Below are positions 1-64,000 of a DNA stretch of 64,000 nucleotides, one piece after another. The DNA comes from Candidatus Omnitrophota bacterium (lineage in GTDB: Bacteria > Omnitrophota > Gorgyraeia > Zapsychrales > JANLHA01). The position numbers were made by a program, and so were the translations under genes. How positions within the stretch are numbered: the stretch's first letter is position 1; the number at the start of each line of letters is the position of its first letter. The stretch lies in assembly GCA_030688425.1 (NCBI GenBank), contig JAUYIB010000007.1, positions 29,854-93,853 on the forward strand. Reading direction: 5' to 3'. The notes below the pieces were generated by a model. It saw only the letters and a program-made list of their open reading frames with translations. It searched no databases and was not told where the DNA came from.

Positions 1-462
1 GGCATAAAATTCACACTGGATAGGAATGATAATCGAGTCGCTGGCCACCAAGGCATTCAGCGTAAGCAATCCCAGCGACGGCGGCGAATCAATGAAAATA
101 AAATCATAATTTTCTTTTATTGAGGAAATGGCCTTGCGCAAACGGGTTTCCCGCGACAGAGCTCCGACGAGCTCAATCTCTGCGCCGGTCAAATTGATGT
201 TGCAGGGGATAATATCGAGGTTTGGATAGACGCCGGAAATAATAGCGTCCTCAATGGAACTCTTGCTTAAAATGACGTCGTAGACGGACTTGGAAATTTC
301 GCTTTTGTTAACCCCCACCCCGCTGGTTGCATTTCCTTGGGGATCCGTATCGACGATCAGGACTCTTTTCCCGATTGAAGCAAGGGCATGAGAAAGGTTT
401 ACCGTTGTTGTTGTCTTCCCGGTTCCACCCTTCTGATTACAAATTGCTATAGTTTTTCCCAT
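1..462 (-). CDS. parA: ParA/Soj chromosome-partitioning ATPase (C-terminus cut by window start)
   Basis: The complement of 462..1 translates to MGKTIAICNQKGGTGKTTTTVNLSHALASIGKRVLIVDTDPQGNATSGVGV... It carries the deviant Walker A KGGTGKT and the DTDPQGN motif of ParA/Soj. The frame runs off the window, so it is absent from the ORF track. Confidence 0.9.
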   Translation of the reverse strand, partial: MGKTIAICNQKGGTGKTTTTVNLSHALASIGKRVLIVDTDPQGNATSGVGVNKSEISKSVYDVILSKSSIEDAIISGVYPNLDIIPCNINLTGAEIELVGALSRETRLRKAISSIKENYDFIFIDSPPSLGLLTLNALVASDSIIIPIQCEFYA

Positions 463-476
463 ATCATTTTGTGATG

Positions 477-492
477 GTTTTCACGTGAAACA
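477..492. promoter_or_regulatory. parS: parS-like centromere site
   Basis: GTTTTCACGTGAAACA matches the parS consensus TGTTNCACGTGAAACA at 14 of 16 positions, with the central CACGTG palindrome intact. It lies 15 nt upstream of the parA start codon. Confidence 0.6.
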
Positions 493-645
493 CTTCATAA
501 CACTATTTTCTACGATTTTTATAGTAAATCAAGAAGTTTCTTAAATTTATTATAGCGAATTTATTTTAAAAAATCGAGGTGATTTATGTCTTTTCAAAAA
601 GTGATTTCGACAAAGAATCAGAAAACAGAAATACGGAGGGAAAAT

Positions 646-840
646 TTATTGGTTTTTAACGCTGGCCTTGATTTTTGCAGGCTTTGCTCCGCTCATGCCG
701 AAGAGCCCTTTTTGTTCCTCACAAACAACTTTTATACTAAGGTCCTCTCTCTTCACCCGTAGCGCATCCATGGCCTTTTTTATCGCATCCTCGACCGTGG
801 CCCCCTCAACCTCAATGATGTTTCTTTTCTTTCGCTCCAT
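646..840 (-). CDS. Jag_N-domain protein (truncated Jag/KhpB-like)
   Basis: 64-aa ORF. IEVEGATVEDAIKKAMDALRVKREDLSIKVVCEEQKGLFGM..AKIKA resembles the Jag_N domain. It sits in the conserved position just downstream of yidC. No KH or R3H part is present. Confidence 0.6.
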   Translation of the reverse strand: MERKKRNIIEVEGATVEDAIKKAMDALRVKREDLSIKVVCEEQKGLFGMSGAKPAKIKASVKNQ

Positions 841-841
841 C

Positions 842-2431
842 TTAGCTTGCCTTTGTCATTTTGGACATTTTAAACTGCGTCAGAGTGGACATTAAATAAA
901 AAATCGTAAAATAAAGCGTCAACCCGCTGGCAAATTTATAAAACAAAATTCCCATCATCGGGGGCATGATCATAACCATCATCTTTTGCTGGGCAGCCTG
1001 AGATGGGTCTGTGGTGACCATGTTTTTTGTCGAAAGTTTTTGCTGTACAAACATGATGACCATCATTAAAATCGGCAGAATATTCAATTCGTTTCCAACC
1101 AACGGGAGGCTTGATGAAAATACCACCAGGCGATCCGGCTCCGACAAATCTTTAATCCACAAAAAATGAGCCCCTTTAAAAGAAACAGATCGCCACAAAA
1201 CTTGATACAAACCAAAGAAAATCGGCATTTGTAAAAAAAGCGGCAAACACCCACCAAAAGGATTGACCTTGTTTTCCTTGTATAATTCCATGATTTCTTT
1301 GTTCAATCTCTGTGGATTAGCCTTATATTGCTCCCGAAGGGCATTTATTTTCGGCTGCAAGAATTGAATCTTCTTCATGGATGACATGCCGCTCAGCGTC
1401 AACGGATATAAAGCCAAATAGATGAGCAAACTGACAAGAATTATTGCAACCCCCCAATTAGGAATGAATTTGTAGGACAAGTTTATCATGGAATTGATGG
1501 CTTTTGAAATCGCGTCCAGCCACCTCCAGCTACTGAAAACCATGAGCTGCTCAAAGCCCAGCTCATAGCTTTTCATCAAGTCATACTTCTGCGGGCCAAA
1601 GAATATCTTTGCGCCAATGCCCGCTTCACGTGGAACATCAGATTCATTGATGTGCATCGACAGGGTTAAAACCTCCTCATTTACAGGAATTACCTGAATT
1701 TTGTCTGTTTTAAATTCGGGCTTAATTCCGATACAAAAATATCGATCGCGAAAACCAAGAATCGGATCAACCCCGGTCAAGTCTCTCTGTTCATTAGAAT
1801 GAAATTTACTGGCATTTTCTTTACGAAATGTTTTCCCGCTGGAAATAACAGCATATTCAAACAATCTTTTTTCTTGCTCAGCCTTGCTTGATTTGTCCAA
1901 TCTGGAAATGTCCAATGTGAAGGCTTTGATTTCTTTAAGATTGGACATTTCGCGAAGATTCCGCCACTTTATCCGGGCTTCCATCAAATACCCGCTGTCG
2001 GCCAAAAAATATTCCTTTGTAATCCGGATATCCTGATCTTCATAGACAAGGGAAATTGCTTCATCGGTAAATTCGGACACACGAAAATGCGCATTTTCAT
2101 ATCCGGCAATGGCCATAATATCGCTGACGGGAAGCTGCGCGCCATAATCCTTAATGATGACCTGTTGCAGGGATCCGCCCTGTGAGCTAATTTCAGCGAT
2201 CAGTTTATCATTTTCCAGCCGTTTGGTTTCAACAGGAATTTCCTGGACGGTCGGCAGAGGGGACGGGGGGGACGAAAGAGCCTGATCTACGACAGGGCGG
2301 GAGTCATTAATATCTTCATTATTCACAACGGGTTGTGGCTTGTGCGCGGGCTTGGGGGGCGGGAAAAGAGCGCTCCACAAGAACAGGACAGAAAAGGACA
2401 GCAAAAAGGCGAGTAAAAATCGTTTTTCCAT
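842..2431 (-). CDS. yidC: YidC membrane protein insertase
   Basis: 529-aa ORF with an N-terminal TM, a long periplasmic domain and a C-terminal insertase core (NPFGGCLPLFLQMPIFFGLYQVLW). Synteny with yidD and rpmH supports the call. Confidence 0.95.
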   Translation of the reverse strand: MEKRFLLAFLLSFSVLFLWSALFPPPKPAHKPQPVVNNEDINDSRPVVDQALSSPPSPLPTVQEIPVETKRLENDKLIAEISSQGGSLQQVIIKDYGAQLPVSDIMAIAGYENAHFRVSEFTDEAISLVYEDQDIRITKEYFLADSGYLMEARIKWRNLREMSNLKEIKAFTLDISRLDKSSKAEQEKRLFEYAVISSGKTFRKENASKFHSNEQRDLTGVDPILGFRDRYFCIGIKPEFKTDKIQVIPVNEEVLTLSMHINESDVPREAGIGAKIFFGPQKYDLMKSYELGFEQLMVFSSWRWLDAISKAINSMINLSYKFIPNWGVAIILVSLLIYLALYPLTLSGMSSMKKIQFLQPKINALREQYKANPQRLNKEIMELYKENKVNPFGGCLPLFLQMPIFFGLYQVLWRSVSFKGAHFLWIKDLSEPDRLVVFSSSLPLVGNELNILPILMMVIMFVQQKLSTKNMVTTDPSQAAQQKMMVMIMPPMMGILFYKFASGLTLYFTIFYLMSTLTQFKMSKMTKAS

Positions 2432-2437
2432 GAAATA

Positions 2438-2674
2438 TTACCTTACCGGATCGTGACCCCCCTTAGACAGGGGGGAACAGCGTATAATGCGAAAGAGGGC
2501 CTTCAGAGAGCCTTTGCAGAAGCCGTAGCGCTCAATGGCTTCTTTGGCATAGGAAGAGCACGTTGGATAAAAGCGACAGGTCCTCGGCAAAAAATGCCTG
2601 GCAAAAACCTGATATGCACCTATCAACGATATGGAAATTTTGCCCATGAAGGCGCTGTGACGACCGCCGGCCAT
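2438..2674 (-). CDS. yidD: YidD membrane protein insertion efficiency factor
   Basis: 78-aa ORF with the signature CRFYPTCSSYAKEAIERYG...CSPLSKGGHDPV. Confidence 0.9.
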   Translation of the reverse strand: MAGGRHSAFMGKISISLIGAYQVFARHFLPRTCRFYPTCSSYAKEAIERYGFCKGSLKALFRIIRCSPLSKGGHDPVR

Positions 2675-2811
2675 TAAACCGTCAGGCGTTTTCGTCCCTT
2701 GGCACGGCGACGCTTGAGAATTTTCCGGCCGTCGGAGGTGGACATCCTTTTGCGGAACCCGTGGCGTCTTTTTCCCTTGATGATCGAAGGCGTGTTAAGA
2801 TGCTTTTTCAT
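2674..2811 (-). CDS. rpmH: 50S ribosomal protein L34
   Basis: Too short for the ORF track. The complement of 2811..2674 reads [45 protein letters not shown], the classic L34 pattern. Its stop codon shares one nucleotide (2674) with the yidD start. Confidence 0.9.
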
Positions 2812-3365
2812 AATTTGTAAATTATAACACGCAACTTTCGATAGTCAAGTTTTTTCACCTCACAGAGTTAAAATTTTCTGTGTCGCAAGGGTTTGTGAAA
2901 AAGCGGCTCCGGGCTCGACGGCGAGGGGAGGGGGTGGGCCGGGGAATGCGGCCGCGGCCGCCCCTGCCAGAACGCCGCTGCTGGAGGCCGTCAGAAATTT
3001 GAGTTGAAATACCAGTTTTGTTTGCTATAATAAAAACACTTTTGGCGTGATGAGATCCCATTGCATATGAACCTGCGCTTTTCGTCTTCCTTCGAGAACG
3101 GCAAACTCCTGACGCAAGTTTTTCTGTCCTCTGAATACCAGCGAAGAGAGCGAGCCCTGGCCTTAAAAAGGCCGGACGACCGGATCCTATTTAAACCCAT
3201 GAAATATTAATGGGATTGGCTCCAGCGGAAATCAAAATTCACAGATGTTGAAAACCTGTGGAAAACAATTATACCACAACCCTTTGAATATCATTGATTT
3301 GTGTTATTGCTGGGCCAGGCCACTGATTTCATGACCCCCCGGCAAAAAGATATTCACCCCTGACC

Positions 3366-4703
3366 ATGACCCTATCGACCATTTGGGAAACAGCCAAGCC
3401 TCTCCTTAAAGACAAAATCGGTCCGACAACATACGACACGTGGTTTTCGACTCTCCTCGTCAAGGAGAAAGACTCGGAAACCCTCACGATCATCGCCCCC
3501 GACACGTTTTTCAAAAACTGGATTGTGGATCATTACTTGTCCTCCCTGGAGGCCGTGCTCAAAGATCTGACGCAAAAAAGCGTCCGCGTCGAGTTCGAGA
3601 TCGATCCGCATGTCCTTAAGGAAAAAATCGACGATCCCCTGATCCCGGCGGACAAAAGGGGGGCCGCGCCGGCGGATCGCAGCACCGTAGATCTCAACCC
3701 GCGATTTACGTTCGACAATTTTGTGATCGGCCCGTCCAACCGGTTTGCCTACGCCGCCAGTATGGCGGTCGCCGAATCGCCGGCCAAGGCCTATAATCCG
3801 CTGTTCATTTACGGTCCCGTGGGTCTCGGAAAAACGCATCTCATGCAGGCGATCACCCACCAGATCAAGGTCCATCATCCGGACGTCAAGCATTGTTACA
3901 TCTCATCGGAAAAATTCACCAACGAGCTCATCGACGCCATCCGCCACAGATCGACCAGCCAATTCCGCCAAAAATACCGCCACATCGATGTCTTGCTGAT
4001 TGACGACATTCATTTCATCGCCGGGAAAGAGTCCACCCAGGAGGAATTTTTTCACACCTTCAACGCCCTGCACAACAACCGCAAGCAGATTATTATCTCA
4101 TCGGACAGGCCGCCCAAAGAGATCGCAAACCTGGAAGAACGGCTTGTGTCCCGCTTTGGGTGGGGGCTGGTGGCTGACATTCAGCCGCCGAACTTTGAAA
4201 CCCGGGTCGCCATTCTGCGTAAAAAAATCGAAAAAGAACCCGTGCCGGTTCCTGACGCCGTCATCACGTTTATCGCCGATCAGATCAAGACCAACATCCG
4301 CGAGCTGGAGGGGGCCCTGATCCGCGTGGTGGCATATTCGCTTCTGGAAGACCGTCCGGTTTCCCTGGACATGTCCAAGGCGGTCCTTAAAGACATGGTG
4401 AAGGAAACGATTCCCACCATCAGTATCGAAATGGTCCAGAAAAAGGTTGCCGAATTTTTTAAATTGAGCGTTTCGGACTTGAAAGCCAAGCGCCGGAGTA
4501 AAAACATTTTACTTCCCAGGCAAATCGCCATGCATCTGATCCGCCATTTGACAAATTTTTCATTGCCGGAAATCGGACAGTCGTTTGGGGGGAAGGATCA
4601 CACCACGGTTCTTCATTCTCTTAAAAAGATCGATCGAGATTTACAAACGAACAAAGAGTTGAAAAATACTATTGAACAGCTTATGGTTGCGCTCAAACAG
4701 TAA
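3366..4703 (+). CDS. dnaA: Chromosomal replication initiator DnaA
   Basis: 445-aa ORF with AAA+ Walker A GPVGLGKTHL, Walker B LLIDDIHF and a C-terminal DNA-binding region containing GGKDHTTVLHS. Confidence 0.97.
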   Translation: MTLSTIWETAKPLLKDKIGPTTYDTWFSTLLVKEKDSETLTIIAPDTFFKNWIVDHYLSSLEAVLKDLTQKSVRVEFEIDPHVLKEKIDDPLIPADKRGAAPADRSTVDLNPRFTFDNFVIGPSNRFAYAASMAVAESPAKAYNPLFIYGPVGLGKTHLMQAITHQIKVHHPDVKHCYISSEKFTNELIDAIRHRSTSQFRQKYRHIDVLLIDDIHFIAGKESTQEEFFHTFNALHNNRKQIIISSDRPPKEIANLEERLVSRFGWGLVADIQPPNFETRVAILRKKIEKEPVPVPDAVITFIADQIKTNIRELEGALIRVVAYSLLEDRPVSLDMSKAVLKDMVKETIPTISIEMVQKKVAEFFKLSVSDLKAKRRSKNILLPRQIAMHLIRHLTNFSLPEIGQSFGGKDHTTVLHSLKKIDRDLQTNKELKNTIEQLMVALKQ

Positions 4704-4784
4704 GTGAACAGCAACTTAGCCGGAAATTAACAGGGATTTTATTCATAAACAACGACTTCTTAATGTCTTTCGAATTTGTTCCAC

Positions 4785-4793
4785 TTATCCACA
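4785..4793 (+). promoter_or_regulatory. Perfect DnaA box TTATCCACA
   Basis: Exact 9-mer consensus in the dnaA-dnaN intergenic region. Confidence 0.6.
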
Positions 4794-4875
4794 CCGCCTA
4801 TTAAAACGACGGCGACTATTTGGGGGAGATTTTAAATAAACAACCTGGTTGTGCAAATCGGAGGGCTTGTTAATT

Positions 4876-5964
4876 ATGAAGATAAAACTTTCAAAAGACG
4901 ACCTATTGAACGGGATACAAACAGTACAGAATGTTGTATCCAGCAAGGCGACTTTGCCCATTCTCTCCAATATGTTGGTGGAGACAAAAAGCAACGTGAT
5001 GAAAATGAACACAACAGATTTAGATATCGGTATATCCTGTGAAATACCTGTGAATACCGTTGAAGAAGGTGCTATAACCATTCCGGCGAAACGCTTTAGC
5101 GACATAATTAGAGAACTGCCGTCTGGGGATATCGTGATCAGTGCCAAAAAAAATAACCAGGTGGATATTGAAGGGGAAAAATGCCGGTTCAAACTGATCG
5201 GAATGCCCAAGGAAGAGTTTCCTAAGTTTCCAGAATTTAAAGATAAAGAAGTGGTTAAAATCAACCAGCCGATGTTTAAAGAGATGTTACGGCTGACGTC
5301 GTTTGCGGTTTCGCACGAAGAATCACGGTATGTGCTCAACGGTGTTTTATTGGAAATCTCCGGGGCCGATATCCGTGTGGTGGCCACGGACGGCCGCCGG
5401 CTGGCGAAAAGCGAAAAAAAGCTGGAGACCCCGGCCAAAAAAGACATCTCCGTGATCATCCCGATCAAGGCTGTTCAGGAAATTTTCCGGAATTTGAACG
5501 GGGAAGAGGACATCTCCTTTATTGTGGGGACGAACCAGGTGCTCCTGGATGTCGAAAAAATTCTGATCGCAACCCGGATCATTGAAGGGGAATTCCCGAA
5601 CTATCAGCAGGTCATTCCCAAGCCGGTAATGCCAAAAATCAAAGTGAACACCCAGGCGCTTTTAAGCGCCATCCGCCGCGCCAGCCTTTTGACGACGCCG
5701 GATTTCCAGGCGGTCAAATTCGAGGTTTTTACCAATAAACTTGTCCTTTCAAAGACAACGCCGGATTTGGGAGAATCGCGCGAAGAGGTCCCGATTGAGT
5801 ACGGCGGCAAGGAATTGATCGTCGGATTCAATCCGCAATTTTTCATCGACGCGTTGAAAAACATCGACGCGGAAACGATCGACCTGGAGTTGTTGGGGCC
5901 CGACAAGGCGGGGGTCATCCGCATGCCGGACTATCTTTATCTCGCTCTGCCGATGCGGATTTGA
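4876..5964 (+). CDS. dnaN: DNA polymerase III beta sliding clamp
   Basis: The ORF track frame starts at 4849. I prefer ATG 4876 (MKIKLSKDDLLNGIQTVQNVV), which has GGAGGG about 10 nt upstream. It has typical three-domain clamp length (362 aa) and lies directly after dnaA. Confidence 0.95.
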   Translation: MKIKLSKDDLLNGIQTVQNVVSSKATLPILSNMLVETKSNVMKMNTTDLDIGISCEIPVNTVEEGAITIPAKRFSDIIRELPSGDIVISAKKNNQVDIEGEKCRFKLIGMPKEEFPKFPEFKDKEVVKINQPMFKEMLRLTSFAVSHEESRYVLNGVLLEISGADIRVVATDGRRLAKSEKKLETPAKKDISVIIPIKAVQEIFRNLNGEEDISFIVGTNQVLLDVEKILIATRIIEGEFPNYQQVIPKPVMPKIKVNTQALLSAIRRASLLTTPDFQAVKFEVFTNKLVLSKTTPDLGESREEVPIEYGGKELIVGFNPQFFIDALKNIDAETIDLELLGPDKAGVIRMPDYLYLALPMRI

Positions 5965-6080
5965 AGGCGGGAAGGGGCACAGAGAAATCCTCGCGGAGAC
6001 TGGGGATTTCGTTTCTTTTATGAGGCCGCGATTTTCGGACAAGCGGAAAAGATTCAATTCCCCTATGGACACATCGGGAA

Positions 6081-8821
<2,741 letters not shown>

Positions 8822-8837
8822 TGACGGCTTGACTATC

Positions 8838-8928
8838 GGAGCGAGAGCGAACGCAAGTCAACGCCGGAATTAACCCCGGCCGCCTTGCCCTGCTGCGCGG
8901 TTAGGGCAGCAGGGGATAATGAGCGCAT
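8838..8928. repeat. Intergenic repeat element, copy A (GGAGCGAGAGCGAAC ... GAATTAACCCC ... TAATGAGCGCAT)
   Basis: It shares three words with copy B at 34396-34473: GGAGCGA[GA]AGCGAAC in a hairpin loop, GAATTAACCCC, and TAATGAGCGCAT. It also contains a 9-bp hairpin, CCCTGCTGC (8888-8896) / GCAGCAGGG (8906-8914). Confidence 0.55.
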
Positions 8929-8977
8929 TGTTGGCGCGAGTTCGGATTTTAGCGAAGCAGAGAAAGGCCACCAAGTT

Positions 8978-11452
8978 ATGAAAGATTTAACGACACAGGA
9001 AAAAATTATCCCGGTTTATATCGAAGAAGAGATGAAGCGTTCCTATCTCTCTTATTCGATGAGCGTCATTATCGGCCGCGCTTTGCCGGACGTCCGGGAC
9101 GGCCTTAAGCCTGTCCACCGGCGCATCCTGTACGCCATGAAAGAGCTTAATCTGGAGCACACCAAGCCCTACAAGAAAAGTGCGCGTATCGTCGGGGAGG
9201 TCCTGGGCAAGTATCACCCGCACGGCGATGCCGCGGTGTACGAGACCATGGTGCGCATGGTCCAGGATTTTTCGCTGCGATATCCCCTCGTTGACGGGCA
9301 GGGAAACTTCGGCTCGGTCGACGGCGACGCGGCCGCGGCCATGCGTTACACCGAGGCGCGGCTGGCCGCGGTGTCCGAAAACGTGTTGGGGGACATTGAA
9401 AAAGAGACCGTGGATTTCGGCCCGAACTTTGACGCGTCGCTCCAGGAGCCTCTTCTTCTTCCCGCCACCCTTCCCAATCTTCTGGTCAACGGATCGAGCG
9501 GGATCGCCGTCGGTATGGCGACCAACATGCCGCCGCACAATCTCAGGGAGGTCTGCGCCGGGATCGCGCACCTGCTCGACAACCCCGAGGCCACGATTCA
9601 GGAATTGGCGAAATTTGTGAAAGGGCCGGATTTCCCGACGGGCGGCATCATCTGCGGCCGCGACGGGATCAAGGACGCGTATACCGCGGGCCGCGGCAAG
9701 GTCACCCTGCGCGCCAAGGCGGTCATTGAGCGGCAAAAGGGGAACAAGGACACGATCGTTGTTACCGAGATCCCGTATCAGGTCAACAAGTCCAACCTGA
9801 TCACCGCGATCGCGGACCTGGTCCAGGACAAAAGCGTCGAGGGGATTTCCGACATCCGGGACGAATCGGACAAGGACGGGATCCGCATCGTCATCGAACT
9901 CAAGCGCGAAGTCGAGCCGCAGATCATCCTCAACTACCTCTATAAGCACACCCAGCTGGAGACGACGTTCGGTATCATTAATCTGGCCCTGGTCAACAAC
10001 AGCCCGCGCACGCTCAATCTTAAACAGCTGATGCAGTATTATGTGGCGCACCGGCGCGTCATTATCCGCCGGAGGACCCAGTTTGACCTGGACCGCGCCC
10101 TGAAGCGCGCGCACATCCTCGAGGGGCTGCGCATCGCGATCGACGCGATCGACGAGATCATCCGTGCGATCCGGGCCTCCAAGAGCGCGCCCGAGGCCAA
10201 GGTCAGCTTAATGAAAAAGTTCAAGCTCTCCGAGATCCAGGCCCAGGCGATCCTGGAAATGCAGCTACAGCGCCTGACCGCCCTCGAACGCAGCAAGATC
10301 GAGGAGGAATACAAGGCGCTTTTGAAAGACATCGAAAATTACCGCGCCATCCTGGCCTCGGAAAAAAAAATCGACGGTATCATCAAGGACGAACTGGCCC
10401 TTCTCACGGAAAAATACGGCGACGAGCGCCGCACGGAGATCGCCGGCAAGGCCGAAGAGATCGAGGTCGAGGACCTGATCGCCGAAGAGGACATGGCCAT
10501 CACCATCAGCAACACCGGGTACATCAAGCGCCTTCCGGTGGACGCCTACCGCAAACAGCGGCGGGGCGGCAAGGGGGTCACGGCCATGACCACCAAGGAG
10601 GAAGATTTTGTGAGCCACCTGTTTGTGGCGTCCTCCAAGGATTATCTTCTCATCTTTTCCAATAAAGGGGTCGTGCGATGGCTCAAGGTGTATGAAATTC
10701 CCATCGCGTCCCGCAGCGCCAAGGGCAAGGCCATCGTCAATCTGCTCTCTTTCAGCAACGACGAGAGCATCAGCTCGATCGTGGCCGTCAAGGAATTCAG
10801 CCCCGACCAGTTTGTGGTCATGGTGACCGCCAAAGGCAACATCAAGAAGACCAGCCTGGCGGCGTTCAGCAATCCGCGGAAAGGCGGGATCGTCGGGATC
10901 ACGCTGGACAAGGGCGACTACTTGATCGGGACCGCCCTCAGCGGCGGCAAGAATGACATCCTTCTGGCCACCCGGCAGGGCAAGGCCCTTCGGTTCTCGG
11001 AAAAACAGATCCGCGACATGGGCCGCGGCGCCCGCGGCGTGAGGGGCCTCAATTTGTCCAAGGACGATGTCGTGGTGAGCATGCAGGTCTTCCCGACCGA
11101 CATCTCAAAGACCGGCAGCACGCTTTTGACGGTTTCCTCACTGGGGTTCGCCAAGAGGTCCGCGTTCGACGATTACCGCACTCAGTCCCGCGGCGGCAAG
11201 GGCATCATCAACATGAAGGTGACCGACAGAAACGGGCTCGTGGTCGGCACCCTGGCGGTGATGGCGGATGACGAGATCATGGCCGTCACCAAAAAGGGGA
11301 TGATCGTGCGCTGCTCCATCGGCGACATCCGTGAATCGTCCCGCAGCACCCAGGGCGTCCGGTTGATATCGATGGACAAGGACGACTTGGTCAGCTCGGT
11401 GGCGAACGTTGTGGCCAGGGACGAGGACAACGGCGGCGGGGCCGAGGCGTGA
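8978..11452 (+). CDS. gyrA: DNA gyrase subunit A
   Basis: The start is moved from the track's 8885 to ATG 8978 ([31 protein letters not shown]), the canonical GyrA N-terminus. The active-site Tyr context is [11 protein letters not shown]-terminal pinwheel repeats are present. Confidence 0.97.
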
Positions 11453-11465
11453 GACTTCTTTTCTC

Positions 11466-11493
11466 TTGACCGTCGGGCGTTGTTGTCTATAAT
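11466..11493 (+). promoter_or_regulatory. Sigma70-like promoter for tRNA-Glu (TTGACC-16-TATAAT)
   Basis: TTGACC at 11466-11471 and TATAAT at 11488-11493 are separated by 16 nt. The -10 ends 25 nt before the tRNA 5' end. Confidence 0.5.
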
Positions 11494-11518
11494 AAGGCAT
11501 CTTGCTTACGAATTTCGC

Positions 11519-11595
11519 GACCCCATCGTCTAGCCTGGTCAGGACACAAGCTTTTCAAGCTTGCAGCGCGGGTTCAAATCCCGCTGGGGTCGCCA
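11519..11595 (+). tRNA. tRNA-Glu (anticodon UUC), CCA encoded
   Basis: Manual cloverleaf. The acceptor GACCCCA pairs with TGGGGTC. The anticodon stem is CAAGC/GCTTG with loop TT-TTC-AA. The T arm is GCGGG-TTCAAAT-CCCGC. The discriminator is G, followed by CCA. Confidence 0.9.
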
Positions 11596-11632
11596 TGATT
11601 TTGAGTCCCCGGAAAGGGGACTCAAAATCATG
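11594..11632. repeat. Perfect 17-bp inverted repeat (hairpin) abutting the tRNA 3' end
   Basis: CATGATTTTGAGTCCCC - GGAAA - GGGGACTCAAAATCATG. The left arm starts inside the tRNA CCA. No U-tract follows. Confidence 0.7.
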
Positions 11633-11712
11633 ACGATCTCACGGTTGATCCGCCAGCGGAGATAGCGGGCGACCGAGCGAAGCGAGGAAGTGGTTGAGCG
11701 AAAGCGAGACCA

Positions 11713-11728
11713 TTCAAATCCCGCTGGG
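11713..11728 (+). repeat. Direct duplicate of the tRNA-Glu T-loop/acceptor 3' segment
   Basis: TTCAAATCCCGCTGGG at 11713-11728 is identical to 11573-11588 inside the tRNA. The upstream T-stem half is not duplicated, so this copy cannot fold as a tRNA. Confidence 0.7.
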
Positions 11729-11858
11729 TCATCCGACCCGAGGCCCCGGACCGGGTTGCCGCTTTTCATCAATCATGTTTCCTTCGGGGGGCATGATTTT
11801 ATTTTTTGATGGAGCCGCCGGCGCGGCGAGGGATTTCCAGGAGGCTGCCGTGGACGTC

Positions 11859-12830
11859 ATGTTTTATGAAGTGTTTGACGAAGAAAAGGATTGCCTCCGA
11901 CGGTTACTGCCCCGAAAGATCAAGGCCGGATATACGGCGCGGACCGTTCAGTCGCATTGCGCGAAGACCCCTCCAGCCCCGTTGGTCAGCACCCGCACCC
12001 AATCCCGGATCCCCGAATCCTGGGCCCCTCTTCTTGACGGAATATTGACGCGCAGCACCGGCTATGACCACCTGGCGGATGCGGCTGTTCCCTGCGGTTC
12101 CCTCCCGGAATATTGCTCCCGGGCCGTGGCTGAGCAAGCGATTTTGATGACACTGGCGCTTTTTCGCAAGCTTCCCACGCAGACAAGGAATTTTGAGAAT
12201 TTCCGGCGGGAGGGAATGACCGGCCGCGAGCTCCGGGGAGCGCGCCTGCTTGTCGTCGGGGTCGGCCGGATCGGCCGGAGGGCTGTCGCTCTGGGCCGCG
12301 GCCTGGGGATGGATGTCCGTGGCGTCGATCTTGAAAAGCGCGAGCGGGATCTCAAGTATTTACCGCTGGGGACCGGTCTGTCGTGGGCCGACGCCGTGGT
12401 GTGCGCCCTTCCCCTGACGACCCGGACGAAAGGGATGCTGGGATATCGTTCCCTGAGAAAGGTTCGTCCCGGCGCTGTTTTTGTCAACGTCGGGCGGGGA
12501 GAGGTTTCGCCGATGGCGGACTTGGCCCGGCTTTTGCAGGAACGCCGCCTGGGTGGCGCGGGACTGGATGTTTTTGAAGACGAGGACAGGGTCGCGGAGT
12601 GTCTGCGCGGGAACATCAAGAAATCTCATCCATCCATCGCGGCGCTGGCGCGTCTTCAAAAACTTGACAATGTGATCCTGACACCGCACAACGCGTTCAA
12701 TACCCGGGAATCCGTCGAGCGCAAGTCCGCGGAGACCGTAAAGGCCGTGACAACATTTTTGAAAACAGGGCGATTCCTTTTGCCGGTTCCCGGCGGACGG
12801 AGACCGTCTTCACAGGAGGAGTTATGCTGA
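11859..12830 (+). CDS. D-isomer-specific 2-hydroxyacid dehydrogenase family protein
   Basis: It carries the NAD-binding motif LLVVGVGRIGRRAVALGRGLGMDV and catalytic-region motifs FVNVGRGEV, LGGAGLDVFEDE and LTPHNAF. The start is set at ATG 11859 (MFYEVFDEEKD). The track's 11694 start would run through the tRNA-fragment repeat. Confidence 0.8.
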   Translation: MFYEVFDEEKDCLRRLLPRKIKAGYTARTVQSHCAKTPPAPLVSTRTQSRIPESWAPLLDGILTRSTGYDHLADAAVPCGSLPEYCSRAVAEQAILMTLALFRKLPTQTRNFENFRREGMTGRELRGARLLVVGVGRIGRRAVALGRGLGMDVRGVDLEKRERDLKYLPLGTGLSWADAVVCALPLTTRTKGMLGYRSLRKVRPGAVFVNVGRGEVSPMADLARLLQERRLGGAGLDVFEDEDRVAECLRGNIKKSHPSIAALARLQKLDNVILTPHNAFNTRESVERKSAETVKAVTTFLKTGRFLLPVPGGRRPSSQEELC

Positions 12831-13471
12831 AAATTTACGGAGGCGATCTGTCGGGGCCGTCGAACAAGGTCCGGTTTGTGGCCAATTATTTAAATCTTCC
12901 CTACGAATATCAGTTGGTGAGCATCCGGGATGGAGACAACCGCAAACCGGAATATTTAAAATTGCATCCGGCGGGCAAAATTCCGGCCATTGACGATGGT
13001 GGCTTTGTTTTGTTCGAGAGCAACGCGATCATCAGGTACTTGTCCCATGCGGACGGGGCCGCCATTTATCCGGCGGATCCGCAAAAGCGGGCTGTCGTGG
13101 ACCAATGGGTGGATTTTGTGTCGTTTCACGTCGGCGGCGGGGTTGACCGGGTTTTATACAACCGGGTTTTTGTCAAATTCATCGGGGTTGAGCCGGACGA
13201 GCGTTCCGTCCAGGACGGGCTGTCGTTCCTGGGCCGGTTTCTGCCGATCATCGAGGCGCAGCTGAACAAGCACGCGTATGTGGCCGGCCCGGACATGACG
13301 CTGGCGGACTTTTGTCTCCTGTCGGTGCTGGATCCGGTGGAAATCGCCGGGATCGATGTGTCGAAATACCCGGCGATCGTAAGCTGGCGCAAAAAACTCA
13401 AGGAACAAGAATTTTACACGAAATGTTTTAAGGCATACGGCGAAAGACTGAAACAATTTAACCAGAAATAA
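12824..13471 (+). CDS. Glutathione S-transferase family protein
   Basis: 215-aa ORF with a thioredoxin-like N-domain (KPEYLKLHPAGKIPAIDDGGFVLFESNAIIRYL) and a helical C-domain. Confidence 0.85.
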   Translation: MLKIYGGDLSGPSNKVRFVANYLNLPYEYQLVSIRDGDNRKPEYLKLHPAGKIPAIDDGGFVLFESNAIIRYLSHADGAAIYPADPQKRAVVDQWVDFVSFHVGGGVDRVLYNRVFVKFIGVEPDERSVQDGLSFLGRFLPIIEAQLNKHAYVAGPDMTLADFCLLSVLDPVEIAGIDVSKYPAIVSWRKKLKEQEFYTKCFKAYGERLKQFNQK

Positions 13472-13487
13472 CAGCGGTGGGGTGGCC

Positions 13488-14321
13488 ATGAAAGTCGCTG
13501 CGGTGCAGATGGGGGCCGGGCCGGACAAGGCCGAGAATGTCCGCCGGGCGCTGGCGCTGGTCAGGGAGGCGGCCGGCCGCGGGGCGAGGTTTGTCGCCCT
13601 GCCCGAGGTCTTTTCTTACCGCGGTCCGTTGACCGACGAGACGATGCCGTTTGTGTGCGAAAGGATTCCCGGCGAATCGCTGAAACCGTTGTGTGAGTTT
13701 GCGGCTGCAAAGAAAATTTTTATTCTTGCCGGATCCGTGATTGAAAAAAGCCCTGTCCGGGGCAAGGGGTACAATACATCGGTCCTCATCAATGGCCGCG
13801 GGAAAATCGCGGCGAAATACCGCAAGATCCATCTTTTCGATGCGGCGCTCGGAGGAACGAAGATCCGGGAATCCCTGAGATTTGTCGCCGGCCGGGCTCC
13901 GGCTGCGGCCGCTGCCGGAGGGTTCAAGGTCGGGTTGACCGTGTGTTACGACCTGCGTTTTCCGTGGCTGTATGAGAGATATTCCCGCCTCGGCTGTGAT
14001 CTTTTGACTGTCCCGTCGGCCTTCACCCGCAAGACGGGGCAGGCCCATTGGGAAATCCTTCTCCGGGCACGCGCGATCGAGAACCTGTGTTATGTCCTGG
14101 CGCCGAATCAGGTCGGGGCCGACCACCGCGGCGTTGTCTCGTACGGCAACAGCATGATCGTCAGCCCATGGGGAGAGGTTTTGGCCAGGGCCTCGGGGGA
14201 CAGAGAACAGGTCATTTATGCAGATGTGGACAGCGCCGTCATTAAACAGAGCCGCGATGTTTTGCCTGGTATTGGAAAAACTCATTCGCCAAAACGCCAT
14301 CACAAGGAGTCCTTTTCATGA
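13488..14321 (+). CDS. Carbon-nitrogen hydrolase (nitrilase superfamily)
   Basis: MKVAAVQM..., FVALPEVF (Glu), YRKIHLFD (Lys) and [11 protein letters not shown] (Cys) form the Glu-Lys-Cys triad context. ATG 13488 is preferred over GTG 13482. Confidence 0.85.
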
Positions 14322-15307
14322 GCCAAGAGACGCTGAAAGTCGCTGTGACCGGCGCGGCCGGCCAGATCGGGTATGCTTTACTGTTCAGGATCGCGGCTGG
14401 AGAGATGTTCGGCCGGGACGTCCCCGTCGAGCTCCGTCTTCTCGAACTTGAAGCCGCCCTGCCGGCGCTTAACGGCGTCGGGATGGAACTGGAGGATTGC
14501 GCGTTTTCCCTCTTGCGCGGCGTTGTAAGGACATCGGACCCGAACGTGGCGTTTGAAGGCGCGGATTGGGCGCTTTTGGTGGGGAGCGTGCCGCGCAAGG
14601 CCGGGATGGAACGGTCTGATCTTCTGAAGATCAACGGCGGGATTTTTGTCGGCCAGGGGAAAGCCCTGGACGCGAACGCCAAACCGTCCTGCCGGGTCCT
14701 TGTTGTCGGGAATCCGTGCAACACGAACGCTTATATCGCCAAAGAGACCTGCAAAAAAATTCCTTCCAGAAATTTTTTCGCCATGACCATGCTTGACCAG
14801 AACCGCGCCGTGGCCCAGCTTGCAATCAAATCTGGGGCGCCTGTCACGGCGGTGAAAAACGCTGTGATCTGGGGCAATCATTCCGCGACACAATTTCCGG
14901 ATTTTTACCATGCGGCCATCAACGGTCAGCCGGCCCTGTCTGTGATCAAGGACGAGGCATGGCTGAAGACCGCGTTTATCGAGAGCGTTCAAAAGCGCGG
15001 GGCGGCCATCATCCAGGCACGGGGGCTGTCTTCGGCGGCGTCCGCGGCCAACGCGGTCGTTGACACCGTGAGGGCCCTGACGACCCCGACGCGGCCCGGC
15101 GAATGCTTTTCGGCGGCGGTCGCCTCGGACGGCAGTTACAGGGTGGAGAAAGGCGTGATGTTCGGCTTCCCGTTGCGCAGCAACGGCCGTGACTGGGAGA
15201 TCGTTCAGGGCATCGAACACAACGCTTTTGCCAAAGAAAAATTTGAGGCGACGTATCAGGAGCTGCTGGCCGAGCGCAAGGCGGTTCACGAGCTGGTCCT
15301 CAAGTAA
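14318..15307 (+). CDS. mdh: Malate dehydrogenase
   Basis: 329-aa ORF with [27 protein letters not shown] and [13 protein letters not shown] motifs, typical of the 329-aa class of MDH. Confidence 0.93.
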
Positions 15308-15449
15308 CCCGGGGCCGCGAATTCCGGGTGTTTCCTTCTGGGCTGGATACGTTTTTTTCGCGAGAAGCGAATTTCGATAAAGCCGGGCCTGAGCAAGGAT
15401 TTTTTATTTGTCCTTTGGCCGACAGGAGGTTAAAAAAAGAGTTTTTTTC

Positions 15450-15478
15450 TTGTGTTTTAATGGCCACAAAGGTATACT
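15450..15478 (+). promoter_or_regulatory. Candidate promoter (TTGTGT-17-TATACT) ahead of the parvulin/Tad genes
   Basis: The -35-like TTGTGT at 15450-15455 and TATACT at 15473-15478 are separated by 17 nt, inside an AT-rich intergenic stretch. Confidence 0.4.
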
Positions 15479-15533
15479 TTTAATTATAATTAAAATATTG
15501 TATAAAATCCGACGAGGATTTAAGGAGTTTTCT

Positions 15534-16514
15534 TTGTCCGAAATGCGTCCTTCCAAGCACATGGCATTGATTTGCGTCGGTGTTCTTGCCGCGGCTGTGA
15601 GCGGTTGCGATAAAATTTCAGAGTATAAAGACCGGATATTTTCCAAGCCTTCCCCTGAACAGCGCGTTTCCCTTCCCGCTGCCCCTGATTCGTCTTCCTC
15701 CCCCGAGACGGGATCGTCTGCCCCCGCGCCATCTTCTGCCGTGACGGCCCCCGTTTCATCAGATTTTGTCGCCAAGGTCGGTGACTGGACCCTGACCAGG
15801 GACGGATTTAACGAGCGGCTCACGGCGGTTAAGGAATTTGTCCCGGAGTTCAACGTTGATGACCCACAGTCCCGGCGGCTTGTTCTGGACGAGATTGTCC
15901 GCCAGCAATTGATGGTTGCGGACGCCGAGCGGCAGGGTCTGGCGCAGAAGAAAAATGTCGTGGACGCGGTCGAAGAGTTCCGCCGGACGCTTTTGGTGAG
16001 GGAGATCGCCGTGAATCTGACGCAGAACATCCAGGTGAGCGACCAAGAGGCGGAGGAATATTACAAGGCGAATCAGGCGGACTTTGCCGGCCCGGTGGAG
16101 TGGCGTTTTCGCGAAATTGTGGTGAATGACGAAGATGCCGCCAAGTCGATCCTGGTGGATATCCTCAAGGGGGCTGATTTTGTCCAGACGGCCACAGAAA
16201 AATCAAAGTCCATGACGGCAGCCAAGGGCGGGGATGCCGGCTTTGTTGCCGAGCTTCCGTTTCCCCAGATGGAAAAAGAGCTTGTCTCTCTGGAGGTCGG
16301 GCAGGCCAGCAAGGTTTTCAAGGGGCCCGACGGATTTTATATCGTGAAGCTCGAAGAAAAGCGCGGCGAAGTCCCCAGGGAATTCTCGGAGATCAAAGAA
16401 GAAATCAGGGCGGGGTTGACGCTGGTGAAACAGCAGCAGGCAATCATGGAATATCTTGAGACCCTCCGCCAGAAAACGGTTGTCGAAATCAACGAAAAAG
16501 CATTGGAGGAATAG
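15534..16514 (+). CDS. Parvulin-type peptidyl-prolyl isomerase lipoprotein (SurA/PrsA-like)
   Basis: The lipoprotein signal is ...MALICVGVLAAAVSGC (lipobox VSGC). The PpiC domain reads FREIVVNDEDAA...GGDAGFV...GPDGFYIVKLEEKRG. The start is TTG 15534 (AAGGAG 6 nt upstream) or ATG 15543. The track's 15408 start is unlikely. Confidence 0.8.
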   Translation: MSEMRPSKHMALICVGVLAAAVSGCDKISEYKDRIFSKPSPEQRVSLPAAPDSSSSPETGSSAPAPSSAVTAPVSSDFVAKVGDWTLTRDGFNERLTAVKEFVPEFNVDDPQSRRLVLDEIVRQQLMVADAERQGLAQKKNVVDAVEEFRRTLLVREIAVNLTQNIQVSDQEAEEYYKANQADFAGPVEWRFREIVVNDEDAAKSILVDILKGADFVQTATEKSKSMTAAKGGDAGFVAELPFPQMEKELVSLEVGQASKVFKGPDGFYIVKLEEKRGEVPREFSEIKEEIRAGLTLVKQQQAIMEYLETLRQKTVVEINEKALEE

Positions 16515-16519
16515 TCCAT

Positions 16520-17326
16520 ATGAATTTAGAGAATAAAAAACAGATGGCCATCATCGCCCTGGCTGTGGGGCTCGGTCTCATGGCTGCGGTCTTGACCGGG
16601 AACCATATCCAGGAGAGCATCAAGCAGGAAACGGCCCGCCTTTCCCAGGAATATGAAACCAAAAAAATTGCCCCCCTGGTTAGCGAGATCGATTCCCTGC
16701 GCAAGGAGATGCAGAAGCTGGCGGCCCAGCAACAGCAGATCGCCGCGCAAAAACCTTCAGAGGCGGTCAAGACAGAGACCCCGTCGGTCCCCAAGTCTTC
16801 TTTGGCGCTGCGCACACCGGCCGGCAAGCGTGCCTATACGATCAATCTCGACTCTTTGTCGGCCGTCGGGGGGTTGATCAATCCCGGAGATTACGTAGAC
16901 ATCATTGGCCATTTGGACATGCCGGACCCCGTCAACAGCAAGACGGAAAACATCACGGCCATGGTTTTTCAAAACATTTTGCTCCTGGCGGTTGGAACCA
17001 ATCTTCAGGAGCCGGGCGGCTATGAAACACAGATGGCGTCCGGGGCCCTGAAAGTGACGCTCGCGCTGAGCCCGGAAGAGTGCAGCTTGATGTCTTTTAT
17101 TCAGAAGCATGGCCGGATGCAGTTTATTTTACGGGCCCCGTCCGAGACGGAGACCCAGATGATGCAGGCGGCCAGCTGGAGTTCTCTGGCGGACTATGTG
17201 TTTGAGAAGCAGGGCACGGAGCTTGTGATTCCTCGCGGGAAGGTCAATCTCGAACCGGTCAAGACCGAAGGGAAGGAAGAGGTCAAGCCTTTCATTCAAA
17301 TTTTCAGGGGAGGCCGTGAGCTGTAG
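16520..17326 (+). CDS. cpaB: Flp pilus assembly protein CpaB/RcpC
   Basis: 268-aa ORF with an N-terminal TM, a coiled segment and an RcpC-type region (KRAYTINLDSLSAVGGLINPGDYVDIIGH...NILLLAVGTN). Confidence 0.85.
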   Translation: MNLENKKQMAIIALAVGLGLMAAVLTGNHIQESIKQETARLSQEYETKKIAPLVSEIDSLRKEMQKLAAQQQQIAAQKPSEAVKTETPSVPKSSLALRTPAGKRAYTINLDSLSAVGGLINPGDYVDIIGHLDMPDPVNSKTENITAMVFQNILLLAVGTNLQEPGGYETQMASGALKVTLALSPEECSLMSFIQKHGRMQFILRAPSETETQMMQAASWSSLADYVFEKQGTELVIPRGKVNLEPVKTEGKEEVKPFIQIFRGGREL

Positions 17327-17384
17327 TCGCGGCGGCCTGAACTTCACGCACCTTGAGGATTTTTAAACATTGGAGTCGTTATTT

Positions 17385-19319
17385 ATGAAAAGGAATTTAT
17401 CTTTTTGGAAGGCGCTGACAGGGGCCGTTGTTCTGGGGGGATTTCTTTTTAACGGCGGTTCCCGCCCCGTCCTGAGTTATGCCCAGATGAAAGAGGAGGT
17501 CGACACAAAGACCGAGACGGAGGTCTTTATCTATAAGGGCGACCTCATGGTCGTTAAGGTCTACTCCTTAACCCGGATCGCGGTGGTCAACCCGGAAATC
17601 GTTGATATCGCCAACGCGGACGTCAACGAAATCCTACTGGTTGGACAGACGTTGGGGTCCACTCCGATTTATATTTGGGATGAGCTTGGCAAGCGGCAAA
17701 TCCTGGCTACGGTTTTGAAGGAAGATCTGGATGTTTTGATTTCCAAGCTCAAGCGGATGATGGAAGTGACGAATATCACGGAAGTTTCCCTGGAAAAAAA
17801 TAATTATGAGGGTAAGGTGGTCGCTTCCGGCATGATTCCGGAGCGGAAAAAGTCGGCCTGGGATGAAATTGTCGCCCGGTATAGCGACAGCCTGATCAAT
17901 TTGACAACGGAGGAAAAGAGGGAGGATCTGATCCAGATCGATGTGCAGATCACGGAATTGAGCACCACCCTTGCCAAGGAATATGGGTTTGACTGGGTTT
18001 CCGGAAGCGACAGCGGTTTGGCCATCACCTATCCGGAAACATTGCCGACTTTTAGCGGGGATTATCCGGCGGATTGGTACAGGCTTGGCGATTTTAATCG
18101 GGTAAGCGAGTTGGCCCTAACCGTGAGCATGTTGGAGGCCGAAGGCCGGGCCAGGTCCATATCCAGGCCCAGCTTGGTTGTTCAAAGCGGGCAAAGCGCC
18201 AGCGTGCAAGTCGGCGGCCAGATCCCGACCCGCACCACGACAACGGCTGTCGGCGGCGGCAGCGTCCAGGAGAATGTGGCTTACCAATCTTACGGCGTCA
18301 GTTTCACAGCGGTCCCGACCATCAAGGACGGAAATAAAATTGATTTGACGATCAGCGTTACCGTGAGTGATATCGACGCTTCAAACGCCGTCGGCGATGA
18401 CGTGGCGTTTGTCAGCCGGTCGACCAATACGAAGGTCCTCTTAGACGACCGGCAGACAATTGTTATTGCCGGTTTGATCAAGCAGAACCGCAGCGAGAGC
18501 CTTAAAAAGATCCCGTTTCTGGGGTCCATCCCCATCATCGGGGCATTGTTCCGCAACCGTTCTACGCCATCCGCGGACCTTGACCAGGAACTTGTGATTA
18601 TCATCACCCCGACGATTATTCAGCGGGGGGAAGAAAACCCATTTAAGAAAAAAGATGTGGCGGCTTCGGTGGTCCCGCAACCAGCTGCGGAACCCGCACC
18701 CGCCACCCTTTCTCCTGGGGAGGAAGACCGCTTCTTGGAAGTCAAGCCGGACGTGGTCACTGACGCGGTGGCGGAGGGCGAAGACTTGTCGCCGGAGATG
18801 GGCGAGGAAAATCTCTCCTTGAAAGACGCCGTAAAGCCGGCGGAAGCCCCGGCTTTTGACAAGAAACCCGCTGCGGTTCTTCCTTCCTCTGTCGAGGCCC
18901 CCGCGGCAGGCGATTCTTCTGCGGACGACATGGCCGTTGAACAGGAAGAATGGATGGTTGAAGCCCCGGGCCAGGACCCGGCCGGCCAGAAGGCCGTTAC
19001 CGATTATGTCAAATCCGTCCAGAAGAAAATTTCAGAATCAATTTCTTTTCCGTACGAAGCCAAGGAAAAGGGGTGGGAGGGGACGGTGCACCTGACCATG
19101 ACCCTCTTGAGCGACGGCACCCTGCAGGACGTTGACGTGAAGCAGTCTTCCGGGCACATGATATTTGACAATGACGCGAAAAACACGGCCCAAATCCTGG
19201 CGCCGTTCGATCCGTTTCCCGCCGAAATGGACCTGGAAGAGATCGTTGTGACGGTCCCCATTGTGTACAGCCAGAACGCCATGCTCGACCAGATGGAAGA
19301 ATCTCCTCTCGAGGAATAA
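17385..19319 (+). CDS. cpaC: CpaC/RcpA secretin with C-terminal TonB_C-like domain
   Basis: It has a signal/TM segment and an N-domain (VVKVYSLTRIAVVNPEIVDIANADVNEILLVG). The secretin core reads IPFLGSIPIIGALFRNRS...ELVIIITPTII. A Pro/Ala/Glu-rich linker spans ~18640-18990. The TonB_C-like tail is FPYEAKEKGWEGTVHLTMTLLSDGTLQDVDVKQSSGHMIFDNDA. Confidence 0.85.
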   Translation: MKRNLSFWKALTGAVVLGGFLFNGGSRPVLSYAQMKEEVDTKTETEVFIYKGDLMVVKVYSLTRIAVVNPEIVDIANADVNEILLVGQTLGSTPIYIWDELGKRQILATVLKEDLDVLISKLKRMMEVTNITEVSLEKNNYEGKVVASGMIPERKKSAWDEIVARYSDSLINLTTEEKREDLIQIDVQITELSTTLAKEYGFDWVSGSDSGLAITYPETLPTFSGDYPADWYRLGDFNRVSELALTVSMLEAEGRARSISRPSLVVQSGQSASVQVGGQIPTRTTTTAVGGGSVQENVAYQSYGVSFTAVPTIKDGNKIDLTISVTVSDIDASNAVGDDVAFVSRSTNTKVLLDDRQTIVIAGLIKQNRSESLKKIPFLGSIPIIGALFRNRSTPSADLDQELVIIITPTIIQRGEENPFKKKDVAASVVPQPAAEPAPATLSPGEEDRFLEVKPDVVTDAVAEGEDLSPEMGEENLSLKDAVKPAEAPAFDKKPAAVLPSSVEAPAAGDSSADDMAVEQEEWMVEAPGQDPAGQKAVTDYVKSVQKKISESISFPYEAKEKGWEGTVHLTMTLLSDGTLQDVDVKQSSGHMIFDNDAKNTAQILAPFDPFPAEMDLEEIVVTVPIVYSQNAMLDQMEESPLEE

Positions 19320-19384
19320 GCGGACCTGCGGTTCAACCAAAATCCGCCGCGACGGAAAAGCCGTTGCATTTTTTGAAAGCCCCC

Positions 19385-21550
19385 ATGAGCGCAAGAACCA
19401 TTACGATTTTCGGCAATAAAGGCGGTGTAGGGAAGAGTTTCGTGGCCGTGAACCTGGCCGCCGCCCTGGCCTCTTCCGGACGGAAGGTCCTGCTGGTGGA
19501 CCTTGATCTTCAGGCCGGCCAGGACATGGCGCGGATGCTCAACGTCGCCCCGCCGCATTGCCTGGTCAATCTCCTTTCGGAGATCGAGAAAACCGATGAC
19601 CCGGAGATCATCAAGAAATTTGTCACCTCCCATTCTTCGGGCCTGGATTTTCTTCCCGCCATTCTCCAGACCAAGCAGGTTGGACACATCACCCCGGACA
19701 ACGTCAAACTATTTTTCAAGAAGGCCCCGGCCATCTATGAGTTTATTATCGTGGACGGTGGCAATCTGTTCAGCGAAACCTTGCTGACCGTTCTGGATCA
19801 TTCCAGTTTGATTTTGCTCGTGGCCACCCCGGACATCCTCGCCGTATATCAGTTGAAGTGGTGCCTGGATTTGCTCCAGAGCATGCATTACCCGATGAAA
19901 ATGGTCCAAATGGTCCTTAACCGGGCCGAGAGTTACGGCGGGGTGCGGTGGCAGGAGGTTCACACGGCCCTGTCCGTCGAGATTTTTGCCCGCATTCCGT
20001 CCGACGGCAAGGTGGTCGGCATGGCCCTCAACCGCGGGGTTCCCTGCGTCATCGACAGCCCCAAGAGCAAGGTGGCCGAGGCGTTTTTGAAAATGGTCAC
20101 GGACCTTAAGAGAGAGGATATCTACACTCAGCCGACGGAAATCGCCCGCGTTCGGACGACGGAAAAGATCGACCAGCAGGCGGGGCAGTTCTGGGAAAAA
20201 TTCGGCGTCGGGCAGCAGGGCGTTAACCCCCTGGCCAAGCTTTACGGCAAGGAAGAGGATGATGAAGTCAGCGGCTTGAAAAAGAAAATCCATGAACGTC
20301 TGGTCGCCCGCCTTCATGTCGAGGACATGACCCCGGAAACGCTGAGCGATCCTCAAAAAGCTGCGGAGCTCAAGGCGTCGGCCCAGCAGATCGTCGGCAA
20401 TCTCTTGGCGGAGGAGAAAGGCGGGATCATTTCGTCTCATGAGGAAAGGTCCCGGCTGGTCAAGGAGATCGTCGACGAGGCCCTGGGGCTAGGGCCGCTG
20501 GAAGAATTCCTCGCCGACCCGGACGTGACCGACATCATGGCGAACAACCGTAACGAGATTTACGTTGAGAAGTCCGGTAAACTGATCCTGACCAACCGCC
20601 GATTCATTTCCAATCAGCAGATGCGCTCGATCATTGACCGCATCATCGCTCCCCTGGGCCGCCGCATCGACGAGTCCGTGCCGATGGTCGACGCCCGTTT
20701 GCCCGACGGTTCACGTTTCAACGCGATCATCCCGCCTCTGTCCTTGAACGGACCCATGATCACGATCCGTAAATTTGGCGTGGAGCGCCTGGAGGCGGAG
20801 GAGTTGCTGGAACAATACCAGAGCTTGTCCCGCGCCATGTTTGATTTTTTGAATTGTGCCGTTCTCGGCCGCAAGAACATCATTGTTTCCGGGGGGACCG
20901 GCGCCGGCAAAACCACGCTTTTGAATGTCATCTCTCAATTTATTCCCGATGGCGAACGCATCCTGACCATCGAGGACGCAGCGGAATTGCGATTGAAAAA
21001 AAGTCATTGGGGTCGCCTGGAATCCCGTCCGCCAAACGTCGAAGGCAAGGGCGCCGTCACGATCCGCGACCTGTTTGTCAACTCTCTGCGTATGAGGCCT
21101 GACCGGATCATCATCGGCGAGTGCCGCGGCGGCGAGGTCTTGGACATGCTCCAGGCCATGAACACCGGCCACGACGGGTCCATGACCACCCTGCACGCCA
21201 ACTCCACCAAGGACGCGCTGGTGCGCTTGAGCTCCATGATTCTGCTGAGCGGGATCGAGCTGCCGGTGCGCGCGATCAATGAAATGATCGCCACCGCCAT
21301 CGACGTGCTTGTGCATATCGCTCGTTTTTCCGACGGATCAAGAAAGATCACCGGGATCACCGAGGTGATCGGGCTGACGCCCGATTTCCAGGTGGACGTC
21401 AAGGATATTTTTATGTTCGACCCCAAAGGGCGCGACGAGGACGGGCGCATCCTCGGGGAATACAAGCCGACGGGGTATGTCCCCAAGTGTTATCACGATT
21501 TTGTGTCCATCGGCCTCAAAATCGATAAAAATCTTTTCACCAAGACATAG
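19385..21550 (+). CDS. CpaE(TadZ)-like ParA/MinD ATPase fused to CpaF(TadA) secretion ATPase
   Basis: The N-terminal part reads [31 protein letters not shown], a ParA/MinD fold. The C-terminal part has Walker [21 protein letters not shown] and the His box [14 protein letters not shown], a T2SS-E/VirB11-type ATPase. Both lie in one 721-aa frame from ATG 19385. Confidence 0.9.
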
Positions 21551-21559
21551 TCATTCTCC

Positions 21560-21907
21560 GTGCAGATCCTCAATCAAACCCGCAACACGACCGTCGCCGA
21601 AAACGCCGTGATGGCCGATACCGCTTTCTCCCGCCTGAAAGGACTCCTCGGTCGATCGGAGATCGGGTCTCGCGAAGCCCTGGTCATCACGCAATGCCGC
21701 TCGATTCACATGTTTTTTATGAAGTTTGCAATCGACGTCATTTTTGCCGACAGGCATGACCGCGCGGTGGGGCTTGTTTCCCGGATCAAGCCGTTTTGCA
21801 TGAGTCCGTATTTTTTTCGTGCGAGTTATGCCGTGGAATTGCCGGAAGGGGCTATCGCATCAAGCCGGACCCAGAAGGGCGATCAGCTTGTTTTTGTGAA
21901 GGGGTAA
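21560..21907 (+). CDS. DUF192 domain protein
   Basis: 115-aa ORF with a GTG start. RLKGLLGR...IHMFFMKFAIDVIFADRHDRAVG...YAVELPEG resembles the DUF192 (COG1430) pattern. Confidence 0.7.
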   Translation: MQILNQTRNTTVAENAVMADTAFSRLKGLLGRSEIGSREALVITQCRSIHMFFMKFAIDVIFADRHDRAVGLVSRIKPFCMSPYFFRASYAVELPEGAIASSRTQKGDQLVFVKG

Positions 21908-21916
21908 CGGGAAGGG

Positions 21917-22189
21917 TTAAACCAGATCCTTGGGATCAATGTCTCCGGCGGCGCGATTGACTTCGTCAATCCAGCGGCGGCAAAAGCGGCAGAATTTGGC
22001 TTCCAGCAGAATCTTTTTCCCGCAGAAAATACAACTCTTCTTATCTACGCTTGGGAACTCCATGTTGACTGGTTCGTCGATGATGAACTGGGCGCAATGG
22101 GGGCACTTTAATACCTTTTCGGTTAAAGGTTCGTAGCAGTAGGGGCATTTGAGCATGTTGTTCTCCGCCAAAGCGCGTGGTTTACGCAA
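21917..22189 (-). CDS. Double zinc-ribbon protein
   Basis: 90-aa ORF with CPYC...CPHC and CIFC...CRFC pairs. It is the only minus-strand gene inside the Tad region. Confidence 0.6.
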   Translation of the reverse strand: MRKPRALAENNMLKCPYCYEPLTEKVLKCPHCAQFIIDEPVNMEFPSVDKKSCIFCGKKILLEAKFCRFCRRWIDEVNRAAGDIDPKDLV

Positions 22190-22368
22190 TTGATGTATTC
22201 TTATTTTATTATACTATCCTGTGTCCTGTTTTGTCATGGAAATATCATTTTTCTTTCTGGATGGCGGATGATTTTTCAGGAGATAAATCATTTTTGTAAA
22301 AAAAAGTGTGATATACTGAAGGCGTAAAAATGTCCAAACTGAGTTTTTTCGCAGAAGGATTCCTTTAA

Positions 22369-24123
22369 ATGGGTGTTGTATATAAAGTTACGGAAAACCT
22401 TGTTGCTTTTATCGTTGATCGCAAAAGAAGCAATCCGCGATTGAGTTGCCGTGGCCTCGTGGACATTATCCATGAAAATTTTCAGGTTAAAGTTTCTAAA
22501 TCCTCCGTGAATGCCGTTTTTCAGGAATTTCAGTTGAGCAGCCCCGTGGGACGAACGCCAAGGGGGGGGAAGGGAGGGAAGAAATTTCAGATCCCAGCAG
22601 AGAGGAAAAAGCACCTCTTTGGGCCTGGTTCGCCTCAAAAAGCGGATGCTGTCATAGATATTCCTGCAACAAAGGGTCCTGGCAAGTCAACCGCAAGTGT
22701 CCATGGCCATTCTCCGCAGAAGCCCCCCAGTGCTCTTAAAACGGAAAAAAATTCCGGCATCGTTGTAAAAAGCGAAGGCTTTAGTCAAGTCTGTGATCAC
22801 GCAGGATGCATTTTTCTTAAAGCCGCTGAATGGGCTGTTTTTGACCGGCCGATCCTGGCGCACATTGCCCAAGATGCGGGGTGGGGGACTTCCATCCCGG
22901 AATTCGAAAAGATTTGCGAAATTTTACCATATTTGCAAACATTTGGAATTAATGATGTTGCAGATATTCAAGGCTATGGCGGGCAAGGTTTGTGGGCTCT
23001 CCATGGCTGCAAGTGGCCTATCCCCGCCGAGCAGTTTAAGGAGGCGATTACGGCTTTGGGCGAGCCCAGATCTCTGGCGTTGAAGCTGTCCTGCGACCTC
23101 CCGTATTTCTATACCTCCATATCATCCGTCCGTGTTCAGCTGAAGAATTTAATGGAAATTTACTTGGATGGGGAATTTATTTCCGCGTGGGAACAGCCGA
23201 TGATCCCTCGGCCGGCCACTTTGCCTGTTAACAAAATCTTATCAGATGTCACGGCCCGGTTTTTAAATGCGGCATACCCATGCCTCATTTTCTCTCTTCC
23301 TTGGCAGGCGGCACCCATGGACGCTTTTAGTGCCTTGGTCAAGGCATTTGATCAGGAAGAAGGATACGACATTAGTAGCATTTCTCTAATCGATTCCGCC
23401 AATCAGGAAATCGCGGCATTCAGCATGATTCCGCAAAAGAGACGCATGTTTATTGCGGGAATTTGGCCTTTTCATGAAGATTTTGATGCGCTGTCTTCGT
23501 TGGGTAATTCTGGGACTATGGCACCGTTAACCTTAACGCCCTGGGGACGAAAGGTGTATTATCGGGACGTTTCGGTTGAAAAAAAATCAAAAATTCATCA
23601 AGTCATTGCAAAAAAGAGACTTATGGTTGTTTTTGGCCAATCTGCAGGCGAACCGCTTGTCTTTCTCTTGTCGAATGCTCCCCAAGCCGTTTCCACCAGG
23701 GATATTGTTACTGCATTTCTTCAGCGATGGCCAGAATTGGGTGATAGTTCATTTGTGAAAGACCGTTCGGCGATTTCGTGTCTAACAAACCATATTTGGC
23801 AAAAGGAAATCGAGCACGGCATAACATCATCAATATCAAGTATTTATGAGAGCGCTAGTGTTTATGAGGTTTTTCAACGAATGATGTCTTCGTTCGTTAC
23901 TGTATTTGTAAGGACAGTATTTACAGATGTTTATGATAGGCATGGGTTTGATTTTTCGGCATATTTTTCCCAAAGGGGATCTGTCCGGGAAACAGAAAAT
24001 GAATTTATATTAAAATTTAATGGGGCTCCAGATGATCACTTCCGTTTTGCAGTTAAAAAAATAAATGAGACGGGAATACATAATTATAGGAACAAGAAAT
24101 TAATATTAATACTTCCGGAATAA
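22369..24123 (+). CDS. Hypothetical protein, N-terminal HTH-like segment, degenerate IS4/IS1634-type transposase-like C-terminal signature
   Basis: 584-aa ORF. The N-terminus (LSCRGLVDIIHENFQVKVSKSSVNAVFQE) looks like a transposase-type HTH. LLSNAPQAVSTRDIVTAFLQRWPELGDSSFVK resembles the lvTN...eiv.Y..RW.IE...K motif of DDE transposases, with altered spacing. The gene is visibly more AT-rich at its 3' end. Confidence 0.45.
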   Translation: MGVVYKVTENLVAFIVDRKRSNPRLSCRGLVDIIHENFQVKVSKSSVNAVFQEFQLSSPVGRTPRGGKGGKKFQIPAERKKHLFGPGSPQKADAVIDIPATKGPGKSTASVHGHSPQKPPSALKTEKNSGIVVKSEGFSQVCDHAGCIFLKAAEWAVFDRPILAHIAQDAGWGTSIPEFEKICEILPYLQTFGINDVADIQGYGGQGLWALHGCKWPIPAEQFKEAITALGEPRSLALKLSCDLPYFYTSISSVRVQLKNLMEIYLDGEFISAWEQPMIPRPATLPVNKILSDVTARFLNAAYPCLIFSLPWQAAPMDAFSALVKAFDQEEGYDISSISLIDSANQEIAAFSMIPQKRRMFIAGIWPFHEDFDALSSLGNSGTMAPLTLTPWGRKVYYRDVSVEKKSKIHQVIAKKRLMVVFGQSAGEPLVFLLSNAPQAVSTRDIVTAFLQRWPELGDSSFVKDRSAISCLTNHIWQKEIEHGITSSISSIYESASVYEVFQRMMSSFVTVFVRTVFTDVYDRHGFDFSAYFSQRGSVRETENEFILKFNGAPDDHFRFAVKKINETGIHNYRNKKLILILPE

Positions 24124-24127
24124 AGAC

Positions 24128-24155
24128 TTGACACCAAAGGGTGGCGTGTTATACT
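24128..24155 (+). promoter_or_regulatory. Near-consensus sigma70 promoter (TTGACA-16-TATACT) ahead of the pilin array
   Basis: TTGACA at 24128-24133 and TATACT at 24150-24155, about 225 nt upstream of the first pilin start. Confidence 0.55.
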
Positions 24156-24381
24156 CTTACCTGATGTATTGTGTCCTCACAATACTGTGAGAGTTCTTTT
24201 TCATTTGAAGTTATCCCCGCCTTTGGCGGGGTTCTTCCACAAAAACCCTGAAAGCTGTCCAGGGACCCTGTGGATGCCGGAAAGGAAAACCTTCCGGCAA
24301 TAAAGCCCGATGTGCAGACTCTACTCCAGAGGTTTTTGGGGGTGGGCACGAATCATCTGGGCACGGGAGGTGCAGGCACGA

Positions 24382-24543
24382 ATGAGGCATTTTCAAAATC
24401 CGAAAAATCACGGTCAAAACCTAATCGAATATGCCCTTGTCGTTGCCTTAGTGGCTTCTGCGATGCTGGCCATGAGCACCTACGTGTTTCGGTCTGTCCA
24501 GGCAACCCAGCAGGTGATTCAAAACGAGTACGCAAATCAGTAG
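24382..24543 (+). CDS. flp: Flp-family pilin 1
   Basis: 53 aa from ATG 24382: MRHFQNPKNHG/QNLIEYALVVALVASAMLAM... This is the class III signal G/xxxxEY followed by a hydrophobic helix. GGGAGG lies upstream. Confidence 0.8.
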   Translation: MRHFQNPKNHGQNLIEYALVVALVASAMLAMSTYVFRSVQATQQVIQNEYANQ

Positions 24544-24594
24544 GTTATCATATTCAAGAATTGCTATGAAGAGAACTCTAAGGAGGAGTCTATA

Positions 24595-24804
24595 ATGTTT
24601 AAACACCTGAAAAGAAAGAAGAAAGGGCAAAGCACCCTGGAGTACATCATCTTGGTGACGGGTGTTATTGCCATCCTGATTGTCTTCTTGAATCCAAAAA
24701 CCGGCGTTTTTAACACGGCATTCAACAAGACGCTGTCATCTGGTACAAACGGCATGGAGGACCTTGCCAATCGTTTGGCAAACTCCCGTGCGAAGTCGCC
24801 GTAA
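24595..24804 (+). CDS. Flp-like pilin 2
   Basis: MFKHLKRKKKG/QSTLEYIILVTGVIAILIVF... AAGGAGG lies upstream. Confidence 0.8.
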   Translation: MFKHLKRKKKGQSTLEYIILVTGVIAILIVFLNPKTGVFNTAFNKTLSSGTNGMEDLANRLANSRAKSP

Positions 24805-24860
24805 GCGCCAGGAGCATGATAAGCATAAAATCGTTAAATTGTCATATGGAGGTGTGATCA

Positions 24861-25241
24861 ATGTTTAAAAAATTGCTTAAAAACAAAAAGGCCCAACAGA
24901 CAGCGGAATATGCGCTTTTGATTTCGCTCGTCGTTGCGGCTATTATCGCGATGCAGACGTATGCACAACGTACTATCCAGGGCCGTATCCGCGATGCGTC
25001 GAAATACCTGACGGATCAGACCAGCGCCCTTGGCGCCACGTCGCAGTATGAACCTTATTATCTTGAAACGAACTACCAGGTTCTGCGCGATGATGAAACC
25101 GACGAAATCCAGGACAGGAGAACTGACAACAGCGGGTTGTTCCGGATGGAAGACAACTCCGTCAGAACCCGCGCTAGAGACGGTTTCCAGGAATCGAAAT
25201 ACGGCACACAGTTCGGTAACGGGCTCATTAACGGAATCTAA
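24861..25241 (+). CDS. Long Flp-like pilin 3
   Basis: MFKKLLKNKKA/QQTAEYALLISLVVAAIIAMQTYAQRTIQGRIRD... 126 aa, with GGAGG upstream. Confidence 0.75.
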   Translation: MFKKLLKNKKAQQTAEYALLISLVVAAIIAMQTYAQRTIQGRIRDASKYLTDQTSALGATSQYEPYYLETNYQVLRDDETDEIQDRRTDNSGLFRMEDNSVRTRARDGFQESKYGTQFGNGLINGI

Positions 25242-25298
25242 TGTTCTGTTTGTTAAACAGCAACAGAAGAGCCGTTTATTATTAAGGAGGAAAGGTCA

Positions 25299-25622
25299 AT
25301 GTTTAAATTCTTGAGAAAAAAGAAAGGGCAGAGCACCCTTGAGTATGCTGTCTTGATCATCATTGTCATTGGTGCTCTCCTGTCCATCCAGGTGTACATC
25401 AAGCGCGGCGTGCAAGGCCGCCTGAAGAGCGCCGCCGACGACATCGGCGACCAGTACTCTCCTGGCAACACCAACGTCCGTAAAACCACGAGAGTTCAGA
25501 GCAACACGGCTGAAACTTTCGTCAACGGTGTTACGAAATCCAAGTTGTTAGCGGATGAAAAGACGTATGTGGAGCGCAACTCGGAAATCCTGAATGCTGA
25601 ACAGGAGTTCTGGGGCAAATAA
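25299..25622 (+). CDS. Long Flp-like pilin 4
   Basis: MFKFLRKKKG/QSTLEYAVLIIIVIGALLSIQVYIKRGVQGRLKSAADDIGDQYSP... 107 aa, with AAGGAGG upstream. Confidence 0.8.
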   Translation: MFKFLRKKKGQSTLEYAVLIIIVIGALLSIQVYIKRGVQGRLKSAADDIGDQYSPGNTNVRKTTRVQSNTAETFVNGVTKSKLLADEKTYVERNSEILNAEQEFWGK

Positions 25623-25646
25623 CACGTTGCTGCTGTTGGTTTAAAA

Positions 25647-25689
25647 CATGGCTTGCTTGGAGGAATCTCCAGGCAAGCCATGTTTTTTT
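25647..25689 (+). terminator. Rho-independent terminator after pilin 4
   Basis: A 16-bp stem CATGGCTTGCTTGGAG / CTCCAGGCAAGCCATG with loop GAAT is followed by seven T. Confidence 0.8.
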
Positions 25690-25811
25690 ATAGCCCGTGA
25701 TGGCTGATAATTTATGTTTTTGGAGAGATTGTCTGTCCATAAGCCAATAAAAATGTTATAATTTAATTAGAAATATTATTTATATTGTTATGTAGTCTTT
25801 AGGATAAAACA

Positions 25812-26180
25812 ATGTTCCGGTCGCTTCGCCAAAATAAAGGGCAAGGGTTTGCCGTTCAATACGCCATTACTTTTTTCTTTGTTGTGGGGGTCCTGACGGG
25901 CATGACGGTGTATTTCAAGCGGACGATCCAGGGGCGCATTCGGGACGCCACGCTCTATTCGCTGATGACTGTGGACAATGTTTACAACGGTAGAATGTAT
26001 ACGCAATACGAACCTTATTATACGAACACGACCTATTATCGGTTAACAGATGTCGCAGAAGTCAAAACCTGGACAGGAACCTTTAACACGAGCATTGACG
26101 TTTTCAGCGATGCCGGTAGCGAATCAAGGTCCGCGATGAGCGGGGTTAGCAACCAAGCATCCCCTCGTATGGGCGATTAG
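25812..26180 (+). CDS. Divergent Flp-like pilin 5 (Glu replaced, one-residue insertion)
   Basis: MFRSLRQNKGQGFAVQYAITFFFVVGVLTGMTVYFKRTIQGRIRD... It has the family architecture but reads ..AVQY where the others have ..EY. An extended -10 TGTTATAAT lies upstream in an AT-rich spacer. Confidence 0.7.
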   Translation: MFRSLRQNKGQGFAVQYAITFFFVVGVLTGMTVYFKRTIQGRIRDATLYSLMTVDNVYNGRMYTQYEPYYTNTTYYRLTDVAEVKTWTGTFNTSIDVFSDAGSESRSAMSGVSNQASPRMGD

Positions 26181-26191
26181 TTTAAACGTTT

Positions 26192-26536
26192 ATGACAATG
26201 CGTAAAGCATATCGGAGAGGGCAGACATTCATTGAATATACGCTCCTCCTTGGGGTTCTTGTTTCCATCCTCGTGGCGATGACCCCTTTGGTGCGGCGCG
26301 GGGTTCAGGGGATGGTCAAGATAGTTGTTGATCAGGTGGGGACGCAAAAAGACGCCGAGCAGGTCGGAGGCACATCGGGTTATCTCATCAACACGACGAT
26401 GGAAACAGATTCGTATCGGGAGACCCTGAAGACGGAATATCTGGGAGACACGGGATATTGGACAACGTCGGATTGGACGGCGACAAACTCGGAAGTCCAC
26501 TTGAATTTGGGTTTTACGGAGAAACGCGGGAATTGA
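26192..26536 (+). CDS. Long Flp-like pilin 6
   Basis: MTMRKAYRRG/QTFIEYTLLLGVLVSILVAMTPLVRRGVQGMVK... 114 aa. Confidence 0.75.
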   Translation: MTMRKAYRRGQTFIEYTLLLGVLVSILVAMTPLVRRGVQGMVKIVVDQVGTQKDAEQVGGTSGYLINTTMETDSYRETLKTEYLGDTGYWTTSDWTATNSEVHLNLGFTEKRGN

Positions 26537-26568
26537 CGGGTTTCTCAGATAGACGGGAGAGGTGAGGC

Positions 26569-26889
26569 ATGAACATCCTGAGACGCGGCCGCAGGGGCCA
26601 GAGCACCCTGGAGTTTGTGACTTTACTCATTATTATCATGGGAGTCTTTATCGCGGCCGGAAACTATTTCAAACGAGGCATCCAGGGCCGGTGGAAAGCT
26701 TCCATCGATGAGCTGGGGGATCAGTATGATCCCCGGTTGACCAACACGTCTATCAAGCATATTTTGGTTTCCAATACGGAAACCCGGATTACCACCATCA
26801 GCGCGGAGGGCGGGTTGTGGTCGCTCCGGGACGACATAACCAATTCGCTGGAGATCAAAACCGGGGGAACAACCATCGGCGCTTTTTAA
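26569..26889 (+). CDS. Long Flp-like pilin 7
   Basis: MNILRRGRRG/QSTLEFVTLLIIIMGVFIAAGNYFKRGIQGRWKASIDELGDQYDP... 106 aa. Confidence 0.8.
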   Translation: MNILRRGRRGQSTLEFVTLLIIIMGVFIAAGNYFKRGIQGRWKASIDELGDQYDPRLTNTSIKHILVSNTETRITTISAEGGLWSLRDDITNSLEIKTGGTTIGAF

Positions 26890-26927
26890 TGCAGATTGCA
26901 AAGAAACAGAGATAATCCCGCCAGGTG

Positions 26928-28421
26928 ATGAAGATATTAAAGAAAATTGGATTCACAACTCCCCGCCAAGCGCAAACCGCTTCCGAGCTCGCGATCTTCG
27001 GAGCCGTTCTGCTTTTTGTCATTGGCCTTATCGCCCGCGCCGGCATGAGTACCAGCCAGACCATGAATCACCAGCTCAAGGCCATGCGGACCGCCATGAC
27101 ACAGTCGTTCAATTATTCGATGCGCCGCGAAGCCATGTCCCGGAACACGGCGTCGGTGATCGTTATTGAAGACAGGCTTTCGGTGGACGCCGGCAGCAAG
27201 TTCGGCACGCGGGACCGTATTCCGTTCGTGGCCAGCGGCGGCGCTGCCTTCTCCAATCAGTTTTTTCAAGAATTGGCCTATGGGGAAGAATTTAATCTCC
27301 CGGTCGCGGATATTATCATCAACGGCCAGCGGTTTCCCTTCCGCATGGGGGGGTTCCGGACGGTGGCCACCCACACCTGCAGCACCATCGGCGGTACGGC
27401 TCCACCCAATTGGGAGTCGGCGTGTTACAACATAGGGGCGGGGGATCAAGGCTGCGCGGTGTTTTATAAACAGCAGATCCGGTATGCGTCAAATGCCGCT
27501 TGGCATGATCGTGCCGTTAGACCCTGCGGCGGCGCCTGCTATCCGTATGACGACCGGTTTGATCTGGATCACAATCGCATCCCCGAGAGGAAAACAGACG
27601 TTCCGGATGTTGATGTCCCCGCTGGACAATTCAATCTCGGCCTTCCTTACGTGGAAAGTTTTCGCTCCCACTTCAATTGGCAGTGGGTCCTGGTCCCGGG
27701 GCTTTTCGATGCGGCGAGAACAGGAAGCATTTTGACGGACATTTCACCTGCCAGGAACCGGCTTGACCCGACGGATCAAATGGGGACTCTCGCGAAAGAA
27801 GACAGCTTTGACGTGGACGGCGATCTCAAGGACGAGCTTGTTTATTCATGGACGGTCGCGGGAAAGAATTCGGAGGGCAATGTCATCATTCCCGCGTGCA
27901 CTGCATTTACGGGGGTTGTCACTTCCGTCAATGTCCTGGACAGCCAGAGCGGTGACATTGACGCCACCATCAATGACCGGGACGAACGCATGGGGATGAG
28001 GGCGACCGGGCTGGAGGATGAAATCCAGATGTTTTCTTTCACCCGCGAGGGCACATACTACCAAATCCACGAAGGCAAGCTGTTTGAGGCGTCTCCGCTC
28101 GGCGCGCACGGGGGGCAATTCATCCGGAACACCAGCCGCCAGGACCATGTGGATATCGTTCAAAGGATTTTTAAAATGAGCAACGATACCGGCCGGTTTT
28201 GCAGCGGAGGGGGCCCTGCGAACTGGGCGGCCGCGTGCTCCGCAAGCCGCGGCAAAGACGGGCGGTGCGGCCTTGACAATCCCGTGGAAGCGTGCAACAA
28301 CTGTTTTTCACCGGCCAAGGTTACGCTGACGTGTTTTGACTCGGCCCAAAGGTTGTTGTTTATCCGCAGCCGCATCAGTGATCTTCGCGGGCGACGGTGG
28401 GTTACAAGGATGGATTTGTAA
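26928..28421 (+). CDS. Large TadE/TadG-like pseudopilin
   Basis: 497 aa. The N-terminus ...PRQA/QTASELAIFGAVLLFVIGLI matches the TadE-type prepilin-like leader plus hydrophobic helix. The rest has no motif I recognise. Confidence 0.65.
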   Translation: MKILKKIGFTTPRQAQTASELAIFGAVLLFVIGLIARAGMSTSQTMNHQLKAMRTAMTQSFNYSMRREAMSRNTASVIVIEDRLSVDAGSKFGTRDRIPFVASGGAAFSNQFFQELAYGEEFNLPVADIIINGQRFPFRMGGFRTVATHTCSTIGGTAPPNWESACYNIGAGDQGCAVFYKQQIRYASNAAWHDRAVRPCGGACYPYDDRFDLDHNRIPERKTDVPDVDVPAGQFNLGLPYVESFRSHFNWQWVLVPGLFDAARTGSILTDISPARNRLDPTDQMGTLAKEDSFDVDGDLKDELVYSWTVAGKNSEGNVIIPACTAFTGVVTSVNVLDSQSGDIDATINDRDERMGMRATGLEDEIQMFSFTREGTYYQIHEGKLFEASPLGAHGGQFIRNTSRQDHVDIVQRIFKMSNDTGRFCSGGGPANWAAACSASRGKDGRCGLDNPVEACNNCFSPAKVTLTCFDSAQRLLFIRSRISDLRGRRWVTRMDL

Positions 28422-28473
28422 GGCGGCGGGAAGGCCGGCAACTCATAAAGGACGATGGTAAGGCGGAATTTTT

Positions 28474-28752
28474 ATGTTTAGAGCGCTTCGACGTCAAAGA
28501 CGGTTTTGGAGTTTCCAACCCCGGCATAGCTCAGGCCAAGCCATGCTGGAGTTTTCCTTTTGCATGATCGCGACCGTTATTTTGCTTTTGGGCATGATCA
28601 AAATATTTGTCTGGTGCGGGAAAGACCTTGTGGCCCGCCGTAAGGCGCATGAAAATGTTCTCCGACAGGGGACCCCGGTCGGAATCCGTCCGGTGTTTTA
28701 TTATTCGACGCGCATGGGCGCAGCCGTTGACAGCAACATCTTCGGCAATTGA
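28474..28752 (+). CDS. TadE-like pseudopilin
   Basis: 92 aa. ...HSSG/QAMLEFSFCMIATVILLLGMI carries the same G/Qxx(x)E[FY] leader logic as the pilins. Confidence 0.7.
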   Translation: MFRALRRQRRFWSFQPRHSSGQAMLEFSFCMIATVILLLGMIKIFVWCGKDLVARRKAHENVLRQGTPVGIRPVFYYSTRMGAAVDSNIFGN

Positions 28753-28803
28753 TCTTTGCTCGCTCCCGGCGGATATGTCCGGACTCTACAGAGGAAGAAT
28801 GAC

Positions 28804-31800
28804 GTGATTCAATTCTTTAATTCATGGATCCGTGCCATTAAGCTGCGTTGCCACAATTTTCGCGGCCCCGCTTTTTCCCTCCCCCGCCTCTCTCCGGCCC
28901 GGCGGCTTGATTCCGTCCGCGGCCAGATCGCGATCGTTCTCATTCTTATTATTGCCATCGGACTGATTTTTTATGCCGTTGTCCTGAACCTCGGGCGGGT
29001 TTCGGGGTCCAAGACTATCACCATGATCGCCACCAATTCCGCAGTTACCCAAATGGCCTCATACTATGCCAGCTACGGGCAGAAACTTTTTAAGGAGCAG
29101 CTGGACGGGCATCGTAAGGTGTGCGGGTGGACAGCCCTTTTTTCGGCCCTCATCCTCATCGCCATCATCATCATTATTATTATTATCGTCATCGTGACGT
29201 GGGGGGCAGGCGCGGCAATTGTTGTCCCGCTGCTGGGGGTGGCTGTTCCGATCGTTGTTGTTCTGGGTGTGGCCCTGGCTTTTGCCATCGTTGCCGCCGT
29301 ATTGCAGGCCGTCCTTGTCAACCCGTCCATCACCGCCATGTGGAACAAGATGATCGCCGAATCGCTCACCATTCAGGACCAGTTTGTCGAGCGGGGCCTT
29401 CAGACGGCTTTGCAGACTGTTGTCACGGATCAGGTGCAAATTCCCGATGTTGTCGATCTGGATTCCGATGCGATCTATGGGTGGGGGACAGATCCGGGCA
29501 ATCCCGGCGCGCCCAAGAGTGTGTGGCCGGATCCGGCTCAGGGTTTTAGCCTTGATAATCCGCTGCAGGGTGCGAATGATTTTGTCAGCCGATTCGCTTT
29601 TTATAATACGGAAAGATTGCGCAATGTCGTAAGGCCCGGTGTCGCAAATGTTGATGAATTTATAGCTGGCCTGAAGAATTTTCTGGAAAAGGCAGACGAT
29701 CCAGCCGATTGGGGGTTATGGCATCCGTTCGATTGCAGTGCCCCTCATGCGTGCTGTCCTCAGAACTCAAGCCCTGGCCAAAATACCGACATGCCCGCTG
29801 AATGCGACTCCTGCTGTCTTCCCGACCCGATGGTGAATCCTTCCTGCGGCGCTGTTGCGCCGGCGTGCTGCTCTCTCCCGACGGCAGATCCCAGCTATTG
29901 CGGGGTTTGCGCCGAAGAAGGGCTTCAGGATCCCCAGTGTTGCTGCGGCATTGCCTGGGGAGCGACAGAGGCCTGTGTGGGGCTGCCATTGCCAGTGCCC
30001 TCTTGCCAGAGGATCAAGGTCCGTCCGGATTGTTGCGATTTGCCCGCAGGAGATGCTGATAAATGCGGAGACCCCACGACCTGCAGCCAAAGAACCCCAT
30101 ACGCGCCACCGGTCCCGAACCCCGCAATGACTTATCCCTGGATTTATGACAGATATTATGAGCGGACGGACGACACGATTTGGTCCTTCCGGGAACAGCT
30201 CGGCCGTGACGATGATATTCATACATATCTAAAAAATATCCCGGGCACCACGACCTGCCCTGTGACAGGCCTTGACAACAGCGACAGGCACGGCTGCCAG
30301 GAAGTCGCGACATTTCTGGGGACCTATCAGTCGGAACCCAGGGGGTTCATCATCTCGGATGTTTCCGGTTTTTATAATCCTTTCGATTATCCTGCCGGAT
30401 TTAATCCCCTGGATCCTCCCGCGGAAGGGGCGGATGACCGGGCCGGCCCCATCGGGGCTCCCGATCTACCCGTTGCCTCAACTCTGTTCCCCTTCCTTTA
30501 TAAAGCGCAGGACTGGGAATTCACTCTTTCCGAGCTGACATACAATGAAGCTTCCGACGTTGTCACAAATCCTGACAACCGCATTAAGCAGTGTTTCTGG
30601 TGCGACCAGAGGGGATATCCGAATCCCGTCGCAGGAGCCGTATGCCCCGCGCCGCCCGGGCCCGTGCTGGATCCGAATGAGTTACAGCGTCTTGTCCTCC
30701 CCTTGAATCCGATCGATGCTGTCTTGAATTTGCAGTTTTCCGGAGGGTGGTGCGTGGACAATGCGAACAAGGCTGGAGCTGCCGCCGGGGATCCGCCCGT
30801 GTTGTTGGATTTAGTCAATGACGCGGCGCTGGCGCCGTTGTTTGCCGATTTTAATAATTGTGCCCAAACGACCGGAGGGTGGAAGCGCGGAGCTGACCGG
30901 TATTGCACGACGCAGATAGTCGGAGGCGCGCCAAGATTTCCTTACGGGTCAGGATGTTCCAAGCACGGCGGACTTCAACAGTGCAATGAGTGGGACTGGG
31001 ACGACACGAATGGTGACGGAATTCAAGATGCGGGCGAATTGATTCCAGTTCCCGTGGACTGCGCCTGCGGTGAGCCCGGCGCTTTGGGCGGGAACGCCTG
31101 GCCCGATGACCGGCTCGACGACCTGGTTTATGGACTGGATGAATTCATGGATTGGGCGAAGGGATTTGTGACGTTGACCCCAGCGGCCCTGGCCGGGAGC
31201 ATTGAGGTGTGGTATGAAGACGCGGCTTACTGGGTCGAACCCAATTATTGTCCGGGCGGGAATAATCCTTGTCCGCAGAGCTTTACAAGGAACGCGAACA
31301 CGGCAGACCGCGACTGGGGGATCCTGTATACCTGGCGGGACACCCTGGTGAATACGTGTCAGCCGATCAAGAACTGGGTTTCCCTGGATTCCCCTAACGG
31401 CTGGGATCCCGCCAATCCCGACGATGCGATTCGGGTCAACAAGTATGTTCTTCAGAGTTGTAATCTTTCCGCCGGCCGGGATTCCGCCTGGTGTCCGGCC
31501 TATGATACGCAGGGTCTCGGAGGCCCCTGCAATTGCTCGCCCACCTGGGAGCAGGCGACCATCGATTTTAACAATAACGGCGTCCGGGGGGATGTGGCGG
31601 ATGTGGTGGAGTGTTTGCGGGTGAACACGGATGCCGGCGGCTTGGCGCCGAAGAACGTTGATTTTCCTACATCAGGAGTCCCGGTCACCGTGACCCTTGA
31701 GGGCAATGCTTTAAGATTTCAAAACTGTTTTGACGTGTGCAAGGATCCGGTGAGCACGGATCCGGATAAGATTACGGCCTGCGGGGATCTCCCCCGCTCG

Positions 31801-32922
31801 CCACTCCCGAATACCTGTAATCCTGGGGCGGGCGGGTTTCAAAATTTTGATGTCACGAAATGCTCGAATGGCGCTTTTCTCGCGAACCTTACGGATAGCG
31901 TCAAAGAATCCGTCAACCTGGTGGCGAAAATGAAAAAACGGTACGAATTTCTCAGCCGCCGTTTGCAGGAAGCCGAGAGCTTGATCGGCACGGACTATCA
32001 CCGGGCGTGCAAGGTAAGTTCTTTTGGAGGTGTGGACCAAACCGGGATCTTGACCCGGGCGATCCAGGAATTCACGAGGTTCTTGGATGATAATGACACG
32101 GCCACGGACGACACAGATCCCCTCTATGATCCCCTGGTTGACCCTTTCCATGATCCCGGGCCGATGGATCCCGGTGACCCGCGCACCATCACGGCTCCGG
32201 CGGAGAAACTCGTGAAGGCGCGTCAAGATTATGGCAACATCGGTGACGCTGTGTTGCCAACCGTGGCCATCTATGCCTGGAGGGATGAAATCAAAGATGC
32301 GCGTGTGGATTGGCCATGGCATATTGTGAAAGTGGACGTCCGCGCCCCGTTCCGGTGCAACTACGAGTGCGGTCCTGGGGCTGGCCGGGACCCCGGGTGG
32401 CCAAGGGTCAGGACGTATACAAAATCCTGGGGGCTGGAGCGCTGTTATGAGCTTGTGAACACAGAAGGCCGCGTCAAGGCGAGGGCCATCCGCTTTGATG
32501 AGGATCAATCCACCGGCAGGCTGTTGAAGTTTCCCGGCGGCATGCCGCTGTGGATGTTCCGTTTTGCTCATCCCGACAGGGGCAGCAAGGATGCCTCATT
32601 GCTGGTTGCAGAAGGAGGCCAGGGCGCTTGCTTTGAGCAGGTTCATGAATCTCTGATCAGCCAGCAGGGCTATGGGCTCAACCCTGTCCCCAAGACCCCG
32701 TATCCTTACGGTTATGCGTTTATGTTGAACAGGCGGCCGGATTTAACCCCGATAGACCAGCAAGAGAGAGATTACAGAGACTGCTGGCAGGAAGTACATG
32801 ACTATCTCGATCTTGGCGTCAGCACGGTTTCCTGCGCGGAATATTATTATGCCAATAGAGGTATCGGGGTCAGCATCAAATTTGTAGACTGCGAAGACCG
32901 GTTCAAAAGGTTGTTAAATTGA
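28804..32922 (+). CDS. Giant TadG-like protein with multi-TM segment and Cys-rich region
   Basis: About 1,372 aa from GTG 28804 (GAGGAAG 6 nt upstream; the track start is TTG 28756). The TadG-type N-terminus is VRG/QIAIVLILIIAIGLIFYAVVLNLGRV. A poly-Ile TM cluster spans 29140-29330. About 20 Cys in ~120 aa lie at ~29730-30095. Confidence 0.75.
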   Translation: MIQFFNSWIRAIKLRCHNFRGPAFSLPRLSPARRLDSVRGQIAIVLILIIAIGLIFYAVVLNLGRVSGSKTITMIATNSAVTQMASYYASYGQKLFKEQLDGHRKVCGWTALFSALILIAIIIIIIIIVIVTWGAGAAIVVPLLGVAVPIVVVLGVALAFAIVAAVLQAVLVNPSITAMWNKMIAESLTIQDQFVERGLQTALQTVVTDQVQIPDVVDLDSDAIYGWGTDPGNPGAPKSVWPDPAQGFSLDNPLQGANDFVSRFAFYNTERLRNVVRPGVANVDEFIAGLKNFLEKADDPADWGLWHPFDCSAPHACCPQNSSPGQNTDMPAECDSCCLPDPMVNPSCGAVAPACCSLPTADPSYCGVCAEEGLQDPQCCCGIAWGATEACVGLPLPVPSCQRIKVRPDCCDLPAGDADKCGDPTTCSQRTPYAPPVPNPAMTYPWIYDRYYERTDDTIWSFREQLGRDDDIHTYLKNIPGTTTCPVTGLDNSDRHGCQEVATFLGTYQSEPRGFIISDVSGFYNPFDYPAGFNPLDPPAEGADDRAGPIGAPDLPVASTLFPFLYKAQDWEFTLSELTYNEASDVVTNPDNRIKQCFWCDQRGYPNPVAGAVCPAPPGPVLDPNELQRLVLPLNPIDAVLNLQFSGGWCVDNANKAGAAAGDPPVLLDLVNDAALAPLFADFNNCAQTTGGWKRGADRYCTTQIVGGAPRFPYGSGCSKHGGLQQCNEWDWDDTNGDGIQDAGELIPVPVDCACGEPGALGGNAWPDDRLDDLVYGLDEFMDWAKGFVTLTPAALAGSIEVWYEDAAYWVEPNYCPGGNNPCPQSFTRNANTADRDWGILYTWRDTLVNTCQPIKNWVSLDSPNGWDPANPDDAIRVNKYVLQSCNLSAGRDSAWCPAYDTQGLGGPCNCSPTWEQATIDFNNNGVRGDVADVVECLRVNTDAGGLAPKNVDFPTSGVPVTVTLEGNALRFQNCFDVCKDPVSTDPDKITACGDLPRSPLPNTCNPGAGGFQNFDVTKCSNGAFLANLTDSVKESVNLVAKMKKRYEFLSRRLQEAESLIGTDYHRACKVSSFGGVDQTGILTRAIQEFTRFLDDNDTATDDTDPLYDPLVDPFHDPGPMDPGDPRTITAPAEKLVKARQDYGNIGDAVLPTVAIYAWRDEIKDARVDWPWHIVKVDVRAPFRCNYECGPGAGRDPGWPRVRTYTKSWGLERCYELVNTEGRVKARAIRFDEDQSTGRLLKFPGGMPLWMFRFAHPDRGSKDASLLVAEGGQGACFEQVHESLISQQGYGLNPVPKTPYPYGYAFMLNRRPDLTPIDQQERDYRDCWQEVHDYLDLGVSTVSCAEYYYANRGIGVSIKFVDCEDRFKRLLN

Positions 32923-33023
32923 CGCGACCGGCGGCCCGGGAGGAAGATGTCTCCGGGCGGTAAAATTTTGCGAGCCAGGAATTGATTTGCCGAAAGAATG
33001 AATTTATAATGAAGGGGACGGGA

Positions 33024-33443
33024 ATGATCCTGGTGAGGAAAAAACGATTTTTCGGACGCCATGGGATGTCTCTTCTGGAATACATGGCCGTCCTCATGTT
33101 TATCATCGGGATTTTTGCCGTTTTTCAGGATTATATCAAACGGGGGTTTCTGGGGCGATGGAAGACTGTGGGCGATTCGTTCGGCCACGGCCGGCAGTAT
33201 GACCCCAAACCCTACGGCGTTGCGGGCGCGGGCGGCGGGACGCTGGAATGCATGTACATGCCCGCTGATCTCGCATGCCCGGCGGGTTGTCCGGCGCCGA
33301 CCCATTCCTGGATTTCGGTGAGGGATTTTGACGCCTGTGTAGGTGCGTTGCAGGGTGATAAGACAAAGGAATGTTGTTGCCGGATAACAACGGCACTTAA
33401 CGACTGCCAAAATGTCCCCTTGCCCTTTACTCCTGGCCCGTGA
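33024..33443 (+). CDS. Long Flp-like pilin 8 with Cys-rich C-terminus
   Basis: MILVRKKRFFGRHG/MSLLEYMAVLMFIIGIFAVFQDYIKRGFLGRWKTVGDSFGHGRQYDP... 139 aa from ATG 33024, with AAGGGGA 5 nt upstream. The C-terminal half has 8 Cys. Confidence 0.7.
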   Translation: MILVRKKRFFGRHGMSLLEYMAVLMFIIGIFAVFQDYIKRGFLGRWKTVGDSFGHGRQYDPKPYGVAGAGGGTLECMYMPADLACPAGCPAPTHSWISVRDFDACVGALQGDKTKECCCRITTALNDCQNVPLPFTPGP

Positions 33444-33543
33444 TCGTCTTGAATATTACGGATTCTTGCGTTCAGCCTTTGTTTGTTTTTCCCGGTCCTT
33501 TGTTGTGGTCTCGTCCGTTCGAAAGCCCATAGGATAATCATCC

Positions 33544-34398
33544 ATGCTTTTTGCCCTTTTTCTCGCCTTTTGTACAGCCGCGCTCATCGGGTATGCGGTT
33601 GTCCCGCCTGTTTACAATAAATCCATCGCGTTCAGCCAGAAAAGAACCCATACCCTGACGAGCAAACTGGACCGCGTTCTTCCGAAGACCCAGGTTCAGA
33701 AGCTGGCACAGATTTATATGATCGCCCCGCTGGGCACGGCGGCCCTGATGTATGTCCTGTTTCCTGAAGAATACCGTTTAATCGGCGTCGTGTTCGGTTT
33801 CGTCGGCGGATTTTTTTTCCCGAGCATGTATACCAAGATTTTGATCCTGAAGAATAAGGCCATGTTTGATGACCAGCTGGTCGACGCCCTGATGATCATG
33901 TCCAGCTCGTTCCGGGGCGGGTTGAGCTTGATCCAGGCGATGGAAGCTGTCGTTGAGGAAATGCCGGACCCGATGAACCAGGAGATCCTCACCGTCCTCG
34001 GCGAGAACAAAATGGGCGTTTCCCTTGAGGAATCTCTCACCCATCTTTATAATCGCATGACGTCCACGGCTTTACAGCAGGTCATCACCGCTATCCTGCT
34101 GGCCCGGGAAACCGGCGGGAACCTCCCGGCCATTTTTACGCGGATTGTCAATAACATCCGGGAACAGAAAAAGATTCAGCAGCAGATCGACACCCTGACC
34201 CTGCAGGGCAAAATCCAGGGCGTGGTCATGTCGATGCTGCCCGTCGCTTTCTTCATGGTCATCTACTCGACCAATCCGTATTTTTTTAATCACATGTTTG
34301 AGTCGGACATGGGGCGGGCTCTCCTGATTTATGCGGCGATTTCCGAAGTCGTCGGCGCGTTTATGATTTGGAAAATCAGCACGTTCAGGGATTATTAA
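33544..34398 (+). CDS. tadB: Flp pilus assembly inner-membrane protein TadB
   Basis: 284 aa with a T2SS-F-type domain (FRGGLSLIQAMEAVVEEMPDPM...LLARETGGNLPAIFTRIVNNIRE) and flanking TM helices. Confidence 0.9.
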   Translation: MLFALFLAFCTAALIGYAVVPPVYNKSIAFSQKRTHTLTSKLDRVLPKTQVQKLAQIYMIAPLGTAALMYVLFPEEYRLIGVVFGFVGGFFFPSMYTKILILKNKAMFDDQLVDALMIMSSSFRGGLSLIQAMEAVVEEMPDPMNQEILTVLGENKMGVSLEESLTHLYNRMTSTALQQVITAILLARETGGNLPAIFTRIVNNIREQKKIQQQIDTLTLQGKIQGVVMSMLPVAFFMVIYSTNPYFFNHMFESDMGRALLIYAAISEVVGAFMIWKISTFRDY

Positions 34399-34473
34399 TG
34401 AGCGCATCATTTATGGAGCGAAAGCGAACATAAATGATTTGCGCGAATTAACCCCACTGTGACGTGGGGTTAA
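34396..34473. repeat. Intergenic repeat element, copy B
   Basis: TAATGAGCGCAT lies at 34396-34407. The hairpin GCGCATCATTTAT / ATAAATGATTTGCGC has loop GGAGCGAAAGCGAAC (34415-34429). GAATTAACCCC lies at 34445-34455. A 10-bp hairpin TTAACCCCAC-TGTGAC-GTGGGGTTAA spans 34448-34473. Confidence 0.55.
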
Positions 34474-34580
34474 TGTGGTTCAATGCTTGTTCCCCCGATC
34501 CCCGCAAAAACCATCGGTTTTTTGCGGGATACCGGAACAATCGACGGACATATCCAAAGGGGCTCATCGCCAAACGATTT

Positions 34581-35459
34581 ATGATTTTTCTTGCTCTGAC
34601 ATTGGCTTTTCTGGCTGGATTTTCTTTTATCTTAGGGCTTTTTCCCGCCGAGGAGGAGTATCGCGCCACATTGCAGGCCTTTGGATATGACCTGCGCTCT
34701 GCCAAGAAGAAGAAAAGCCCTTTTGCTTTCATCCGGAAAATCGCCCTTGTCAATAAGCCCATCTGCGCCGGCCCCCTGAGACAGAGAATCGCCAGGGATT
34801 TGTCGATGGCGCACGTGGTCATGACGCCGGAGGAATTCTTTTTCTTGAAGGAGATGGGGGTTGTTTTTACCATGCTCTTGACGTATCCGATGATCCAGCC
34901 GGACATGATGACGTTCTGGTTTTTGATGTCCTTTTCCATCGGATATATGCTCCCCGAGTACTGGCTGAAAGGGAAAATCAAGAAGGTCAAGAACACCATT
35001 ATCAAAGAGTTGCCGGACGCCATCGATCTTTTGGGCCTTTGCGTCAACGCGGGGCTGGACTTCATGCTTGCCCTCAAGTGGGTGGTTGAAAAGTCTCCGA
35101 CGTCTGTCATGACCAATGAGTTGAACGTTCTTTTGCAGGAAATCAACGTTGGGAAAACTCGGAGAGACGCCCTCAAGGACCTTTCGACCAAATATAATCT
35201 TCCGGATCTTTCCAGTTTCTCCCGGACCCTGATCCAGGCCGACAAAATGGGGACATCGGTCTCCGAGGCCTTGAATCTTCTGTCCGAGGACATGCGTCTT
35301 GCGCGTTTCCGCCGGGGCGAGCAGATGGCTATGAAGGCCCCGATGAAGCTGCTGGTCCCCCTGCTGTTTTTTATCTTTCCTGTTGTCGGCATTCTTGTCG
35401 CCGGCCCGATCTTCCTCGATTTTATCGAAAGCAATCCGCTCGAAAATCTGGCACAATAA
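34581..35459 (+). CDS. tadC: Flp pilus assembly inner-membrane protein TadC
   Basis: T2SS-F-type domain (LPDAIDLLGLCVNAGLDFMLALKWV...LIQADKMGTSVSEALNLLSEDMR). The start is uncertain. ATG 34581 (MIFLALTLAFLAGF) is preferred, because the track start 34464 lies inside the intergenic hairpin. Confidence 0.85.
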   Translation: MIFLALTLAFLAGFSFILGLFPAEEEYRATLQAFGYDLRSAKKKKSPFAFIRKIALVNKPICAGPLRQRIARDLSMAHVVMTPEEFFFLKEMGVVFTMLLTYPMIQPDMMTFWFLMSFSIGYMLPEYWLKGKIKKVKNTIIKELPDAIDLLGLCVNAGLDFMLALKWVVEKSPTSVMTNELNVLLQEINVGKTRRDALKDLSTKYNLPDLSSFSRTLIQADKMGTSVSEALNLLSEDMRLARFRRGEQMAMKAPMKLLVPLLFFIFPVVGILVAGPIFLDFIESNPLENLAQ

Positions 35460-36107
35460 CCGGCAGGTTTCCTCGCTCCGGATCGTGTCGTGATGGAAAA
35501 TCCTCAAAGAGGCGATGGATCGTTCTGTCCGGGGCGCCTTTCGTCCAGGCGGAAGCAACGCGAGATTCGCAGTCCGTTACAAAGGTGCGGGCGGTCTTGA
35601 GTGCTTGACGTCTTATGCTTTTCTTACCGACGCCTGGGGCAGTGGGCTTACAGGATTGGTGGAAGGGCGCGCCAAAAAGAAGGTGCCGCAGATGACAAAT
35701 TTTACCTCTGTATTTGCGACATGCGGCGCCCCCTGGTTGTTACAACAATTTCAGGAGTTTTGTGTTAATCTCCGCAAGCGCCGCTGATATCCGCAATCCC
35801 CGCATTTCTTTCCGCTGGGTTCCGTGATCCATCTTTCCAATCAAATCTGATCGCTTTTGAAAGTGCTGTTTTTCTCAGAATTTTCAAGAGCTGTGCCTTG
35901 GGGTGCGTGTCTGGCCATTTTAATTTTCGGAAAAGCGTTCGCGCCTTTTTCGAAGACGCTGTGCTCTTGTGAAGAGGCTGCACATATGGGGTGGCGTGTT
36001 TCATTGGACCTGTTTGTAAGGATTATTTAATTGTGGAGCGGCATTTGATATGGCAGAAATTATTGAGACGCGATGTGACGTTTTTAGTTTGAAGTTGCCG
36101 TTACTAT

Positions 36108-36161
36108 TTAACGTCCAATCTGATTAATGTCCAATCTAATTGTTTTAATGTCCATTCTGGT
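36108..36161 (+). repeat. Three tandem direct copies of TAA[CT]GTCCA[AT]TCT
   Basis: TAACGTCCAATCT starts at 36108, TAATGTCCAATCT at 36124 and TAATGTCCATTCT at 36145. The spacings are 16 and 21 nt, in an AT-rich non-coding region. Confidence 0.65.
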
Positions 36162-36446
36162 GCTATTCCTGGTCGGAGAAAAACTGAAATCAAGCCGTGA
36201 GATATGTTCTTAAATTAATGAATAATTTTGTGGTATCTAATGATTGATCCGATATTTTGCCAGATGGTGCTGGGGCTGTGTGGACAAACCTTCCGTATCT
36301 TTATGGGTGATTTCTCGACGGAAAATGACTGGAAAAAGGAAGCGCTTTCAAAAAAATAAGTAAAAAAAATGCAATAAAAATTTTTAAAATCTGTCCAATT
36401 GAGACGTAAGTCGTTGGTATATAACAGGATATTTTCTAAAAAAAAT

Positions 36447-36475
36447 TTGACACAACCTTGTCCCCTTCGTACTAT
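36447..36475 (+). promoter_or_regulatory. Near-consensus sigma70 promoter (TTGACA-17-TACTAT)
   Basis: TTGACA at 36447-36452 and TACTAT at 36470-36475, preceded by an A/T tract. Confidence 0.5.
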
Positions 36476-36481
36476 ATGTTA

Positions 36482-36610
36482 TACTTGTTGAGCAAGAGGT
36501 AAGAGATTAACTCAACCGAGACTCGGCAAGTAAAAATATGTTGAAAACCGCGAAAATAATCTCGCACCAGTAAATCGAAAAAAGGCTACCATTTCGCGGT
36601 AGTCTTTTTT
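36482..36610 (+). ncRNA. Candidate short structured transcript or attenuator leader upstream of the giant ORF
   Basis: The promoter above is followed ~110-130 nt later by a hairpin plus T-tract. A 5-bp stem CTACC/GGTAG (36586-36602), or alternatively a 9-bp helix ACCGCGAAA (36547-36555) / TTTCGCGGT (36592-36600), precedes TCTTTTTT. An 11-codon mini-ORF (36538-36573) overlaps the left arm of the long helix. Confidence 0.3.
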
Positions 36611-36641
36611 CATTTTACCCTCTTACCTTCTTCGCAGTTTA

Positions 36642-36884
36642 ATGGTCAAATATCAAGTCTCACCTGAAACCCGGCAGATCGTTGTTAACGCGTTGCTGGA
36701 AACAGCGGCGCGTTGGCTGCTTTCTGTGGGCTTTTCTTCTCTGGCGGCTTTTGTGATGAGCAGACGGTTGCGATTGTTCGTTGTGAGGTTGCCTGTCATT
36801 GAGGATGCAGATCCTCGCCGTTTTATTCTTTTCCAGAATGGACATTCTAGAAGAAAAATCAGTCTGGACAATTGCGGGTTTTAA
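36642..36884 (+). CDS. Doubtful 80-codon ORF in the same frame as the giant ORF
   Basis: Listed in the ORF track. It has no clear SD and a basic/hydrophobic composition. It ends at TAA 36882-36884, just one codon before the giant ORF's ATG. Confidence 0.2.
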   Translation: MVKYQVSPETRQIVVNALLETAARWLLSVGFSSLAAFVMSRRLRLFVVRLPVIEDADPRRFILFQNGHSRRKISLDNCGF

Positions 36885-36887
36885 TTT

Positions 36888-39800
36888 ATGACCGACAGAT
36901 TGGACAAAATCGAGGACCAGATCGCTGTTGCTAATGGCAGTAATAGTAATACTGCTATTAGCTCGGAGCTCGCTTTGTCCCCTGAATTTTCTGCCGAACC
37001 AATCCCTTATAAGAGCCGTTTCAAGACCTGGATGAGGGCCGTAGCCCTCCTTGTTGTCATGACGTTTCTGCCCGAGCAGATCAGCTGGGCTTTCAATTAT
37101 AATCCTGCCGTTATTTGGAACATCGAAGATCAGAAATATATTGAACCGGAGTTTTCCAACGTTCAATCCACCTCTGCCGAGCAGATGGTGTCGTTGCGTA
37201 TCGCTGCCGGCATCAAGAATTTCCTGGGCCAAATTGTTGACAAGCAGGACACCCGCGTTCAAATCGCGCTTCCTGGAATTTCTCAGTCCGAAGACCCTTC
37301 CCGCAGCGTTATTGTTGAATCCAAAGTCACGATTTCCCAAGAGCATGTCCGCGATATTGCCGCTTGGTTGCGGGACCCCGCGATCCATCCCCTGAACTGC
37401 GGTGTTTATGCCTTGCGCGACCTTTTGGCGCAGCGCCAGGTGAACGTCAATTTGGAGGATCTTTCCCTGGCCACGCTGCTGGTGGATTTGCTCAATGACA
37501 TTGTCCGCCCCGGAGAGCAAAAGCTCAAAACGTCCCTTTACTCGATTCACCAGATCGTCAATTCCTACGGCCTGGACTTTAAGGCCGTTAAAGTCGACCC
37601 CCAACAGATCCTCAAACTGAACACCCCGTTTATCGCAAATTACGAGTCCGAACATTTTGTCACGGTCAACGCCGTTGATGAAACCAACGTCTATTTCACG
37701 GATATCGGCCGGACAAAAGTTGAGCCCAGGGAAAGTTTTGCCAAGAAATTGAGCGGGTATGTTTTGGCCGCGGATTTGGACAAAACAGATGTGGCTTATG
37801 AGCCGGTATCGGATGCGGCCATGGCGTTTGTCTGGGGGAACAGGTGGGTGAATCATTCTGATGATCTGCCTGGTTTGATGGACGGCGGCGATATCGCGCT
37901 CCAGGTGGGGATGGAGCTTCTCCAATTGGCGATGATCTTCATTTCGCCGATCAGTTTCTTAACATATATCGTTTCGCATATCATGAGCCTCCTGGTGACC
38001 GCCGGTGTCGTGGACCAGGACACGGCGTTTATTGTCACCACGGCCTTTTCCGCGGCGGTGGCGGCCTTCTCAATCATCTCGGCCGGCCTTCAGGCCGCCG
38101 GACAAGCAGGGACAGAAGCGGGGAAGACGGCGGCGACGGAAACAGGGAAAACTGTAGCGACGGAAACGGGAAAAGCGGTGGTCACGGAAACGGGGAAAAC
38201 GGTGGCTGAAAGTGCGGTCGTCACCACCGCTCAGGTTGGCGCACAGACCGCTCTGCAAGCGATCGGGAATATTTTTATCCAAATCGGGAAGGCCATTTGG
38301 GACGCGATCAAGAGCGTGTGGGAGGCGATCAAAGGGATTTTCACGGGCGAGACATTTACGAAGTTGTGGAGCAACATCGCGGACAACTTTACCATGATCG
38401 GGGGAACGTCAGGCGGCGCGGCGGGTGCGGGCGCGCCAGGAGTGACGGGTGCCGTCACAAACGCTGCTTCTTCCAACGCCATGAAGGCCGCGGCCGAAAG
38501 CGCGGCCGCCAAAAGCTTGGCGGGTGCGGCGACTAAATTGACCAGCGGTCAGATCGCGCAGTTGGTGGTGAAGGCTTTGGCCGCAGGCGCGATCAAGGCC
38601 ATTGTGCAGTTGAAATTGCCCGAGATCCTGGAGGAGGCCCTGGGGGATGATTTTGATCCTATCCTGAAGCAGGCGATCGTCGGCATCGCGACTTCGGTGG
38701 GGTCTGAGCTGGCCATGGGGACTTTCGCGGGCATCGCGGACCAGTTCGGTTCGCCGGTCCTGACCCAGGCCATGGGCATGGGCGAGTGGAAATTGGGCGC
38801 GGACGGCAAGACCGGTTATTTTGATCCCAGTTTCGGACAGGGCATTGCCGAGGCGTTAAAATCCATTCCCGAACGTTTCGTGTATGCCGGCATGCGCGCC
38901 TTGGGACAGATCCTTTTGAAAGAAATCGATGAGGAAAAATTTGGTCCTGACACGCTTGCTTCACAGGCATTCGGTGCCATGATCGGTGATCTCGGGGCTC
39001 TCACATTCAGGGCTTTTACGGATGATCTCGGTTTTTCTAATCCGGTGGAAGTGAAAAAGGATGAGAAAGGGTATTACATAGAACACTCCCTCGGCAAGGA
39101 CGCAGAGGGCAAGAGTATAAAAACACAGAAAGAATATATCACAGTTGATCCGGCGAAAGGGGATCACGTCGTCGCGGCCGGGAACACGGGCAGGACGTAT
39201 TTAATGACTGAGAATAAGTTTTTGTCCGCTTTCACGTCCCGGGTGTCCCAGGGGGCGTTTGCTATGGCCGTGGCCTACGGCGTGGATGAGCTCGCGGGCC
39301 GCGACGCCACGGACCAGTTTAAAATGCTTGCCGGCCGCATGATCGGTTTTATGTCGCAACAGGTCGTAACCGCTTTTGGCCCTGTTGTGGTTGATTTCTT
39401 CTCCGGAAAGAATATTGCCGCTCCGGGAAAGAGCGTTGTTGCCGATGGGGAAAACGCACAGTCTGCCCTTCAATACGCAGGCAATAACTTTTTGCATAAC
39501 TTTACGCATTTTGTGGATGACGACCTGGGTTATGGCGGAGCCAGCACTAAGCAGGCCTGGACCAGGAGCGGTTTCTCGAGCCTCCAGCAGTTCTCGCAGT
39601 TTATGGACCATTTTGTGGACGCGACCGGATTCAACCAGCAATGGGCCGAGGGGGTCAAGGATTATCGCAAGCAGCTTGAGAAGCAGAATCAGGAGCGGCC
39701 TGAAGGCGAAAGGTATGACGAAGAAACCATCGACACCATGGTGAATCTCTATGCCATGGAAGCCCATCGGGCTTCTCAAGCCGGATTCTTTAATACCAAA

Positions 39801-42800
39801 TTCGCCGGCGGCATTATCAGCCCCGATCAATATTCCGCCGGCGGTATTGTTGAGGGCATGAAGACCACACTGGAATATATCTTTTCCGCGATCATCTTGA
39901 GCTATTCTCCCACCTCCCGGGTGGAGGACCCCGCAACGGGCCAGATGGTCGCTAATCCGGATTCAAAAGCTGTCAAAATTTTCAGGGATTGGCTTGGGTT
40001 CACATACCGGCCTATTCTGAAGCGGGCATCCAGGGACGGGAAGACCAATGTTGTTGAGGAATATGTATGCGCCCCGGGCCAGCCTTGCCGCGGCCATACG
40101 GCAGGCAACAAAGACGTCCTTTTCCTCTTCACGAAATTCAGCGGCAAGGGGATGAATAACTATTTCTTTAATTTCGAAGCAGATCAAACGGTTATCGATA
40201 CACCGTGGGTCAATCTTGAGACCGGTGAAATGTATGTGATCAGCGGCGAGTATCAGTCATGGTTCGGGGGGGCGGCTGACGAAACGTTCAAGACAGCCGA
40301 CGGGCAGAGCCACCGGTTCATCGGCGGAGGCGGGGAGGCGGAAACGGCCTGGGACAATGACAGGCACGATAAGAAGATTTCCGGTGTTCCGGAGAATATG
40401 TCGAGTCTGGGCATTGCTTCTTACGGCCACAGCGCGCTTTATTCCGAAGGCGCTGTCGCTTACACGGCTGAGAAAGACGGCGACAGGATCGTCACGTCGG
40501 CCGCATCTTCGACGAATTATGTGGGTTCGGATGGCACGATGAACACGCAATTTTCCCAATTCAACCCCTGGAGCGGAAAGAAACCGACGGGCGACGACAG
40601 CTTCCTTCTTGCGCTGGCGGCCGCCCTGTTTGCGGGCGTGGATCCCGCAACCGGCCGGTTCATCGTGGATCAGGACGCCGTCAACCGGGATCCCGCCGGA
40701 GCGGTTGGGGCGCTTTTTGATCTGGCGAGGGGGCTTTTTCCCGATGATGCTAATTTGGCGTATAAGACCACAGATGAGAATGGTAACACAGTTATTCAAA
40801 CGAGTAACAACCTGGTGCTCGCCCTGATCGAAAACACGACACGCGTCATCGATAAATCCAAGAAGTTCATTCAGGACCGCGGCGAGCCGATTATTTATAG
40901 CGATGAGTCGCAAGGGGTCTATGCCATGGCGGCGCCCGCGGATGCGAATGAGACAGCCGGGATCCTTGCAGAGGCAAAAGGAAAGGGGATGTACGCCTGG
41001 GTGGGGAGCGGGCCGGAGGACGAGGGGAAGATCTTTATTTCCAGCCAAGGTCTCAAAGAATCTGTTAACGAGACGGTCATCACCATTGCCCCAAACACGG
41101 AGCTCGGTAAGGCGCTGTCGAGAGCGGTGAGAGGCGTTGAGGGAACTGAGACCCAGTCCGTGCAGACGACGTGGATGAGGCTGGGGACAGACGGCCTTCC
41201 CGACCGCCGATTTATTATCGCCGATCGGCTTTTGCAGAACTCCTGGGAAACCTTCAAGGATGGCCATGAGGAAGCTCCAGTTTTCATCCCTACCATGAAG
41301 GCGGGGGAACTGGCCCTCAGCGCCGGACTGGGAGAGATCCTGCCGTCCTTGCAGAACACGTTGGATTTGATCAAAAAGGAGCCGGGCAAATCCATCGTTT
41401 TTGAGGGAGAGGGTGATTTGGCCCAGAAGCTGCCGGGAACGAAATTGTCGGTTGAGGCACAAGTCGCGGCCTTGAAGAAATTTAAGGAAGCTGTGGCGGC
41501 GCAGTCCGGGGTCGGAGCTTCGCCGGAGGAATGGCCGGAGGGGGATTACAGCACAGATAAGCTCGTTACGGTTTTGCAGGGTGCGAATTATTCTCCAGAA
41601 AAAATTGCCGAAGCGATGGCCAAGCCGCCGGCCGAGCAGGCGGTGATGATAGCGGAGGTTGATGCGAGCTTCCAACTGGAACCGGCTGACCCGAGAGTGA
41701 AGAATGAAAGGTTGGCGGAGTTCCGCAAGGAAGCGATCGATCAGGTTGTGGCGGATACCAGTGTCAAACAAGGATTCGGCGCGGCCCTCAACGACAATCC
41801 TGATCAGGTGAACCTGAAAGTGGCGGACAAGCCGCTGTTCCTGAATGATTACGGGCAGGCTTATTTTGAGGGACAGACGACAATTCTTGATTCCGAGAAT
41901 AGACCCGTGGTCGTGGGTAATGTTAACACGGTGATCTCGCTCTCCGGCAGCCGGGAAACAAGGGGCGAAGACAGCATCCGCACCGTCTTTACGCTGGCCA
42001 ACCCCAACGGCAACCCGACCGTAGTGAATGAAAACGGAGAGATTGTCGATCTGGGTTCCGGCGTCAAGGCCCAGGGGATTGCCCAGGGCGAAGGGGTTAC
42101 GTTCGGCGATCTGTATCAGGGATATTTCGGCGTCAAGCCCAGCGGCGCAAACACGGTGTATCTTGCCGAGGCTTTTTATACAGTGAAGGAAGGGACAGGC
42201 GAGATCGAGGCAGGCCGGGTGTATTCGAAATACGCCAATGGCAGCATTAATAGAGAGGCCTATGGCCTGGTCACCTCTGGGGCGGAAAAAGGCGACTCGT
42301 TCACCTTTTCCATGGTTGGCGAATATATCAACCGGGCCGGCGAAAAATCCGGAACGGAAGGGGCCAGCGGCTCTTCTGTTGTCAAGGCCGAGATCATTGA
42401 TACGAACGTGCAATTGCTGACCGCCCAGGACGGGGCTGCGGTCCTGCTCGACAACCGTCCGAAAGCGGCCGCTAAAGATGGCCAGGCCAGCACTGGCGGT
42501 AACCAGCCGGGGGCGTATGAGATCCATCCGTTCAGCTTGATGGTCAGGGATTTCAACGCCATGCTCGGGCCGGGCAGTGTCATCGTTTACGGCAGCCAGT
42601 TTGGGCAGAGCCCGCGGTCGGACGATGAAAAGATCAAGAATGCCATCGTCAAGGTCAATGACGACGGCCGGGTGACTTTCTATCTGAACGGCAAAGAAGC
42701 GACGCTGGCTTTCGACGGAAAGATTTTCCACGTCACGCCGCCCACGGCGGTCATCCGCGCCGCCAAACCTACGGCGGCCGGCCAGGCGGCTGTGGCAACG

Positions 42801-45800
42801 GCAGAAGTCATTTTCGGAAAAGACAGCCTGGCCGCCATGGCGTTGACCACGGTTTTGGGCACGGAGTATGTGACCCAGGTGGCCAAGCTCGAGGGTATGT
42901 TGCAGGACGCCGAAGTCCTTCTGGGGGATGCCAGCGGCAGGACGCACAGCGGTCCGTTCGCTGTTATGGTCGAAGACCAGGTGAAAACAAAAGTCAGCGG
43001 CAAGGCATTTTACACGGCGTCTCCGGTAATTGAGCAGACAGCGGTCTCCCTGCTGGGCGGCACGAAAAAGGATCAAATGGTGCTGACCGTTGATCCCGAT
43101 TATATTGCGCCAAACGCCGACGCGAGTAAAGTCCACTCCAGCGGTATTTCCGGGACCGGCAGCCAATTGATCTTCACGGAGCAGGGCACCGTTGAAGGGG
43201 TCTTCAGCGGAGTGGTGAACGCCGTCGGCCCGGCCGTCACTACGGCCCCCAACGCCTGGACCATGGAAGCCGCCCCTGTTACCACGGCCGTCTTCCCTAT
43301 ATTTATGATGATTCCGTTGCTTGGTAAAGTGCAAAATCCGGACGATCAGAAAAAGGACCAGTCCATCCTCGCGAAATCAGGCCAAAAGAAGGAGGGGTAC
43401 GATATTGTTGGTATCTTCGATGAGCTTGATCCGGTCGGGACAGAGACAGTCAATGGTCAGGCATGGAATATCTATGAGGTGGATATCTCTCAAAAATCTT
43501 TTTCAGGACAATTGTTTGCGGGAGAAGCCACCGGCAACAACGCCCAGAATTTTGTCGGGGTTGAGGTTGTTCAGAATGCGGACGGGACCATCACGCATAA
43601 AGCGAAACTCATGCCCCAGGGGAAAGACATCGTTTTCAACAGGGAAGGCGCCGGTCAAGGCCGCGTGACCTATCAGGCTGATCCTTTCCAATACGGCTTT
43701 GGGAGCCGGACCACCGGAGAAGACGGCAGGGAGAAAATCACTTACGCGTCCATGACCCAGTCCCTGGACAGCTTTTATCTTGAGAACCGCCAGGAAAGCA
43801 TGATTACCCCGAACGCGACCAATTCCAACGATCGCGTCGTCAAATTGAATGACGAAGGCGACGTGGCCAGCGTGGATGCCGGCCTTTTCAAGAATTCTCT
43901 GTTTGTCGGCGGCGTGAGAAAGGAAGGGCAGGATGCCGCAGCTCCGCTTGTTAATGCTATTAACGCGTTTTTGCCCGGAGGCGCTCAATTGTCTTTGCCG
44001 GAAGGTCTGGAATTTTCTGTCCCGGTTTCCCAGCAGTTGACCTACATGGGCAACGGCGCCATTTCCATCAAAGACGGTCAGTTAGTGGTCTTGGACGGCA
44101 GCGAGACCATGATCGTTTCTGAAGAGGGGACGAAATCGAGCCTGGTGAACGGCGGGCAGGACATGGTCAAGATGCGCCAGACGCGCGTCGGGTATCAGAA
44201 GGACGGCATCCAGGAATATTCTGTTTTGATCCAGACCGAATATCCGGAAGTCTTGTCGGGCGGGGAAGTCACCGGCAGCAAGGCGAAACTGGTTCTTCCG
44301 GCGGCAGCCGGTTTGATGAGGGAAGTTTCTGCGGAAAGAGATTACACCCAGCCGAATCTCAACAACGCGGACGTTCAGCCGGATTTTGATATCGTGAGGG
44401 GCGATGTGAAGGTTTCCGGATCCGACATCTTGCTGGCCGGCCAGGTGTGGGGCAAAGTGACGCCGTTCTGGTCGCAGGACGGAGACATCGCCAGCAGCTA
44501 CATCAAAGTCCAGTTCGGTCAGGTGGCGGACACCTATAATCCTTTTAACGTTGATATCAAGATCGAGCAGCTGGAAAGTTTCATGAAGGCGGTGGATAAG
44601 ACGTATCGCGGTGGCGCAGCGACCGCAGAGCAGCTGCAGTCCGGCATGAAAGAGGCCGGTTACAAGATTTCAAATGACGACGCGACCAAACTGGCCAAGG
44701 TGTTCAACGAAAGCCGTGCAGCCAACACCCCCGAAGCCAGAGAGGCCTTTAAGCAGGCCAGCCAGCAGGTTCTGAATGACAAGAATGAAAATCCCGCCGC
44801 CCAGGGGCAGGGCCCGCCCGGGGAAGTCGCCCTTGTCGGCCATGTTCCTGGCACGGAGTATAATTTCTTTACCGCCGCCGATCCGAGCCAGTTCCGACCC
44901 ACCGGAGACAGTGCAACGAGTCCAACCCAACCGAATGCCCCCGGGATGGATTCCCAAAGCAATACCAATAGACCTCCCTCAAAGATTGAAGCACCAGCCC
45001 CTCAAGCCGCAGATAATCAAGGCCAAATGGACATGCTCGCCTTGGCCAAGCCGACCGTTTTACCGGAACTTCCTCCCGAATCTCCGGTTCAGCCGGAACA
45101 GCAGCCCGATGCTTCTCAAAGTGAGAAATTATTGCGATCCGCCGCAGACATTTTAAAAAACTGGACAAATTCTATGGGCGCCGCGGCGGGCGACAATCTC
45201 GGCGAACCTTTCCCGGCAGAAAGCGATAGGCCGGCGACGTTGATTTTGGGCAATGTCATTTCCAATCGTGCGGCGTTGAAGCCCAGTGCGGACGGTTCAG
45301 GGGTTGATTCTCTGACCATCCAGGGTGACGGTGTTGTGCCGGAAACCAAGGAAACTTCGGAATTCGCCAAAGCCGCGGAAACCGGCCAGCCGTTTTTGAC
45401 CATGCAGATGGAGAAGGATCCTGCGACGGGCCAGAATGTGTTTCGAATCAACGGCAAGAATGTCGACCCTAAGGTCATGAACGAATTCGCCCAAAGCTTC
45501 TCGGAATATGTTTCCAGCCAATCCAAGGGCGACGTGCAGATCCTTGTTTCTAATGATTCTTCCAGCACAACCGTGATTCCGCAGGCCACGGTCACGGGGG
45601 GTGAACTGGCCATGGCTGGTTCTGCTCCTAATGCCGGCGCGGCCCAGAGCGAGGCGCCGTTGACGCCGGAAAAACAGAAACTCATGAATTTCCTGAACAA
45701 TCCGTCGTCCCAACTGACGCCGGCGGTTCCAATAGCAGCGGGAGAACTCACCGAGGTTCCCGGAGGTTCTCCCTCCAGCATGGGAGCGTCGGACAAGGCC

Positions 45801-48800
45801 AGCCCTGACCAGCAGATTCCCGAAGGTGTGGAGGGCGGCCTGGTGTTCCGTCTCGGCCAGTGGGACGCGAAGCGGGGCCGCAATGTCTTTACCGGTTTTG
45901 TCACGCATGCCCCGGGCGGGATCGGCAGCTATTACGGCATTGACAAAAGCGCCGCAGACACGGCGACCGGGATCCCCACAACGCTTTCTTTCCAGAGCAG
46001 CACCTACTCGGACAGCGTCAAGATCAGTCTCTATCGCAAGGACGCCAACAGCACGGATTCCCGGTTTGTCGGTATTTACATCGATGACAAGGGGCAGAAG
46101 ATTCCGTTCAACATGAAAAATTACGCCGGCCTCGGGGTCATCGAGGGGTTGAAGTATGGCCTGACGGATCTGGCGTCCAACCGCCAGGCGCTGGATGAGA
46201 ATTTTGTTTTTGCCGTTAGTGAATTCGCCAAGATTTTCAACTCCTATGGATTTGCCGGCAGCAAAGACGCCCCGTTCGAGGCATTCCTGCAGGGGATGAA
46301 AAACAAACAGGAGGGGCAGACGCCGTATAACTTCGGCGAGAATTTTGTCAACGCCCTGGTGCAGGCCGAGATGACGCACGCGATTGAGCTGTATAAGAAG
46401 GCCTTGAGCTCCAGGGATATGAAGGAATACAACGCGTATAAGAATAAGAAAATCGACGCGTTAGCTCTTCCTCTTGCTGAAGCTCTGGGTCTGAACAGCA
46501 ATGATCAGCTCAAGACCGAGGTCAAGAACTTGGTCTGGCAGCAGTTGCTCGAGCTGGAAGGCCGGATCAGGATGGGCGGCGCGGACGTTGCCGGCTATGC
46601 GTCTGCAGAAGATTCCGTGAAGCCGGGCCTCCAGGAGTTCCGTAATATCCAGTTCGCGAAGACAGAGAAAGAGATCGGCAGCTTCACGACCTCCGGCAGC
46701 GACGGGAGAGATATTCTCGCGGCCATCCCGAAAGAAGAAATGGCAGAGATCAATAAACTGGCCTTGGCCCAGGATGTCCGAGAGATCGCCGCCCAGGCTG
46801 GGGACGAAACCGCCCGGCAGGCGGTCTTGAATAATCCGTCTTTGTCAGAAGATGGCAAAGTCAATCTTGTTAAAGGGATTTTGGACATCTCATCTCCGGC
46901 CAGCCTTGAAGAAGCAAAGCAAAGGGTTTTGAATGATCCGAGTCTTTCTGCCGATCAGAAGGCTGGCCTGGCAAACAAGTCCCCTGAAGAAGTTGCTTTG
47001 GCTCAGCCGGACCTTTGGTTGAAGAACAGCGCTTCCGCCGCGCAAGTTGCGTTGGTCCGTTCCGACCTCTGGGCCGGCATCGGTACCGCAAAATTGGTTT
47101 TGACAGCCGCGGACGGCAGCCCGATCCGCCGCAATCAGACCGATACGAATATGATGGGCGATCTGGCCCTGGTGACGAAGAACGACGAAGGCAAATATGT
47201 GTATCTCAACGATCAGGGCGAAAAAGTCGTGACCGAAACCCTGCCAGCCAACGCCCAGGCCCTGATGTTTTATAATCCGCAGAAAAAATTGAACGGCGCG
47301 CAGACAGGCGAAGGGTTCATCAACTGGCAGTTTGCCGGCGGCGAGGCGCGCGTCCTGAAGGACGGCGTTGACGGCGGAGTCTGGGGCCCGGCCAACTGGA
47401 CGTTCGTGGAAGGCCCGGACGGCAATGCCCTGACAGAAACAAAGACCGGCTTGATTCTGGTGAACGAAAAAGGAACGCCGGTCCTGCAGAACGGTCAATT
47501 TGTTCATCTGACCAAACGCGACGATGGAAACTTTGTGGACGCTGAAGGTAACGTGGTCCCTGGAAATGGCTTTGTCGGGCCGTTGCAGCCCGGCCAGGCT
47601 CTGGCGAAAGTTGCGCCGCTGGGTATTTATTTGACGGGCGCCCAGCAGGGTGTCAGCACGGCGGCGCTGTCTGACGGGTCGGGGTGGAACGAAAACGCCG
47701 GCATCGGGCAGAAGATCCGGTTCAACGACCAGGGCGCCTGGAATCTGCTGTTGGAAAACGGCCGCGTGGTCTTACCGGGCGACTATTCGACAATGAATAA
47801 GGTTGGTGATGCTGGCGCCTTGGGCACGGGTCTCGGGTTCTTCTCCCCGAACACTCCTCAAGGGAAGGGCGGCGCCAATCAAGAGCCAAAACTCTCTTTA
47901 ACGCCCCATGTCGCCAAGGACGGGATTCTTGATAACGGGAATATTGTCGCTGCGTTGGGCCAGGGCATCGCCAACGGCGGCAAAGATTCCACCGCCGGCC
48001 TTGAGTTCGTCGGCCTGAACATGGTCAGGGGACGGGCCCAGTTCGCTTCGACCCTCGGCCAGCAGGGTGTTTCGATCTCTGCGGATCAGAACGAAGTCAA
48101 CGCGGCGAGAAGGTGGCTGACCACCTTAGGCCAGGGCGGCGGCGAAGAGTTGACGATGATGGCCACCGGCCAGAAATTGATTATCATGCCGACCCTGCCG
48201 GTTCTGGAAAGGAAGATCAATCAGATCCGCGCGGCCAAGACGGACGGCGTTGTGGTGGATACGGATACTCAGAGGATGGGTGTGGTTTCCAAGAAAGATT
48301 TTAACGCTGCTCCGGACGCCAAGCTTGGGTTCAAAACGCCTGTCAGAAGCGGGCAGTTGATCGTTCAGGGGACAGTTAAAGGCGAAGATGGCAAGAATAA
48401 AATCGTATTCAAAGTGATCGACGCCGAACGGCTTATGGGCGCTCCGGAGAAGTGGATCCAGGGGACATTTCTGAATCCCAAGTCGGGGAAAACGGAAATT
48501 GTTTATGTCAGGGCCTCGGATTGGGAACAGCGCAATTTGACCGACAGATTGAACATTCCCTACCAGGGGGAATACGGCGGGTTCCGGCACACGCATGCGC
48601 TGGTGACCATCGCGGGGCTCAGCAAGCAGTTTGAGCTGGAAGAAATGAAGGCCGAGTTGGTTTCCGAGGGCGGTATCCGTGCCGGCATGCGCGTTGACCA
48701 GCTGTTATATGCCGCGGAAGACGATGTCACGGGATCGGACAATATCGACATGTATTTAACGGATGCGAAAGGGCACAGGGTCGCCGGAACAAAAGTGTCC

Positions 48801-51800
48801 GTGGATATTGGCGAGATCAAGCTGGGCACGACCGACGCCGAAGTCGCGTTTAACGGGCACCAGGTCGAGCTCGCCAGGGGGGTCTCGCTGGAAGATGTCC
48901 TGGCTGGGCGCGAGGCAACTCAGGCAGAATGGGAGAGGGGCTTTGAAGTTTCCTGGTATCAGAAGCTGTGGAGGAGCGACAACAGAATCGTGCGTGTGCC
49001 CGTGGCCGATGAGAGCGGGAATGTGTCCTATCTTTACCGCGAAGTTGATGACGGGACATTCGAGGGAAAAATCAAAGGCGAGCCCATCGAGATCTCTTCT
49101 TTGGATTATTTTGGCGAGAACGCCAATGTGAGGCTGGCAAATGAGTCGGCCGCGGTCGGGTTCTGGGGCCACCTGTTTGACAGCTTTGACACCGACCGGA
49201 ATGACGACAACATGGTCGCGGCCAGTTTTGACGCCGGAGGCAATGCTCATGTTGGGATCATCGATTTTGAGCCGACCCTGCTCGGCCATCTGGTCACCGA
49301 TGAATATGCGGACTCCAAGACCGGCGATGTGGTTGTCGCCCGCGGGGTTCTGAACAGAGATGACGGCGTGAAGGAATTCTTCAAGACCGGCGATTCCGCG
49401 GACACGATGGCCACATGGATCGGATCGATCGACGCGATCACCGCCCCGATCACCGTGGCGCTGGCGCTGACCGGCGTGGGTAACCTCGCCAACGCCGGCA
49501 AGGAAGGGGCGAAGCAGGCGGGGATCCGCATGGCGACCGAAATGGTCAAACGAAAGCTTGCCACCGACGCAGCCAAGATCCTTTTGAGCGAGACAGGAAA
49601 AGCGGTTGGGAGAGTGGGCTTGAACTATGCGAAAAATTATTTGGTCATTTCCGGCGTTTCCCTGGGGCTGGAAGAAGCGATCACCTACCATTATACCGGC
49701 GGCCTGATGTCCTCCGACAACGTGGTCCGCAGTCTTTTGTTGTCCCACGGGTTCACGGCGGCGGCCCGCGGCCTTAAGACCGTGGCCCTGGCGGAGCAAT
49801 TGAAAACATTGCAGGCCGCTGCACAGACCTCGAAGTTTTTTAACACCCCGGCCCGCGCGGCGGCTTCGAGCTTGGCGATCACGACCGCGGCGACAACCGG
49901 TGTATCCATCGCGGGAGAGATTGTTTCCAAGGGGGGCTGGGACAGGGCGGATGTTAAAACGGCCGCGATCCGCGGCGCCTTGTTGGGGCCGGTTGTTTTC
50001 AGCTCCATTTACGGCGGCAGCAAGCTGGTCGCATTTTCAGGCGGCGGGATCGCGGATTACGGCAAGCTGGCGCTACAAACGGCTGTGTTGCCGGGGGTGA
50101 CGTATGGCGCGTACGGATTTGGAACATCCATCGCGGATGACGTTCAAGCCGGGCGCGAGATCAGCTTTGCCGACGCGGCTTTTAAAGGCGGTAAATACGG
50201 GCTCTGGGCGATGGGGGTCGGCGCAGGGTTGACTCTCGGTTCTCGAGGGGTTCTTGCTTTCAGCAAGAGCGGAAAAAGCCTGGTTGCAGTTGCCAAGACC
50301 GTGAAAACCCCGGCCATGCAGCCGTACAATTCTCTTACATCCGCGCAGAAGTTCGCATATGTGCGCAATGTTATTTTATGGCGGGCAGCGGGAGGGGGGG
50401 CAGGATTGGCGGCAGGGAATGCTTACAGTCTTGCGACTCGCGGGGATTTTCTCCCGACCGACGCGAATATTGCCGCTTTTGCGGCCGGCGCGATTTTCAT
50501 TAAACTCCGCAACCCCAAACAATATTTTGCCGCTGGCATTCAAAGATTGGGCGGCGTCACGGTTGCTGGTGAAGGTGCGGCGGCAAGCAAAATTCCGATT
50601 TTGGCCATTCCCAAAATGGTTTCGCACGGCGCCACCGGTTTCGCCGGCGCCGGCGTTCTTTGGGAGGGGACCAAGGGTGTTATCGGTGGCGTTGCCCGCT
50701 ATATCGACGGAGATCCCGGGATGTATTCCAAGGCCGAGCAGTTCGATTCCAAATTCCAGTTGATGAGCACGTATGCCAACACTATCGGTGGAGGCATGAG
50801 TGCAGGTCTTTGGATGGGGCCGCTCATCGGGTTCGCCATGGCCGGCGCAAAGACGCACTTCGGAAATCTTGTTATGGAGAACCAGGGTTTTGTAGGCACT
50901 ACCTCATTGGTGATCAGGGCGGCCCGCAACGGATTCCGGCCCGGCACGGTGGAGAAGCTCGCCACGCAATATACCAAGACAAATTCCAGCAACTGGCTGC
51001 ACAAAGCTTTGGGGCTGACCAAAACAGCCGCCGGAGAACTGGAAGGAAATTATTTGGCCAAGCAGGTGGCCATGGTCGATCACCTGGCGGTTTTCCTGGG
51101 AGCGACCGATATCCTGAACGCGGTTAATTCCGATGCCCTGACAGCCCTGGCCCTGGAAGATCCGGAGATGGCTAAGAAGATTTCCGGGGACCATCATCCT
51201 TTGAGTCAGAAGGGTCAGGAAGAGATTATGAAGACGGCCGGTGAGATCGCCCTCTGGGAAGCCATCGTGCTCCTGCCCCAGCCGGGCGGCTGGCCGCAGG
51301 CCAAAGGCCCAAGAGCTCCGCCGGAATTGGGTTATCACGATGGTCCCGGTTATCACGATGGCCCCGGCTATCATGGTTCCGGTGAAGGAAAGGGCCAACC
51401 GCGCACTTTCCGCGACGCGTTTGGTTATTTTCGTGAAGGTGAAGACTCCTTTGCATACCGGGAAAGACGTTCTCCCACCCTTTTGCAGGACCCTCAAGCC
51501 CAGCTTGATCCTAAAAAAGAAATTGACCGTTATCTTGGCACGTTGCCTGAAGGCGAAAGGGCGGAGCTGGATAGCTATAGCCAGCAGGCAGGACCAATGC
51601 ATCCTGATACGGAAGCGGTTGTTGCCGTGCCTGTGGCCGGCCATCAGGAGGCCAAGAACATTTACCGCACACTTTCCAATTTTGCCGATCAGCGCGATTC
51701 CCGCGGCAGCAGGATCAATCCCAACTCATTTGAGATCCTGCTTTTTGTCAACCATCCGGAAGGGACCAGCGCCGAGGCGACATTGGCGGAGGTCGCCAGA

Positions 51801-54800
51801 TTCAAACAGGATAATCCGAATGTGAACGTCCGCGTCGTGCATCAGACATTCGGCGCGGGGGAATTCACGATCGGCCGTGTGAGAAAATCAACCACCGACC
51901 TGGTTTTGAAGAGATCTCAGGAGCGCCCGGAAGGATCTGACAAAGAGGTCGTTATTATCAGCAATGACGCGGATATGAAGTCGATGTCCCCGATCTATAT
52001 CAGTTCCGTTGTGGAAGCGTTTAAGGCCAATCCTCGGGCCGATGCCATGCTCGGCAAGATTGATTGGGACAATGCCGCTTATGAGAAGAGTCCGTTTGTG
52101 CACATCGGGACCAGGATGTTCCAATATTTGGATGCCATTTATCGCGGAAAACACAAGAGGATTGGATCCAGCGGCGCCAACTATGCTTTCCGTGGATCGA
52201 CGTATTCAGCGGTCGGGGGTTATTTTAGGTCTGATCGCATCACAGAAGACGTCAGATTGGGTGAGTTGTTCAGATCGGCAAGAGGAGGGAACCGGGACTC
52301 TTATAGAGGAAGATTCCTGTATGGCAGCGCCAAAATGGAAATTCAGACAGATGCCCGCCGCGCCATGGATGCGGTCGCGCGGGGCCTTTCTCCGGCAGAG
52401 CAGTGGAGCGGGGGAAACTTCGGCGCCAACGATGCCTTGAGAATGAAGGACTGGCTTGCCGGCGAAGGTTTTGATTTGGCCCAAATCAGGACCCCCGCCT
52501 TTAGGGCTAAACTGCAGGATATGTTCCGGAGGACTTTGTATGAATATCATCCCAATTTCGGGCCGGCTGAGAGACGGGTTCTCGGATTCATGGGCATTGA
52601 ATACACCCTCGAAAAAGCGTCGAGAGTATCGCCTGAAGGACAGAATGCTGTTAAGCAGCGGATTGCAGAGCTGGATGCTCAACGCCTCGCAGCCTTAGAA
52701 AAGGGGAATACGGAGGGCGCCGGAAAGATTGAAGGGCAGATCAGTGATCTGAGTAATATTGTAAAAAGGATGCAGGAGGTCACCACCCTCCCCGTCTTTA
52801 CTGATGTTTCGAAATTGGCCGCCGGGTTGGAAGGTTGGCATCAGGCCCGCGGCAATAAACCGGCCTCGCCTGAGAGAGGTCCGGCTCCGTCCACCGGCCC
52901 GCCGTCCGGCAAGGGCGGCCGCGAGACCCAAGGCTTTGCCTTCGACAACGGCCAGCAGAAGACCACCCGTTTTGCGGAGGGCAACGGCGAGACCTGGCAG
53001 GGCGTTGTGGACGGGCATACGCAGGGTCTGGATGCCAGTATCCATGCCGGACTGAAGAACGGCACCATCCAGCGCCGGACCGTGACCTATCAGGGCTCGA
53101 AATACCGGACGTATGAATTTTTTGACGTGAAGACCGGCGAAGTGAAGCTCCGCATCTTCCGCGGCAACGGCGTGAACCGTTATGAATATGTTGACCCGTC
53201 CGCGGAAACGACCATGGGCCGCAAGGGCGGCGGGTATGTGTCCCTGGCGCCGAGGGATGCTATCGGGACCCGTCAGGGCAAGGACAAGATCGTCATTGTC
53301 CATGACGGCAGTGAAGCGGTCCGTAACCATGAGATGACCGAAGCCCGCGTCATTCTCCAGCAGAGATCTTTCCGGGACGGCCGCATGAGAGCGTCTTCCG
53401 CCGAGCACGCCCGCAATCTTACCGAAAAAGATTCTCACGATTATGTCGCTGATGTGGTCGGTTTCCGCGGCGAGGAAACGTCCAGATTCTCGGGGATGTT
53501 GAGGCCTGTTGAACCGGCGATGTCCGGCCCGCGGATGGAACGCGTCCAGCCGCCTGCCATGGCCCCCCCTGTGGAAGCGCCGCTGTTCCGTCTGCCTACC
53601 ACGAACGCCCCGCTGTTACCTCCCGGCCTTTCCCGCGGCAGGGCTTCCGAAGGCCGCGAGGTCATCGCCTTCGCGAGCGACAATTTTGACAGCAAGAAAG
53701 AACCCACTAAAGACCGAGCCGATCGCTTGGCGAAAGCCGCGAAGGACCTCTATGCGGGGAAACCGATCCAAGATGCTGGTCTGTCTCCGAAAGAAACGAA
53801 ATATGCCAAAGAAATTCATTCTATTATGCGAACTATGGAGGCGGAGGGAGATGGTAAAGGCGGATCGATATCTCTCAAAGGAAGAGACGAGCAGGTATTC
53901 AACATCGCTTCGTTTTATGTTACAGCAAAGGAAACCGGCAAGATTACCGTCTCCAGCGACACGGGTTCTGGTAAGTCCGAAGCGGCCTTGGGTGTTATCA
54001 AACATTTCCAAAGAAGTGATCCGGATTTGACCATTGTGGCGGCTTTTCCGCAGAAAGTGGTCGGCGAAGTTGTCGGCCGTGCGGACATGGCCGGCGCCAA
54101 TGATGGAAGGGTCAACAAAAAATTCGAGAAAGGCAAAATCAATGTTACGTCTCTCGACGGAGTCTTCGAAGTTTTGCATGAAACGGTGCGGACCGGCGAG
54201 AAGCTCGATTCCAGACGAACCATCCTGCTGGTTGATGAAACGGATAAACTGTTCCGTCATTCTTCTCATGTTACAGGTAGCCGGGAAGAGGGAAGCGCAC
54301 TGTTAGAGTTGCAGAAGGAAGGGAATCCGCAGGCGACCCGGGCTGTTGAATCGTTGGATCGCAACATGCGGCAGTTTCAGCAGGCGAATCAGTCACTGGA
54401 AGAAATGGTCGCGGAAAAAGGATTGCATCAGGTTTTAGTCAATGACGGTTTTAACGTAACGTTCAAGTCGGAATCGGGACGCAAGGAGTTTCTCCAAAGA
54501 TTCCGCTCGAGATTGAGTGGGGAGCAGGAGGCGGTTCCAGAGGCGGAGTTGCTGAAGAGGGCAGATGCGCTTGCCAAAGAGGTTTGGGAGGGGATGTATC
54601 CGGGGCAAAAGCCCGATGCCAATTCTCAGAACGGATTCGTTTTGTATAAGGAGGGAGGGTTTACAGCGCCTAATACTATTCCTTCCGACAGAACAGCCGC
54701 TCAGGCAAAAGTGGTCAGGTCAGGCGGGACATTGGAACATTTTATCAATGCCACTATGTCTGAGACCCGTAATCCGACCACAGCTCATGATGTAGTTAAT

Positions 54801-57800
54801 GCATTTGATCGGTTCCTGGGTGCAACAGCAACCGCAGAATCAACCCGGATGTCCCATGAAATAGAGGGCGTTGAAATTGTCCAGAAAGCGCCGGAAAAAG
54901 ATTATGTGAAAGATGTTAAGCCGGTCTTGGATTCCAGGGCCAGAAAAGGTGAGTCCTATACTGACGCTATTCTGGAGAATTTGTCTAGGCCCGAGTTGAG
55001 CGAGGAAGGGCGGATAACCCTTGCCTCCACATTTTTGGCAAAAGCTGTTGATGATACTGTCAGCCGGCTGCGCTCTAAAGCGCAAGCCGAAGGTCGGGCC
55101 CCTGAGTATATTGAAGGAGAAGAGGCCTATCGGCATCAGCGCGGAGACAAAGAGATTGTTACTCTGGTCGCGCGGGAAGATCCTAATAATCCTGGTTTTC
55201 TGAACGAAGGGAGTGAAAAAGCGGTCAGGTCGTTGATCGAGCGTATTCAGAATAATCCCAATGAAGAAGCGAATATTCTTGTATTGGGGTTGAGCAGCGG
55301 TTCTAACCTGTTGGGTATCGTTGATGCGCTCAAGGTTAAAATCCGGGCAAATCCGGCAGAGGCGCGCAATTTACCTAAAGTCAATGAATTGTTTTTTGGG
55401 ATTGAGGCAGAAGCTGAGATTGGCCAGTTTATGAGCCGCGCTAAAGAAGACCCGCAGACTGGCCGCCTTTCCCCGAGTAAGATTCGGGAAGCGATCATCT
55501 TAATCGAGAATGACCCGCATATACCGAGCGCTGAATATGCTGCTGCAAAAGCTGCTTTGGAAATCGCTGATCCGGCTGCACGAGAGCAGGCTGTGCGCTC
55601 CGCCTTTTCAAGAATGATCCGGGGACATCAAGCCCGGATGGAAGCGAATAGCATCATGGGCAACGTGCATACTACGTCGCAGACTGCTGGAAGAATTTCT
55701 AAGCCGGAATTGCTTGCCAAGCTGGATCAGCATCTCCGTGAAACAGACCAGAGAACAACAAGGGATCATTTGGAGGCGTCTGGGCAGAAGCATGTTCAAG
55801 TGCCGACAACTTCAGGCCAGGGGTATGAAACCTTCGTTCTTTCTTCCTCCAGTCCTGCGGGGATAGAAGCCATCAGCGTCACCAACACGGGCGATGAGAA
55901 CAATAAGCTCATCGGCATCAACCAGACACTGAACTACCGCTCCGGGCTGTTCTATCACAAGGACGACGAAGAGCAGAAGAACCCGATCGCCATGGCCGTC
56001 ACCACCGACGTCGGCGGCAAGCCGCAGACGCAGAAGATGTCGGTCGAGGCGGTGTCCCCGGCCCAGTCTTCGCTCATCGGCGGGACGACAGGGCTGGCCG
56101 TGAAAGTTACCGACGCCAAGATTACCGGGACGCCGGTTTCCCTGGGTGACCAGATTACCTTTACGAAAGGGGTCGGTGTTGTGAGCGCGGCGGGCGCCAG
56201 GGAGCCCAAGACGATTATCGTCGGCGGCCGGTTCGGAGAGCAGATCGGGGCCAATCAGTTCCGCCTGCCGTATGAGGAGGACGGAACCACCACGCTGCAG
56301 CTGGTGCGCAATGACAAGAATGAAATTGCGGATGTCGAACGGGCCACCATTGCGGCCGGCAAAAAAGCTATCGATTTCGGCGGCTTTGTGTTGAGCCCGG
56401 CCCAGACCTGGAACCTCAAAAACAATTTGATCCAGGATGCCAAGGGCCGGAACGTCAAGGCGGTGCGGGCCATTCCGACTGCTCTGGGCGTGACCACCAT
56501 GGCCTTTGATATTGGCGAGACCTATCAGATCGGCAGAGACGTTGTTGACCTCAAAGGAGTGGACGGAGACAAGAGGATCACGGTGGGGATGAGCCCGACC
56601 TATCGGGTGACCGAAAGGGAAGACGGCATGGACGAGCTGGTCCGGCAGGACATTGAACTGCCGCAGGACCGCGTGGAGATCAGGACGCCGGGTGGCGTGT
56701 TAACCTTGAGCAAGGGAGATTATAGGGAAAGCAGCGGCGTTGTCCGCGACAGCAGCGGGAACATCAAGGGGATGATTTTTGACAACGGGCATGCCAGCGC
56801 TGTTTCCAACGGCAAGCTGGTCCTCAGTGATTATTCCAAAGCTGGGGTCGGGCTGAAGATCTCAGCCGGCGTTCAGCAGGCGATCGATAAAGGGAAGGCC
56901 GAGTTTGAAACGATCGAGATGGAAGTCTCTCCGGAGCTCGCGGCGGATAAGCAGTTCGGCGGGCATTTCCTGGATGTTTTAAAAACCGCTAGTGTGAAGG
57001 CAGACGGTACGCGCGTTGTCACAACATCCCCAGTTGCATTGAAATCTTATCTGGACCAGGGCCAGGGTGAGAAATATGTTCAGGAGACATTCCTGGGGGC
57101 TTTGAACAACGCTCCCATCAAGTGGGCTTATAAGGGCCGCGAAGGGCTCAAGGTCACGTCCGTTGCCGATAACCCCGGCAGCCATCCTGTTCTTTCGAAT
57201 GCGGTTCAGACGGCCGCCGCTCATTGGAAAGGCGTGGCCGATAACATGGCGGATGATGAGGTCCTGCCTGTGCAGTTGCGCAGCGGTGAAACGCTGGATC
57301 TGACCCGCGCCCAGATCCAGGCGATGGCGACCCATCTGGCCAAGATGCAGACCGGCGGCGAAACCCTTACGACAGGACAGAAGTCGCACGGCGTGATGAT
57401 GATCGAAGGGTATAGCGCCGAAATCCAGGAAAAGATGGTGGAAGACATCCTGCAGAATCCGGCGGCCTACGAGATCAAGGAAGGATTTACTCCGACACAG
57501 AAACTGCGGATCGCCCATTTTATGGCTGACAAGATGCTCCAGGGACACCAGGGGACCGGCGGCGACGTGACCGGTCGAGAAGGCCGGTACGTGTATCTAT
57601 TCGATGTCGGCCGCCCGGACATCGGAAAGCAGATCTTCAAAGGCAGGGAAGACCTGCTGGGGCGGCTTGAGCAGTCCAAACCGGCCGGGCTTTCCGAAGC
57701 GGATGAAATGGCGATGATCATCGAGCACGAAGCGCTGAGCTTCCTGGGCAAGGAAAGCGACCCGGCCAACAGAGTGACCCTCTCGCACGATGAGGTTGTG

Positions 57801-60800
57801 GACATCCAGAGAGCCCTGGTCGAATTTGATCTCGCTGCCGACAAGTCCGTCTTTAAGAAAAAGGCCGAGCCGGCCGCATACGCTTCCGCGGGCACCGGCA
57901 GAACCATGGGCGCGTCCGAGAAATCAATGTTAAAAAAGCTGACGCCCGTTGCTCCGGCAACTTCCATGGCTGGCCTGCAGACGGCTGCAAAACCTCAGAC
58001 GTTGAGTGTCCAAACAACAACGGCAGATGTCAGTTCCGCCGCCGGCCAGGTGAAGGTGCCGGACATCAAGGCCCCGCCTGCCGGCGTTCAGCCGTCCGCT
58101 GTTCCTCCGGCCGCCCAGATCAAGGCCGCCACCCCGCTTCTTCCTCCGGGTCTGACCCCGGCGATGCTCCCGCTGAATTTAACCCAGGCCCCCAAGTCCG
58201 ACGCGCAGAAGATCGCTTCCGCCCAGCGCCAGGAAAGCCAGAGCCCGTCTTCCTTGCTGATCCGTCCGAGCGTTCCGGAAATTCCGCGCACCCAGTCCCC
58301 TGTTGTGGCCATGGCCTCGGCCGCGCCGCAGATGCAGTCGGTGAAAGGGGCGGCGGTCGCTTCCAGCAACATCTCTGACACGACCGGCCGCGGCAGCCAG
58401 GCGCCTTCGGTGGAACGCCAGACGTCGTTTGTGTCTGCCCAGCTCACCGATCGTTACGGCAACGTTATCGGATCCATGCAGAAGGGCATGAGTTCCACTT
58501 CCGCTCAACCCGGGACGGTCGGCCAGGTCGTCATGGCTTCCCAGAAGGAAGGCGCTCAGCCGCAGCCTGGGATCGACATTTCCAAAGATATGGCCAGCGT
58601 TTTCGGATTGAGACCTGTCGAGCCCGGCGAGCTGTCTTCCATCACGAACCCGCAGGCGTCCAAGGCCACGGCCGCGAGAGACCGGGAGTTGACCTCTCCC
58701 AGAGCCAAGCAGCAGAGAGAGCTGACCAGCGTCCGCGGGAAAGCGAAGACGGCCAAAGATAATTCCATGCTGTCCAAGAAGACAGTCGCCGCCGGAATGT
58801 TGGCCGGGGCTTTGGCGATGAACACACTGGGCGCGGATTTGGATGCCGTCCGTCGCACGACAATTTTTGAGAGACCCACGATCACAAAAGGAACGAATGA
58901 CGCAATCCCGCTGATCGTCAATTTCGGAAGACAAAAAGTCGACGTCTCGGTCATGTACAACTCAAGGAAGAGCATGGATGTTAATGATCCTGCGACCGTC
59001 AAGAAATTGGAGCGTGTCGCCGATGTCTTTGTGCAGGTCCGTGCCTTGGCCCCGGAGGCCTTTCATCTTATTAAGACGATCAGGCTCGATAACACCGATC
59101 TCCAAACCGCACAGGCAGGCCCGGATGACGGTTCCATCGATGTCCATGTGGATGACCTTTTCAAGCTCAACCCCACCAACCGCATGGAACTGGCGATGGG
59201 CCTTAAGGACGGCGAGGAAAAAGCGTTGATCACTGTGATTCATGAATTGGGTCATTTGGTCCAGGGGACCATGACCAAGGCCGAGCAGCGGGAGTGGTCG
59301 AGGTTGTCCTTCCCGAAGGCTACCGCCGGCGATTGGGCCGATGAGGCGTTTGGCCAGGCTTATGCAGATGTTGTGCTGAGAAGAAAAACATCGGTGGATT
59401 ATTATTATCAGCGCGGCAAGCGGGAGATCAAAGATAAAGATCGTGCCAGGGCCGAAAAAGAAAACGCGAAAATGCGCGCTTTCGTTGGCCGCGTCGTTGA
59501 TCGCCGCAAGGCCGCATGGGAAAAACGTTCGGCCTTTAATAATATCCAAAATGATACGGTCGGATTTGTTCAGATCCCGTCGGACATCTCCTGGGGGGAA
59601 GTCAGCCCCCGTATCGGGTCCCCATCGGCTATCGGCGACAAGTCGATGCTGTTGTCAAAGAAGCTGGCCGCCATTAAGAATCCGATATTCGAAGAAGCCG
59701 GGTATCGCATCAATCCGCAGACGCTGTCCATCGAACCGGTTAAATTCAATAGTGATACCGAGAGACGTCAGGCGGTTTCCGCGAAGATTTCCGGCATTTT
59801 GGCCGACCCCAGCCGTTTGACAGCAATTCCAAAGGCCAAGGGCGACGCTGCCAAGGTTGAGACGATCTTAAGGATGGACGGGTATCAACAGCCGTCCGGC
59901 GAAGCTGTCCCGAGTTATATGGAAGTCGTTTCGGTTGACAACACCATGTATGTGCGAATTCCGGCCGTGGACAAGAAAACGGGAGACAGATACGTCAAGG
60001 CGAACGCCGTGGAGCTGGTCGGGTTGTTCAGAAATCTGAGCGGCCAGGAACTCGAAAGCCGTTCGAATTATTCCGGCCGCGAACTTCAGCCCGACACGTA
60101 CTGGGCGCCCAAGAAAGAATACGTCACCAAGCACCAGCCGTATTATCAAGAGAAGATCCACCCCATGGTCGCCCAGGCCATCGGCGCTTCCATCGAAGGC
60201 GGGCAGGTGACATCGCAGGAAGTGGATGTCCTGGATATAGGCGGGCATAACGGTGCGTTTATTGAATCGTTGAACAAGCAGTTGCCGAAAATTTTCCCTG
60301 ACCGGAAATTCAAATTTGAGCTGGTCGAGCGCAATGAGGGCAGTGTCAAGGCCGCCGAGGCCAAATTCAAGGGTGTGAAGAACGTGACCGTCCAGAAGCC
60401 GACGGACTTGACCCAGAAGGGTATTTCCGCCACCGGGCCGAAGGACGTGATCACCGCCATCGGCGTTTTGAACGAGCAGGTCATGTCGGCCGATGATGCA
60501 AGAAGCTTAGCGAAGCAGGCGTATGACACCTTAAAGCCGGGCGGGGTCTTCATCGTGACCGGCGGGACCCGCACGCATTTGACCGTCAGCGACCTGCAGT
60601 CCATGGGCTTTGAGGTCCGCAACACGAGCATCCCGAGCAACGTCGCCATGTTTGAAGGCGTTGAGGATTTGATGATCGCCGTGAAGACCGCCCCCGCTGC
60701 CCGTAGCAGCGCTTTGGCCCGTGCGACAACCAAAGCTGCCGACAAGTCGATGTTGAAGGACATGCGCCTTGCCAATCCGGCGGCGGAAAAGGCGCGCGTT

Positions 60801-63800
60801 GTGAATGTGGTTCGCGCAAATATCCTTGCCAATGGCCGGCTGGTTCAGGACGTGCGGTCCCTGGGCTACACAGCCGACCAGGTCCAGCAGTTTGCCACGC
60901 GCGTGGCCGATCATGTGAGCAATGTTTCCCACACCGAAACGCCGAGTTTCTCCACGACGGGCACTCTGTACCCCTACACCCAGCCGGAAGATCAAATGAA
61001 GCTGTTGCGCGCCGAATTCCGCACGATTATCGAGTCGAAGAAGAACCAGCCGGAGAGGACATTTGATCTTGTGGCGTCCGGGCTCGGCCGCCAGCCGCTT
61101 GAGGCTCAATTGGCGATGAAGGCCTTTTACGACGAATTGAAAGCCGCCGGCCAGAATCCGCAGGATTGGCAGGTCCGGTTCTACGGGATTGATTACAGCG
61201 ATGAATCGCTCAAGGGCGCCATCAAGGAGAACGGAACGAATGTCATTGACGCCTCGACCCGCGGCATGATCAAGATCATGTTCCCCGGACAGAGCATCGG
61301 CGGGAATAACCTCCAGGTCAATATTGTTGCGGCCAACCTGCTGGATGAACAGTCGCTGCGGCAGGCTCTCCCCGGCGTCAAGGCGGATGTGATTCTTGAC
61401 CGCCACACGCATTACGGCAATCATAAGGCCATGTGGGGAGATTTCGACAAGGCCTTGAACGAAGCCGAAGCCCGTAAGCAGCCGGTGAAGAATAATCTGA
61501 ACCTGTTGGGCTTTACGATCGCGGCTGTGCAGTCCAGCAACCTGATCAAGACGGTCGGCCGCGAAGGCACACTGTATGTGACCGAGCCGTATACGACTCA
61601 AAGCGAAGATAACAAATTCGGGGCCGCGGACAACTGGAAGACTGATTTCAAACCGTTTGTGCCGCCGGGGACCGAGCTCATGACCACCAACCGCATCGCC
61701 GCGGAGCTTTCCGCCGTGAATGCCGGAGCGGCTAACAGCCTGGCGTTCTCGACGCGCAATTTCCTGCCGTACGGTACTGGGATAACCCGCGTCGCGGATG
61801 TCAATGCCGTGCGCAACGCGGGTTTAAGAGATTTTCAGAGATCCATGGGTTCGGCTGTTGAAACGGCCCGGATGAGCGATCAGAATTTGAAGCTGGCCAA
61901 GGTCGGCGACAAGAGCCTGCTCACGGCCAAGGTCCAGGAACCGGAGCTTTGGGGCGGGCATGTGCAGACCAGCGTTAAGACTTTGATGAGGGATGGGGAA
62001 AAGATTGGTGAAAAGGTCAGCATGAAGCCCGCGAGCCCGGCTGACGTGACGGCCCACCCGCAGATTGCCGCCAAGAATGTCGTCGCCAATATTGAGCCAG
62101 CCATCACTGCGGGACTCAGGGCCCAGCCGCAGGTGCGCACGCCGGACATCAAAGCGCCTCAGGCGGCCGCAACGAAGATTACGACTACCCCGCTTCTGCC
62201 TCCTGCCGTGGCCACTGCGGCGACATTGAAGCCGGTCACCACCACCTTGCCGCCTGCGCCGGCCACCCTTAAACCTGTGACCACGATTCTGCCGCCCGTG
62301 ATGCCGCAGGCCAAGAAAGACACAGAACAACCCCGGACTGCCGCAATCGCTTCCGCCAGAGCCGGCGATCAGTCGATGTTGCGTAATAAATCCGGCGAAC
62401 CCCGGGAGAAACCGGTCGTGGCCGCAGGATGGAACAAGCTTGTTTCCGATCGGCTGTTGGCCCAGAACAGAAAGATCGCGTGGGAACCCAATGAAACACC
62501 GGAGCAGTTTATCGCGCAAGTCCGGGAGGGGAAGGCGGCGGAAGCCATTAACAGCTTTGTGATACGCAGGAGCGCCGGCGCCGAAGATCATGAAAGAAGG
62601 GATTATCACACGCAGGCCGTCGATTTCGCGGTAACCCAGATGGTCACGGATCGCGATTTCGCGGGGATGGAAAGATTGGTGACCCAATATAACCGGCAAA
62701 ATGTGAACATCAGTCTGCCGACACAACTGATGATCGAATCTTTGGTTGACAATAATCCCGCGCAGGCCTACGGCCGTCTGGCCCAGGCTTCCAGACTCGA
62801 TGAGAACGGCCCTCAACAGATTGTCAGCCTGGATAACATGGTTGGCCATGTCCGTCTGATCAATAAATTCCAGGGTCGGCCGGTCAGCGATCAACAGCTT
62901 GTTCAGGGGATCCGGGAGGGGATTGGGACATTGCCTCAATCCAGGGCCGCCATGGTCGCAGTCCGTGATTTTGACGCCGAGCAAACGCTGGCCCCGGCTG
63001 TCTGGCAATTGCTCAAGCGCCGCGGCCAGGATGCCGATTATCTGCATTTTGAAACCGTGAAAGATAACCTTTATGTGGGGCCGGATCAACAATTGTACTT
63101 GAAAAAAGAGCAGGTGTATCAGACGAAGCCTTTGACGGCCCATATGGACGTCAACAATCCGGTCCGCGAGTATTTTGCCTACAAGATCGGCCGCGCCATC
63201 GGGGCCAACACCACGGAAACAATCATCGCTCCGGAGAAGACCTATTCCAGAATCTCGCTTGATGAGAAAGAGACATTGCCGCAGCCGACGAAAGAACAGG
63301 CGGAGGCGGCTGATTTCGTGCTGAACGTCTTCCTGCGTGTCCCTGATCCTTCGAAAGATTTTGTCCAGAAGTCGAAAGTCGGCGACACCGTCAAGTTCTT
63401 CGATAAGGACCGCGCTTTTGACGATGATTCTGAACCTATGGGCGAAGTGAACGAGCCGCACAGCGGTTATCTGGGTAAGCTCGCTTATTACACCCGGGAA
63501 AATCAGCAGCATTGGAGCGCTCAGGATTTTGACCAGGCCACGATCTGGGAGACGATGGACCGTGTCCAGCAACTGGATATCGAAGACGTCGAGGCAGGAG
63601 CGAAACCCGAAGTCGACAGGCTCGGCACCCACGCCACCAGAGAATTGGCCCAGTATGCGAGCTTCCTGCACCGGACCCGAGGGCCTCAGTTTGAAAATGA
63701 CGTGAGGGCCGCGTTTAAGGCCCTGACCGGCGACGACCTGAAGCCGCGAGAAGTGGCCCTCCGCGAAAGAGCCCTGCGCGAAACCACGCGGCTGGCCTCC

Positions 63801-64000
63801 CAGCCGGTGGATTTGAGGCAGCGCGGCCTTTCCAGCCCCAGGACCGGAGACCAGAGCATATTAAAGGACAAGGCCGAACAGCCGGACTTCTACGGCGGGC
63901 ATTTGTTCACCAGCCGCAGAACCATCAGCCGGATCAGCATCGGCGAGCGTCTCGGGCAGATGTCGAACCTTGAAGCGAAAGTCAACCTGGTCCGGCCGGT
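36888..64000 (+). CDS. Giant multidomain membrane-anchored protein, 3'-partial (>9,037 aa in window)
   Basis: An in-frame TAA at 36882 is followed by ATG 36888. My manual translation of this frame reached 64000 without meeting a stop. All + ORFs in the supplied track within this span lie in the other two frames. The translation is globular-looking and carries several catalytic motifs (see the domain features). No obvious SD is present, so the exact start is uncertain. Confidence 0.9.
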   Translation, partial: MTDRLDKIEDQIAVANGSNSNTAISSELALSPEFSAEPIPYKSRFKTWMRAVALLVVMTFLPEQISWAFNYNPAVIWNIEDQKYIEPEFSNVQSTSAEQMVSLRIAAGIKNFLGQIVDKQDTRVQIALPGISQSEDPSRSVIVESKVTISQEHVRDIAAWLRDPAIHPLNCGVYALRDLLAQRQVNVNLEDLSLATLLVDLLNDIVRPGEQKLKTSLYSIHQIVNSYGLDFKAVKVDPQQILKLNTPFIANYESEHFVTVNAVDETNVYFTDIGRTKVEPRESFAKKLSGYVLAADLDKTDVAYEPVSDAAMAFVWGNRWVNHSDDLPGLMDGGDIALQVGMELLQLAMIFISPISFLTYIVSHIMSLLVTAGVVDQDTAFIVTTAFSAAVAAFSIISAGLQAAGQAGTEAGKTAATETGKTVATETGKAVVTETGKTVAESAVVTTAQVGAQTALQAIGNIFIQIGKAIWDAIKSVWEAIKGIFTGETFTKLWSNIADNFTMIGGTSGGAAGAGAPGVTGAVTNAASSNAMKAAAESAAAKSLAGAATKLTSGQIAQLVVKALAAGAIKAIVQLKLPEILEEALGDDFDPILKQAIVGIATSVGSELAMGTFAGIADQFGSPVLTQAMGMGEWKLGADGKTGYFDPSFGQGIAEALKSIPERFVYAGMRALGQILLKEIDEEKFGPDTLASQAFGAMIGDLGALTFRAFTDDLGFSNPVEVKKDEKGYYIEHSLGKDAEGKSIKTQKEYITVDPAKGDHVVAAGNTGRTYLMTENKFLSAFTSRVSQGAFAMAVAYGVDELAGRDATDQFKMLAGRMIGFMSQQVVTAFGPVVVDFFSGKNIAAPGKSVVADGENAQSALQYAGNNFLHNFTHFVDDDLGYGGASTKQAWTRSGFSSLQQFSQFMDHFVDATGFNQQWAEGVKDYRKQLEKQNQERPEGERYDEETIDTMVNLYAMEAHRASQAGFFNTKFAGGIISPDQYSAGGIVEGMKTTLEYIFSAIILSYSPTSRVEDPATGQMVANPDSKAVKIFRDWLGFTYRPILKRASRDGKTNVVEEYVCAPGQPCRGHTAGNKDVLFLFTKFSGKGMNNYFFNFEADQTVIDTPWVNLETGEMYVISGEYQSWFGGAADETFKTADGQSHRFIGGGGEAETAWDNDRHDKKISGVPENMSSLGIASYGHSALYSEGAVAYTAEKDGDRIVTSAASSTNYVGSDGTMNTQFSQFNPWSGKKPTGDDSFLLALAAALFAGVDPATGRFIVDQDAVNRDPAGAVGALFDLARGLFPDDANLAYKTTDENGNTVIQTSNNLVLALIENTTRVIDKSKKFIQDRGEPIIYSDESQGVYAMAAPADANETAGILAEAKGKGMYAWVGSGPEDEGKIFISSQGLKESVNETVITIAPNTELGKALSRAVRGVEGTETQSVQTTWMRLGTDGLPDRRFIIADRLLQNSWETFKDGHEEAPVFIPTMKAGELALSAGLGEILPSLQNTLDLIKKEPGKSIVFEGEGDLAQKLPGTKLSVEAQVAALKKFKEAVAAQSGVGASPEEWPEGDYSTDKLVTVLQGANYSPEKIAEAMAKPPAEQAVMIAEVDASFQLEPADPRVKNERLAEFRKEAIDQVVADTSVKQGFGAALNDNPDQVNLKVADKPLFLNDYGQAYFEGQTTILDSENRPVVVGNVNTVISLSGSRETRGEDSIRTVFTLANPNGNPTVVNENGEIVDLGSGVKAQGIAQGEGVTFGDLYQGYFGVKPSGANTVYLAEAFYTVKEGTGEIEAGRVYSKYANGSINREAYGLVTSGAEKGDSFTFSMVGEYINRAGEKSGTEGASGSSVVKAEIIDTNVQLLTAQDGAAVLLDNRPKAAAKDGQASTGGNQPGAYEIHPFSLMVRDFNAMLGPGSVIVYGSQFGQSPRSDDEKIKNAIVKVNDDGRVTFYLNGKEATLAFDGKIFHVTPPTAVIRAAKPTAAGQAAVATAEVIFGKDSLAAMALTTVLGTEYVTQVAKLEGMLQDAEVLLGDASGRTHSGPFAVMVEDQVKTKVSGKAFYTASPVIEQTAVSLLGGTKKDQMVLTVDPDYIAPNADASKVHSSGISGTGSQLIFTEQGTVEGVFSGVVNAVGPAVTTAPNAWTMEAAPVTTAVFPIFMMIPLLGKVQNPDDQKKDQSILAKSGQKKEGYDIVGIFDELDPVGTETVNGQAWNIYEVDISQKSFSGQLFAGEATGNNAQNFVGVEVVQNADGTITHKAKLMPQGKDIVFNREGAGQGRVTYQADPFQYGFGSRTTGEDGREKITYASMTQSLDSFYLENRQESMITPNATNSNDRVVKLNDEGDVASVDAGLFKNSLFVGGVRKEGQDAAAPLVNAINAFLPGGAQLSLPEGLEFSVPVSQQLTYMGNGAISIKDGQLVVLDGSETMIVSEEGTKSSLVNGGQDMVKMRQTRVGYQKDGIQEYSVLIQTEYPEVLSGGEVTGSKAKLVLPAAAGLMREVSAERDYTQPNLNNADVQPDFDIVRGDVKVSGSDILLAGQVWGKVTPFWSQDGDIASSYIKVQFGQVADTYNPFNVDIKIEQLESFMKAVDKTYRGGAATAEQLQSGMKEAGYKISNDDATKLAKVFNESRAANTPEAREAFKQASQQVLNDKNENPAAQGQGPPGEVALVGHVPGTEYNFFTAADPSQFRPTGDSATSPTQPNAPGMDSQSNTNRPPSKIEAPAPQAADNQGQMDMLALAKPTVLPELPPESPVQPEQQPDASQSEKLLRSAADILKNWTNSMGAAAGDNLGEPFPAESDRPATLILGNVISNRAALKPSADGSGVDSLTIQGDGVVPETKETSEFAKAAETGQPFLTMQMEKDPATGQNVFRINGKNVDPKVMNEFAQSFSEYVSSQSKGDVQILVSNDSSSTTVIPQATVTGGELAMAGSAPNAGAAQSEAPLTPEKQKLMNFLNNPSSQLTPAVPIAAGELTEVPGGSPSSMGASDKASPDQQIPEGVEGGLVFRLGQWDAKRGRNVFTGFVTHAPGGIGSYYGIDKSAADTATGIPTTLSFQSSTYSDSVKISLYRKDANSTDSRFVGIYIDDKGQKIPFNMKNYAGLGVIEGLKYGLTDLASNRQALDENFVFAVSEFAKIFNSYGFAGSKDAPFEAFLQGMKNKQEGQTPYNFGENFVNALVQAEMTHAIELYKKALSSRDMKEYNAYKNKKIDALALPLAEALGLNSNDQLKTEVKNLVWQQLLELEGRIRMGGADVAGYASAEDSVKPGLQEFRNIQFAKTEKEIGSFTTSGSDGRDILAAIPKEEMAEINKLALAQDVREIAAQAGDETARQAVLNNPSLSEDGKVNLVKGILDISSPASLEEAKQRVLNDPSLSADQKAGLANKSPEEVALAQPDLWLKNSASAAQVALVRSDLWAGIGTAKLVLTAADGSPIRRNQTDTNMMGDLALVTKNDEGKYVYLNDQGEKVVTETLPANAQALMFYNPQKKLNGAQTGEGFINWQFAGGEARVLKDGVDGGVWGPANWTFVEGPDGNALTETKTGLILVNEKGTPVLQNGQFVHLTKRDDGNFVDAEGNVVPGNGFVGPLQPGQALAKVAPLGIYLTGAQQGVSTAALSDGSGWNENAGIGQKIRFNDQGAWNLLLENGRVVLPGDYSTMNKVGDAGALGTGLGFFSPNTPQGKGGANQEPKLSLTPHVAKDGILDNGNIVAALGQGIANGGKDSTAGLEFVGLNMVRGRAQFASTLGQQGVSISADQNEVNAARRWLTTLGQGGGEELTMMATGQKLIIMPTLPVLERKINQIRAAKTDGVVVDTDTQRMGVVSKKDFNAAPDAKLGFKTPVRSGQLIVQGTVKGEDGKNKIVFKVIDAERLMGAPEKWIQGTFLNPKSGKTEIVYVRASDWEQRNLTDRLNIPYQGEYGGFRHTHALVTIAGLSKQFELEEMKAELVSEGGIRAGMRVDQLLYAAEDDVTGSDNIDMYLTDAKGHRVAGTKVSVDIGEIKLGTTDAEVAFNGHQVELARGVSLEDVLAGREATQAEWERGFEVSWYQKLWRSDNRIVRVPVADESGNVSYLYREVDDGTFEGKIKGEPIEISSLDYFGENANVRLANESAAVGFWGHLFDSFDTDRNDDNMVAASFDAGGNAHVGIIDFEPTLLGHLVTDEYADSKTGDVVVARGVLNRDDGVKEFFKTGDSADTMATWIGSIDAITAPITVALALTGVGNLANAGKEGAKQAGIRMATEMVKRKLATDAAKILLSETGKAVGRVGLNYAKNYLVISGVSLGLEEAITYHYTGGLMSSDNVVRSLLLSHGFTAAARGLKTVALAEQLKTLQAAAQTSKFFNTPARAAASSLAITTAATTGVSIAGEIVSKGGWDRADVKTAAIRGALLGPVVFSSIYGGSKLVAFSGGGIADYGKLALQTAVLPGVTYGAYGFGTSIADDVQAGREISFADAAFKGGKYGLWAMGVGAGLTLGSRGVLAFSKSGKSLVAVAKTVKTPAMQPYNSLTSAQKFAYVRNVILWRAAGGGAGLAAGNAYSLATRGDFLPTDANIAAFAAGAIFIKLRNPKQYFAAGIQRLGGVTVAGEGAAASKIPILAIPKMVSHGATGFAGAGVLWEGTKGVIGGVARYIDGDPGMYSKAEQFDSKFQLMSTYANTIGGGMSAGLWMGPLIGFAMAGAKTHFGNLVMENQGFVGTTSLVIRAARNGFRPGTVEKLATQYTKTNSSNWLHKALGLTKTAAGELEGNYLAKQVAMVDHLAVFLGATDILNAVNSDALTALALEDPEMAKKISGDHHPLSQKGQEEIMKTAGEIALWEAIVLLPQPGGWPQAKGPRAPPELGYHDGPGYHDGPGYHGSGEGKGQPRTFRDAFGYFREGEDSFAYRERRSPTLLQDPQAQLDPKKEIDRYLGTLPEGERAELDSYSQQAGPMHPDTEAVVAVPVAGHQEAKNIYRTLSNFADQRDSRGSRINPNSFEILLFVNHPEGTSAEATLAEVARFKQDNPNVNVRVVHQTFGAGEFTIGRVRKSTTDLVLKRSQERPEGSDKEVVIISNDADMKSMSPIYISSVVEAFKANPRADAMLGKIDWDNAAYEKSPFVHIGTRMFQYLDAIYRGKHKRIGSSGANYAFRGSTYSAVGGYFRSDRITEDVRLGELFRSARGGNRDSYRGRFLYGSAKMEIQTDARRAMDAVARGLSPAEQWSGGNFGANDALRMKDWLAGEGFDLAQIRTPAFRAKLQDMFRRTLYEYHPNFGPAERRVLGFMGIEYTLEKASRVSPEGQNAVKQRIAELDAQRLAALEKGNTEGAGKIEGQISDLSNIVKRMQEVTTLPVFTDVSKLAAGLEGWHQARGNKPASPERGPAPSTGPPSGKGGRETQGFAFDNGQQKTTRFAEGNGETWQGVVDGHTQGLDASIHAGLKNGTIQRRTVTYQGSKYRTYEFFDVKTGEVKLRIFRGNGVNRYEYVDPSAETTMGRKGGGYVSLAPRDAIGTRQGKDKIVIVHDGSEAVRNHEMTEARVILQQRSFRDGRMRASSAEHARNLTEKDSHDYVADVVGFRGEETSRFSGMLRPVEPAMSGPRMERVQPPAMAPPVEAPLFRLPTTNAPLLPPGLSRGRASEGREVIAFASDNFDSKKEPTKDRADRLAKAAKDLYAGKPIQDAGLSPKETKYAKEIHSIMRTMEAEGDGKGGSISLKGRDEQVFNIASFYVTAKETGKITVSSDTGSGKSEAALGVIKHFQRSDPDLTIVAAFPQKVVGEVVGRADMAGANDGRVNKKFEKGKINVTSLDGVFEVLHETVRTGEKLDSRRTILLVDETDKLFRHSSHVTGSREEGSALLELQKEGNPQATRAVESLDRNMRQFQQANQSLEEMVAEKGLHQVLVNDGFNVTFKSESGRKEFLQRFRSRLSGEQEAVPEAELLKRADALAKEVWEGMYPGQKPDANSQNGFVLYKEGGFTAPNTIPSDRTAAQAKVVRSGGTLEHFINATMSETRNPTTAHDVVNAFDRFLGATATAESTRMSHEIEGVEIVQKAPEKDYVKDVKPVLDSRARKGESYTDAILENLSRPELSEEGRITLASTFLAKAVDDTVSRLRSKAQAEGRAPEYIEGEEAYRHQRGDKEIVTLVAREDPNNPGFLNEGSEKAVRSLIERIQNNPNEEANILVLGLSSGSNLLGIVDALKVKIRANPAEARNLPKVNELFFGIEAEAEIGQFMSRAKEDPQTGRLSPSKIREAIILIENDPHIPSAEYAAAKAALEIADPAAREQAVRSAFSRMIRGHQARMEANSIMGNVHTTSQTAGRISKPELLAKLDQHLRETDQRTTRDHLEASGQKHVQVPTTSGQGYETFVLSSSSPAGIEAISVTNTGDENNKLIGINQTLNYRSGLFYHKDDEEQKNPIAMAVTTDVGGKPQTQKMSVEAVSPAQSSLIGGTTGLAVKVTDAKITGTPVSLGDQITFTKGVGVVSAAGAREPKTIIVGGRFGEQIGANQFRLPYEEDGTTTLQLVRNDKNEIADVERATIAAGKKAIDFGGFVLSPAQTWNLKNNLIQDAKGRNVKAVRAIPTALGVTTMAFDIGETYQIGRDVVDLKGVDGDKRITVGMSPTYRVTEREDGMDELVRQDIELPQDRVEIRTPGGVLTLSKGDYRESSGVVRDSSGNIKGMIFDNGHASAVSNGKLVLSDYSKAGVGLKISAGVQQAIDKGKAEFETIEMEVSPELAADKQFGGHFLDVLKTASVKADGTRVVTTSPVALKSYLDQGQGEKYVQETFLGALNNAPIKWAYKGREGLKVTSVADNPGSHPVLSNAVQTAAAHWKGVADNMADDEVLPVQLRSGETLDLTRAQIQAMATHLAKMQTGGETLTTGQKSHGVMMIEGYSAEIQEKMVEDILQNPAAYEIKEGFTPTQKLRIAHFMADKMLQGHQGTGGDVTGREGRYVYLFDVGRPDIGKQIFKGREDLLGRLEQSKPAGLSEADEMAMIIEHEALSFLGKESDPANRVTLSHDEVVDIQRALVEFDLAADKSVFKKKAEPAAYASAGTGRTMGASEKSMLKKLTPVAPATSMAGLQTAAKPQTLSVQTTTADVSSAAGQVKVPDIKAPPAGVQPSAVPPAAQIKAATPLLPPGLTPAMLPLNLTQAPKSDAQKIASAQRQESQSPSSLLIRPSVPEIPRTQSPVVAMASAAPQMQSVKGAAVASSNISDTTGRGSQAPSVERQTSFVSAQLTDRYGNVIGSMQKGMSSTSAQPGTVGQVVMASQKEGAQPQPGIDISKDMASVFGLRPVEPGELSSITNPQASKATAARDRELTSPRAKQQRELTSVRGKAKTAKDNSMLSKKTVAAGMLAGALAMNTLGADLDAVRRTTIFERPTITKGTNDAIPLIVNFGRQKVDVSVMYNSRKSMDVNDPATVKKLERVADVFVQVRALAPEAFHLIKTIRLDNTDLQTAQAGPDDGSIDVHVDDLFKLNPTNRMELAMGLKDGEEKALITVIHELGHLVQGTMTKAEQREWSRLSFPKATAGDWADEAFGQAYADVVLRRKTSVDYYYQRGKREIKDKDRARAEKENAKMRAFVGRVVDRRKAAWEKRSAFNNIQNDTVGFVQIPSDISWGEVSPRIGSPSAIGDKSMLLSKKLAAIKNPIFEEAGYRINPQTLSIEPVKFNSDTERRQAVSAKISGILADPSRLTAIPKAKGDAAKVETILRMDGYQQPSGEAVPSYMEVVSVDNTMYVRIPAVDKKTGDRYVKANAVELVGLFRNLSGQELESRSNYSGRELQPDTYWAPKKEYVTKHQPYYQEKIHPMVAQAIGASIEGGQVTSQEVDVLDIGGHNGAFIESLNKQLPKIFPDRKFKFELVERNEGSVKAAEAKFKGVKNVTVQKPTDLTQKGISATGPKDVITAIGVLNEQVMSADDARSLAKQAYDTLKPGGVFIVTGGTRTHLTVSDLQSMGFEVRNTSIPSNVAMFEGVEDLMIAVKTAPAARSSALARATTKAADKSMLKDMRLANPAAEKARVVNVVRANILANGRLVQDVRSLGYTADQVQQFATRVADHVSNVSHTETPSFSTTGTLYPYTQPEDQMKLLRAEFRTIIESKKNQPERTFDLVASGLGRQPLEAQLAMKAFYDELKAAGQNPQDWQVRFYGIDYSDESLKGAIKENGTNVIDASTRGMIKIMFPGQSIGGNNLQVNIVAANLLDEQSLRQALPGVKADVILDRHTHYGNHKAMWGDFDKALNEAEARKQPVKNNLNLLGFTIAAVQSSNLIKTVGREGTLYVTEPYTTQSEDNKFGAADNWKTDFKPFVPPGTELMTTNRIAAELSAVNAGAANSLAFSTRNFLPYGTGITRVADVNAVRNAGLRDFQRSMGSAVETARMSDQNLKLAKVGDKSLLTAKVQEPELWGGHVQTSVKTLMRDGEKIGEKVSMKPASPADVTAHPQIAAKNVVANIEPAITAGLRAQPQVRTPDIKAPQAAATKITTTPLLPPAVATAATLKPVTTTLPPAPATLKPVTTILPPVMPQAKKDTEQPRTAAIASARAGDQSMLRNKSGEPREKPVVAAGWNKLVSDRLLAQNRKIAWEPNETPEQFIAQVREGKAAEAINSFVIRRSAGAEDHERRDYHTQAVDFAVTQMVTDRDFAGMERLVTQYNRQNVNISLPTQLMIESLVDNNPAQAYGRLAQASRLDENGPQQIVSLDNMVGHVRLINKFQGRPVSDQQLVQGIREGIGTLPQSRAAMVAVRDFDAEQTLAPAVWQLLKRRGQDADYLHFETVKDNLYVGPDQQLYLKKEQVYQTKPLTAHMDVNNPVREYFAYKIGRAIGANTTETIIAPEKTYSRISLDEKETLPQPTKEQAEAADFVLNVFLRVPDPSKDFVQKSKVGDTVKFFDKDRAFDDDSEPMGEVNEPHSGYLGKLAYYTRENQQHWSAQDFDQATIWETMDRVQQLDIEDVEAGAKPEVDRLGTHATRELAQYASFLHRTRGPQFENDVRAAFKALTGDDLKPREVALRERALRETTRLASQPVDLRQRGLSSPRTGDQSILKDKAEQPDFYGGHLFTSRRTISRISIGERLGQMSNLEAKVNLVRP
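37330..37780 (+). other. Giant ORF domain: C39-like papain-fold cysteine peptidase
   Basis: HPLNCGVYALRDLL has its Cys codon at 37398-37400. NYESEHFVTVNAV has its His codon at 37653-37655, 85 residues later. YFTDIG supplies an Asp 16 residues after the His. This spacing is as in bacteriocin-processing C39 peptidases. A TM helix (WMRAVALLVVMTFL) precedes it and hydrophobic helices (37890-38100) follow. Confidence 0.55.
38112..38207 (+). repeat. Four tandem 24-nt coding repeats (T-E-[AT]-G-K-x-[AV]-x)
   Basis: The units are ACAGAAGCGGGGAAGACGGCGGCG, ACGGAAACAGGGAAAACTGTAGCG, ACGGAAACGGGAAAAGCGGTGGTC and ACGGAAACGGGGAAAACGGTGGCT. All are in frame in the giant ORF. Confidence 0.85.
49420..50860 (+). 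other. Giant ORF region: Gly/Ala-rich hydrophobic block (about ten candidate membrane helices)
   Basis: Candidate segments include ITAPITVALALTGVGNLA, AAIRGALLGPVVFSSIYGG, YGLWAMGVGAGLTLGSRGVLAF, ILWRAAGGGAGLAAGNAYSLA, IAAFAAGAIFIKL and IGGGMSAGLWMGPLIGFAMAGA. This is judged by eye, not by a TM predictor. Confidence 0.45.
51600..52440 (+). other. Giant ORF domain: GT-A fold (GT2-like) glycosyltransferase with DxD
   Basis: AVVAVPVAGHQEAKNIYRTLSNF is a beta1-type start. VVIISNDADM carries the D-A-D at 51966-51974. GANYAFRGSTYSAVGGY and ITEDVRLG also match conserved GT2-family motifs. Confidence 0.55.
53850..55500 (+). other. Giant ORF domain: SecA-motor-like / SF2 helicase-like P-loop ATPase
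   Basis: Walker A is SSDTGSGKSE (53958-53981). A DExD-like Walker B is ILLVDETD (54225-54245). A motif III-like GATATAES lies at 54819-54842. The order and spacing recall the SecA DEAD motor (..TGEGKT.., ..VDEvDS.., ..GMTGTA.TE..). Confidence 0.5.
58900..59420 (+). other. Giant ORF domain: zincin-like metallopeptidase (HELGH)
   Basis: ALITVIHELGHLVQG has HEXXH at 59241-59255, in a ~170-aa segment bounded by two DxSML motifs. Confidence 0.45.
60190..60700 (+). other. Giant ORF domain: class I SAM-dependent methyltransferase
   Basis: Motif I is VLDIGGHNG (60228-60254). The acidic post-I is FELVERN. LKPGGVFIV is also present. This is the Rossmann methyltransferase order. Confidence 0.6.
61060..61610 (+). 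other. Giant ORF domain: second methyltransferase-like module (CheR-type topology)
   Basis: FDLVASGLGRQPLEAQLAM..., WQVRFYGIDYSDESLKGAIKENG and NIVAANLLDEQSL...ADVILDRHTHYG parallel the CheR pattern (WSAGCSTGEEPYSlAm / I.ATDI....L..A..G / F...NLL....fD.IFCRNV.IYF). The SAM-binding residues are not conserved in an obvious way. Confidence 0.35.

Follow-up and report, generated by a model that had tools for sequence, protein, structure and literature searches.

A conserved Tad-type pilus cassette and neighbouring giant gene in an Omnitrophota genome

The DNA analysed here, a 64,000-nucleotide stretch referred to as the window, derives from an Omnitrophota genome and carries the conserved two-module arrangement of that phylum, in which a giant gene comes after a Tad-type gene cassette. 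This linkage is genuine and highly conserved, and it has already been described. The available text of West-Roberts et al. 2023 (bioRxiv 10.1101/2023.11.21.568195) reports that giant genes with an N-terminal C39 domain are preceded by a conserved T2SS-like locus, and the same locus appears in the available parts of Seymour et al. 2023 and Nielsen & Lui 2026 (10.64898/2026.06.07.730766). The reports of Omnitrophota Tad pili and giant ORFs mentioned in the sequence-only reading are real. The analysis establishes the gene content and taxonomy of the locus and the conservation of its synteny, catalytic residues, promoter, and terminator. It is probable (roughly 0.7) that the pilus or secretion module and the giant protein are kept together for one contact-dependent lifestyle. 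This proposal of a single contact-dependent apparatus draws on the conserved synteny together with published proteomics of V. archaeovorus; according to the available text of Seymour et al. 2023, the Tad complex is expressed in this organism and giant-ORF peptides are threefold up in attached cells.

The lineage of the window was guessed to be Omnitrophota-like, and homology searches agree. Although most matches carry no source name, all source-named homologues of TadC, the giant N-terminus, and a 584-aa cassette protein are from Omnitrophota/Omnitrophica. The TadC homologues number 1,608 and bear the JGI label 'tight adherence protein C'; the best are 65-83% identical, and the source-labelled ones are Omnitrophota. 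The malate dehydrogenase (Mdh) shares 71% identity with its counterpart in an Omnitrophota-type MAG in which the synteny is the same. Record titles in the genome scan described below include many 'uncultured Planctomycetales' and a few other taxa. The region is origin-proximal, with yidC, dnaA, dnaN, gyrB, and gyrA present.

Pfam domains and a check of the ORFs confirm a Tad cassette upstream of the giant ORF, as had been read from the sequence. The cassette contains the following features:

15408-16514, plus strand: PPIase (Rotamase_2) with a SurA-like N-terminus and a membrane anchor (Pfam; start codon uncertain)
16520-17326, plus strand: CpaB/RcpC (Pfam RcpC, E 1.4e-19)
17370-19319, plus strand: secretin (RcpA/GspD-like) with a C-terminal TonB_C domain (Pfam Secretin E 1.9e-42, TonB_C E 2.3e-14; NCBIfam)
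19364-21550, plus strand: CpaE/TadZ (ParA/MinD-like) fused to the CpaF/TadA ATPase, 728 aa (Pfam T2SSE E 1.8e-58, CbiA/ParA/AAA_31)
21560-21907, plus strand: DUF192 protein (Pfam)
21917-22189, minus strand: double zinc-ribbon protein, 90 aa (Pfam Zn_Ribbon_1/DZR)
22369-24123, plus strand: 584-aa protein with an N-terminal helix-turn-helix (HTH), rest of the fold unmatched (homologues, AF2)
24128-24155, plus strand: putative pilin-operon promoter, TTGACA, 16 nt, TATACT, TG-extended TGTTATACT (sequence)
24382-24543, 24595-24804, 24861-25241, 25299-25622, 25812-26180, 26192-26536, and 26569-26889, plus strand: seven tandem Flp-type pilin genes (G/xxxxE(Y/F) motif)
26925-28421, plus strand: pseudopilin-like protein, 498 aa, 12 Cys (N-terminal hydrophobic pilin-like segment)
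28474-28752, plus strand: pseudopilin-like protein, 92 aa (sequence and synteny)
28756-32922, plus strand: giant pseudopilin-like, TadG-like membrane protein, about 1,372-1,388 aa, 55 Cys (sequence and synteny)
32982-33443, plus strand: eighth Flp-like pilin, Cys-rich, 9 Cys (G/xxxxE(Y/F) motif)
33544-34398, plus strand: TadB, 284 aa (Pfam T2SSF; 48-73% identity across loci)
34581-35459, plus strand: TadC, about 292-293 aa (Pfam T2SSF)

The cassette had been described as a full Tad set beginning at 16520. The machinery genes cpaB, secretin, cpaE-cpaF, tadB, and tadC are indeed present, but a Pfam search of the 64-kb window found no prepilin peptidase of the TadV/CpaA (A24) family. The true start also lies earlier, at the PPIase gene, which is the first cassette gene and occupies the same slot in loci L083, L084, and L085. 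Four members (the Rotamase_2 PPIase, DUF192, the minus-strand zinc-ribbon gene, and the 584-aa gene) were absent from the sequence-only reading. The same three loci retain the secretin-TonB_C fusion, the DUF192 slot, and a minus-strand zinc-ribbon gene in its slot, this being the sole minus-strand gene of the cassette. The top NCBIfam model for the TadZ-TadA fusion is the TadA family TIGR03819, with a score of 306 bits that falls below the 373-bit equivalog cut-off. TadB and TadC are two adjacent single-domain T2SSF proteins, as in the split platform of Tad systems, and alignment to homologues of about 293 aa places the likely start of TadC at 34581 rather than at the mechanical-ORF start of 34464.

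All 8 pilin-like and 3 pseudopilin-like genes of the sequence-only reading were found where it had placed them. The class III signal motif G/xxxxE(Y/F) is present in all eight Flp-like genes. The Flp pilins match Pfam Class_IIIsignal at 29.3 bits (cut-off 23.7), while the Flp_Fap score of 22.8 bits is below its cut-off of 32.2; of the eight, only flp1 and flp2 have the size usual for Flp. The seven-pilin array is syntenic in more than 40 loci, and the entire pilin and pseudopilin gene order is syntenic across loci. The 498-aa pseudopilin-like protein is conserved at 24-41% identity and matches no Pfam family; the 1388-aa protein is found in nearly all loci at 23-35% identity and matches no Pfam or NCBIfam family. 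Both are Cys-rich, as had been noted (12 and 55 Cys, respectively). L083 and L084 carry a box similar to the pilin-operon promoter at the corresponding position.

Similar to the Tad/Flp pili of Aggregatibacter, Caulobacter (Cpa), and Bdellovibrio-like predators, the locus encodes RcpC/CpaB, an RcpA-type secretin, TadZ/CpaE, TadA/CpaF, TadB, TadC, Flp pilins with the G/xxxxEY motif, and TadE/F/G-like pseudopilins. In contrast to these systems, TadZ and TadA are fused, the secretin carries TonB_C, there are eight pilin paralogues, and the pseudopilin-like proteins of 498 and 1,388 aa are Cys-rich. The locus further differs in its extra PPIase, DUF192, zinc-ribbon, and 584-aa HTH genes, and in containing no TadV/CpaA.

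The 584-aa HTH gene is a fast-evolving, fixed member of the cassette whose slot is kept in L083-L085, and its source-named homologues come from Omnitrophota only. The protein collection also includes a 209-kb contig that encodes the window's own copy of the protein. The AF2 model of the protein has a pLDDT of 78, and among PDB structures it matches only a Pax6-like HTH. Upstream of the gene, at 22309-22317, is an extended -10 box, TGATATACT. The protein is a candidate regulator. A reading of this ORF as an IS/transposase insertion, prompted by low GC and a weak HTH_32 match, was rejected because the gene is fixed in the cassette of distant species.

The second module begins downstream of TadC:

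36888-64000, plus strand: giant ORF, at least 9,037 aa, open to the window end
37245-37847, plus strand: C39 (double-glycine type) cysteine peptidase domain of the giant protein (Pfam E 1.4e-10)
60231-60560, plus strand: class I SAM-dependent methyltransferase domain of the giant protein, aa ~7782-7891 (Pfam Methyltransf_12, 33.6 bits, cut-off 30)

The giant ORF starts just after a stop codon at 36882-36884 and runs for 9,037 codons without a stop. On Logan contig SRR13727534_7920, the same gene encodes 22,241 aa or more. The gene therefore covers a minimum of 27.1 kb in the window and of 66.7 kb on the Logan contig, and contig ends cut both. For comparison, the available text of West-Roberts et al. 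2023 describes a set of giants exceeding 30,000 aa and 90 kb, while Seymour et al. 2023 applied a threshold of >20 kb in the part available.

Conservation of the linkage in relatives, a check proposed with the sequence-only reading, was examined in a one-genome-per-species collection. The scan returned 280 candidate stretches encoding a TadC relative, and adjacency was counted in the 47 species-level loci whose sequence continues for 5 kb or more past TadC. A same-strand, open-ended, homologous giant ORF follows TadC in 44 of these. The giant ORFs share an N-terminal module consisting of the membrane anchor and C39, with the first ~350 aa being 30-52% identical to those of the window. The three exceptions without an adjacent giant gene are L026 and L057, which have genes of ordinary size after TadC, and L052, in which neither a long ORF nor a match to the N-terminal module was found downstream of TadC.

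Conserved gene order could also be explained without a direct link between the modules, as the inheritance of two independent envelope systems in a slowly rearranging, origin-proximal region. This is an improbable account. CN-hydrolase and malate dehydrogenase genes also precede the cassette in L083 and L085, so that synteny with distant species reaches unrelated housekeeping genes; consequently, adjacency alone is no proof of functional coupling. The three species that have the cassette without an adjacent giant gene, as well as the independent promoter on the giant gene described below, are likewise compatible with simple inheritance. However, the cassette-then-giant order holds down to 56% TadC identity and outlasts more than tenfold variation in the length of the spacer between TadC and the giant-gene promoter, which takes up inserted DNA. 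The upstream housekeeping flank is less constant than the order of the cassette, as illustrated by L084, and the same rare extended -10 box is present at both the pilin operon and the giant gene. These observations argue against inherited order as the explanation.

In the giant protein, a TM helix (aa 44-69) precedes the C39 domain and three hydrophobic helices (aa 333-406) follow it. The triad of the domain, Cys171, His256, and Asp272, is invariant in 22 sequences. The AF2 model of the domain has a pLDDT of >90, and Foldseek matches it to LahT150 (6mpz), PCAT1, and ComA (entries 6mpz, 6v9z, and 3k8u). The fold is the same as in the C39 domains of PCAT1, ComA, and LahT (Foldseek E 3e-6, TM-score to target 0.70), and the triad is conserved. 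On the basis of these residues, the peptidase is predicted to be catalytically intact. Unlike the C39 domain of PCATs, it is not fused to an ABC transporter, no such domain being found after C39 in the giant protein with Pfam and NCBIfam; instead, it sits between the TM helix and the hydrophobic helices at the head of the giant. The peptidase domains of PCATs are, as far as is known, cytoplasmic, whereas the positive-inside rule suggests a periplasmic location for that of the giant protein. C39 peptidases cleave after Gly-Gly. The pilin leaders of the cassette end in K/R/H-G or K-A rather than Gly-Gly, making the C39 domain an unlikely stand-in for the absent prepilin peptidase.

The TM helices in the first 9,037 aa are confined to aa 44-69 and 333-406, plus one weak segment at 2128. 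Because the helix count after C39 is ambiguous and the TM helices are N-terminal only, the bulk of the giant protein could lie on either side of the membrane. The giant protein contains only 3 Cys in 9,037 aa (0.03%), compared to a median of 0.15% in 43 homologous giant stretches and 0.97% in the housekeeping proteins of the window. This extreme Cys poverty fits an extracytoplasmic protein, and an almost Cys-free giant protein is thus paired with Cys-rich pseudopilins. The SAM-dependent methyltransferase domain would be odd in an extracellular protein and counts against a surface reading.

Beyond these two domains, little of the giant protein is recognizable. A Pfam search of 1,000-aa pieces at E 0.5 detected C39 and the methyltransferase only, with glycosyltransferase, DEAD, and HD matches below usable strength. 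NCBIfam matched the C39 region only, and phmmer against PDB sequences gave no match for either half of the protein. The sequence-only reading called the protein modular. The protein is not repetitive: self-BLAST gave one weak off-diagonal match, and modular repeats were rejected.

The giant gene is preceded by two further elements:

36407-36485, plus strand: predicted giant-gene promoter, with the box TAAcTnnTTG..AAcaagAT, an A-tract, a -35, and an extended -10 TGTTATACT (iterative nhmmer, consensus scan)
36486-36610, plus strand: leader of ~125 nt with an intrinsic terminator, hairpin at 36584-36604 and T-run at 36605-36610 (RNAalifold)

Iterative nhmmer finds the promoter element as one same-strand match per locus in 46 of the 52 loci with a giant N-terminus. 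In these 46 loci it lies 33-808 nt before the giant start and 182-3,431 nt from TadC. Enrichment of TGNTATACT further supports the promoter. The giant gene is thus predicted to have its own conserved promoter and not to be co-transcribed with tadC.

The terminator-bearing leader is found in part of the clade only. In an RNAalifold analysis of 16 leaders, the terminator hairpin alone was recovered; it is 99% paired, with compensatory changes in 6 of its 8 pairs, and none of 500 shuffles reached the observed value. The body of the leader is unalignable, so no structured aptamer can be claimed. At the gathering threshold, Rfam identified tRNA-Glu only in the whole window, and a permissive search of 35400-36950 gave no match, indicating that the leader does not correspond to any riboswitch or sRNA described so far. 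The GGTAG arm of the hairpin was considered as an RfaH ops-like element, but this was rejected because the arm covaries with its partner.

Comparison with the published locus places the window within a known class. The available text of West-Roberts et al. 2023 describes a cassette of more than ten genes with gspD/E/F-like genes, rcpC, a Rotamase_2 PPIase, and class III signal peptides. The window shares with it the phylum, the gspD-like secretin, the gspE-like ATPase, the gspF-like TadB/TadC, rcpC, the Rotamase_2 PPIase, and the class III signal genes, as well as the orientation upstream of a giant gene with C39 near a signal or anchor sequence. In the available literature, pilus or secretion genes flank 13 of 14 giants. 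The giants of West-Roberts et al. are described as carrying numerous TM helices and a SecA_DEAD domain, with pilZ and sugar-import genes following downstream; the giant gene here is cut by the window end, and its methyltransferase content fits their 'Archaeovorin' class. The available texts of West-Roberts et al., Seymour et al., and Nielsen & Lui contain no mention of the promoter and terminator leader of the giant gene, the Cys contrast, or, among the cassette members, the 584-aa HTH gene and the zinc-ribbon gene on the minus strand.

West-Roberts et al. name the locus a secretion system in the text available. The cassette could instead be a T2SS-like machine devoted to exporting or assembling the giant protein, and not an adhesion pilus. 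A pseudopilus made of Flp-like and giant Cys-rich pseudopilins would then push the giant protein, or fragments released by C39, through the secretin. The near-obligatory cassette-then-giant order (44/47 loci) is in keeping with such a machine, as are an accessory set that an adhesion pilus does not usually have (a PPIase encoded first in the cassette, secretin-TonB_C, and three very large pseudopilins) and the near absence of Cys, which would be expected in a protein exported unfolded. We nevertheless consider this reading unlikely. The platform and ATPase are of the Tad type (split TadB/TadC, TadA family), and Pfam and NCBIfam gave no matches to the classical type II secretion components GspC/L/M, a single GspF, or GspG-K, with the GspE and GspD models far below their cut-offs. 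No secretin is known to pass a substrate the size of the giant protein, and the giant protein has membrane anchors of its own. Additionally, the available literature proposes that SecA-like domains in full-length giants drive their own export. A more elaborate version, in which the cassette is a dedicated exporter or assembler of the giant protein, C39 provides a processing step, and the 584-aa HTH protein switches on the giant gene through the promoter box and terminator leader, is very unlikely. If true, it would represent secretion machinery tailored to proteins tens of thousands of residues long, as opposed to a pilus that happens to have a giant gene as its neighbour.

The preferred reading remains two modules serving one contact-dependent lifestyle. 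Here we infer the joint function, the location of the giant protein, and the substrate of C39. The first module would be a Tad-type (type IVc) pilus or secretion machine, and the pilus may attach to, or pull on, a host or prey cell. The second would be the giant 'archaeovorin-like' gene under its own promoter, here with a terminator-bearing leader. The membrane-anchored giant protein may be displayed at the cell surface, or processed there by C39, and would then act on the envelope of the partner. A common contact-dependent lifestyle would explain why the two modules are retained side by side.

Omnitrophota are abundant, uncultivated, ultra-small bacteria that are probably predatory and for which a cassette with a giant gene is typical. 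The locus is the leading genomic candidate for their attachment or exploitation apparatus, to which the window adds an instance and not a discovery. Modest additions are the count of how strict the linkage is across species loci and the finding of a fast-evolving HTH protein as a fixed cassette member. Furthermore, the difference in Cys content that separates the pseudopilins from the giant protein offers cheap sequence evidence on the destination of the giant protein, while the conserved promoter, with the terminator leader found in part of the clade, provides a handle on how so long a gene is switched on.

The window opens with a typical origin-proximal set at 842-11452 (yidC on the minus strand; dnaA, dnaN, DUF721, gyrB and gyrA), and oriC may lie in the low-GC gap at 2431-3366. 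Read along the plus strand, these genes are followed by tRNA-Glu, four metabolic genes and then the cassette block, a long run of genes that all lie on the plus strand barring a single zinc-ribbon gene. The position past dnaA is comparable to that of the Tad locus of V. archaeovorus, which Seymour et al. 2023 place at chromosome 12,382-29,832. The sequence-only reading had described a Tad locus beside a giant ORF, and this observation is confirmed by Pfam, by the ORF listing and by a frame 3 that stays open to the window end. The machinery, eight Flp-like genes and three pseudopilin-like genes it named are present; the set is not full as claimed, as no prepilin peptidase was found among the genes of the 64-kb window. 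The cassette also begins earlier than described, at a PPIase gene, and holds three further genes that had been left out.

Machinery genes of the cassette.
15408-16514, plus strand, Rotamase_2 PPIase (Pfam)
16520-17326, plus strand, RcpC/CpaB (Pfam)
17370-19319, plus strand, secretin with a C-terminal TonB_C domain (Pfam)
19364-21550, plus strand, CpaE/TadZ (ParA/MinD-like) domain fused to a T2SSE ATPase in a single 728-aa protein (Pfam)
21560-21907, plus strand, DUF192 (Pfam)
21917-22189, minus strand, double zinc-ribbon protein of 90 aa
33544-34398, plus strand, TadB (T2SSF; Pfam)
34581 (probable start)-35459, plus strand, TadC (T2SSF; Pfam)

By its machinery, as judged from gene content, the cassette is Tad-type and not a classical T2SS, because it has a split TadB/TadC platform, an ATPase whose top-ranked NCBIfam model is the TadA family, and Flp pilins, and lacks GspC, GspL and GspM. 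Its peculiarities relative to Tad systems are the TadZ-TadA fusion, the secretin-TonB_C fusion and huge, Cys-rich pseudopilins. Both fusions are kept in three related genome loci (L083-L085). The zinc-ribbon gene, the sole minus-strand member of the cassette, has a minus-strand zinc-ribbon counterpart at that position in three distant species. Each of the eight Flp-like genes, found in a listing of shorter ORFs, encodes a basic leader and a G/xxxxE(Y/F) motif, and one of the eight passes the Pfam cut-off for Class_IIIsignal. Three pseudopilin-like proteins have 498, 92 and 1,388 aa, the largest with 55 Cys residues, and the pseudopilin-like proteins at 26925-33443 contain 2.4-5.9% Cys.

The lineage and the conservation of the adjacency were probed using TadC. 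The suggestion that the contig belongs to Omnitrophota holds, as every homologue with a source name among the best 120 of 1,608 (65-83% identity) is labelled Omnitrophota or Omnitrophica; 22 TadC homologues were aligned. A scan of one genome per species gave 280 candidate stretches encoding a TadC relative, from which 80 loci were taken with 10-kb flanks. Some of these come from records titled 'uncultured Planctomycetales', in which the same locus is present. The order of seven pilins, the 498-, 92- and 1,388-aa proteins, an eighth pilin, TadB and TadC is kept in nearly all loci. Of the 47 loci in which 5 kb or more of sequence lies 3' of TadC, 44 have a plus-strand frame that begins 0.3-4.3 kb past TadC and is open to the locus end, so the adjacency is conserved in relatives. 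What these ORFs have in common with the giant protein of the window is a module comprising the first ~350 aa (30-52% identity), past which similarity is mostly gone. The adjacent giant gene is absent in three loci: two (L026 and L057) carry genes of ordinary size 3' of TadC, and the third (L052) has no long ORF there and no match to the N-terminal module.

In the window, frame 3 contains 9,037 stop-free codons from a stop at 36882 to the window end, and in an 82.5-kb Logan contig (SRR13727534) the call for the same gene spans 22,241 residues and runs off the contig end, making this length a lower bound. An 80-aa ORF (36642-36884) lies in the same frame, separated from the giant ATG by a single TAA. 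Position 36888 is likely the true start and the 80-aa ORF probably non-coding, because homologues begin at a conserved MxxRLD. Although the protein had been called modular, it is non-repetitive. Pfam finds two domains in the 9,037 aa: aa 212-295 match a C39 peptidase, and aa ~7782-7891 a class I SAM methyltransferase. Searches against PDB sequences and NCBIfam add nothing to these. Asn-Cys-Gly (C171), Glu-His-Phe-Val (H256) and D272 are invariant in an alignment of 22 N-terminal homologues, so the catalytic triad is complete. An AlphaFold model based on this alignment has pLDDT >90 over most of aa ~140-320, and Foldseek matches the C39 model to the peptidase domains of LahT150, PCAT1 and ComA. 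The model also predicts a single long helix (44-69), with the basic stretch KSRFKTWMR on its N-terminal side; further on, aa 333-406 form three hydrophobic helices. How many helices come after the C39 domain is ambiguous, so the bulk of the protein may lie on either side of the membrane. Beyond the N-terminal region the protein is rich in Ala and Gly.

The 9,037 aa of the giant protein contain three Cys residues (catalytic C171, C1061 and C1067), in sharp contrast to the Cys-rich pseudopilin-like neighbours, and the median Cys content of 43 homologous N-terminal stretches is 0.15%, compared with 0.97% for the housekeeping proteins of the window. Such a low Cys content is a typical trait of proteins exported from the cytoplasm, though no proof. 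The methyltransferase domain (60231-60560) lies ~7,800 aa into the protein, and an enzyme requiring SAM fits poorly with a giant protein located wholly outside the cell.

The spacer between TadC and the giant gene is AT-rich, as described, yet its 1.4 kb are more than filler and hold a conserved promoter. Iterative nhmmer seeded with 36400-36640 returned exactly one same-strand match in each of 46 loci, out of 52 having the giant N-terminus (36407-36610 in the window; among the related loci, for example, L003:11036-11262 and L054:4816-5032). The conserved part comprises an upstream box (TAAcTnnTTG..AAcaagAT), an A-tract, a -35 element and an extended -10 (TGTTATACT). Between this -10 and the giant start there are 33-808 nt (median 292), and between it and TadC 182 to 3,431 nt; this variable distance from TadC and closer tie to the giant start indicate that the promoter belongs to the giant gene. 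Three copies of the extended -10 TGNTATACT are present in the 64 kb (0.21 expected), all on the plus strand.

Copies of TGNTATACT in the window.
22309-22317, plus strand, 5' of the 584-aa gene
24147-24155, plus strand, 5' of the first pilin gene
36477-36485, plus strand, 5' of the giant gene

Similar boxes occur in distant species in the pilin slot (L083 and L084) and in the slot of the 584-aa gene (L084). About 25 of the 46 promoter-bearing loci, including the window, have a hairpin (GGCTACC...GGTAGTC) with a T-run 105-200 nt 3' of the promoter. The hairpin is 99% paired, with compensatory changes in six of eight pairs, and no shuffle attains the observed value. Species whose promoter stands 33-90 nt from the start codon are without it, from which we infer a leader of the attenuator type and not an sRNA gene of its own. 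The leader body is unalignable between species, and Rfam gives no match for the region. The first pilin gene is likewise preceded by a 226-nt leader, with a GC-rich hairpin (CCCCGCC-TTTG-GCGGGG, 24214-24232) ~60 nt 3' of the pilin-operon promoter, a layout resembling that 5' of the giant gene. Boxes of the form (T/C)GTCCA(A/T)T cluster at the giant promoter and start, with three tandem copies upstream (36112-36156), one just 5' of the promoter element (36392-36399) and two inverted copies around the ATG (36837-36844 and 36899-36906). These may be operator sites; three exact copies are also clustered within yidC (1894-1947).

The 584-aa gene (22369-24123) has low GC and a weak HTH_32 match, features that hinted at an insertion. 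This origin was rejected in view of its fixed slot in three distant species, past DUF192 and the minus-strand zinc-ribbon gene and ahead of the pilins. Its homologues are 21-32% identical, indicative of fast evolution; the few source labels among them all read Omnitrophota, to which the protein appears confined. The model is confident (pLDDT 78, pTM 0.71), and its N-terminal helix-turn-helix has a Pax6-like PDB match, with no significant PDB match outside this region. The protein can be proposed, speculatively, as a candidate regulator of the cassette.

The reports of Tad pili and giant ORFs in Omnitrophota to which the sequence-only reading alluded do exist. West-Roberts et al. 2023 (10.1101/2023.11.21.568195) describe phylum-wide conservation of gspD, gspE, gspF, rcpC, a Rotamase_2 PPIase and small class III signal peptide genes, as well as full-length giants with C39 domains near the N-terminus. 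In Nielsen & Lui 2026 (10.64898/2026.06.07.730766), 13 of 14 giants have pilus or secretion genes at their flanks, and a C39 architecture cluster has 24 members. Seymour et al. 2023 describe Tad complexes and giant ORFs throughout the phylum. The locus is already in these three papers, and the window is therefore a further instance of it; the interpretation of the adjacency is supported, yet already published. A more radical and less likely explanation is that the cassette would export the giant protein. The sceptical explanation, that the adjacency is inherited synteny only, carries some weight, as synteny takes in genes just 5' of the cassette too, in two of the three species compared (CN-hydrolase and malate dehydrogenase in L083, the latter at 71% identity to that of the window; malate dehydrogenase in L085). 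However, the cassette-giant order persists despite variable spacers, and published expression ties both modules to host-cell contact: as summarised by Seymour et al. 2023, V. archaeovorus expresses its Tad complex in co-culture, and giant-ORF peptides are up threefold in attached cells. The best-supported reading is that the cassette and the giant gene are two modules, transcribed separately, that serve one contact-dependent lifestyle.

Follow-up and report, generated by a model that had tools for sequence, protein, structure and literature searches.

The window analyzed here, a 64,000-nucleotide stretch of a Candidatus Omnitrophota bacterium (GCA_030688425.1 JAUYIB010000007.1:29854-93853), harbors a Tad-type pilus/secretion cluster that is followed, after an interval without called genes, by the beginning of a giant open reading frame (Table 1). 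The cluster encodes a PPIase of the Rotamase_2 type, RcpC/CpaB, a secretin carrying a TonB_C domain, a ParA-like plus T2SSE ATPase, and two T2SSF proteins (TadB/TadC); it also contains small class-III-signal/Flp-like genes and an ORF of approximately 1,370 to 1,390 aa that is rich in Cys. The PPIase, RcpC, secretin, T2SSE, class-III-signal, and T2SSF genes correspond to those listed by West-Roberts et al. as preceding giant genes, and the same arrangement of a secretion cluster followed by a giant has been described (10.1101/2023.11.21.568195). The origin-proximal layout, with the giant ORF after the Tad cluster, is also that of Velamenicoccus archaeovorus LiM; there, the Tad locus occupies 12-30 kb of the chromosome record. 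The interval between TadC and the giant ORF is likely to serve as promoter and leader region; a promoter-like site at 36447-36475 matches the consensus at only 10 of 12 positions. No Rfam family was found in this interval, and the only Rfam match in the window is a tRNA-Glu.

Table 1. Features of the Tad cluster and of the giant ORF in the window (TM, transmembrane segment; residue numbers refer to the giant protein)
Feature	Position	Strand	Basis or remark
Tad-type pilus/secretion cluster	15408..35459	+	Pfam, gene calls
1.4-kb stretch without called gene, TadC to start of giant ORF	35460..36887	.	gene calls
Giant ORF, first 9,037 codons	36888..64000	+	open at window end; at least 22,241 codons in Logan contig
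Basic stretch, TM1 (aa 51-69) and PEQxSWAFNYNP signature; predicted membrane anchor	37014..37112	+	hydropathy, conservation
Peptidase C39 (double-glycine-protease type), aa 160-300	37365..37787	+	Pfam PF03412
TM hairpin, aa 344-363 and 379-400, strongly hydrophobic	37893..38087	+	hydropathy
Approximately 3,600 aa without recognisable domain	38685..49427	+	no Pfam or NCBIfam matches
Second hydrophobic region, about 8 weak Gly/Ala-rich segments, aa 4183-4750	49434..51137	+	Kyte-Doolittle hydropathy
GT2-type (GT-A fold) glycosyltransferase, aa 4845-5245	51420..52622	+	homologues, profile, model
P-loop ATPase, SF2/DEAD-like, aa 5650-6300	53835..55787	+	motifs, relatives, profile
Module chain with 7 copies of [GASK][DE][KQN]S[MIL]L followed by basic residues, aa 7010-8987	57915..63863	+	
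Motif copies 1 to 4	57915-57932, 58755-58772, 59634-59651, 60738-60755	+	
Motif copies 5 to 7	61905-61922, 62364-62381, 63846-63863	+	
Spacer 1, Pro/Ala/Ser/Thr-rich	57933..58754	+	PDIKAP 58059-58076, PLLPPGL 58134-58148
HExxH module	58773..59633	+	motif only
Class I SAM-dependent methyltransferase module	59652..60737	+	PF08242 match at 60231-60551
Module without recognisable domain, aa 7957-8339	60756..61904	+	no matches
Spacer 2, Pro-rich	61923..62363	+	PDIKAP 62142-62159, PLLPPAV 62190-62204
Module without recognisable domain, aa 8499-8986	62382..63845	+	no matches

A previous sequence-only reading had described this ORF as one uninterrupted frame, and the borders that it gave are correct: a TAA at 36882-36884 is followed by an ATG at 36888 and 9,037 codons to 63998, with zero in-frame stops. 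The start at this ATG is supported by the N-terminus M-x-D-[RK]-L-D that the homologues share. In the other two forward frames there are 301 and 407 stops, and no run without a stop exceeds 197 and 184 codons, respectively. The second-longest open stretch of the window has 1,389 codons compared with the 9,037 of the giant frame. The pattern GC1>GC2<GC3 is present in all eighteen 1.5-kb blocks of the frame, as it is in dnaA, gyrB, and gyrA of the same window, and the frame is coding throughout. The reading had also regarded the long minus-strand ORFs as antisense shadows, which agrees with what we found for the one at 43376-40260: its 1,039 codons translate to an Arg/Leu/Gly-rich sequence, their third positions correspond to the first positions of the giant frame's codons, and the ORF lies in the sole antisense frame that is poor in stops (57).

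The possibility that the open frame results from an assembly or sequencing error or from stop readthrough, and that several ordinary genes are present in reality, is highly improbable. By base composition, 9,037 stop-free codons would occur with a probability of approximately 1e-160, and errors generate stops and frameshifts rather than remove them. The window contains no Ns; repeats in its DNA are limited to two tiny tandem arrays of 96 and 44 nt and a single pair of 40 nt, with no long repeats in the giant frame, so that assembly collapse or chimerism is not suggested. Three assemblies agree, as the Logan contig SRR13727534_7920 (82,550 bp; fetched overlap 23544-44398) and the NCBI MAG contig JAXMJX010000112.1 (GCA_034376285.1; fetched overlap 25642-36292) are both 100% identical to the window. 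Both probably derive from the same sample and one read set as the window, and their agreement therefore demonstrates independence from the assembler, not from the sample. The Logan gene call for the locus comprises 22,241 aa and runs off the contig end. Thus the C-terminus lies outside the window, as had been predicted, and the extension of the contig that had been proposed to find the stop leads to a gene of at least 66.7 kb that is still open. Together, the stop-free frame and the Logan gene call support the earlier claim of a single real coding sequence for a very large protein.

The N-terminal module consists of a membrane segment (TM1), a C39 peptidase domain, and a TM hairpin. Around TM1, residues S43, F45, P62, Q64, S66, W67, Y71, and P73 are invariant in 19 sequences. 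The peptidase domain is well above the Pfam cut-off (PF03412, E 1.4e-10, 41.5 bits, cut-off 22), and its putative catalytic residues Cys171 (37398-37400), His256 (37653-37655), and Asp272 (37701-37703) are likewise invariant in 19 sequences. The Cys is found in an N-C-G context, and the spacing of 16 between His and Asp is the same as in ComA (His96/Asp112). The His and Asp align with those of the LahT150 protease domain (6MPZ, E 0.005); the profile of the N-terminal module gave no PDB match at E<0.01. NCBIfam models of bacteriocin ABC exporters match the module only in their peptidase parts, and the same search found no ABC transmembrane or nucleotide-binding domain next to the C39 domain. 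Thus, although the domain belongs to the same Pfam family as the C39 domains of PCAT/AMS bacteriocin exporters such as LahT150, it differs from them in being unfused to an ABC transporter and in being placed between TM segments of a giant protein. A substrate with a double-glycine leader was also not found for the C39 domain of the giant, and the linker motifs described below harbor no GG site. After the hairpin comes a stretch rich in Gly, Ala, and Thr, in which a TETGK mini-repeat occurs in four copies (38111-38206).

All 26 of the 26 database matches to aa 1-1000 carry PF03412, and those with a named source are from Omnitrophota/Omnitrophica with the exception of one labelled Elusimicrobia. 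Using the PEQxSWAFNYNP signature as a search pattern, we obtained 66 GTDB loci, nearly all from Omnitrophota MAGs. In approximately 60 of 69 loci, the C39 frame meets no stop before the fetched DNA ends, representing about 60 independent genomes with the same open architecture, which further argues against an artefact, and it extends for at least 3,600 to 4,100 aa wherever 10 kb of flank is present. In about 50 related loci, orf1388-TadB-TadC is found directly upstream of the C39 module. Throughout the phylum, ORFs of this kind begin with the same conserved module of TM helix, C39 domain, and TM hairpin. In seven relatives (L003, L004, L005, L040, L051, L052, and L068), however, the C39 frame stops after 116 to 2,265 codons and large ORFs come next. 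The view of the locus as one gene is thus in accordance with the usual arrangement in the family, but a minority of relatives have a stop-terminated C39 module followed by separate ORFs, which would favor several genes. At least two of these, L003 and L068, have contigs with long-read-style names, and frameshift errors may account for their split. Searches of a large protein index returned nothing longer than 2,427 aa, and even the 22,241-aa call of this gene was not among the matches; the index thus apparently lacks giants.

Downstream of the N-terminal module, the first long region without recognisable domains shows weak but collinear similarity (24-38% identity) that is limited to the giant ORFs of the closest relatives; tblastn matches of aa 1808-2593, 2981-3181, and 3462-3963 to L070, L010, and L008 keep their order. 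Numerous TM helices have been described as a feature of Omnitrophota giants. In this protein, Kyte-Doolittle hydropathy indicates three strong helices, the weak segments of the second hydrophobic region, and one segment at aa 7300. The second hydrophobic region is possibly membrane embedded, judging from its hydropathy, and is followed by a GYHDGP mini-repeat of 2.4 copies (51330-51373, TRF).

The glycosyltransferase has 44 homologues with 30-44% identity, all confined to this domain. Its DxD motif lies within SNDAD (51960-51974), and S-N-D-A-D is invariant in 16 sequences. Seven of the 16 family members match Glyco_trans_2_3 (best E 1.4e-5), and the sequence in the window remains below the Pfam GT2 cut-off (13.6 bits versus 27); as only relatives reach an E value of 1e-5, the domain represents a divergent GT2 subfamily. 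An AlphaFold model (pLDDT 81, pTM 0.83) identified K4CP chondroitin polymerase, PcManGT, and hyaluronan, chitin, and cellulose synthases as structural neighbors in Foldseek (E approximately 1e-8, probability 1.0). The family profile searched against PDB sequences gave no meaningful match, with one spurious hit at E 0.099.

The P-loop ATPase harbors a Walker A motif (DTGSGKS, aa 5691), a Walker B motif (VDETD, aa 5782), and a motif III-like sequence (TATAES, aa 5980). Only three relatives were found among 1.84 billion representatives, all of them fragments on contigs of 4.5-5.5 kb; P0071 and P0073 are partial Omnitrophota proteins. A stretch of the region is also 24% identical in the L004 giant. 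The best PDB match of the profile was domain 1 of the DEAD protein DDX52 (E 0.0038), Pfam SecA_DEAD did not match the region even at E<5, and a single-sequence AlphaFold model (pLDDT 38.6) was not used. The region is a putative counterpart of the helicase and preprotein-binding domain, termed "divergent SecA DEAD", that has been reported from Omnitrophota giants.

The HExxH module opens with a hydrophobic segment resembling a signal peptide (aa 7300-7318) and contains HELGH (59241-59255), the sole HExxH of the protein; it is a possible Zn-metallopeptidase, for which no Pfam or PDB match was found. The adjacent methyltransferase passes the Pfam cut-off (PF08242, E 8.6e-8, 33.3 bits, cut-off 30) and has a weak PDB match to the methyltransferase 3DTN (E 0.016). 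PDB sequence searches with the last two modules of the window resulted only in non-significant matches (E approximately 1 or higher), no homologues were found for aa 7290-8500, and JGI metagenomes queried with aa 8493-9037 and the glycosyltransferase domain contained neither an extension of the gene nor close relatives. With two Pfam families above threshold in aa 1-9037 (PF03412 and PF08242), Pfam covers approximately 190 of the 9,037 residues, and profile and fold methods reach only about 15%. The statement that most of the protein is unrecognisable can thus be maintained. Approximately 85% of the 9,037 aa is without a recognisable domain, and, with no internal repeats detected by BLASTP in aa 1-9037, the body of the protein is a non-repetitive string of modules.

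The chain is almost free of Cys, with only three among 9,037 residues. By comparison, Cys makes up 0.95% of the cytoplasmic proteins encoded in the window (P approximately 4e-33) and 0.2% of the giant ORFs of the relatives. The clues on location are opposed, as the cofactor-dependent enzymes point to the cytoplasm and the chain-wide depletion of Cys points to exposure outside.

Between the modules of the chain at the end of the window, a short motif recurs. In its relaxed form the motif matches eight times compared with 0.03 expected (2,000 shuffles), and it is found nowhere else in the window in any frame. Seven of the matches lie exactly at module borders. The eighth, at aa 2156, and a "TM helix" at aa 2128-2146 are considered chance occurrences, as the orthologous positions in L070 and L010 are not conserved. 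For the Ser of the motif, TCN as well as AGC codons are used, indicating that the motif is conserved as a peptide and not as DNA. The two spacers of the chain are homologous to one another and share a 40-nt direct repeat (58047 and 62130). In a relative fragment that is approximately 25% identical (P0072), PDFRAP, PLAPL, and ADTAML follow one another in the order of the corresponding elements of the giant's composite linker; the patterns were widened once this fragment had been seen, and the comparison is thus post hoc. The motif is absent from the first approximately 3,700 aa of 66 relatives.

The sequence after each motif copy resembles an N-terminus (for example MLKK, or MLSKK followed by a hydrophobic stretch), as would be expected if several genes were present. 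We considered whether the motif could be an internal start, in which "GD" (GGN-GAY) would mimic a Shine-Dalgarno sequence 7 nt upstream. This was rejected based on the use of both TCN and AGC codons for Ser. Moreover, "GD" is mostly GGCGAC, in contrast to the GGAGG-type sites at real genes, so that the Met codons are without a Shine-Dalgarno-like site, and the fifth residue (Met/Leu/Ile), the presumed start, is encoded by CTG or ATA at two of the seven sites (61917 and 63858).

The motif copies might instead be candidate processing sites, which is the one possibly new feature of the gene. Cleavage of giants has been suspected in the literature, with the cleavage points stated to be unknown (10.1101/2023.11.21.568195), and the giant-gene literature that we searched on cleavage and linkers does not describe a recurring linker motif for Omnitrophota giants. 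This raises the possibility that the giant is a precursor which is cut by its own C39 or HExxH domain at the linkers, where PDIKAP and PLLPP elements often come before the motif, and that the freed enzymes (glycosyltransferase, ATPase, and methyltransferases) act in or on a host or prey cell. The peptide-level conservation of the motif and its position at module borders are consistent with such cleavage, as are the PDIKAP and PLLPP elements common to the two spacers, the similar ordered elements in the distant P0072, and the intact catalytic residues of the C39 domain. The extreme Cys poverty is as in exported proteins, and the cofactors of the enzymes are exclusively intracellular, which would fit action in the host cytoplasm. 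On the other hand, the residues preceding the motif (P2-P1) are IG, VG, AG, TG, AA, AS, and AK, and the known specificity of C39 peptidases is for double-glycine leaders. The post hoc nature of the P0072 comparison and the absence of the motif from the N-terminal parts of the 66 relatives also speak against cleavage, and Pfam detected neither a C80-type autoprocessing domain nor RTX repeats. Overall, we regard this precursor reading as unlikely. Its more general form is still more doubtful: the C-terminal part, perhaps of Omnitrophota giants generally, would be a polyprotein cut by C39/HExxH, with Tad-aided delivery to host or prey, and the cuts would fall at the composite linker PD[IF][KR]AP ... 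PL[LA]PP ... [GA]D[KQ]S[MI]L with its trailing basic residues. MARTX and the large clostridial toxins provide an analogy in mechanism only. They, too, are very large, Cys-poor, modular proteins in which a cysteine protease and a hydrophobic region are combined with enzymes that depend on cofactors, for example a GT-A glycosyltransferase, and they are cleaved at short linkers between the modules. We found no kinship to them in sequence or fold, however. The peptidase here is C39 and not C80, RTX/CROP repeats are absent, export would be Tad-like and not type I, and the giant is at least four times larger.

Giant genes are well documented in this phylum. In some Omnitrophota classes, most genomes contain ORFs larger than 20 kb (PMC10066038), and 5,761 Omnitrophota proteins of at least 10,000 aa have been catalogued, the longest with 147,155 aa (10.64898/2026.06.07.730766). 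The giant frame described here is therefore expected rather than exceptional, and its earlier placement among the largest bacterial proteins is valid in comparison with bacteria outside the Omnitrophota but not inside the phylum, where giants are common (PMC10066038; 10.64898/2026.06.07.730766). Several of the features used to recognize such genes are present, namely, an Omnitrophota genome, as indicated by the relatives, an N-terminal C39 domain near a membrane anchor, and an upstream Tad locus with gspD/E/F-like genes. With at least 66.7 kb, the gene is above the length criterion of 20 kb (Seymour 2023), and the criterion of 90 kb (West-Roberts 2023, 46 genes) lies above this lower bound. 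We conclude that the ORF in the window very probably represents the 5' 27 kb of a single Omnitrophota giant gene of the published class that follows Tad clusters.

The closest described type are the Archaeovorins (10.1101/2023.11.21.568195), typified by the 39,678-aa protein of V. archaeovorus LiM. The two have in common the phylum, an ORF of tens of kilobases, an N-terminal C39 domain by a membrane anchor, glycosyltransferase and methyltransferase modules, a divergent DEAD-like ATPase, mostly unannotatable and fast-evolving sequence, and an upstream pilus/secretion cluster (gspD/E/F-like genes, rcpC, Rotamase_2 PPIase, and class-III-signal-peptide genes). In contrast, the 46 published examples exceed 30,000 aa, compared with at least 22,241 aa here, and their glycosyltransferases are of the GT5 or GT1 type and not GT2-like. 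HEAT, TPR, NUDIX, glycoside hydrolase, and GT1/GT5 domains, which are frequent in Archaeovorins, were not detected in aa 1-9037. The protein also resembles the "multi-enzyme" class and the PF03412 cluster of Nielsen & Lui (10.64898/2026.06.07.730766), with which it shares a non-repetitive build of many different modules without a dominant repeat, a membrane anchor, Tad or T2SS genes in the flank, and C39 as the defining Pfam match. Whereas their largest examples harbor 21-50 Pfam families, only two pass the threshold here, and the giant sits nearer to the catalogue's "Pfam-dark" end. A Pfam search of aa 1-9037 found no dockerin or TSP3 repeats of the kind that characterizes dockerin-type giants.

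How the protein might function can be considered from its topology and neighborhood. In the mechanism that we tentatively propose, whose chance of being right as a whole we judge to be somewhat below even, the N-terminal helices would insert the protein into the cell membrane and the long N-terminal part would be located outside. The enzymes that depend on NDP-sugar, ATP, and SAM, which follow the second hydrophobic region, would be situated on the side supplied with these cofactors, and the conserved linkers between modules would be points of cutting or docking. The giant would then work with the co-inherited Tad machinery at the envelope while this small bacterium attaches to, or attacks, a host or prey cell; a role of this kind has been put forward for the 39,678-aa protein of V. 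archaeovorus, which is expressed.

Alternatively, the protein could be a membrane-tethered cytoplasmic scaffold corresponding to the "TM-only" class of Nielsen & Lui, an uncut enzyme assembly line for, e.g., the synthesis and modification of envelope glycans, with most of the chain, except for short loops, on the cytoplasmic side of the membrane. Such a scaffold would be consistent with the cytoplasmic cofactors on which the GT2 glycosyltransferase, P-loop ATPase, and SAM methyltransferase depend, and the structural neighbors of the glycosyltransferase are membrane-associated polysaccharide synthases. In addition, a cleavable N-terminal signal peptide is absent, the basic residues ahead of TM1 suggest that the N-terminus is inside, and a TM-only architecture is predicted for 46% of the long Omnitrophota proteins in the catalogue (10.64898/2026.06.07.730766). 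However, an N-terminus inside would place the C39 domain, which lies between TM1 and the TM hairpin, outside the membrane. The scaffold is also difficult to reconcile with a Cys content approximately 30-fold below that of cytoplasmic proteins of the same genome segment, with the tight and wide synteny with a pilus/secretion system, and with the increase of giant-protein peptides in host-attached cells of V. archaeovorus. We consider the scaffold rather unlikely and retain the action of an envelope-anchored giant together with the Tad machinery as our tentative working model.

As thousands of giants have been catalogued, and the neighborhood and domains of this one fit them, the gene adds little as a giant ORF. 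The combination of a near-absence of Cys with enzymes that use cytoplasmic cofactors sharpens the question of where the modules of these proteins work. The pairing of the TM-C39 head with Tad genes, when quantified across the phylum, provides a simple marker with which giant genes can be found and oriented in fragmented assemblies. Finally, the linker motif is a concrete and testable candidate for the place of processing, a point that the field itself counts among its open questions, and if the precursor reading were true, the linkers would be the cleavage points that the literature is missing.

Our results demonstrate that the giant ORF is a conserved coding sequence. Behind a TAA at 36882-36884, the ATG at 36888 opens 9,037 codons that run without a stop to 63998 in a window containing no Ns, just as the sequence-only reading had claimed, and the remaining two plus-strand frames over this stretch contain 301 and 407 stops, with a longest open run of 197 codons. 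Judged from base composition, the chance of a stop-free run of this length is ~1e-160. GC at the three codon positions (GC1 ~0.58, GC2 ~0.44, GC3 ~0.67) follows an identical pattern in 18 of 18 blocks of 1.5 kb, and the pattern is that of dnaA, gyrB, and gyrA in the window. The earlier proposal that the long antisense ORFs are shadows also held: ORF 43376-40260 lies in the sole stop-poor minus-strand frame, has an Arg/Leu/Gly-rich translation, and to judge from these features is a shadow ORF. Repeated DNA inside the giant ORF amounts to tandem arrays of 96 and 44 nt, one 40-nt pair, and almost nothing more, and this makes assembly collapse or chimerism via repeats unlikely. A Logan contig and an NCBI metagenome-assembled genome (MAG) contig match the window at 100% identity across the fetched overlaps; since these assemblies probably share one read set with the window, their identity shows assembler independence only. 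The Logan gene call extends to 22,241 residues and is still open at the end of its 82,550-bp contig, which places the C terminus beyond the window, as had been predicted.

Peptidase_C39 is one of just two Pfam domains found above threshold in the giant protein (aa 212-295, E value of 1.4e-10), the second being a SAM methyltransferase (aa ~7782-7888), and most of the protein is thus indeed unrecognizable, as first noted. The N-terminal module is conserved in 19 sequences and consists of a basic stretch, a TM helix with the signature PEQxSWAFNYNP, the C39 domain with invariant Cys171 (N-C-G), His256 (E-H-F-V), and Asp272, and downstream of it a WGxKW...LPG element followed by a TM hairpin. The His and Asp residues align with those of LahT150, a double-glycine protease of solved structure (6MPZ, E value of 0.005). 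Together with the invariant triad, this indicates that the protease is probably active, and the head of the giant protein would be a membrane-anchored, apparently active C39 protease. NCBIfam matches were confined to the peptidase portions of bacteriocin exporters plus a weak match to EpsD, a glycosyltransferase. After the TM hairpin, an in-frame tandem repeat encodes four copies of (T)ETGK(T/A)(V/A)A (38111-38206).

All 26 database matches to aa 1 to 1000 carry PF03412, and those whose source is named are from Omnitrophota or Omnitrophica, except for one labeled Elusimicrobia. A search of GTDB with the signature SWA[FM][NG]YNP identified 66 loci in 66 species genomes, nearly all Omnitrophota MAGs. 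A few of the bins carry the titles Planctomycetales, Elusimicrobia, or Caldithrix, which we read as a matter of bin labeling and not as the real distribution. The best identity among the GTDB loci was 52%, and the species is therefore absent from the representatives as far as the signature region is concerned. In ~60 of 69 related loci, the frame containing the C39 module has no stop before the fetched DNA ends, corresponding to at least 3,600 to 4,100 codons wherever a 10-kb flank was present. In seven loci (L003, L004, L005, L040, L051, L052, and L068), a stop occurs after 116 to 2,265 codons, with more large ORFs downstream. At least two of the seven (L003 and L068) are on contigs with long-read-style names, so that frameshift errors may explain some of them, and the split loci could be either real split versions or such errors. 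It is very unlikely that the frame in the window is itself an artifact or represents several separate genes. Locus L005 has its Tad genes downstream of the C39 gene and on the other strand. Two large protein indexes returned nothing above ~2,400 aa, and the 22,241-aa call of the giant gene itself was among the absentees. Very long or contig-truncated proteins thus seem to be underrepresented in both, and "no homologue" results for segments of the giant gene should be taken with caution.

The body of the protein, which is nearly free of Cys and is co-inherited with a Tad-type system, carries a GT-A glycosyltransferase, a DEAD-like ATPase, and the methyltransferase. The glycosyltransferase domain has 44 strong homologues (30 to 44% identity); among 16 aligned members, 7 match GT2-type Pfam families and the S-N-D-A-D (DxD) motif is invariant. 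An AlphaFold model built from this alignment was confident (pLDDT 81, pTM 0.83), and its best PDB neighbors (E value of ~1e-8) were K4CP chondroitin polymerase, PcManGT, and hyaluronan, chitin, and cellulose synthases, all GT2/GT-A. Elsewhere this well-conserved family occurs in proteins of 850 to 2,430 aa, some fused to Ser/Thr protein kinase domains, and in two related proteins (P0027 and P0028) the domain is present in two tandem copies. Two homologues are named from Candidatus Daviesbacteria and Candidatus Saccharibacteria, members of the CPR bacteria, which are host dependent too. Just upstream of the domain, an in-frame tandem repeat encodes 2.4 copies of GYHDGP (51330-51373).

Three motifs mark residues 5650 to 6300: Walker A (DTGSGKS), Walker B (VDETD), and TATAES. 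When 1.84 billion representatives were searched exhaustively, just three relatives emerged, all of them fragments on short contigs and two of them partial Omnitrophota proteins; the giant ORF of related locus L004 holds a stretch 24% identical to the region. A profile of the relatives matches DEAD-box domain 1 of DDX52 (E value of 0.0038). These motifs and this match support assignment as a putative SF2/DEAD-like ATPase. Pfam SecA_DEAD gave no match in the region, leaving the "SecA DEAD" label of the literature without confirmation, and a single-sequence structure model was of no help. GC3 here (53388-55900) falls to 0.56 to 0.60, versus 0.61 to 0.73 elsewhere in the giant ORF, and overall GC falls to 0.51 at 54001-56000, perhaps because this module has another origin or is under other constraints. 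The remainder of the protein, including ~3,600 aa that span residues 600 to 4180, has no recognizable domain. Parts of it show weak collinear similarity to giant ORFs in the closest relatives, suggesting that it is inherited and fast evolving rather than random.

Positions of features in the window and its encoded giant protein (aa counted from the ATG at 36888)
Feature	Position (nt)	Description
Origin region	1-11452	minus strand: parB, parA, jag, yidC; plus strand: dnaA, dnaN, DciA gene, gyrB, gyrA
Tad-type pilus/secretion cluster	15.4-35.5 kb	Rotamase_2 PPIase, RcpC/CpaB, secretin, ATPase, small class-III-signal/Flp-like genes, two T2SSF (TadB/TadC)
Tad-cluster fusions (two, unusual)	17370-19319 and 19364-21550	
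orf1388	28756-32922	conserved, Pfam-less, ~1,370-1,390 aa; homologues in ~50 related loci, e.g., L003:2081-6211
Uncalled stretch from TadC to giant ATG	35460-36887	1.4 kb, lower GC
GT2-like glycosyltransferase	51420-52622	aa 4845-5245, ~400 aa; related proteins P0027-P0070

Over the final 2,000 residues encoded in the window, the motif [GASK][DE][KQN]S[MIL]L, with Lys or Arg within a few residues, recurs seven times at spacings of 150 to 570 aa (SEKSML, KDNSML, GDKSML, ADKSML, GDKSLL, GDQSML, and GDQSIL). A relaxed pattern gave 8 matches versus 0.03 expected from shuffles and none in the other frames of the window; the eighth (aa 2156) lacks conservation in the closest relatives and was dismissed as chance. 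The copies lie at the boundaries of two Pro-rich spacers, an HExxH module that starts with a signal-peptide-like segment, the methyltransferase module, and two unrecognizable modules. The Ser codons are both TCN and AGC and the upstream bases are not Shine-Dalgarno-like, which points to conservation at the peptide level; internal ribosome-binding sites were rejected on these grounds. The two Pro-rich spacers are related, each with PDIKAP and, after it, PLLPP, of which a third copy immediately precedes the ATPase region. P0072, a fragmentary relative from a different metagenome (JGI) that is ~25% identical in the ATPase domain, carries PDFRAP, PLAPL, and ADTAML, likewise in this order, in a span of 35 residues; this composite occurred in 0 of 20,000 shuffles, a figure that overstates the evidence because the patterns were widened after P0072 was known. 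In 66 relatives, the first ~3,700 residues contain no copy of the motif, which fits its place in the window protein and is thus uninformative. The linker motif is best accommodated by a processed polyprotein analogous to MARTX or large clostridial toxins, with modules that would be delivered into a host cell; however, the residues preceding the motif are unlike a double-glycine C39 site, and we consider this reading, a main rival of the one preferred below, unlikely. The part of West-Roberts et al. drawn on here describes information on cleavage points of giant proteins as lacking (10.1101/2023.11.21.568195), and, in the portions consulted, this paper and that of Nielsen and Lui discuss possible cleavage or leave function open (10.1101/2023.11.21.568195; 10.64898/2026.06.07.730766). 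The searched text of both (10.1101/2023.11.21.568195; 10.64898/2026.06.07.730766) makes no mention of the motif, which might be the sole new element of this gene.

The window opens in the chromosomal origin region (yidC, dnaA, dnaN, gyrB, gyrA, then tRNA-Glu and a few metabolic genes), and the giant gene and its Tad cluster are therefore origin proximal, as in V. archaeovorus LiM, whose Tad locus lies at 12 to 30 kb of the chromosome record (PMC10066038). GC in the first 2 kb of the window is low (0.41). The Tad cluster also holds several ORFs without a Pfam match, including orf1388, and homologues of orf1388, TadB, and TadC are found directly upstream of the C39 module in ~50 related loci. 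Synteny of orf1388 with TadB/TadC and the giant gene extends throughout the phylum, and its product is strikingly Cys rich (55 Cys, 4.0%, versus 0.03% in the adjoining giant protein). The secretin has a C-terminal TonB_C domain attached, and the T2SSE (CpaF-like) ATPase has a ParA/CpaE-like domain fused to its N terminus. The uncalled stretch preceding the giant ATG contains promoter-like sites at consensus level only and matched no Rfam family; elements regulating the giant gene could reside there. A gap of 0.3 to 1.2 kb occupies the same position in the relatives inspected.

This arrangement corresponds to that of published giant genes. As far as the sections of West-Roberts et al. used here describe them, Omnitrophota giant genes encode an N-terminal C39 domain near a signal or anchor, many TM helices, and divergent SecA DEAD-like domains, with glycosyltransferases and methyltransferases in the "Archaeovorin" type, and are preceded by a secretion system of >10 subunits (gspD/E/F-like genes, rcpC, a Rotamase_2 PPIase, and small class-III-signal-peptide genes) (10.1101/2023.11.21.568195); every one of these upstream neighbors was found in the window. 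ORFs of >20 kb occur in 77 of 116 Velamenicoccia genomes (Seymour et al., PMC10066038). [quoted passage not shown] In contrast to the published giants, the window protein has a GT2-like glycosyltransferase, not GT5 or GT1, shows no HEAT/TPR repeats in its visible part, and has very sparse Pfam content. The Tad-type neighbors and the match to the published class make it a further member of the described kind; the gene belongs to a known kind and is expected for the phylum.

Hydropathy analysis revealed three strong TM helices near the N terminus, a group of weak hydrophobic segments rich in Gly/Ala at aa 4183 to 4750, directly before the glycosyltransferase, and a single signal-peptide-like segment at aa 7300; no internal protein repeats were found. 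Cys accounts for 3 of 9,037 residues, including the catalytic Cys171, versus 0.95% in the cytoplasmic proteins of the window (P of ~4e-33), and for 0.2% in the giant ORFs of relatives. Enzymes using NDP-sugars, ATP, and SAM are expected to face a cytoplasm, whereas extreme Cys scarcity is typical of exported proteins, and the clues to topology are thus in conflict. A scaffold lying entirely on the cytoplasmic face, where the cofactors are expected, is the other main rival and is somewhat unlikely. We tentatively prefer a mixed topology, in which a large N-terminal part is exposed and the enzyme modules are located past the second hydrophobic region. In V. archaeovorus, peptides of a 39,678-aa protein are increased in host-attached cells (PMC10066038). 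The giant protein would be anchored in the cell membrane and, in line with the proposal for V. archaeovorus, may act jointly with the Tad machinery at the envelope when the bacterium attaches to or attacks other cells.

Follow-up and report, generated by a model that had tools for sequence, protein, structure and literature searches.

MARTX toxins are very large proteins in which an exchangeable array of effector domains is combined with a built-in cysteine protease that cuts the inter-domain linkers after Leu. Viral polyproteins, and the polyvalent proteins of phages and conjugative elements reportedly described by Iyer et al. in 2017, carry unrelated enzyme domains (methylases, helicase-like ATPases, zincin peptidases) in one chain, from which they are thought to be freed by embedded peptidases. 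Polymorphic toxins are marked by short pre-toxin delimiters, VENN in CdiA and PxxxxDPxGL in Rhs proteins, which occur once per protein ahead of a single C-terminal toxin.

Closest of all to the locus presented here are the giant proteins of tiny predatory Omnitrophota, where an Archaeovorin-type or multi-enzyme class has been described (Kizina 2022; Seymour 2023, PMC10066038; West-Roberts 2023, bioRxiv 10.1101/2023.11.21.568195; Nielsen & Lui 2026, bioRxiv 10.64898/2026.06.07.730766). Members of this class have lengths above 10-30 thousand aa, PilZ genes downstream and a divergent SecA_DEAD/SecA preprotein-binding domain. Published accounts include an N-terminal C39 domain which may cut the giant protein; cleavage of giant proteins has been proposed for C39 and S8 domains, and nothing is known of the cleavage points (West-Roberts 2023). 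Since Omnitrophota giant genes have been reported from 2022 onwards, the architecture alone is already known. The possibly new point of the present analysis is a short peptide repeated at the borders of enzyme modules, which may mark the sites at which the giant protein is cut.

The window, by which we mean the whole 64,000-nucleotide stretch of DNA that was analyzed, holds the 5' 27 kb of a giant ORF (36888..63998, + strand), which is truncated where the window stops after 9,037 codons and so is at least that long. By ORF scan, frame 3 was without a stop codon from 36885 to the window end and the first ATG was at 36888. The order of domains along the product was a TM anchor, a C39 peptidase, a TM cluster, about 3,800 aa without Pfam match, a Gly/Ala-rich block and a series of enzyme cassettes. 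Judged from its sequence, the ORF belongs to the multi-enzyme ("Archaeovorin"-like) giant genes of Omnitrophota, and it closes a conserved Tad-like pilus/secretion operon located next to oriC. Like the published giant proteins, it combines a C39 peptidase at the N-terminus, next to a TM or signal segment, with several hydrophobic segments, with glycosyltransferase, methyltransferase and peptidase modules (the peptidase being a zincin by motif only) and with mostly unannotated, poorly conserved sequence. With respect to the class traits, the reading frame had not closed after 9,037 aa, where the window stops, and a bare Walker A/B module was found, with no Pfam SecA_DEAD match at E <= 0.1.

Homology searches with the N-terminal 900 aa returned only Omnitrophota C39 proteins, and the named homologues were labelled Omnitrophota or Omnitrophica with one exception labelled Elusimicrobia. 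We located 80 homologous genome loci, mostly labelled Omnitrophota/Omnitrophica, together with many MAGs recorded as 'uncultured Planctomycetales' and single Elusimicrobia, Caldithrix and 'bacterium' records; the best identity was 52%. The N-terminal part was kept in all 72 Omnitrophota loci in which the ORF could be traced, and in 68 of these the ORF ran open to the end of the locus, so that a stop codon shortly past the window or a frameshift-prone assembly is unlikely. At loci with a full 10 kb of downstream DNA, 2,100-3,890 aa of the homologous ORF were readable. Across dozens of Omnitrophota genomes the first 330-400 aa of the protein are conserved, as are TadB and TadC upstream of it, and the remainder diverges fast.

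The Tad-like operon (15408..35459, +), recognized by domain searches and by its conservation upstream of homologous loci, encodes a PPIase, RcpC, a secretin with a TonB_C domain, a fused CpaE/CpaF ATPase, a DUF192 protein, seven Flp-type pilin paralogues, three Cys-rich proteins (orf498, orf1388 and orf153), TadB and TadC. Of the homologous loci, 48 extended at least 8 kb upstream, and in 46 of these TadB and TadC (65-76% identity) directly preceded the giant ORF; homologues of orf498, orf1388 and orf153 were found upstream in 44, 53 and 47 loci, respectively. The small ORFs and the 1.4-kb gap ahead of the giant gene showed no conservation in homologous loci, and no prepilin peptidase gene was found within the window. 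This gene content matches the cluster described in section 11 of West-Roberts 2023, which comprises a Rotamase_2 PPIase, RcpC, a secretin (GspD-like), a GspE-like ATPase, class III signal peptide genes and two GspF/TadBC genes. The first-pass annotation had raised the prospect of an undescribed delivery system; this has to be given up, since both the gene and its whole upstream cluster correspond to published Omnitrophota giant genes.

At the N-terminus, hydropathy analysis and an AF2 model placed a TM anchor at aa 48-69 (37029..37094, +; Kyte-Doolittle 1.6; helix H44-69 in the model), with K/R-rich residues ahead of it and flanked by the motif SWAFNYNP, which was kept in all homologues. It is followed by a C39 cysteine peptidase domain, extended at its N-terminus (aa 97-320 in all; 37176..37847, +). 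This domain matched Pfam PF03412 above the gathering score (E 2.8e-9) and was modelled by AF2 with a pLDDT of about 90 or more. Alignment identified the catalytic residues C171 (37398-37400, +), H256 (37653-37655) and D272 (37701-37703), which were invariant across 19 homologues, and the best Foldseek matches in the PDB were the double-glycine proteases LahT150, PCAT1 and ComA (TM 0.62-0.70 on target). With its Cys-His-Asp triad intact, the peptidase looks active and is predicted to be so. It shares the papain-like fold and triad of the PCAT1/ComA/LahT double-glycine peptidases and differs from them in having its own conserved N-terminal extension of about 60 aa; the domain probably faces the periplasm. 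Unlike the peptidase-containing ABC transporters it is not fused to a transporter, and no ABC transporter domain was found by Pfam or NCBIfam in the giant ORF. A TM cluster of two or three helices follows (aa 333-398; 37884..38081, +), recognized by hydropathy and AF2, the model having low pLDDT here and the number of helices being uncertain. This arrangement of TM anchor, C39-like peptidase and TM cluster had been proposed from the sequence at first reading, and hydropathy, PF03412, the invariant triad, AF2 and Foldseek all bear it out.

Under the positive-inside rule a periplasmic C39 domain is possible, and three TM helices after it would put the remaining chain in the cytoplasm of the producer. 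This topology, and the cofactor needs of the cassettes, which fit the cytoplasm, would agree with a cytoplasmic role, in which the cassettes are housekeeping or regulatory enzymes fused in one gene; "multi-enzyme metabolic clusters" is the class to which Nielsen & Lui 2026 assign proteins of this kind. We consider this improbable for the present protein. Only 3 Cys residues occur in its 9,037 aa versus 1.5% Cys in 18 neighbouring ORFs, an extreme depletion beside neighbouring cytoplasmic proteins, and both the tight operon linkage to a secretin/Tad system and the very fast divergence and cassette shuffling are more typical of proteins at a conflict or interface.

The region of about 3,780 aa which follows the TM cluster (38085..49424, +) was nearly Cys-free, poorly conserved and without recognizable domain. 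The first-pass annotation had described it as about 3,800 aa of motif-less sequence rich in Gly, Asn, Thr and Val; the lack of motifs stands, no Pfam or NCBIfam match being obtained for aa 400-4180 at E <= 0.1, while the enrichment in N, T, G and V was modest only. Within this region an isolated hydrophobic helix (aa 2128-2146, KD 1.75) is followed 11 aa later by the first copy of the delimiter peptide considered below, DQSIL at 43356-43370 (helix and delimiter together 43269..43370, +).

Beyond it lies a hydrophobic, Gly/Ala-rich block which was also seen at first reading and is real, but longer than the 480 or so aa (49.4-50.9 kb) then assigned to it, spanning aa ~4180-4760 (49425..51167, +). 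Mean hydropathy in the block was +0.2 to +0.35 as against about -0.3 elsewhere, Gly and Ala together made up about 30% of residues and charged residues 14%. About ten segments had KD values of 1.15-1.57, and none reached the classical cut-off of 1.6. The end of the block, aa 4544-4801, matched a second giant ORF (L002) with 26% identity (E 3e-16). The block is amphipathic and possibly membrane-active.

A protease, a possibly membrane-active block and a swappable enzyme array are thus all present in the giant ORF, and the architectural logic noted in the first-pass annotation stands. The outcomes which that annotation had named as refuting also fell in its favour: catalytic residues are conserved in the C39 and GT-A modules, the N-terminal part is kept among homologues, the end of the block has a counterpart in a second giant, and cassettes recur singly elsewhere. 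Like MARTX, the product is very large, with an exchangeable enzyme array and a built-in cysteine protease. Unlike MARTX, the protease is an N-terminal C39 domain and not an inositol-phosphate-activated CPD, and the ORF has neither glycine-rich A/B/C repeats nor a type I secretion signal. The same annotation had seen no sequence similarity to MARTX or large clostridial toxin (LCT) families, and in the giant ORF neither Pfam nor NCBIfam gave a match to them at E <= 0.1. A self-delivering toxin in the manner of MARTX, whose block inserts in the prey membrane so that the cassettes translocate to the prey cytoplasm and are freed there by autoprocessing, would account for the amphipathic block, the strong Cys depletion, the linkage to a contact apparatus, the occurrence of protease and delimiters in the same protein and the need of the cassettes for the cytoplasmic cofactors SAM, NTP and NDP-sugar. 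We nevertheless regard it as rather unlikely, for the protein resembles MARTX repeats, CPD or LCT translocation regions neither in sequence nor in fold, no segment of the block has TM-like hydropathy, and GT-A and the P-loop module, which come after the block and ahead of the first C-terminal delimiter, have no delimiters of their own.

The first enzyme cassette is a glycosyltransferase of GT-A fold (aa 4846-5260; 51423..52667, +). It had 45 homologues at 30-44% identity and an invariant SNDAD motif, whose DxD residues D5027-A-D5029 (51966-51974) were unchanged in 15 aligned sequences, so that catalytic residues are conserved in this module as in the C39 domain. An AF2 model (pLDDT 83, pTM 0.85) matched PcManGT, hyaluronan and chitin synthases and mannosylglycerate synthase by Foldseek (E 2e-7 to 1e-4). 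A single-sequence PDB search gave nothing useful and a PDB profile search with the GT-A alignment gave no match; homologues and predicted structure together firmly confirm a GT-A/GT2-like fold glycosyltransferase module. The P-loop/DExD module (aa ~5590-6300; 53655..55787, +) was recognized by motifs, Walker A GSGKS at 53964-53978 and Walker B VDETD at 54231-54245. It gave no PF07517 (SecA_DEAD) or helicase Pfam match at E <= 0.1, no PDB match in a single-sequence search and no homologue support.

Further cassettes and spacers fill the C-terminal part of the window. Repeat comparison delineated a Pro/Ala/Ser-rich spacer A (57933..58757, +), of which aa 7018-7113 are repeated at aa 8379-8491, and a Pro-rich spacer B (61923..62366, +). 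A zincin-like cassette (58773..59636, +) was recognized by its motif HELGH (59241-59255); no homologue was found among 1.84 billion representative proteins, nor any Pfam or PDB support. The next cassette, MT1 (59652..60740, +), matched Methyltransf_12 (E 1.4e-6), and a homologous cassette in another large protein, P0081, scored 4e-19 against Methyltransf_25; by these matches MT1 is confirmed as a class I SAM methyltransferase. The following cassette, MT2 (60756..61907, +), is Rossmann-like and weakly supported as a methyltransferase, three of its 12 homologues matching Methyltransf_31 at E >= 0.006. The sole match of its profile in the PDB was a spurious repeat match to DotG. A last cassette (aa 8499-8987; 62382..63848, +) is of unknown fold, with no Pfam match and no PDB match in a single-sequence search. 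A 2,048-aa C-terminal query returned no match at E <= 1e-5, probably being swamped by low-complexity candidates. The first-pass annotation had counted five enzyme-like modules: the GT-A module and MT1 hold, MT2 holds weakly, and the P-loop ATPase and zincin are recognized by motifs alone. Enzymes dependent on SAM, NTP or NDP-sugar make little sense outside the cytoplasm unless they enter a prey cell.

Single cassettes (GT-A, MT1, MT2) recurred individually in large proteins that are unrelated outside the cassette, and the modules have therefore been shuffled. Metagenome scans with a three-sequence MT1 alignment and then with a segment of the large protein P0145 returned no relatives. In stringing together many unrelated enzyme domains the ORF resembles polyvalent proteins and viral polyproteins. 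It differs from polyvalent proteins in being chromosomal, within a cellular pilus/secretion operon, membrane-anchored, far larger and without apparent DNA-injection context.

Over the window's final 2,000 aa a short peptide stands at both borders of each cassette and each spacer. Motif scanning placed it at 57918..57932 (EKSML), 58758..58772 (DNSML), 59637..59651 (DKSML), 60741..60755 (DKSML), 61908..61922 (DKSLL), 62367..62381 (DQSML) and 63849..63863 (DQSIL), all on the + strand. The consensus [GA]-D-[KQ]-S-[MIL]-L occurred in eight copies, as against 0.14-0.17 expected from shuffles. The delimiters fell outside every aligned cassette core, and internal repeats adjoined them; the sequence after the delimiter at 63849 repeats that after the delimiter at 61908. 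No delimiter was present in aa 4800-7010, which hold the GT-A, P-loop and other modules. Publications on Omnitrophota giant proteins contained no mention of a recurrent cassette delimiter that we could find, and in the literature on Omnitrophota polyproteins, their cleavage and motif strings no earlier description was found. Like the delimiters of polymorphic toxins, it is a short conserved peptide at the border of exchangeable cassettes. Unlike them, delimiters of the type seen in the window are many per protein and protein-specific in consensus.

The codons of the delimiter varied among copies, with Ser encoded by TCC, TCA, TCG or AGC and Leu by CTC, TTA, CTG or TTG, and therefore selection acts on the peptide. 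This bears on the proposal that the delimiters are recombination joints for cassette exchange, comparable to VENN in CdiA, with no role at the protein level. Cassettes have evidently been swapped between giant proteins with boundaries at the delimiters, as such joints would require. We hold this to be very improbable, because homologous recombination would need more than the roughly 15 nt conserved here, and less variation among the copies, and because the conservation, which tolerates exchange of TCN and AGY Ser codons, is at the amino-acid level.

A second proposal at the nucleic-acid level, that the delimiters are internal translation starts and the giant ORF is read as nested genes, takes its interest from the Met at motif position 4 in five of the eight window copies and from the M, V or L found there in RSE[LMV]R-type motifs of other proteins. 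We give it hardly any credence. Seven of the eight delimiter sites were without an upstream Shine-Dalgarno sequence, whereas most of 14 inspected gene starts in the window carry a GGAGG-like one; the exception, at 63849, has GGAG, but the codon concerned is ATA, and in three of the eight copies the position-4 codon is ATC, CTG or ATA. For the window, the missing Shine-Dalgarno sequences and non-ATG codons largely refute internal starts.

In other proteins homologous cassettes were bracketed at equivalent positions by motifs specific to each protein, RSELR, RSEMR, GAMHE, DRAML and GARL. Motif-to-motif spans for MT1 were 368 aa in the window and 356, 341, 365, 336 and 348 aa in five other large proteins, and for MT2 389 aa in the window versus 374, 334 and 341 aa, with an outlier of 669 aa in P0188. 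With motif patterns for the comparison proteins defined after inspection of the data, bracket motifs numbered 6-22 per protein as against <= 0.12 expected, at a median spacing of 296 aa. These comparison proteins are without taxonomic label and many have a different N-terminal domain, a conserved 'IQDAH ... GGFH' domain with no Pfam, NCBIfam or PDB match. Possibly the protein-specific delimiters share a common [RKQ]-[SA]-x-[LM] core. Among giants with a C39 N-terminus the cassette region is visible in the window ORF only. Among the 51 homologous ORFs that exceed 2,000 aa, the longest reaching about 3,900 aa, k-mer enrichment detected no delimiter and only tandem-repeat domains, in L055, L064 and L072; this fits the window, in which the equivalent region has a single copy. 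No delimiters were found in GT-A-bearing proteins of 850-2,600 aa, two of which are named by source as Daviesbacteria and Saccharibacteria (candidate phyla radiation, CPR).

The reading we prefer, at slightly better than even confidence, is that this giant multi-enzyme gene encodes a polyprotein which is cut at the delimiters into enzymes acting at or in prey. The delimiters would be candidate recognition or cleavage sites of a bacterial polyprotein, and its own C39 peptidase or another protease would cut the giant protein into separate enzymes. The released enzymes might then act at or in the prey cell contacted by the Tad-like apparatus; this last step is inferred more weakly, from the operon linkage, from a Cys depletion typical of exported proteins and from published proteomics in which a Velamenicoccus archaeovorus giant protein was up threefold in attached cells.

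Processing by the C39 peptidase is opposed by the sequence of the delimiter itself, which differs from the canonical double-glycine site. Family C39 cleaves after Gly-Gly, Gly-Ala or Gly-Ser of a leader peptide, whereas the candidate sites in the window are without Gly-Gly; P1 would be Gly in only four of the eight copies and P2 is never Gly. Protease and delimiter sites could also sit in different compartments. The delimiter-free stretch of aa 4800-7010, the choice of the comparison motifs after inspection of the data and the cofactor needs of the enzymes likewise count against the polyprotein reading. As a separate observation and a weak lead, we note a resemblance of the delimiter, G|DKSML, to the site KKG|QSTLEY of the Flp prepilins encoded in this operon; unlike prepilin sites, the delimiters have no +5 Glu and no hydrophobic segment.

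The misfit to the double-glycine rule also speaks for a giant protein which is never cut and serves as a single membrane-anchored surface coat or scaffold bearing many enzymes, with the delimiters as linker caps or docking sites. An extracellular coat has been proposed in the literature for Velamenicoccus, together with degradation of the prey cell wall, and a delimiter-like SRSVIVES inside the fold of the N-terminal domain was confidently modelled as a beta strand and not as a free linker. An uncut coat is in our judgement unlikely, if by no means negligible: a structural linker needs no protein-specific consensus at the peptide level while the cassettes it flanks are common to several proteins, and the catalytic triad is intact across 19 diverged homologues.

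More tentatively, with doubt outweighing confidence, the polyprotein reading may be extended beyond this locus. In Omnitrophota and also in other uncultured bacteria, giant multi-enzyme proteins would then be true polyproteins whose cassettes of ~150-700 aa are exchanged between giant genes, each being refitted with the delimiter of its recipient, and a cognate protease would release the effector array at the predator-prey interface. Whether the giants function as intact chains or are divided into many pieces was the central open question of West-Roberts 2023. A protein-specific peptide which brackets homologous cassettes in unrelated giants offers concrete candidate cleavage sites, and it provides a rational way to divide giant proteins into units for structure prediction. 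If true, processing at these delimiters would be the equivalent, in cellular organisms, of what viruses do with their polyproteins, and the cleavage points which the field lacks would be at hand.

The giant ORF occupied frame 3 of the plus strand, which was free of stop codons from 36885 through to the window's final base; from its ATG at 36888 it comprised 9,037 codons and was cut off by the window end, and no rival frame was open for long over this stretch. No Shine-Dalgarno sequence was present at this ATG. The first-pass annotation had listed, in order, a TM helix, a C39-like peptidase, further TM helices, a stretch lacking matches, a hydrophobic block and enzyme modules, and all were present in that order. 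A hydrophobic helix (aa 48-69) with K/R residues before it was followed by a C39 peptidase domain (Pfam PF03412, E 2.8e-9, above the gathering score) in which C171, H256 and D272 were invariant among 19 homologues. An AlphaFold2 (AF2) model built using those homologues was confident over aa 97-320 (pLDDT about 90 or more), and in the PDB it best matched LahT150, PCAT1 and ComA, which are double-glycine proteases (TM-score on the target 0.62-0.70). Two or three TM helices (aa 333-398) and then some 3,780 aa with no Pfam or NCBIfam match led to the Gly/Ala-rich hydrophobic block, which was somewhat longer than annotated (aa ~4180-4760), with positive mean hydropathy, low charge and no segment reaching the classical TM threshold. 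Only 3 of the 9,037 residues (0.03%) were Cys, catalytic C171 among them, compared with a mean of 1.5% in 18 neighbouring ORFs and 4% in orf1388; Cys was also scarce in the homologous giants.

With respect to genomic setting, the window opened with a replication-origin region (842-11592) consisting of yidC (842-2431, minus strand), dnaA (3366-4703), dnaN (4849-5964), gyrB (6365-8821), gyrA (8885-11452) and a tRNA gene (11519-11592), which puts both the giant gene and a Tad-like operon within about 15-37 kb of dnaA. For V. archaeovorus, the Tad locus is reported at a comparable position (12-30 kb on CP019384). The operon encoded a Rotamase_2 PPIase, RcpC, a secretin, a secretion ATPase and a DUF192 protein, followed by seven Flp-type pilin paralogues with class III signal peptides (KKG|QSTLEY), the Cys-rich orf498, orf1388 and orf153, and then TadB and TadC. 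In the 17370-21550 region, the secretin carried a C-terminal TonB_C domain and the 728-aa ATPase combined CpaE/ParA-like and CpaF/T2SSE domains in one protein. The pilin genes (69-126 aa each) lay in tandem at 24310-26889, and GC at 22-26 kb was 0.45 versus 0.55 around it. Another ORF, orf584 (22369-24123), had neither a Pfam match nor a homologue in 80 related loci. The three Cys-rich ORFs (26925-33443; orf498 2.4%, orf1388 4.0% or 55 Cys, orf153 5.9%) were sharply unlike the giant protein in Cys content; their N-termini were pilin-like or TM segments, and none matched Pfam. A 1.4-kb gap of low GC and without conserved ORFs (35460-36887) separated TadC from the giant gene; it contained a terminator-like minus-strand hairpin at 36586-36602, together with a promoter-like site at 36447-36475 that overlapped the sole part of the gap resembling another locus at the nucleotide level (81% over 58 nt, in L013).

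The N-terminal 900 aa matched only C39-domain proteins, nearly all partial, at 30-52% identity, and the matches with a named source were all labelled Omnitrophota except one labelled Elusimicrobia. A scan with the N-terminal alignment, taking one genome per species, produced 80 loci, mostly Omnitrophota-labelled with many "uncultured Planctomycetales" MAGs. Of the 48 homologous loci for which 8 kb or more of upstream sequence was available, 46 had TadB/TadC homologues (65-76% identity) immediately before the C39 gene, and homologues of orf153, orf1388 and orf498 were found upstream in 47, 53 and 44 loci, respectively. The homologous ORF ran past the end of the fetched DNA in 68 of 72 traceable loci, spanning 2,100-3,890 aa wherever 10 kb of downstream sequence was available in full. 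In one locus from a long-contig assembly, L081 (ENA contig_38025, 10001-22907), the homologue had been called as successive pieces of 968, 1,943, 738 and at least 2,265 aa, probably through frameshift errors in long reads, which illustrates the fragmentation of giant genes in databases. The Omnitrophota giant genes described by West-Roberts et al. (bioRxiv 10.1101/2023.11.21.568195) have an N-terminal C39 domain adjoining a signal peptide, glycosyltransferase, methyltransferase and peptidase domains, and an upstream secretion cluster of gspD/E/F, rcpC, a Rotamase_2 PPIase and class III signal peptide genes; the same class with the same Tad linkage is reported by Seymour et al. (PMC10066038) and by Nielsen & Lui (bioRxiv 10.64898/2026.06.07.730766). 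The arrangement in the window is identical in kind. The gene is therefore another Omnitrophota giant gene of a kind already described, and the earlier suggestion of an undescribed delivery system does not hold; the logic of modular effectors proposed with it is partly supported.

Only aa 1-~400 were conserved in all 72 homologous ORFs. Past this point weak collinear matches came from 4-11 loci, one of which, L002, aligned with the final part of the hydrophobic block (26% identity, E 3e-16). In an exhaustive protein search nearly every match covered a single cassette, and taken together these results indicate a conserved head with swappable modules, a positive outcome of the comparison proposed in the first-pass annotation. 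Among the enzyme modules, the GT-A cassette (aa 4846-5260) had 45 homologues at 30-44% identity (P0029-P0073), nearly all matching within the C-terminal half of host proteins of 850-2,600 aa; the motif SNDAD was invariant in the aligned homologues, and the AF2 model (pLDDT 83, pTM 0.85) matched GT-A/GT2-like enzymes (E 2e-7). Some of these host proteins also contained protein kinase domains. Two bore the Candidate Phyla Radiation names Daviesbacteria and Saccharibacteria, so that the one cassette is shared by two groups of ultra-small bacteria that depend on hosts. MT1, the first methyltransferase-like cassette, belonged to the class I SAM methyltransferases (Methyltransf_12, E 1.4e-6); its homologue in the large database protein P0081 matched Methyltransf_25 (4e-19). 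For the second, MT2, homologues were found, but methyltransferase signals were only weak. The P-loop module (GSGKS and VDETD) and the zincin (HELGH) were recognized by motifs alone: PDB searches with the former were empty, no SecA_DEAD domain was found in the giant protein using Pfam, and the zincin region had no relatives among 1.84 billion representative proteins searched exhaustively.

A short peptide, [GA]-D-[KQ]-S-[MIL]-L, recurred in the giant protein in 8 copies versus 0.14-0.17 in shuffles. The first copy (aa 2157) directly followed an isolated hydrophobic helix, and the other seven, between aa 7011 and 8988, partitioned the C-terminal region into spacer A, the zincin, MT1, MT2, spacer B, an unknown cassette and the start of the next spacer. 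The Pro-rich spacers A and B were mutually homologous, with "PDIKAP ... PLLPP" elements at 57939-58226 (aa 7018-7113) and 62022-62360 (aa 8379-8491), and "PLLPPGL" recurred ahead of the P-loop module (aa ~5575). Similarity over ~70 aa linked the aa 8341 and aa 8988 junctions, and an "EP[ED][LF][WY]GGH" element followed both the 61908 and the 63849 delimiter. Delimiter codons varied among copies, so it is the peptide and not the DNA that is conserved. The idea that delimiters mark internal translation starts was rejected: of the window's real gene starts, 14 were inspected and most had a GGAGG-type Shine-Dalgarno sequence, which was missing upstream of seven of the eight delimiters, the exception (63849) having GGAG with an ATA codon, and the would-be start codon was ATC, CTG or ATA in three of the eight.

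A delimiter-like sequence, SRSVIVES (37296-37319, aa 137-144), lay ~25 residues N-terminal of the catalytic Cys. Its counterparts in homologues included EKSILIES, DQSLLLDS, EKSILINS and EKSVLISA, the delimiter pattern was matched at this alignment column by 4 of 19 aligned C39 sequences, and in the AF2 model it formed a beta strand belonging to the confident fold. It could be a chance match, a structural strand or a pseudo-substrate.

Each large database protein sharing one cassette with the giant protein had its own recurrent junction peptide. These were, with patterns picked after inspection of the data, [RK][SA]ELR (P0076, P0081, P0132, P0145 and P0170), RSE[MV]R (P0095 and P0188), GAMHE (P0074), D[RA]AM[LM] (P0078) and GARL (P0143), and occurred in 6-22 copies per protein versus 0.12 or fewer expected, at a median spacing of 296 aa. 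Homologous cassettes were flanked by motifs at equivalent positions: MT1 spanned 368 aa from motif to motif in the window protein, versus 356, 341, 365, 336 and 348 aa in the other proteins; the corresponding MT2 spans were 389 aa (window) and, in three further proteins, 374, 334 and 341 aa, with P0188 an outlier at 669 aa. No junction motif fell inside a cassette among those compared, and in the alignment each protein showed its own motif within about 2-25 residues after FYILRK, the conserved end of MT1. Many motif-bearing proteins had an N-terminal "IQDAH ... GGFH" domain instead of C39, the window protein being the only C39-type giant read through to the cassette region. In P0081, P0096, P0116, P0117, P0140, P0143, P0145 and P0200, a signal/TM segment preceded this conserved domain of ~500 aa, with invariant residues IQDAH ... 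EG ... GGxH. The domain was unmatched in Pfam, NCBIfam and PDB; it took the place of C39 in the window protein and could be an uncharacterised processing enzyme. A literature search found no published description of such junction motifs for Omnitrophota giant proteins, and West-Roberts et al. (10.1101/2023.11.21.568195) state that the cleavage points of giant proteins are unknown.

We infer that the delimiters are candidate recognition or cleavage sites and that the giant protein may be a polyprotein, whose chain would be cut or recognized at the delimiters between cassettes. This reading is favoured because the peptide is kept within one protein while cassettes move between proteins, because a protease is always present in the C39 giant family, and because the field already suspects processing of giant proteins. 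Against it, the delimiter is not a double-glycine site, aa 4800-7010 contain no delimiter, and the C39 domain probably faces the periplasm, so that the cassettes could lie in another compartment. The cassettes may act at the envelope of the producer, at the surface of the prey or within it. A need for SAM, NTP and NDP-sugar favours a cytoplasmic site of cassette action, whereas Cys depletion and the secretin/Tad linkage favour export. A hypothetical MARTX-like delivery of the cassettes would reconcile the cofactor needs with the signs of export. For the polyprotein reading, the delimiter provides a concrete and cheap handle on the question and is the one lead worth following.
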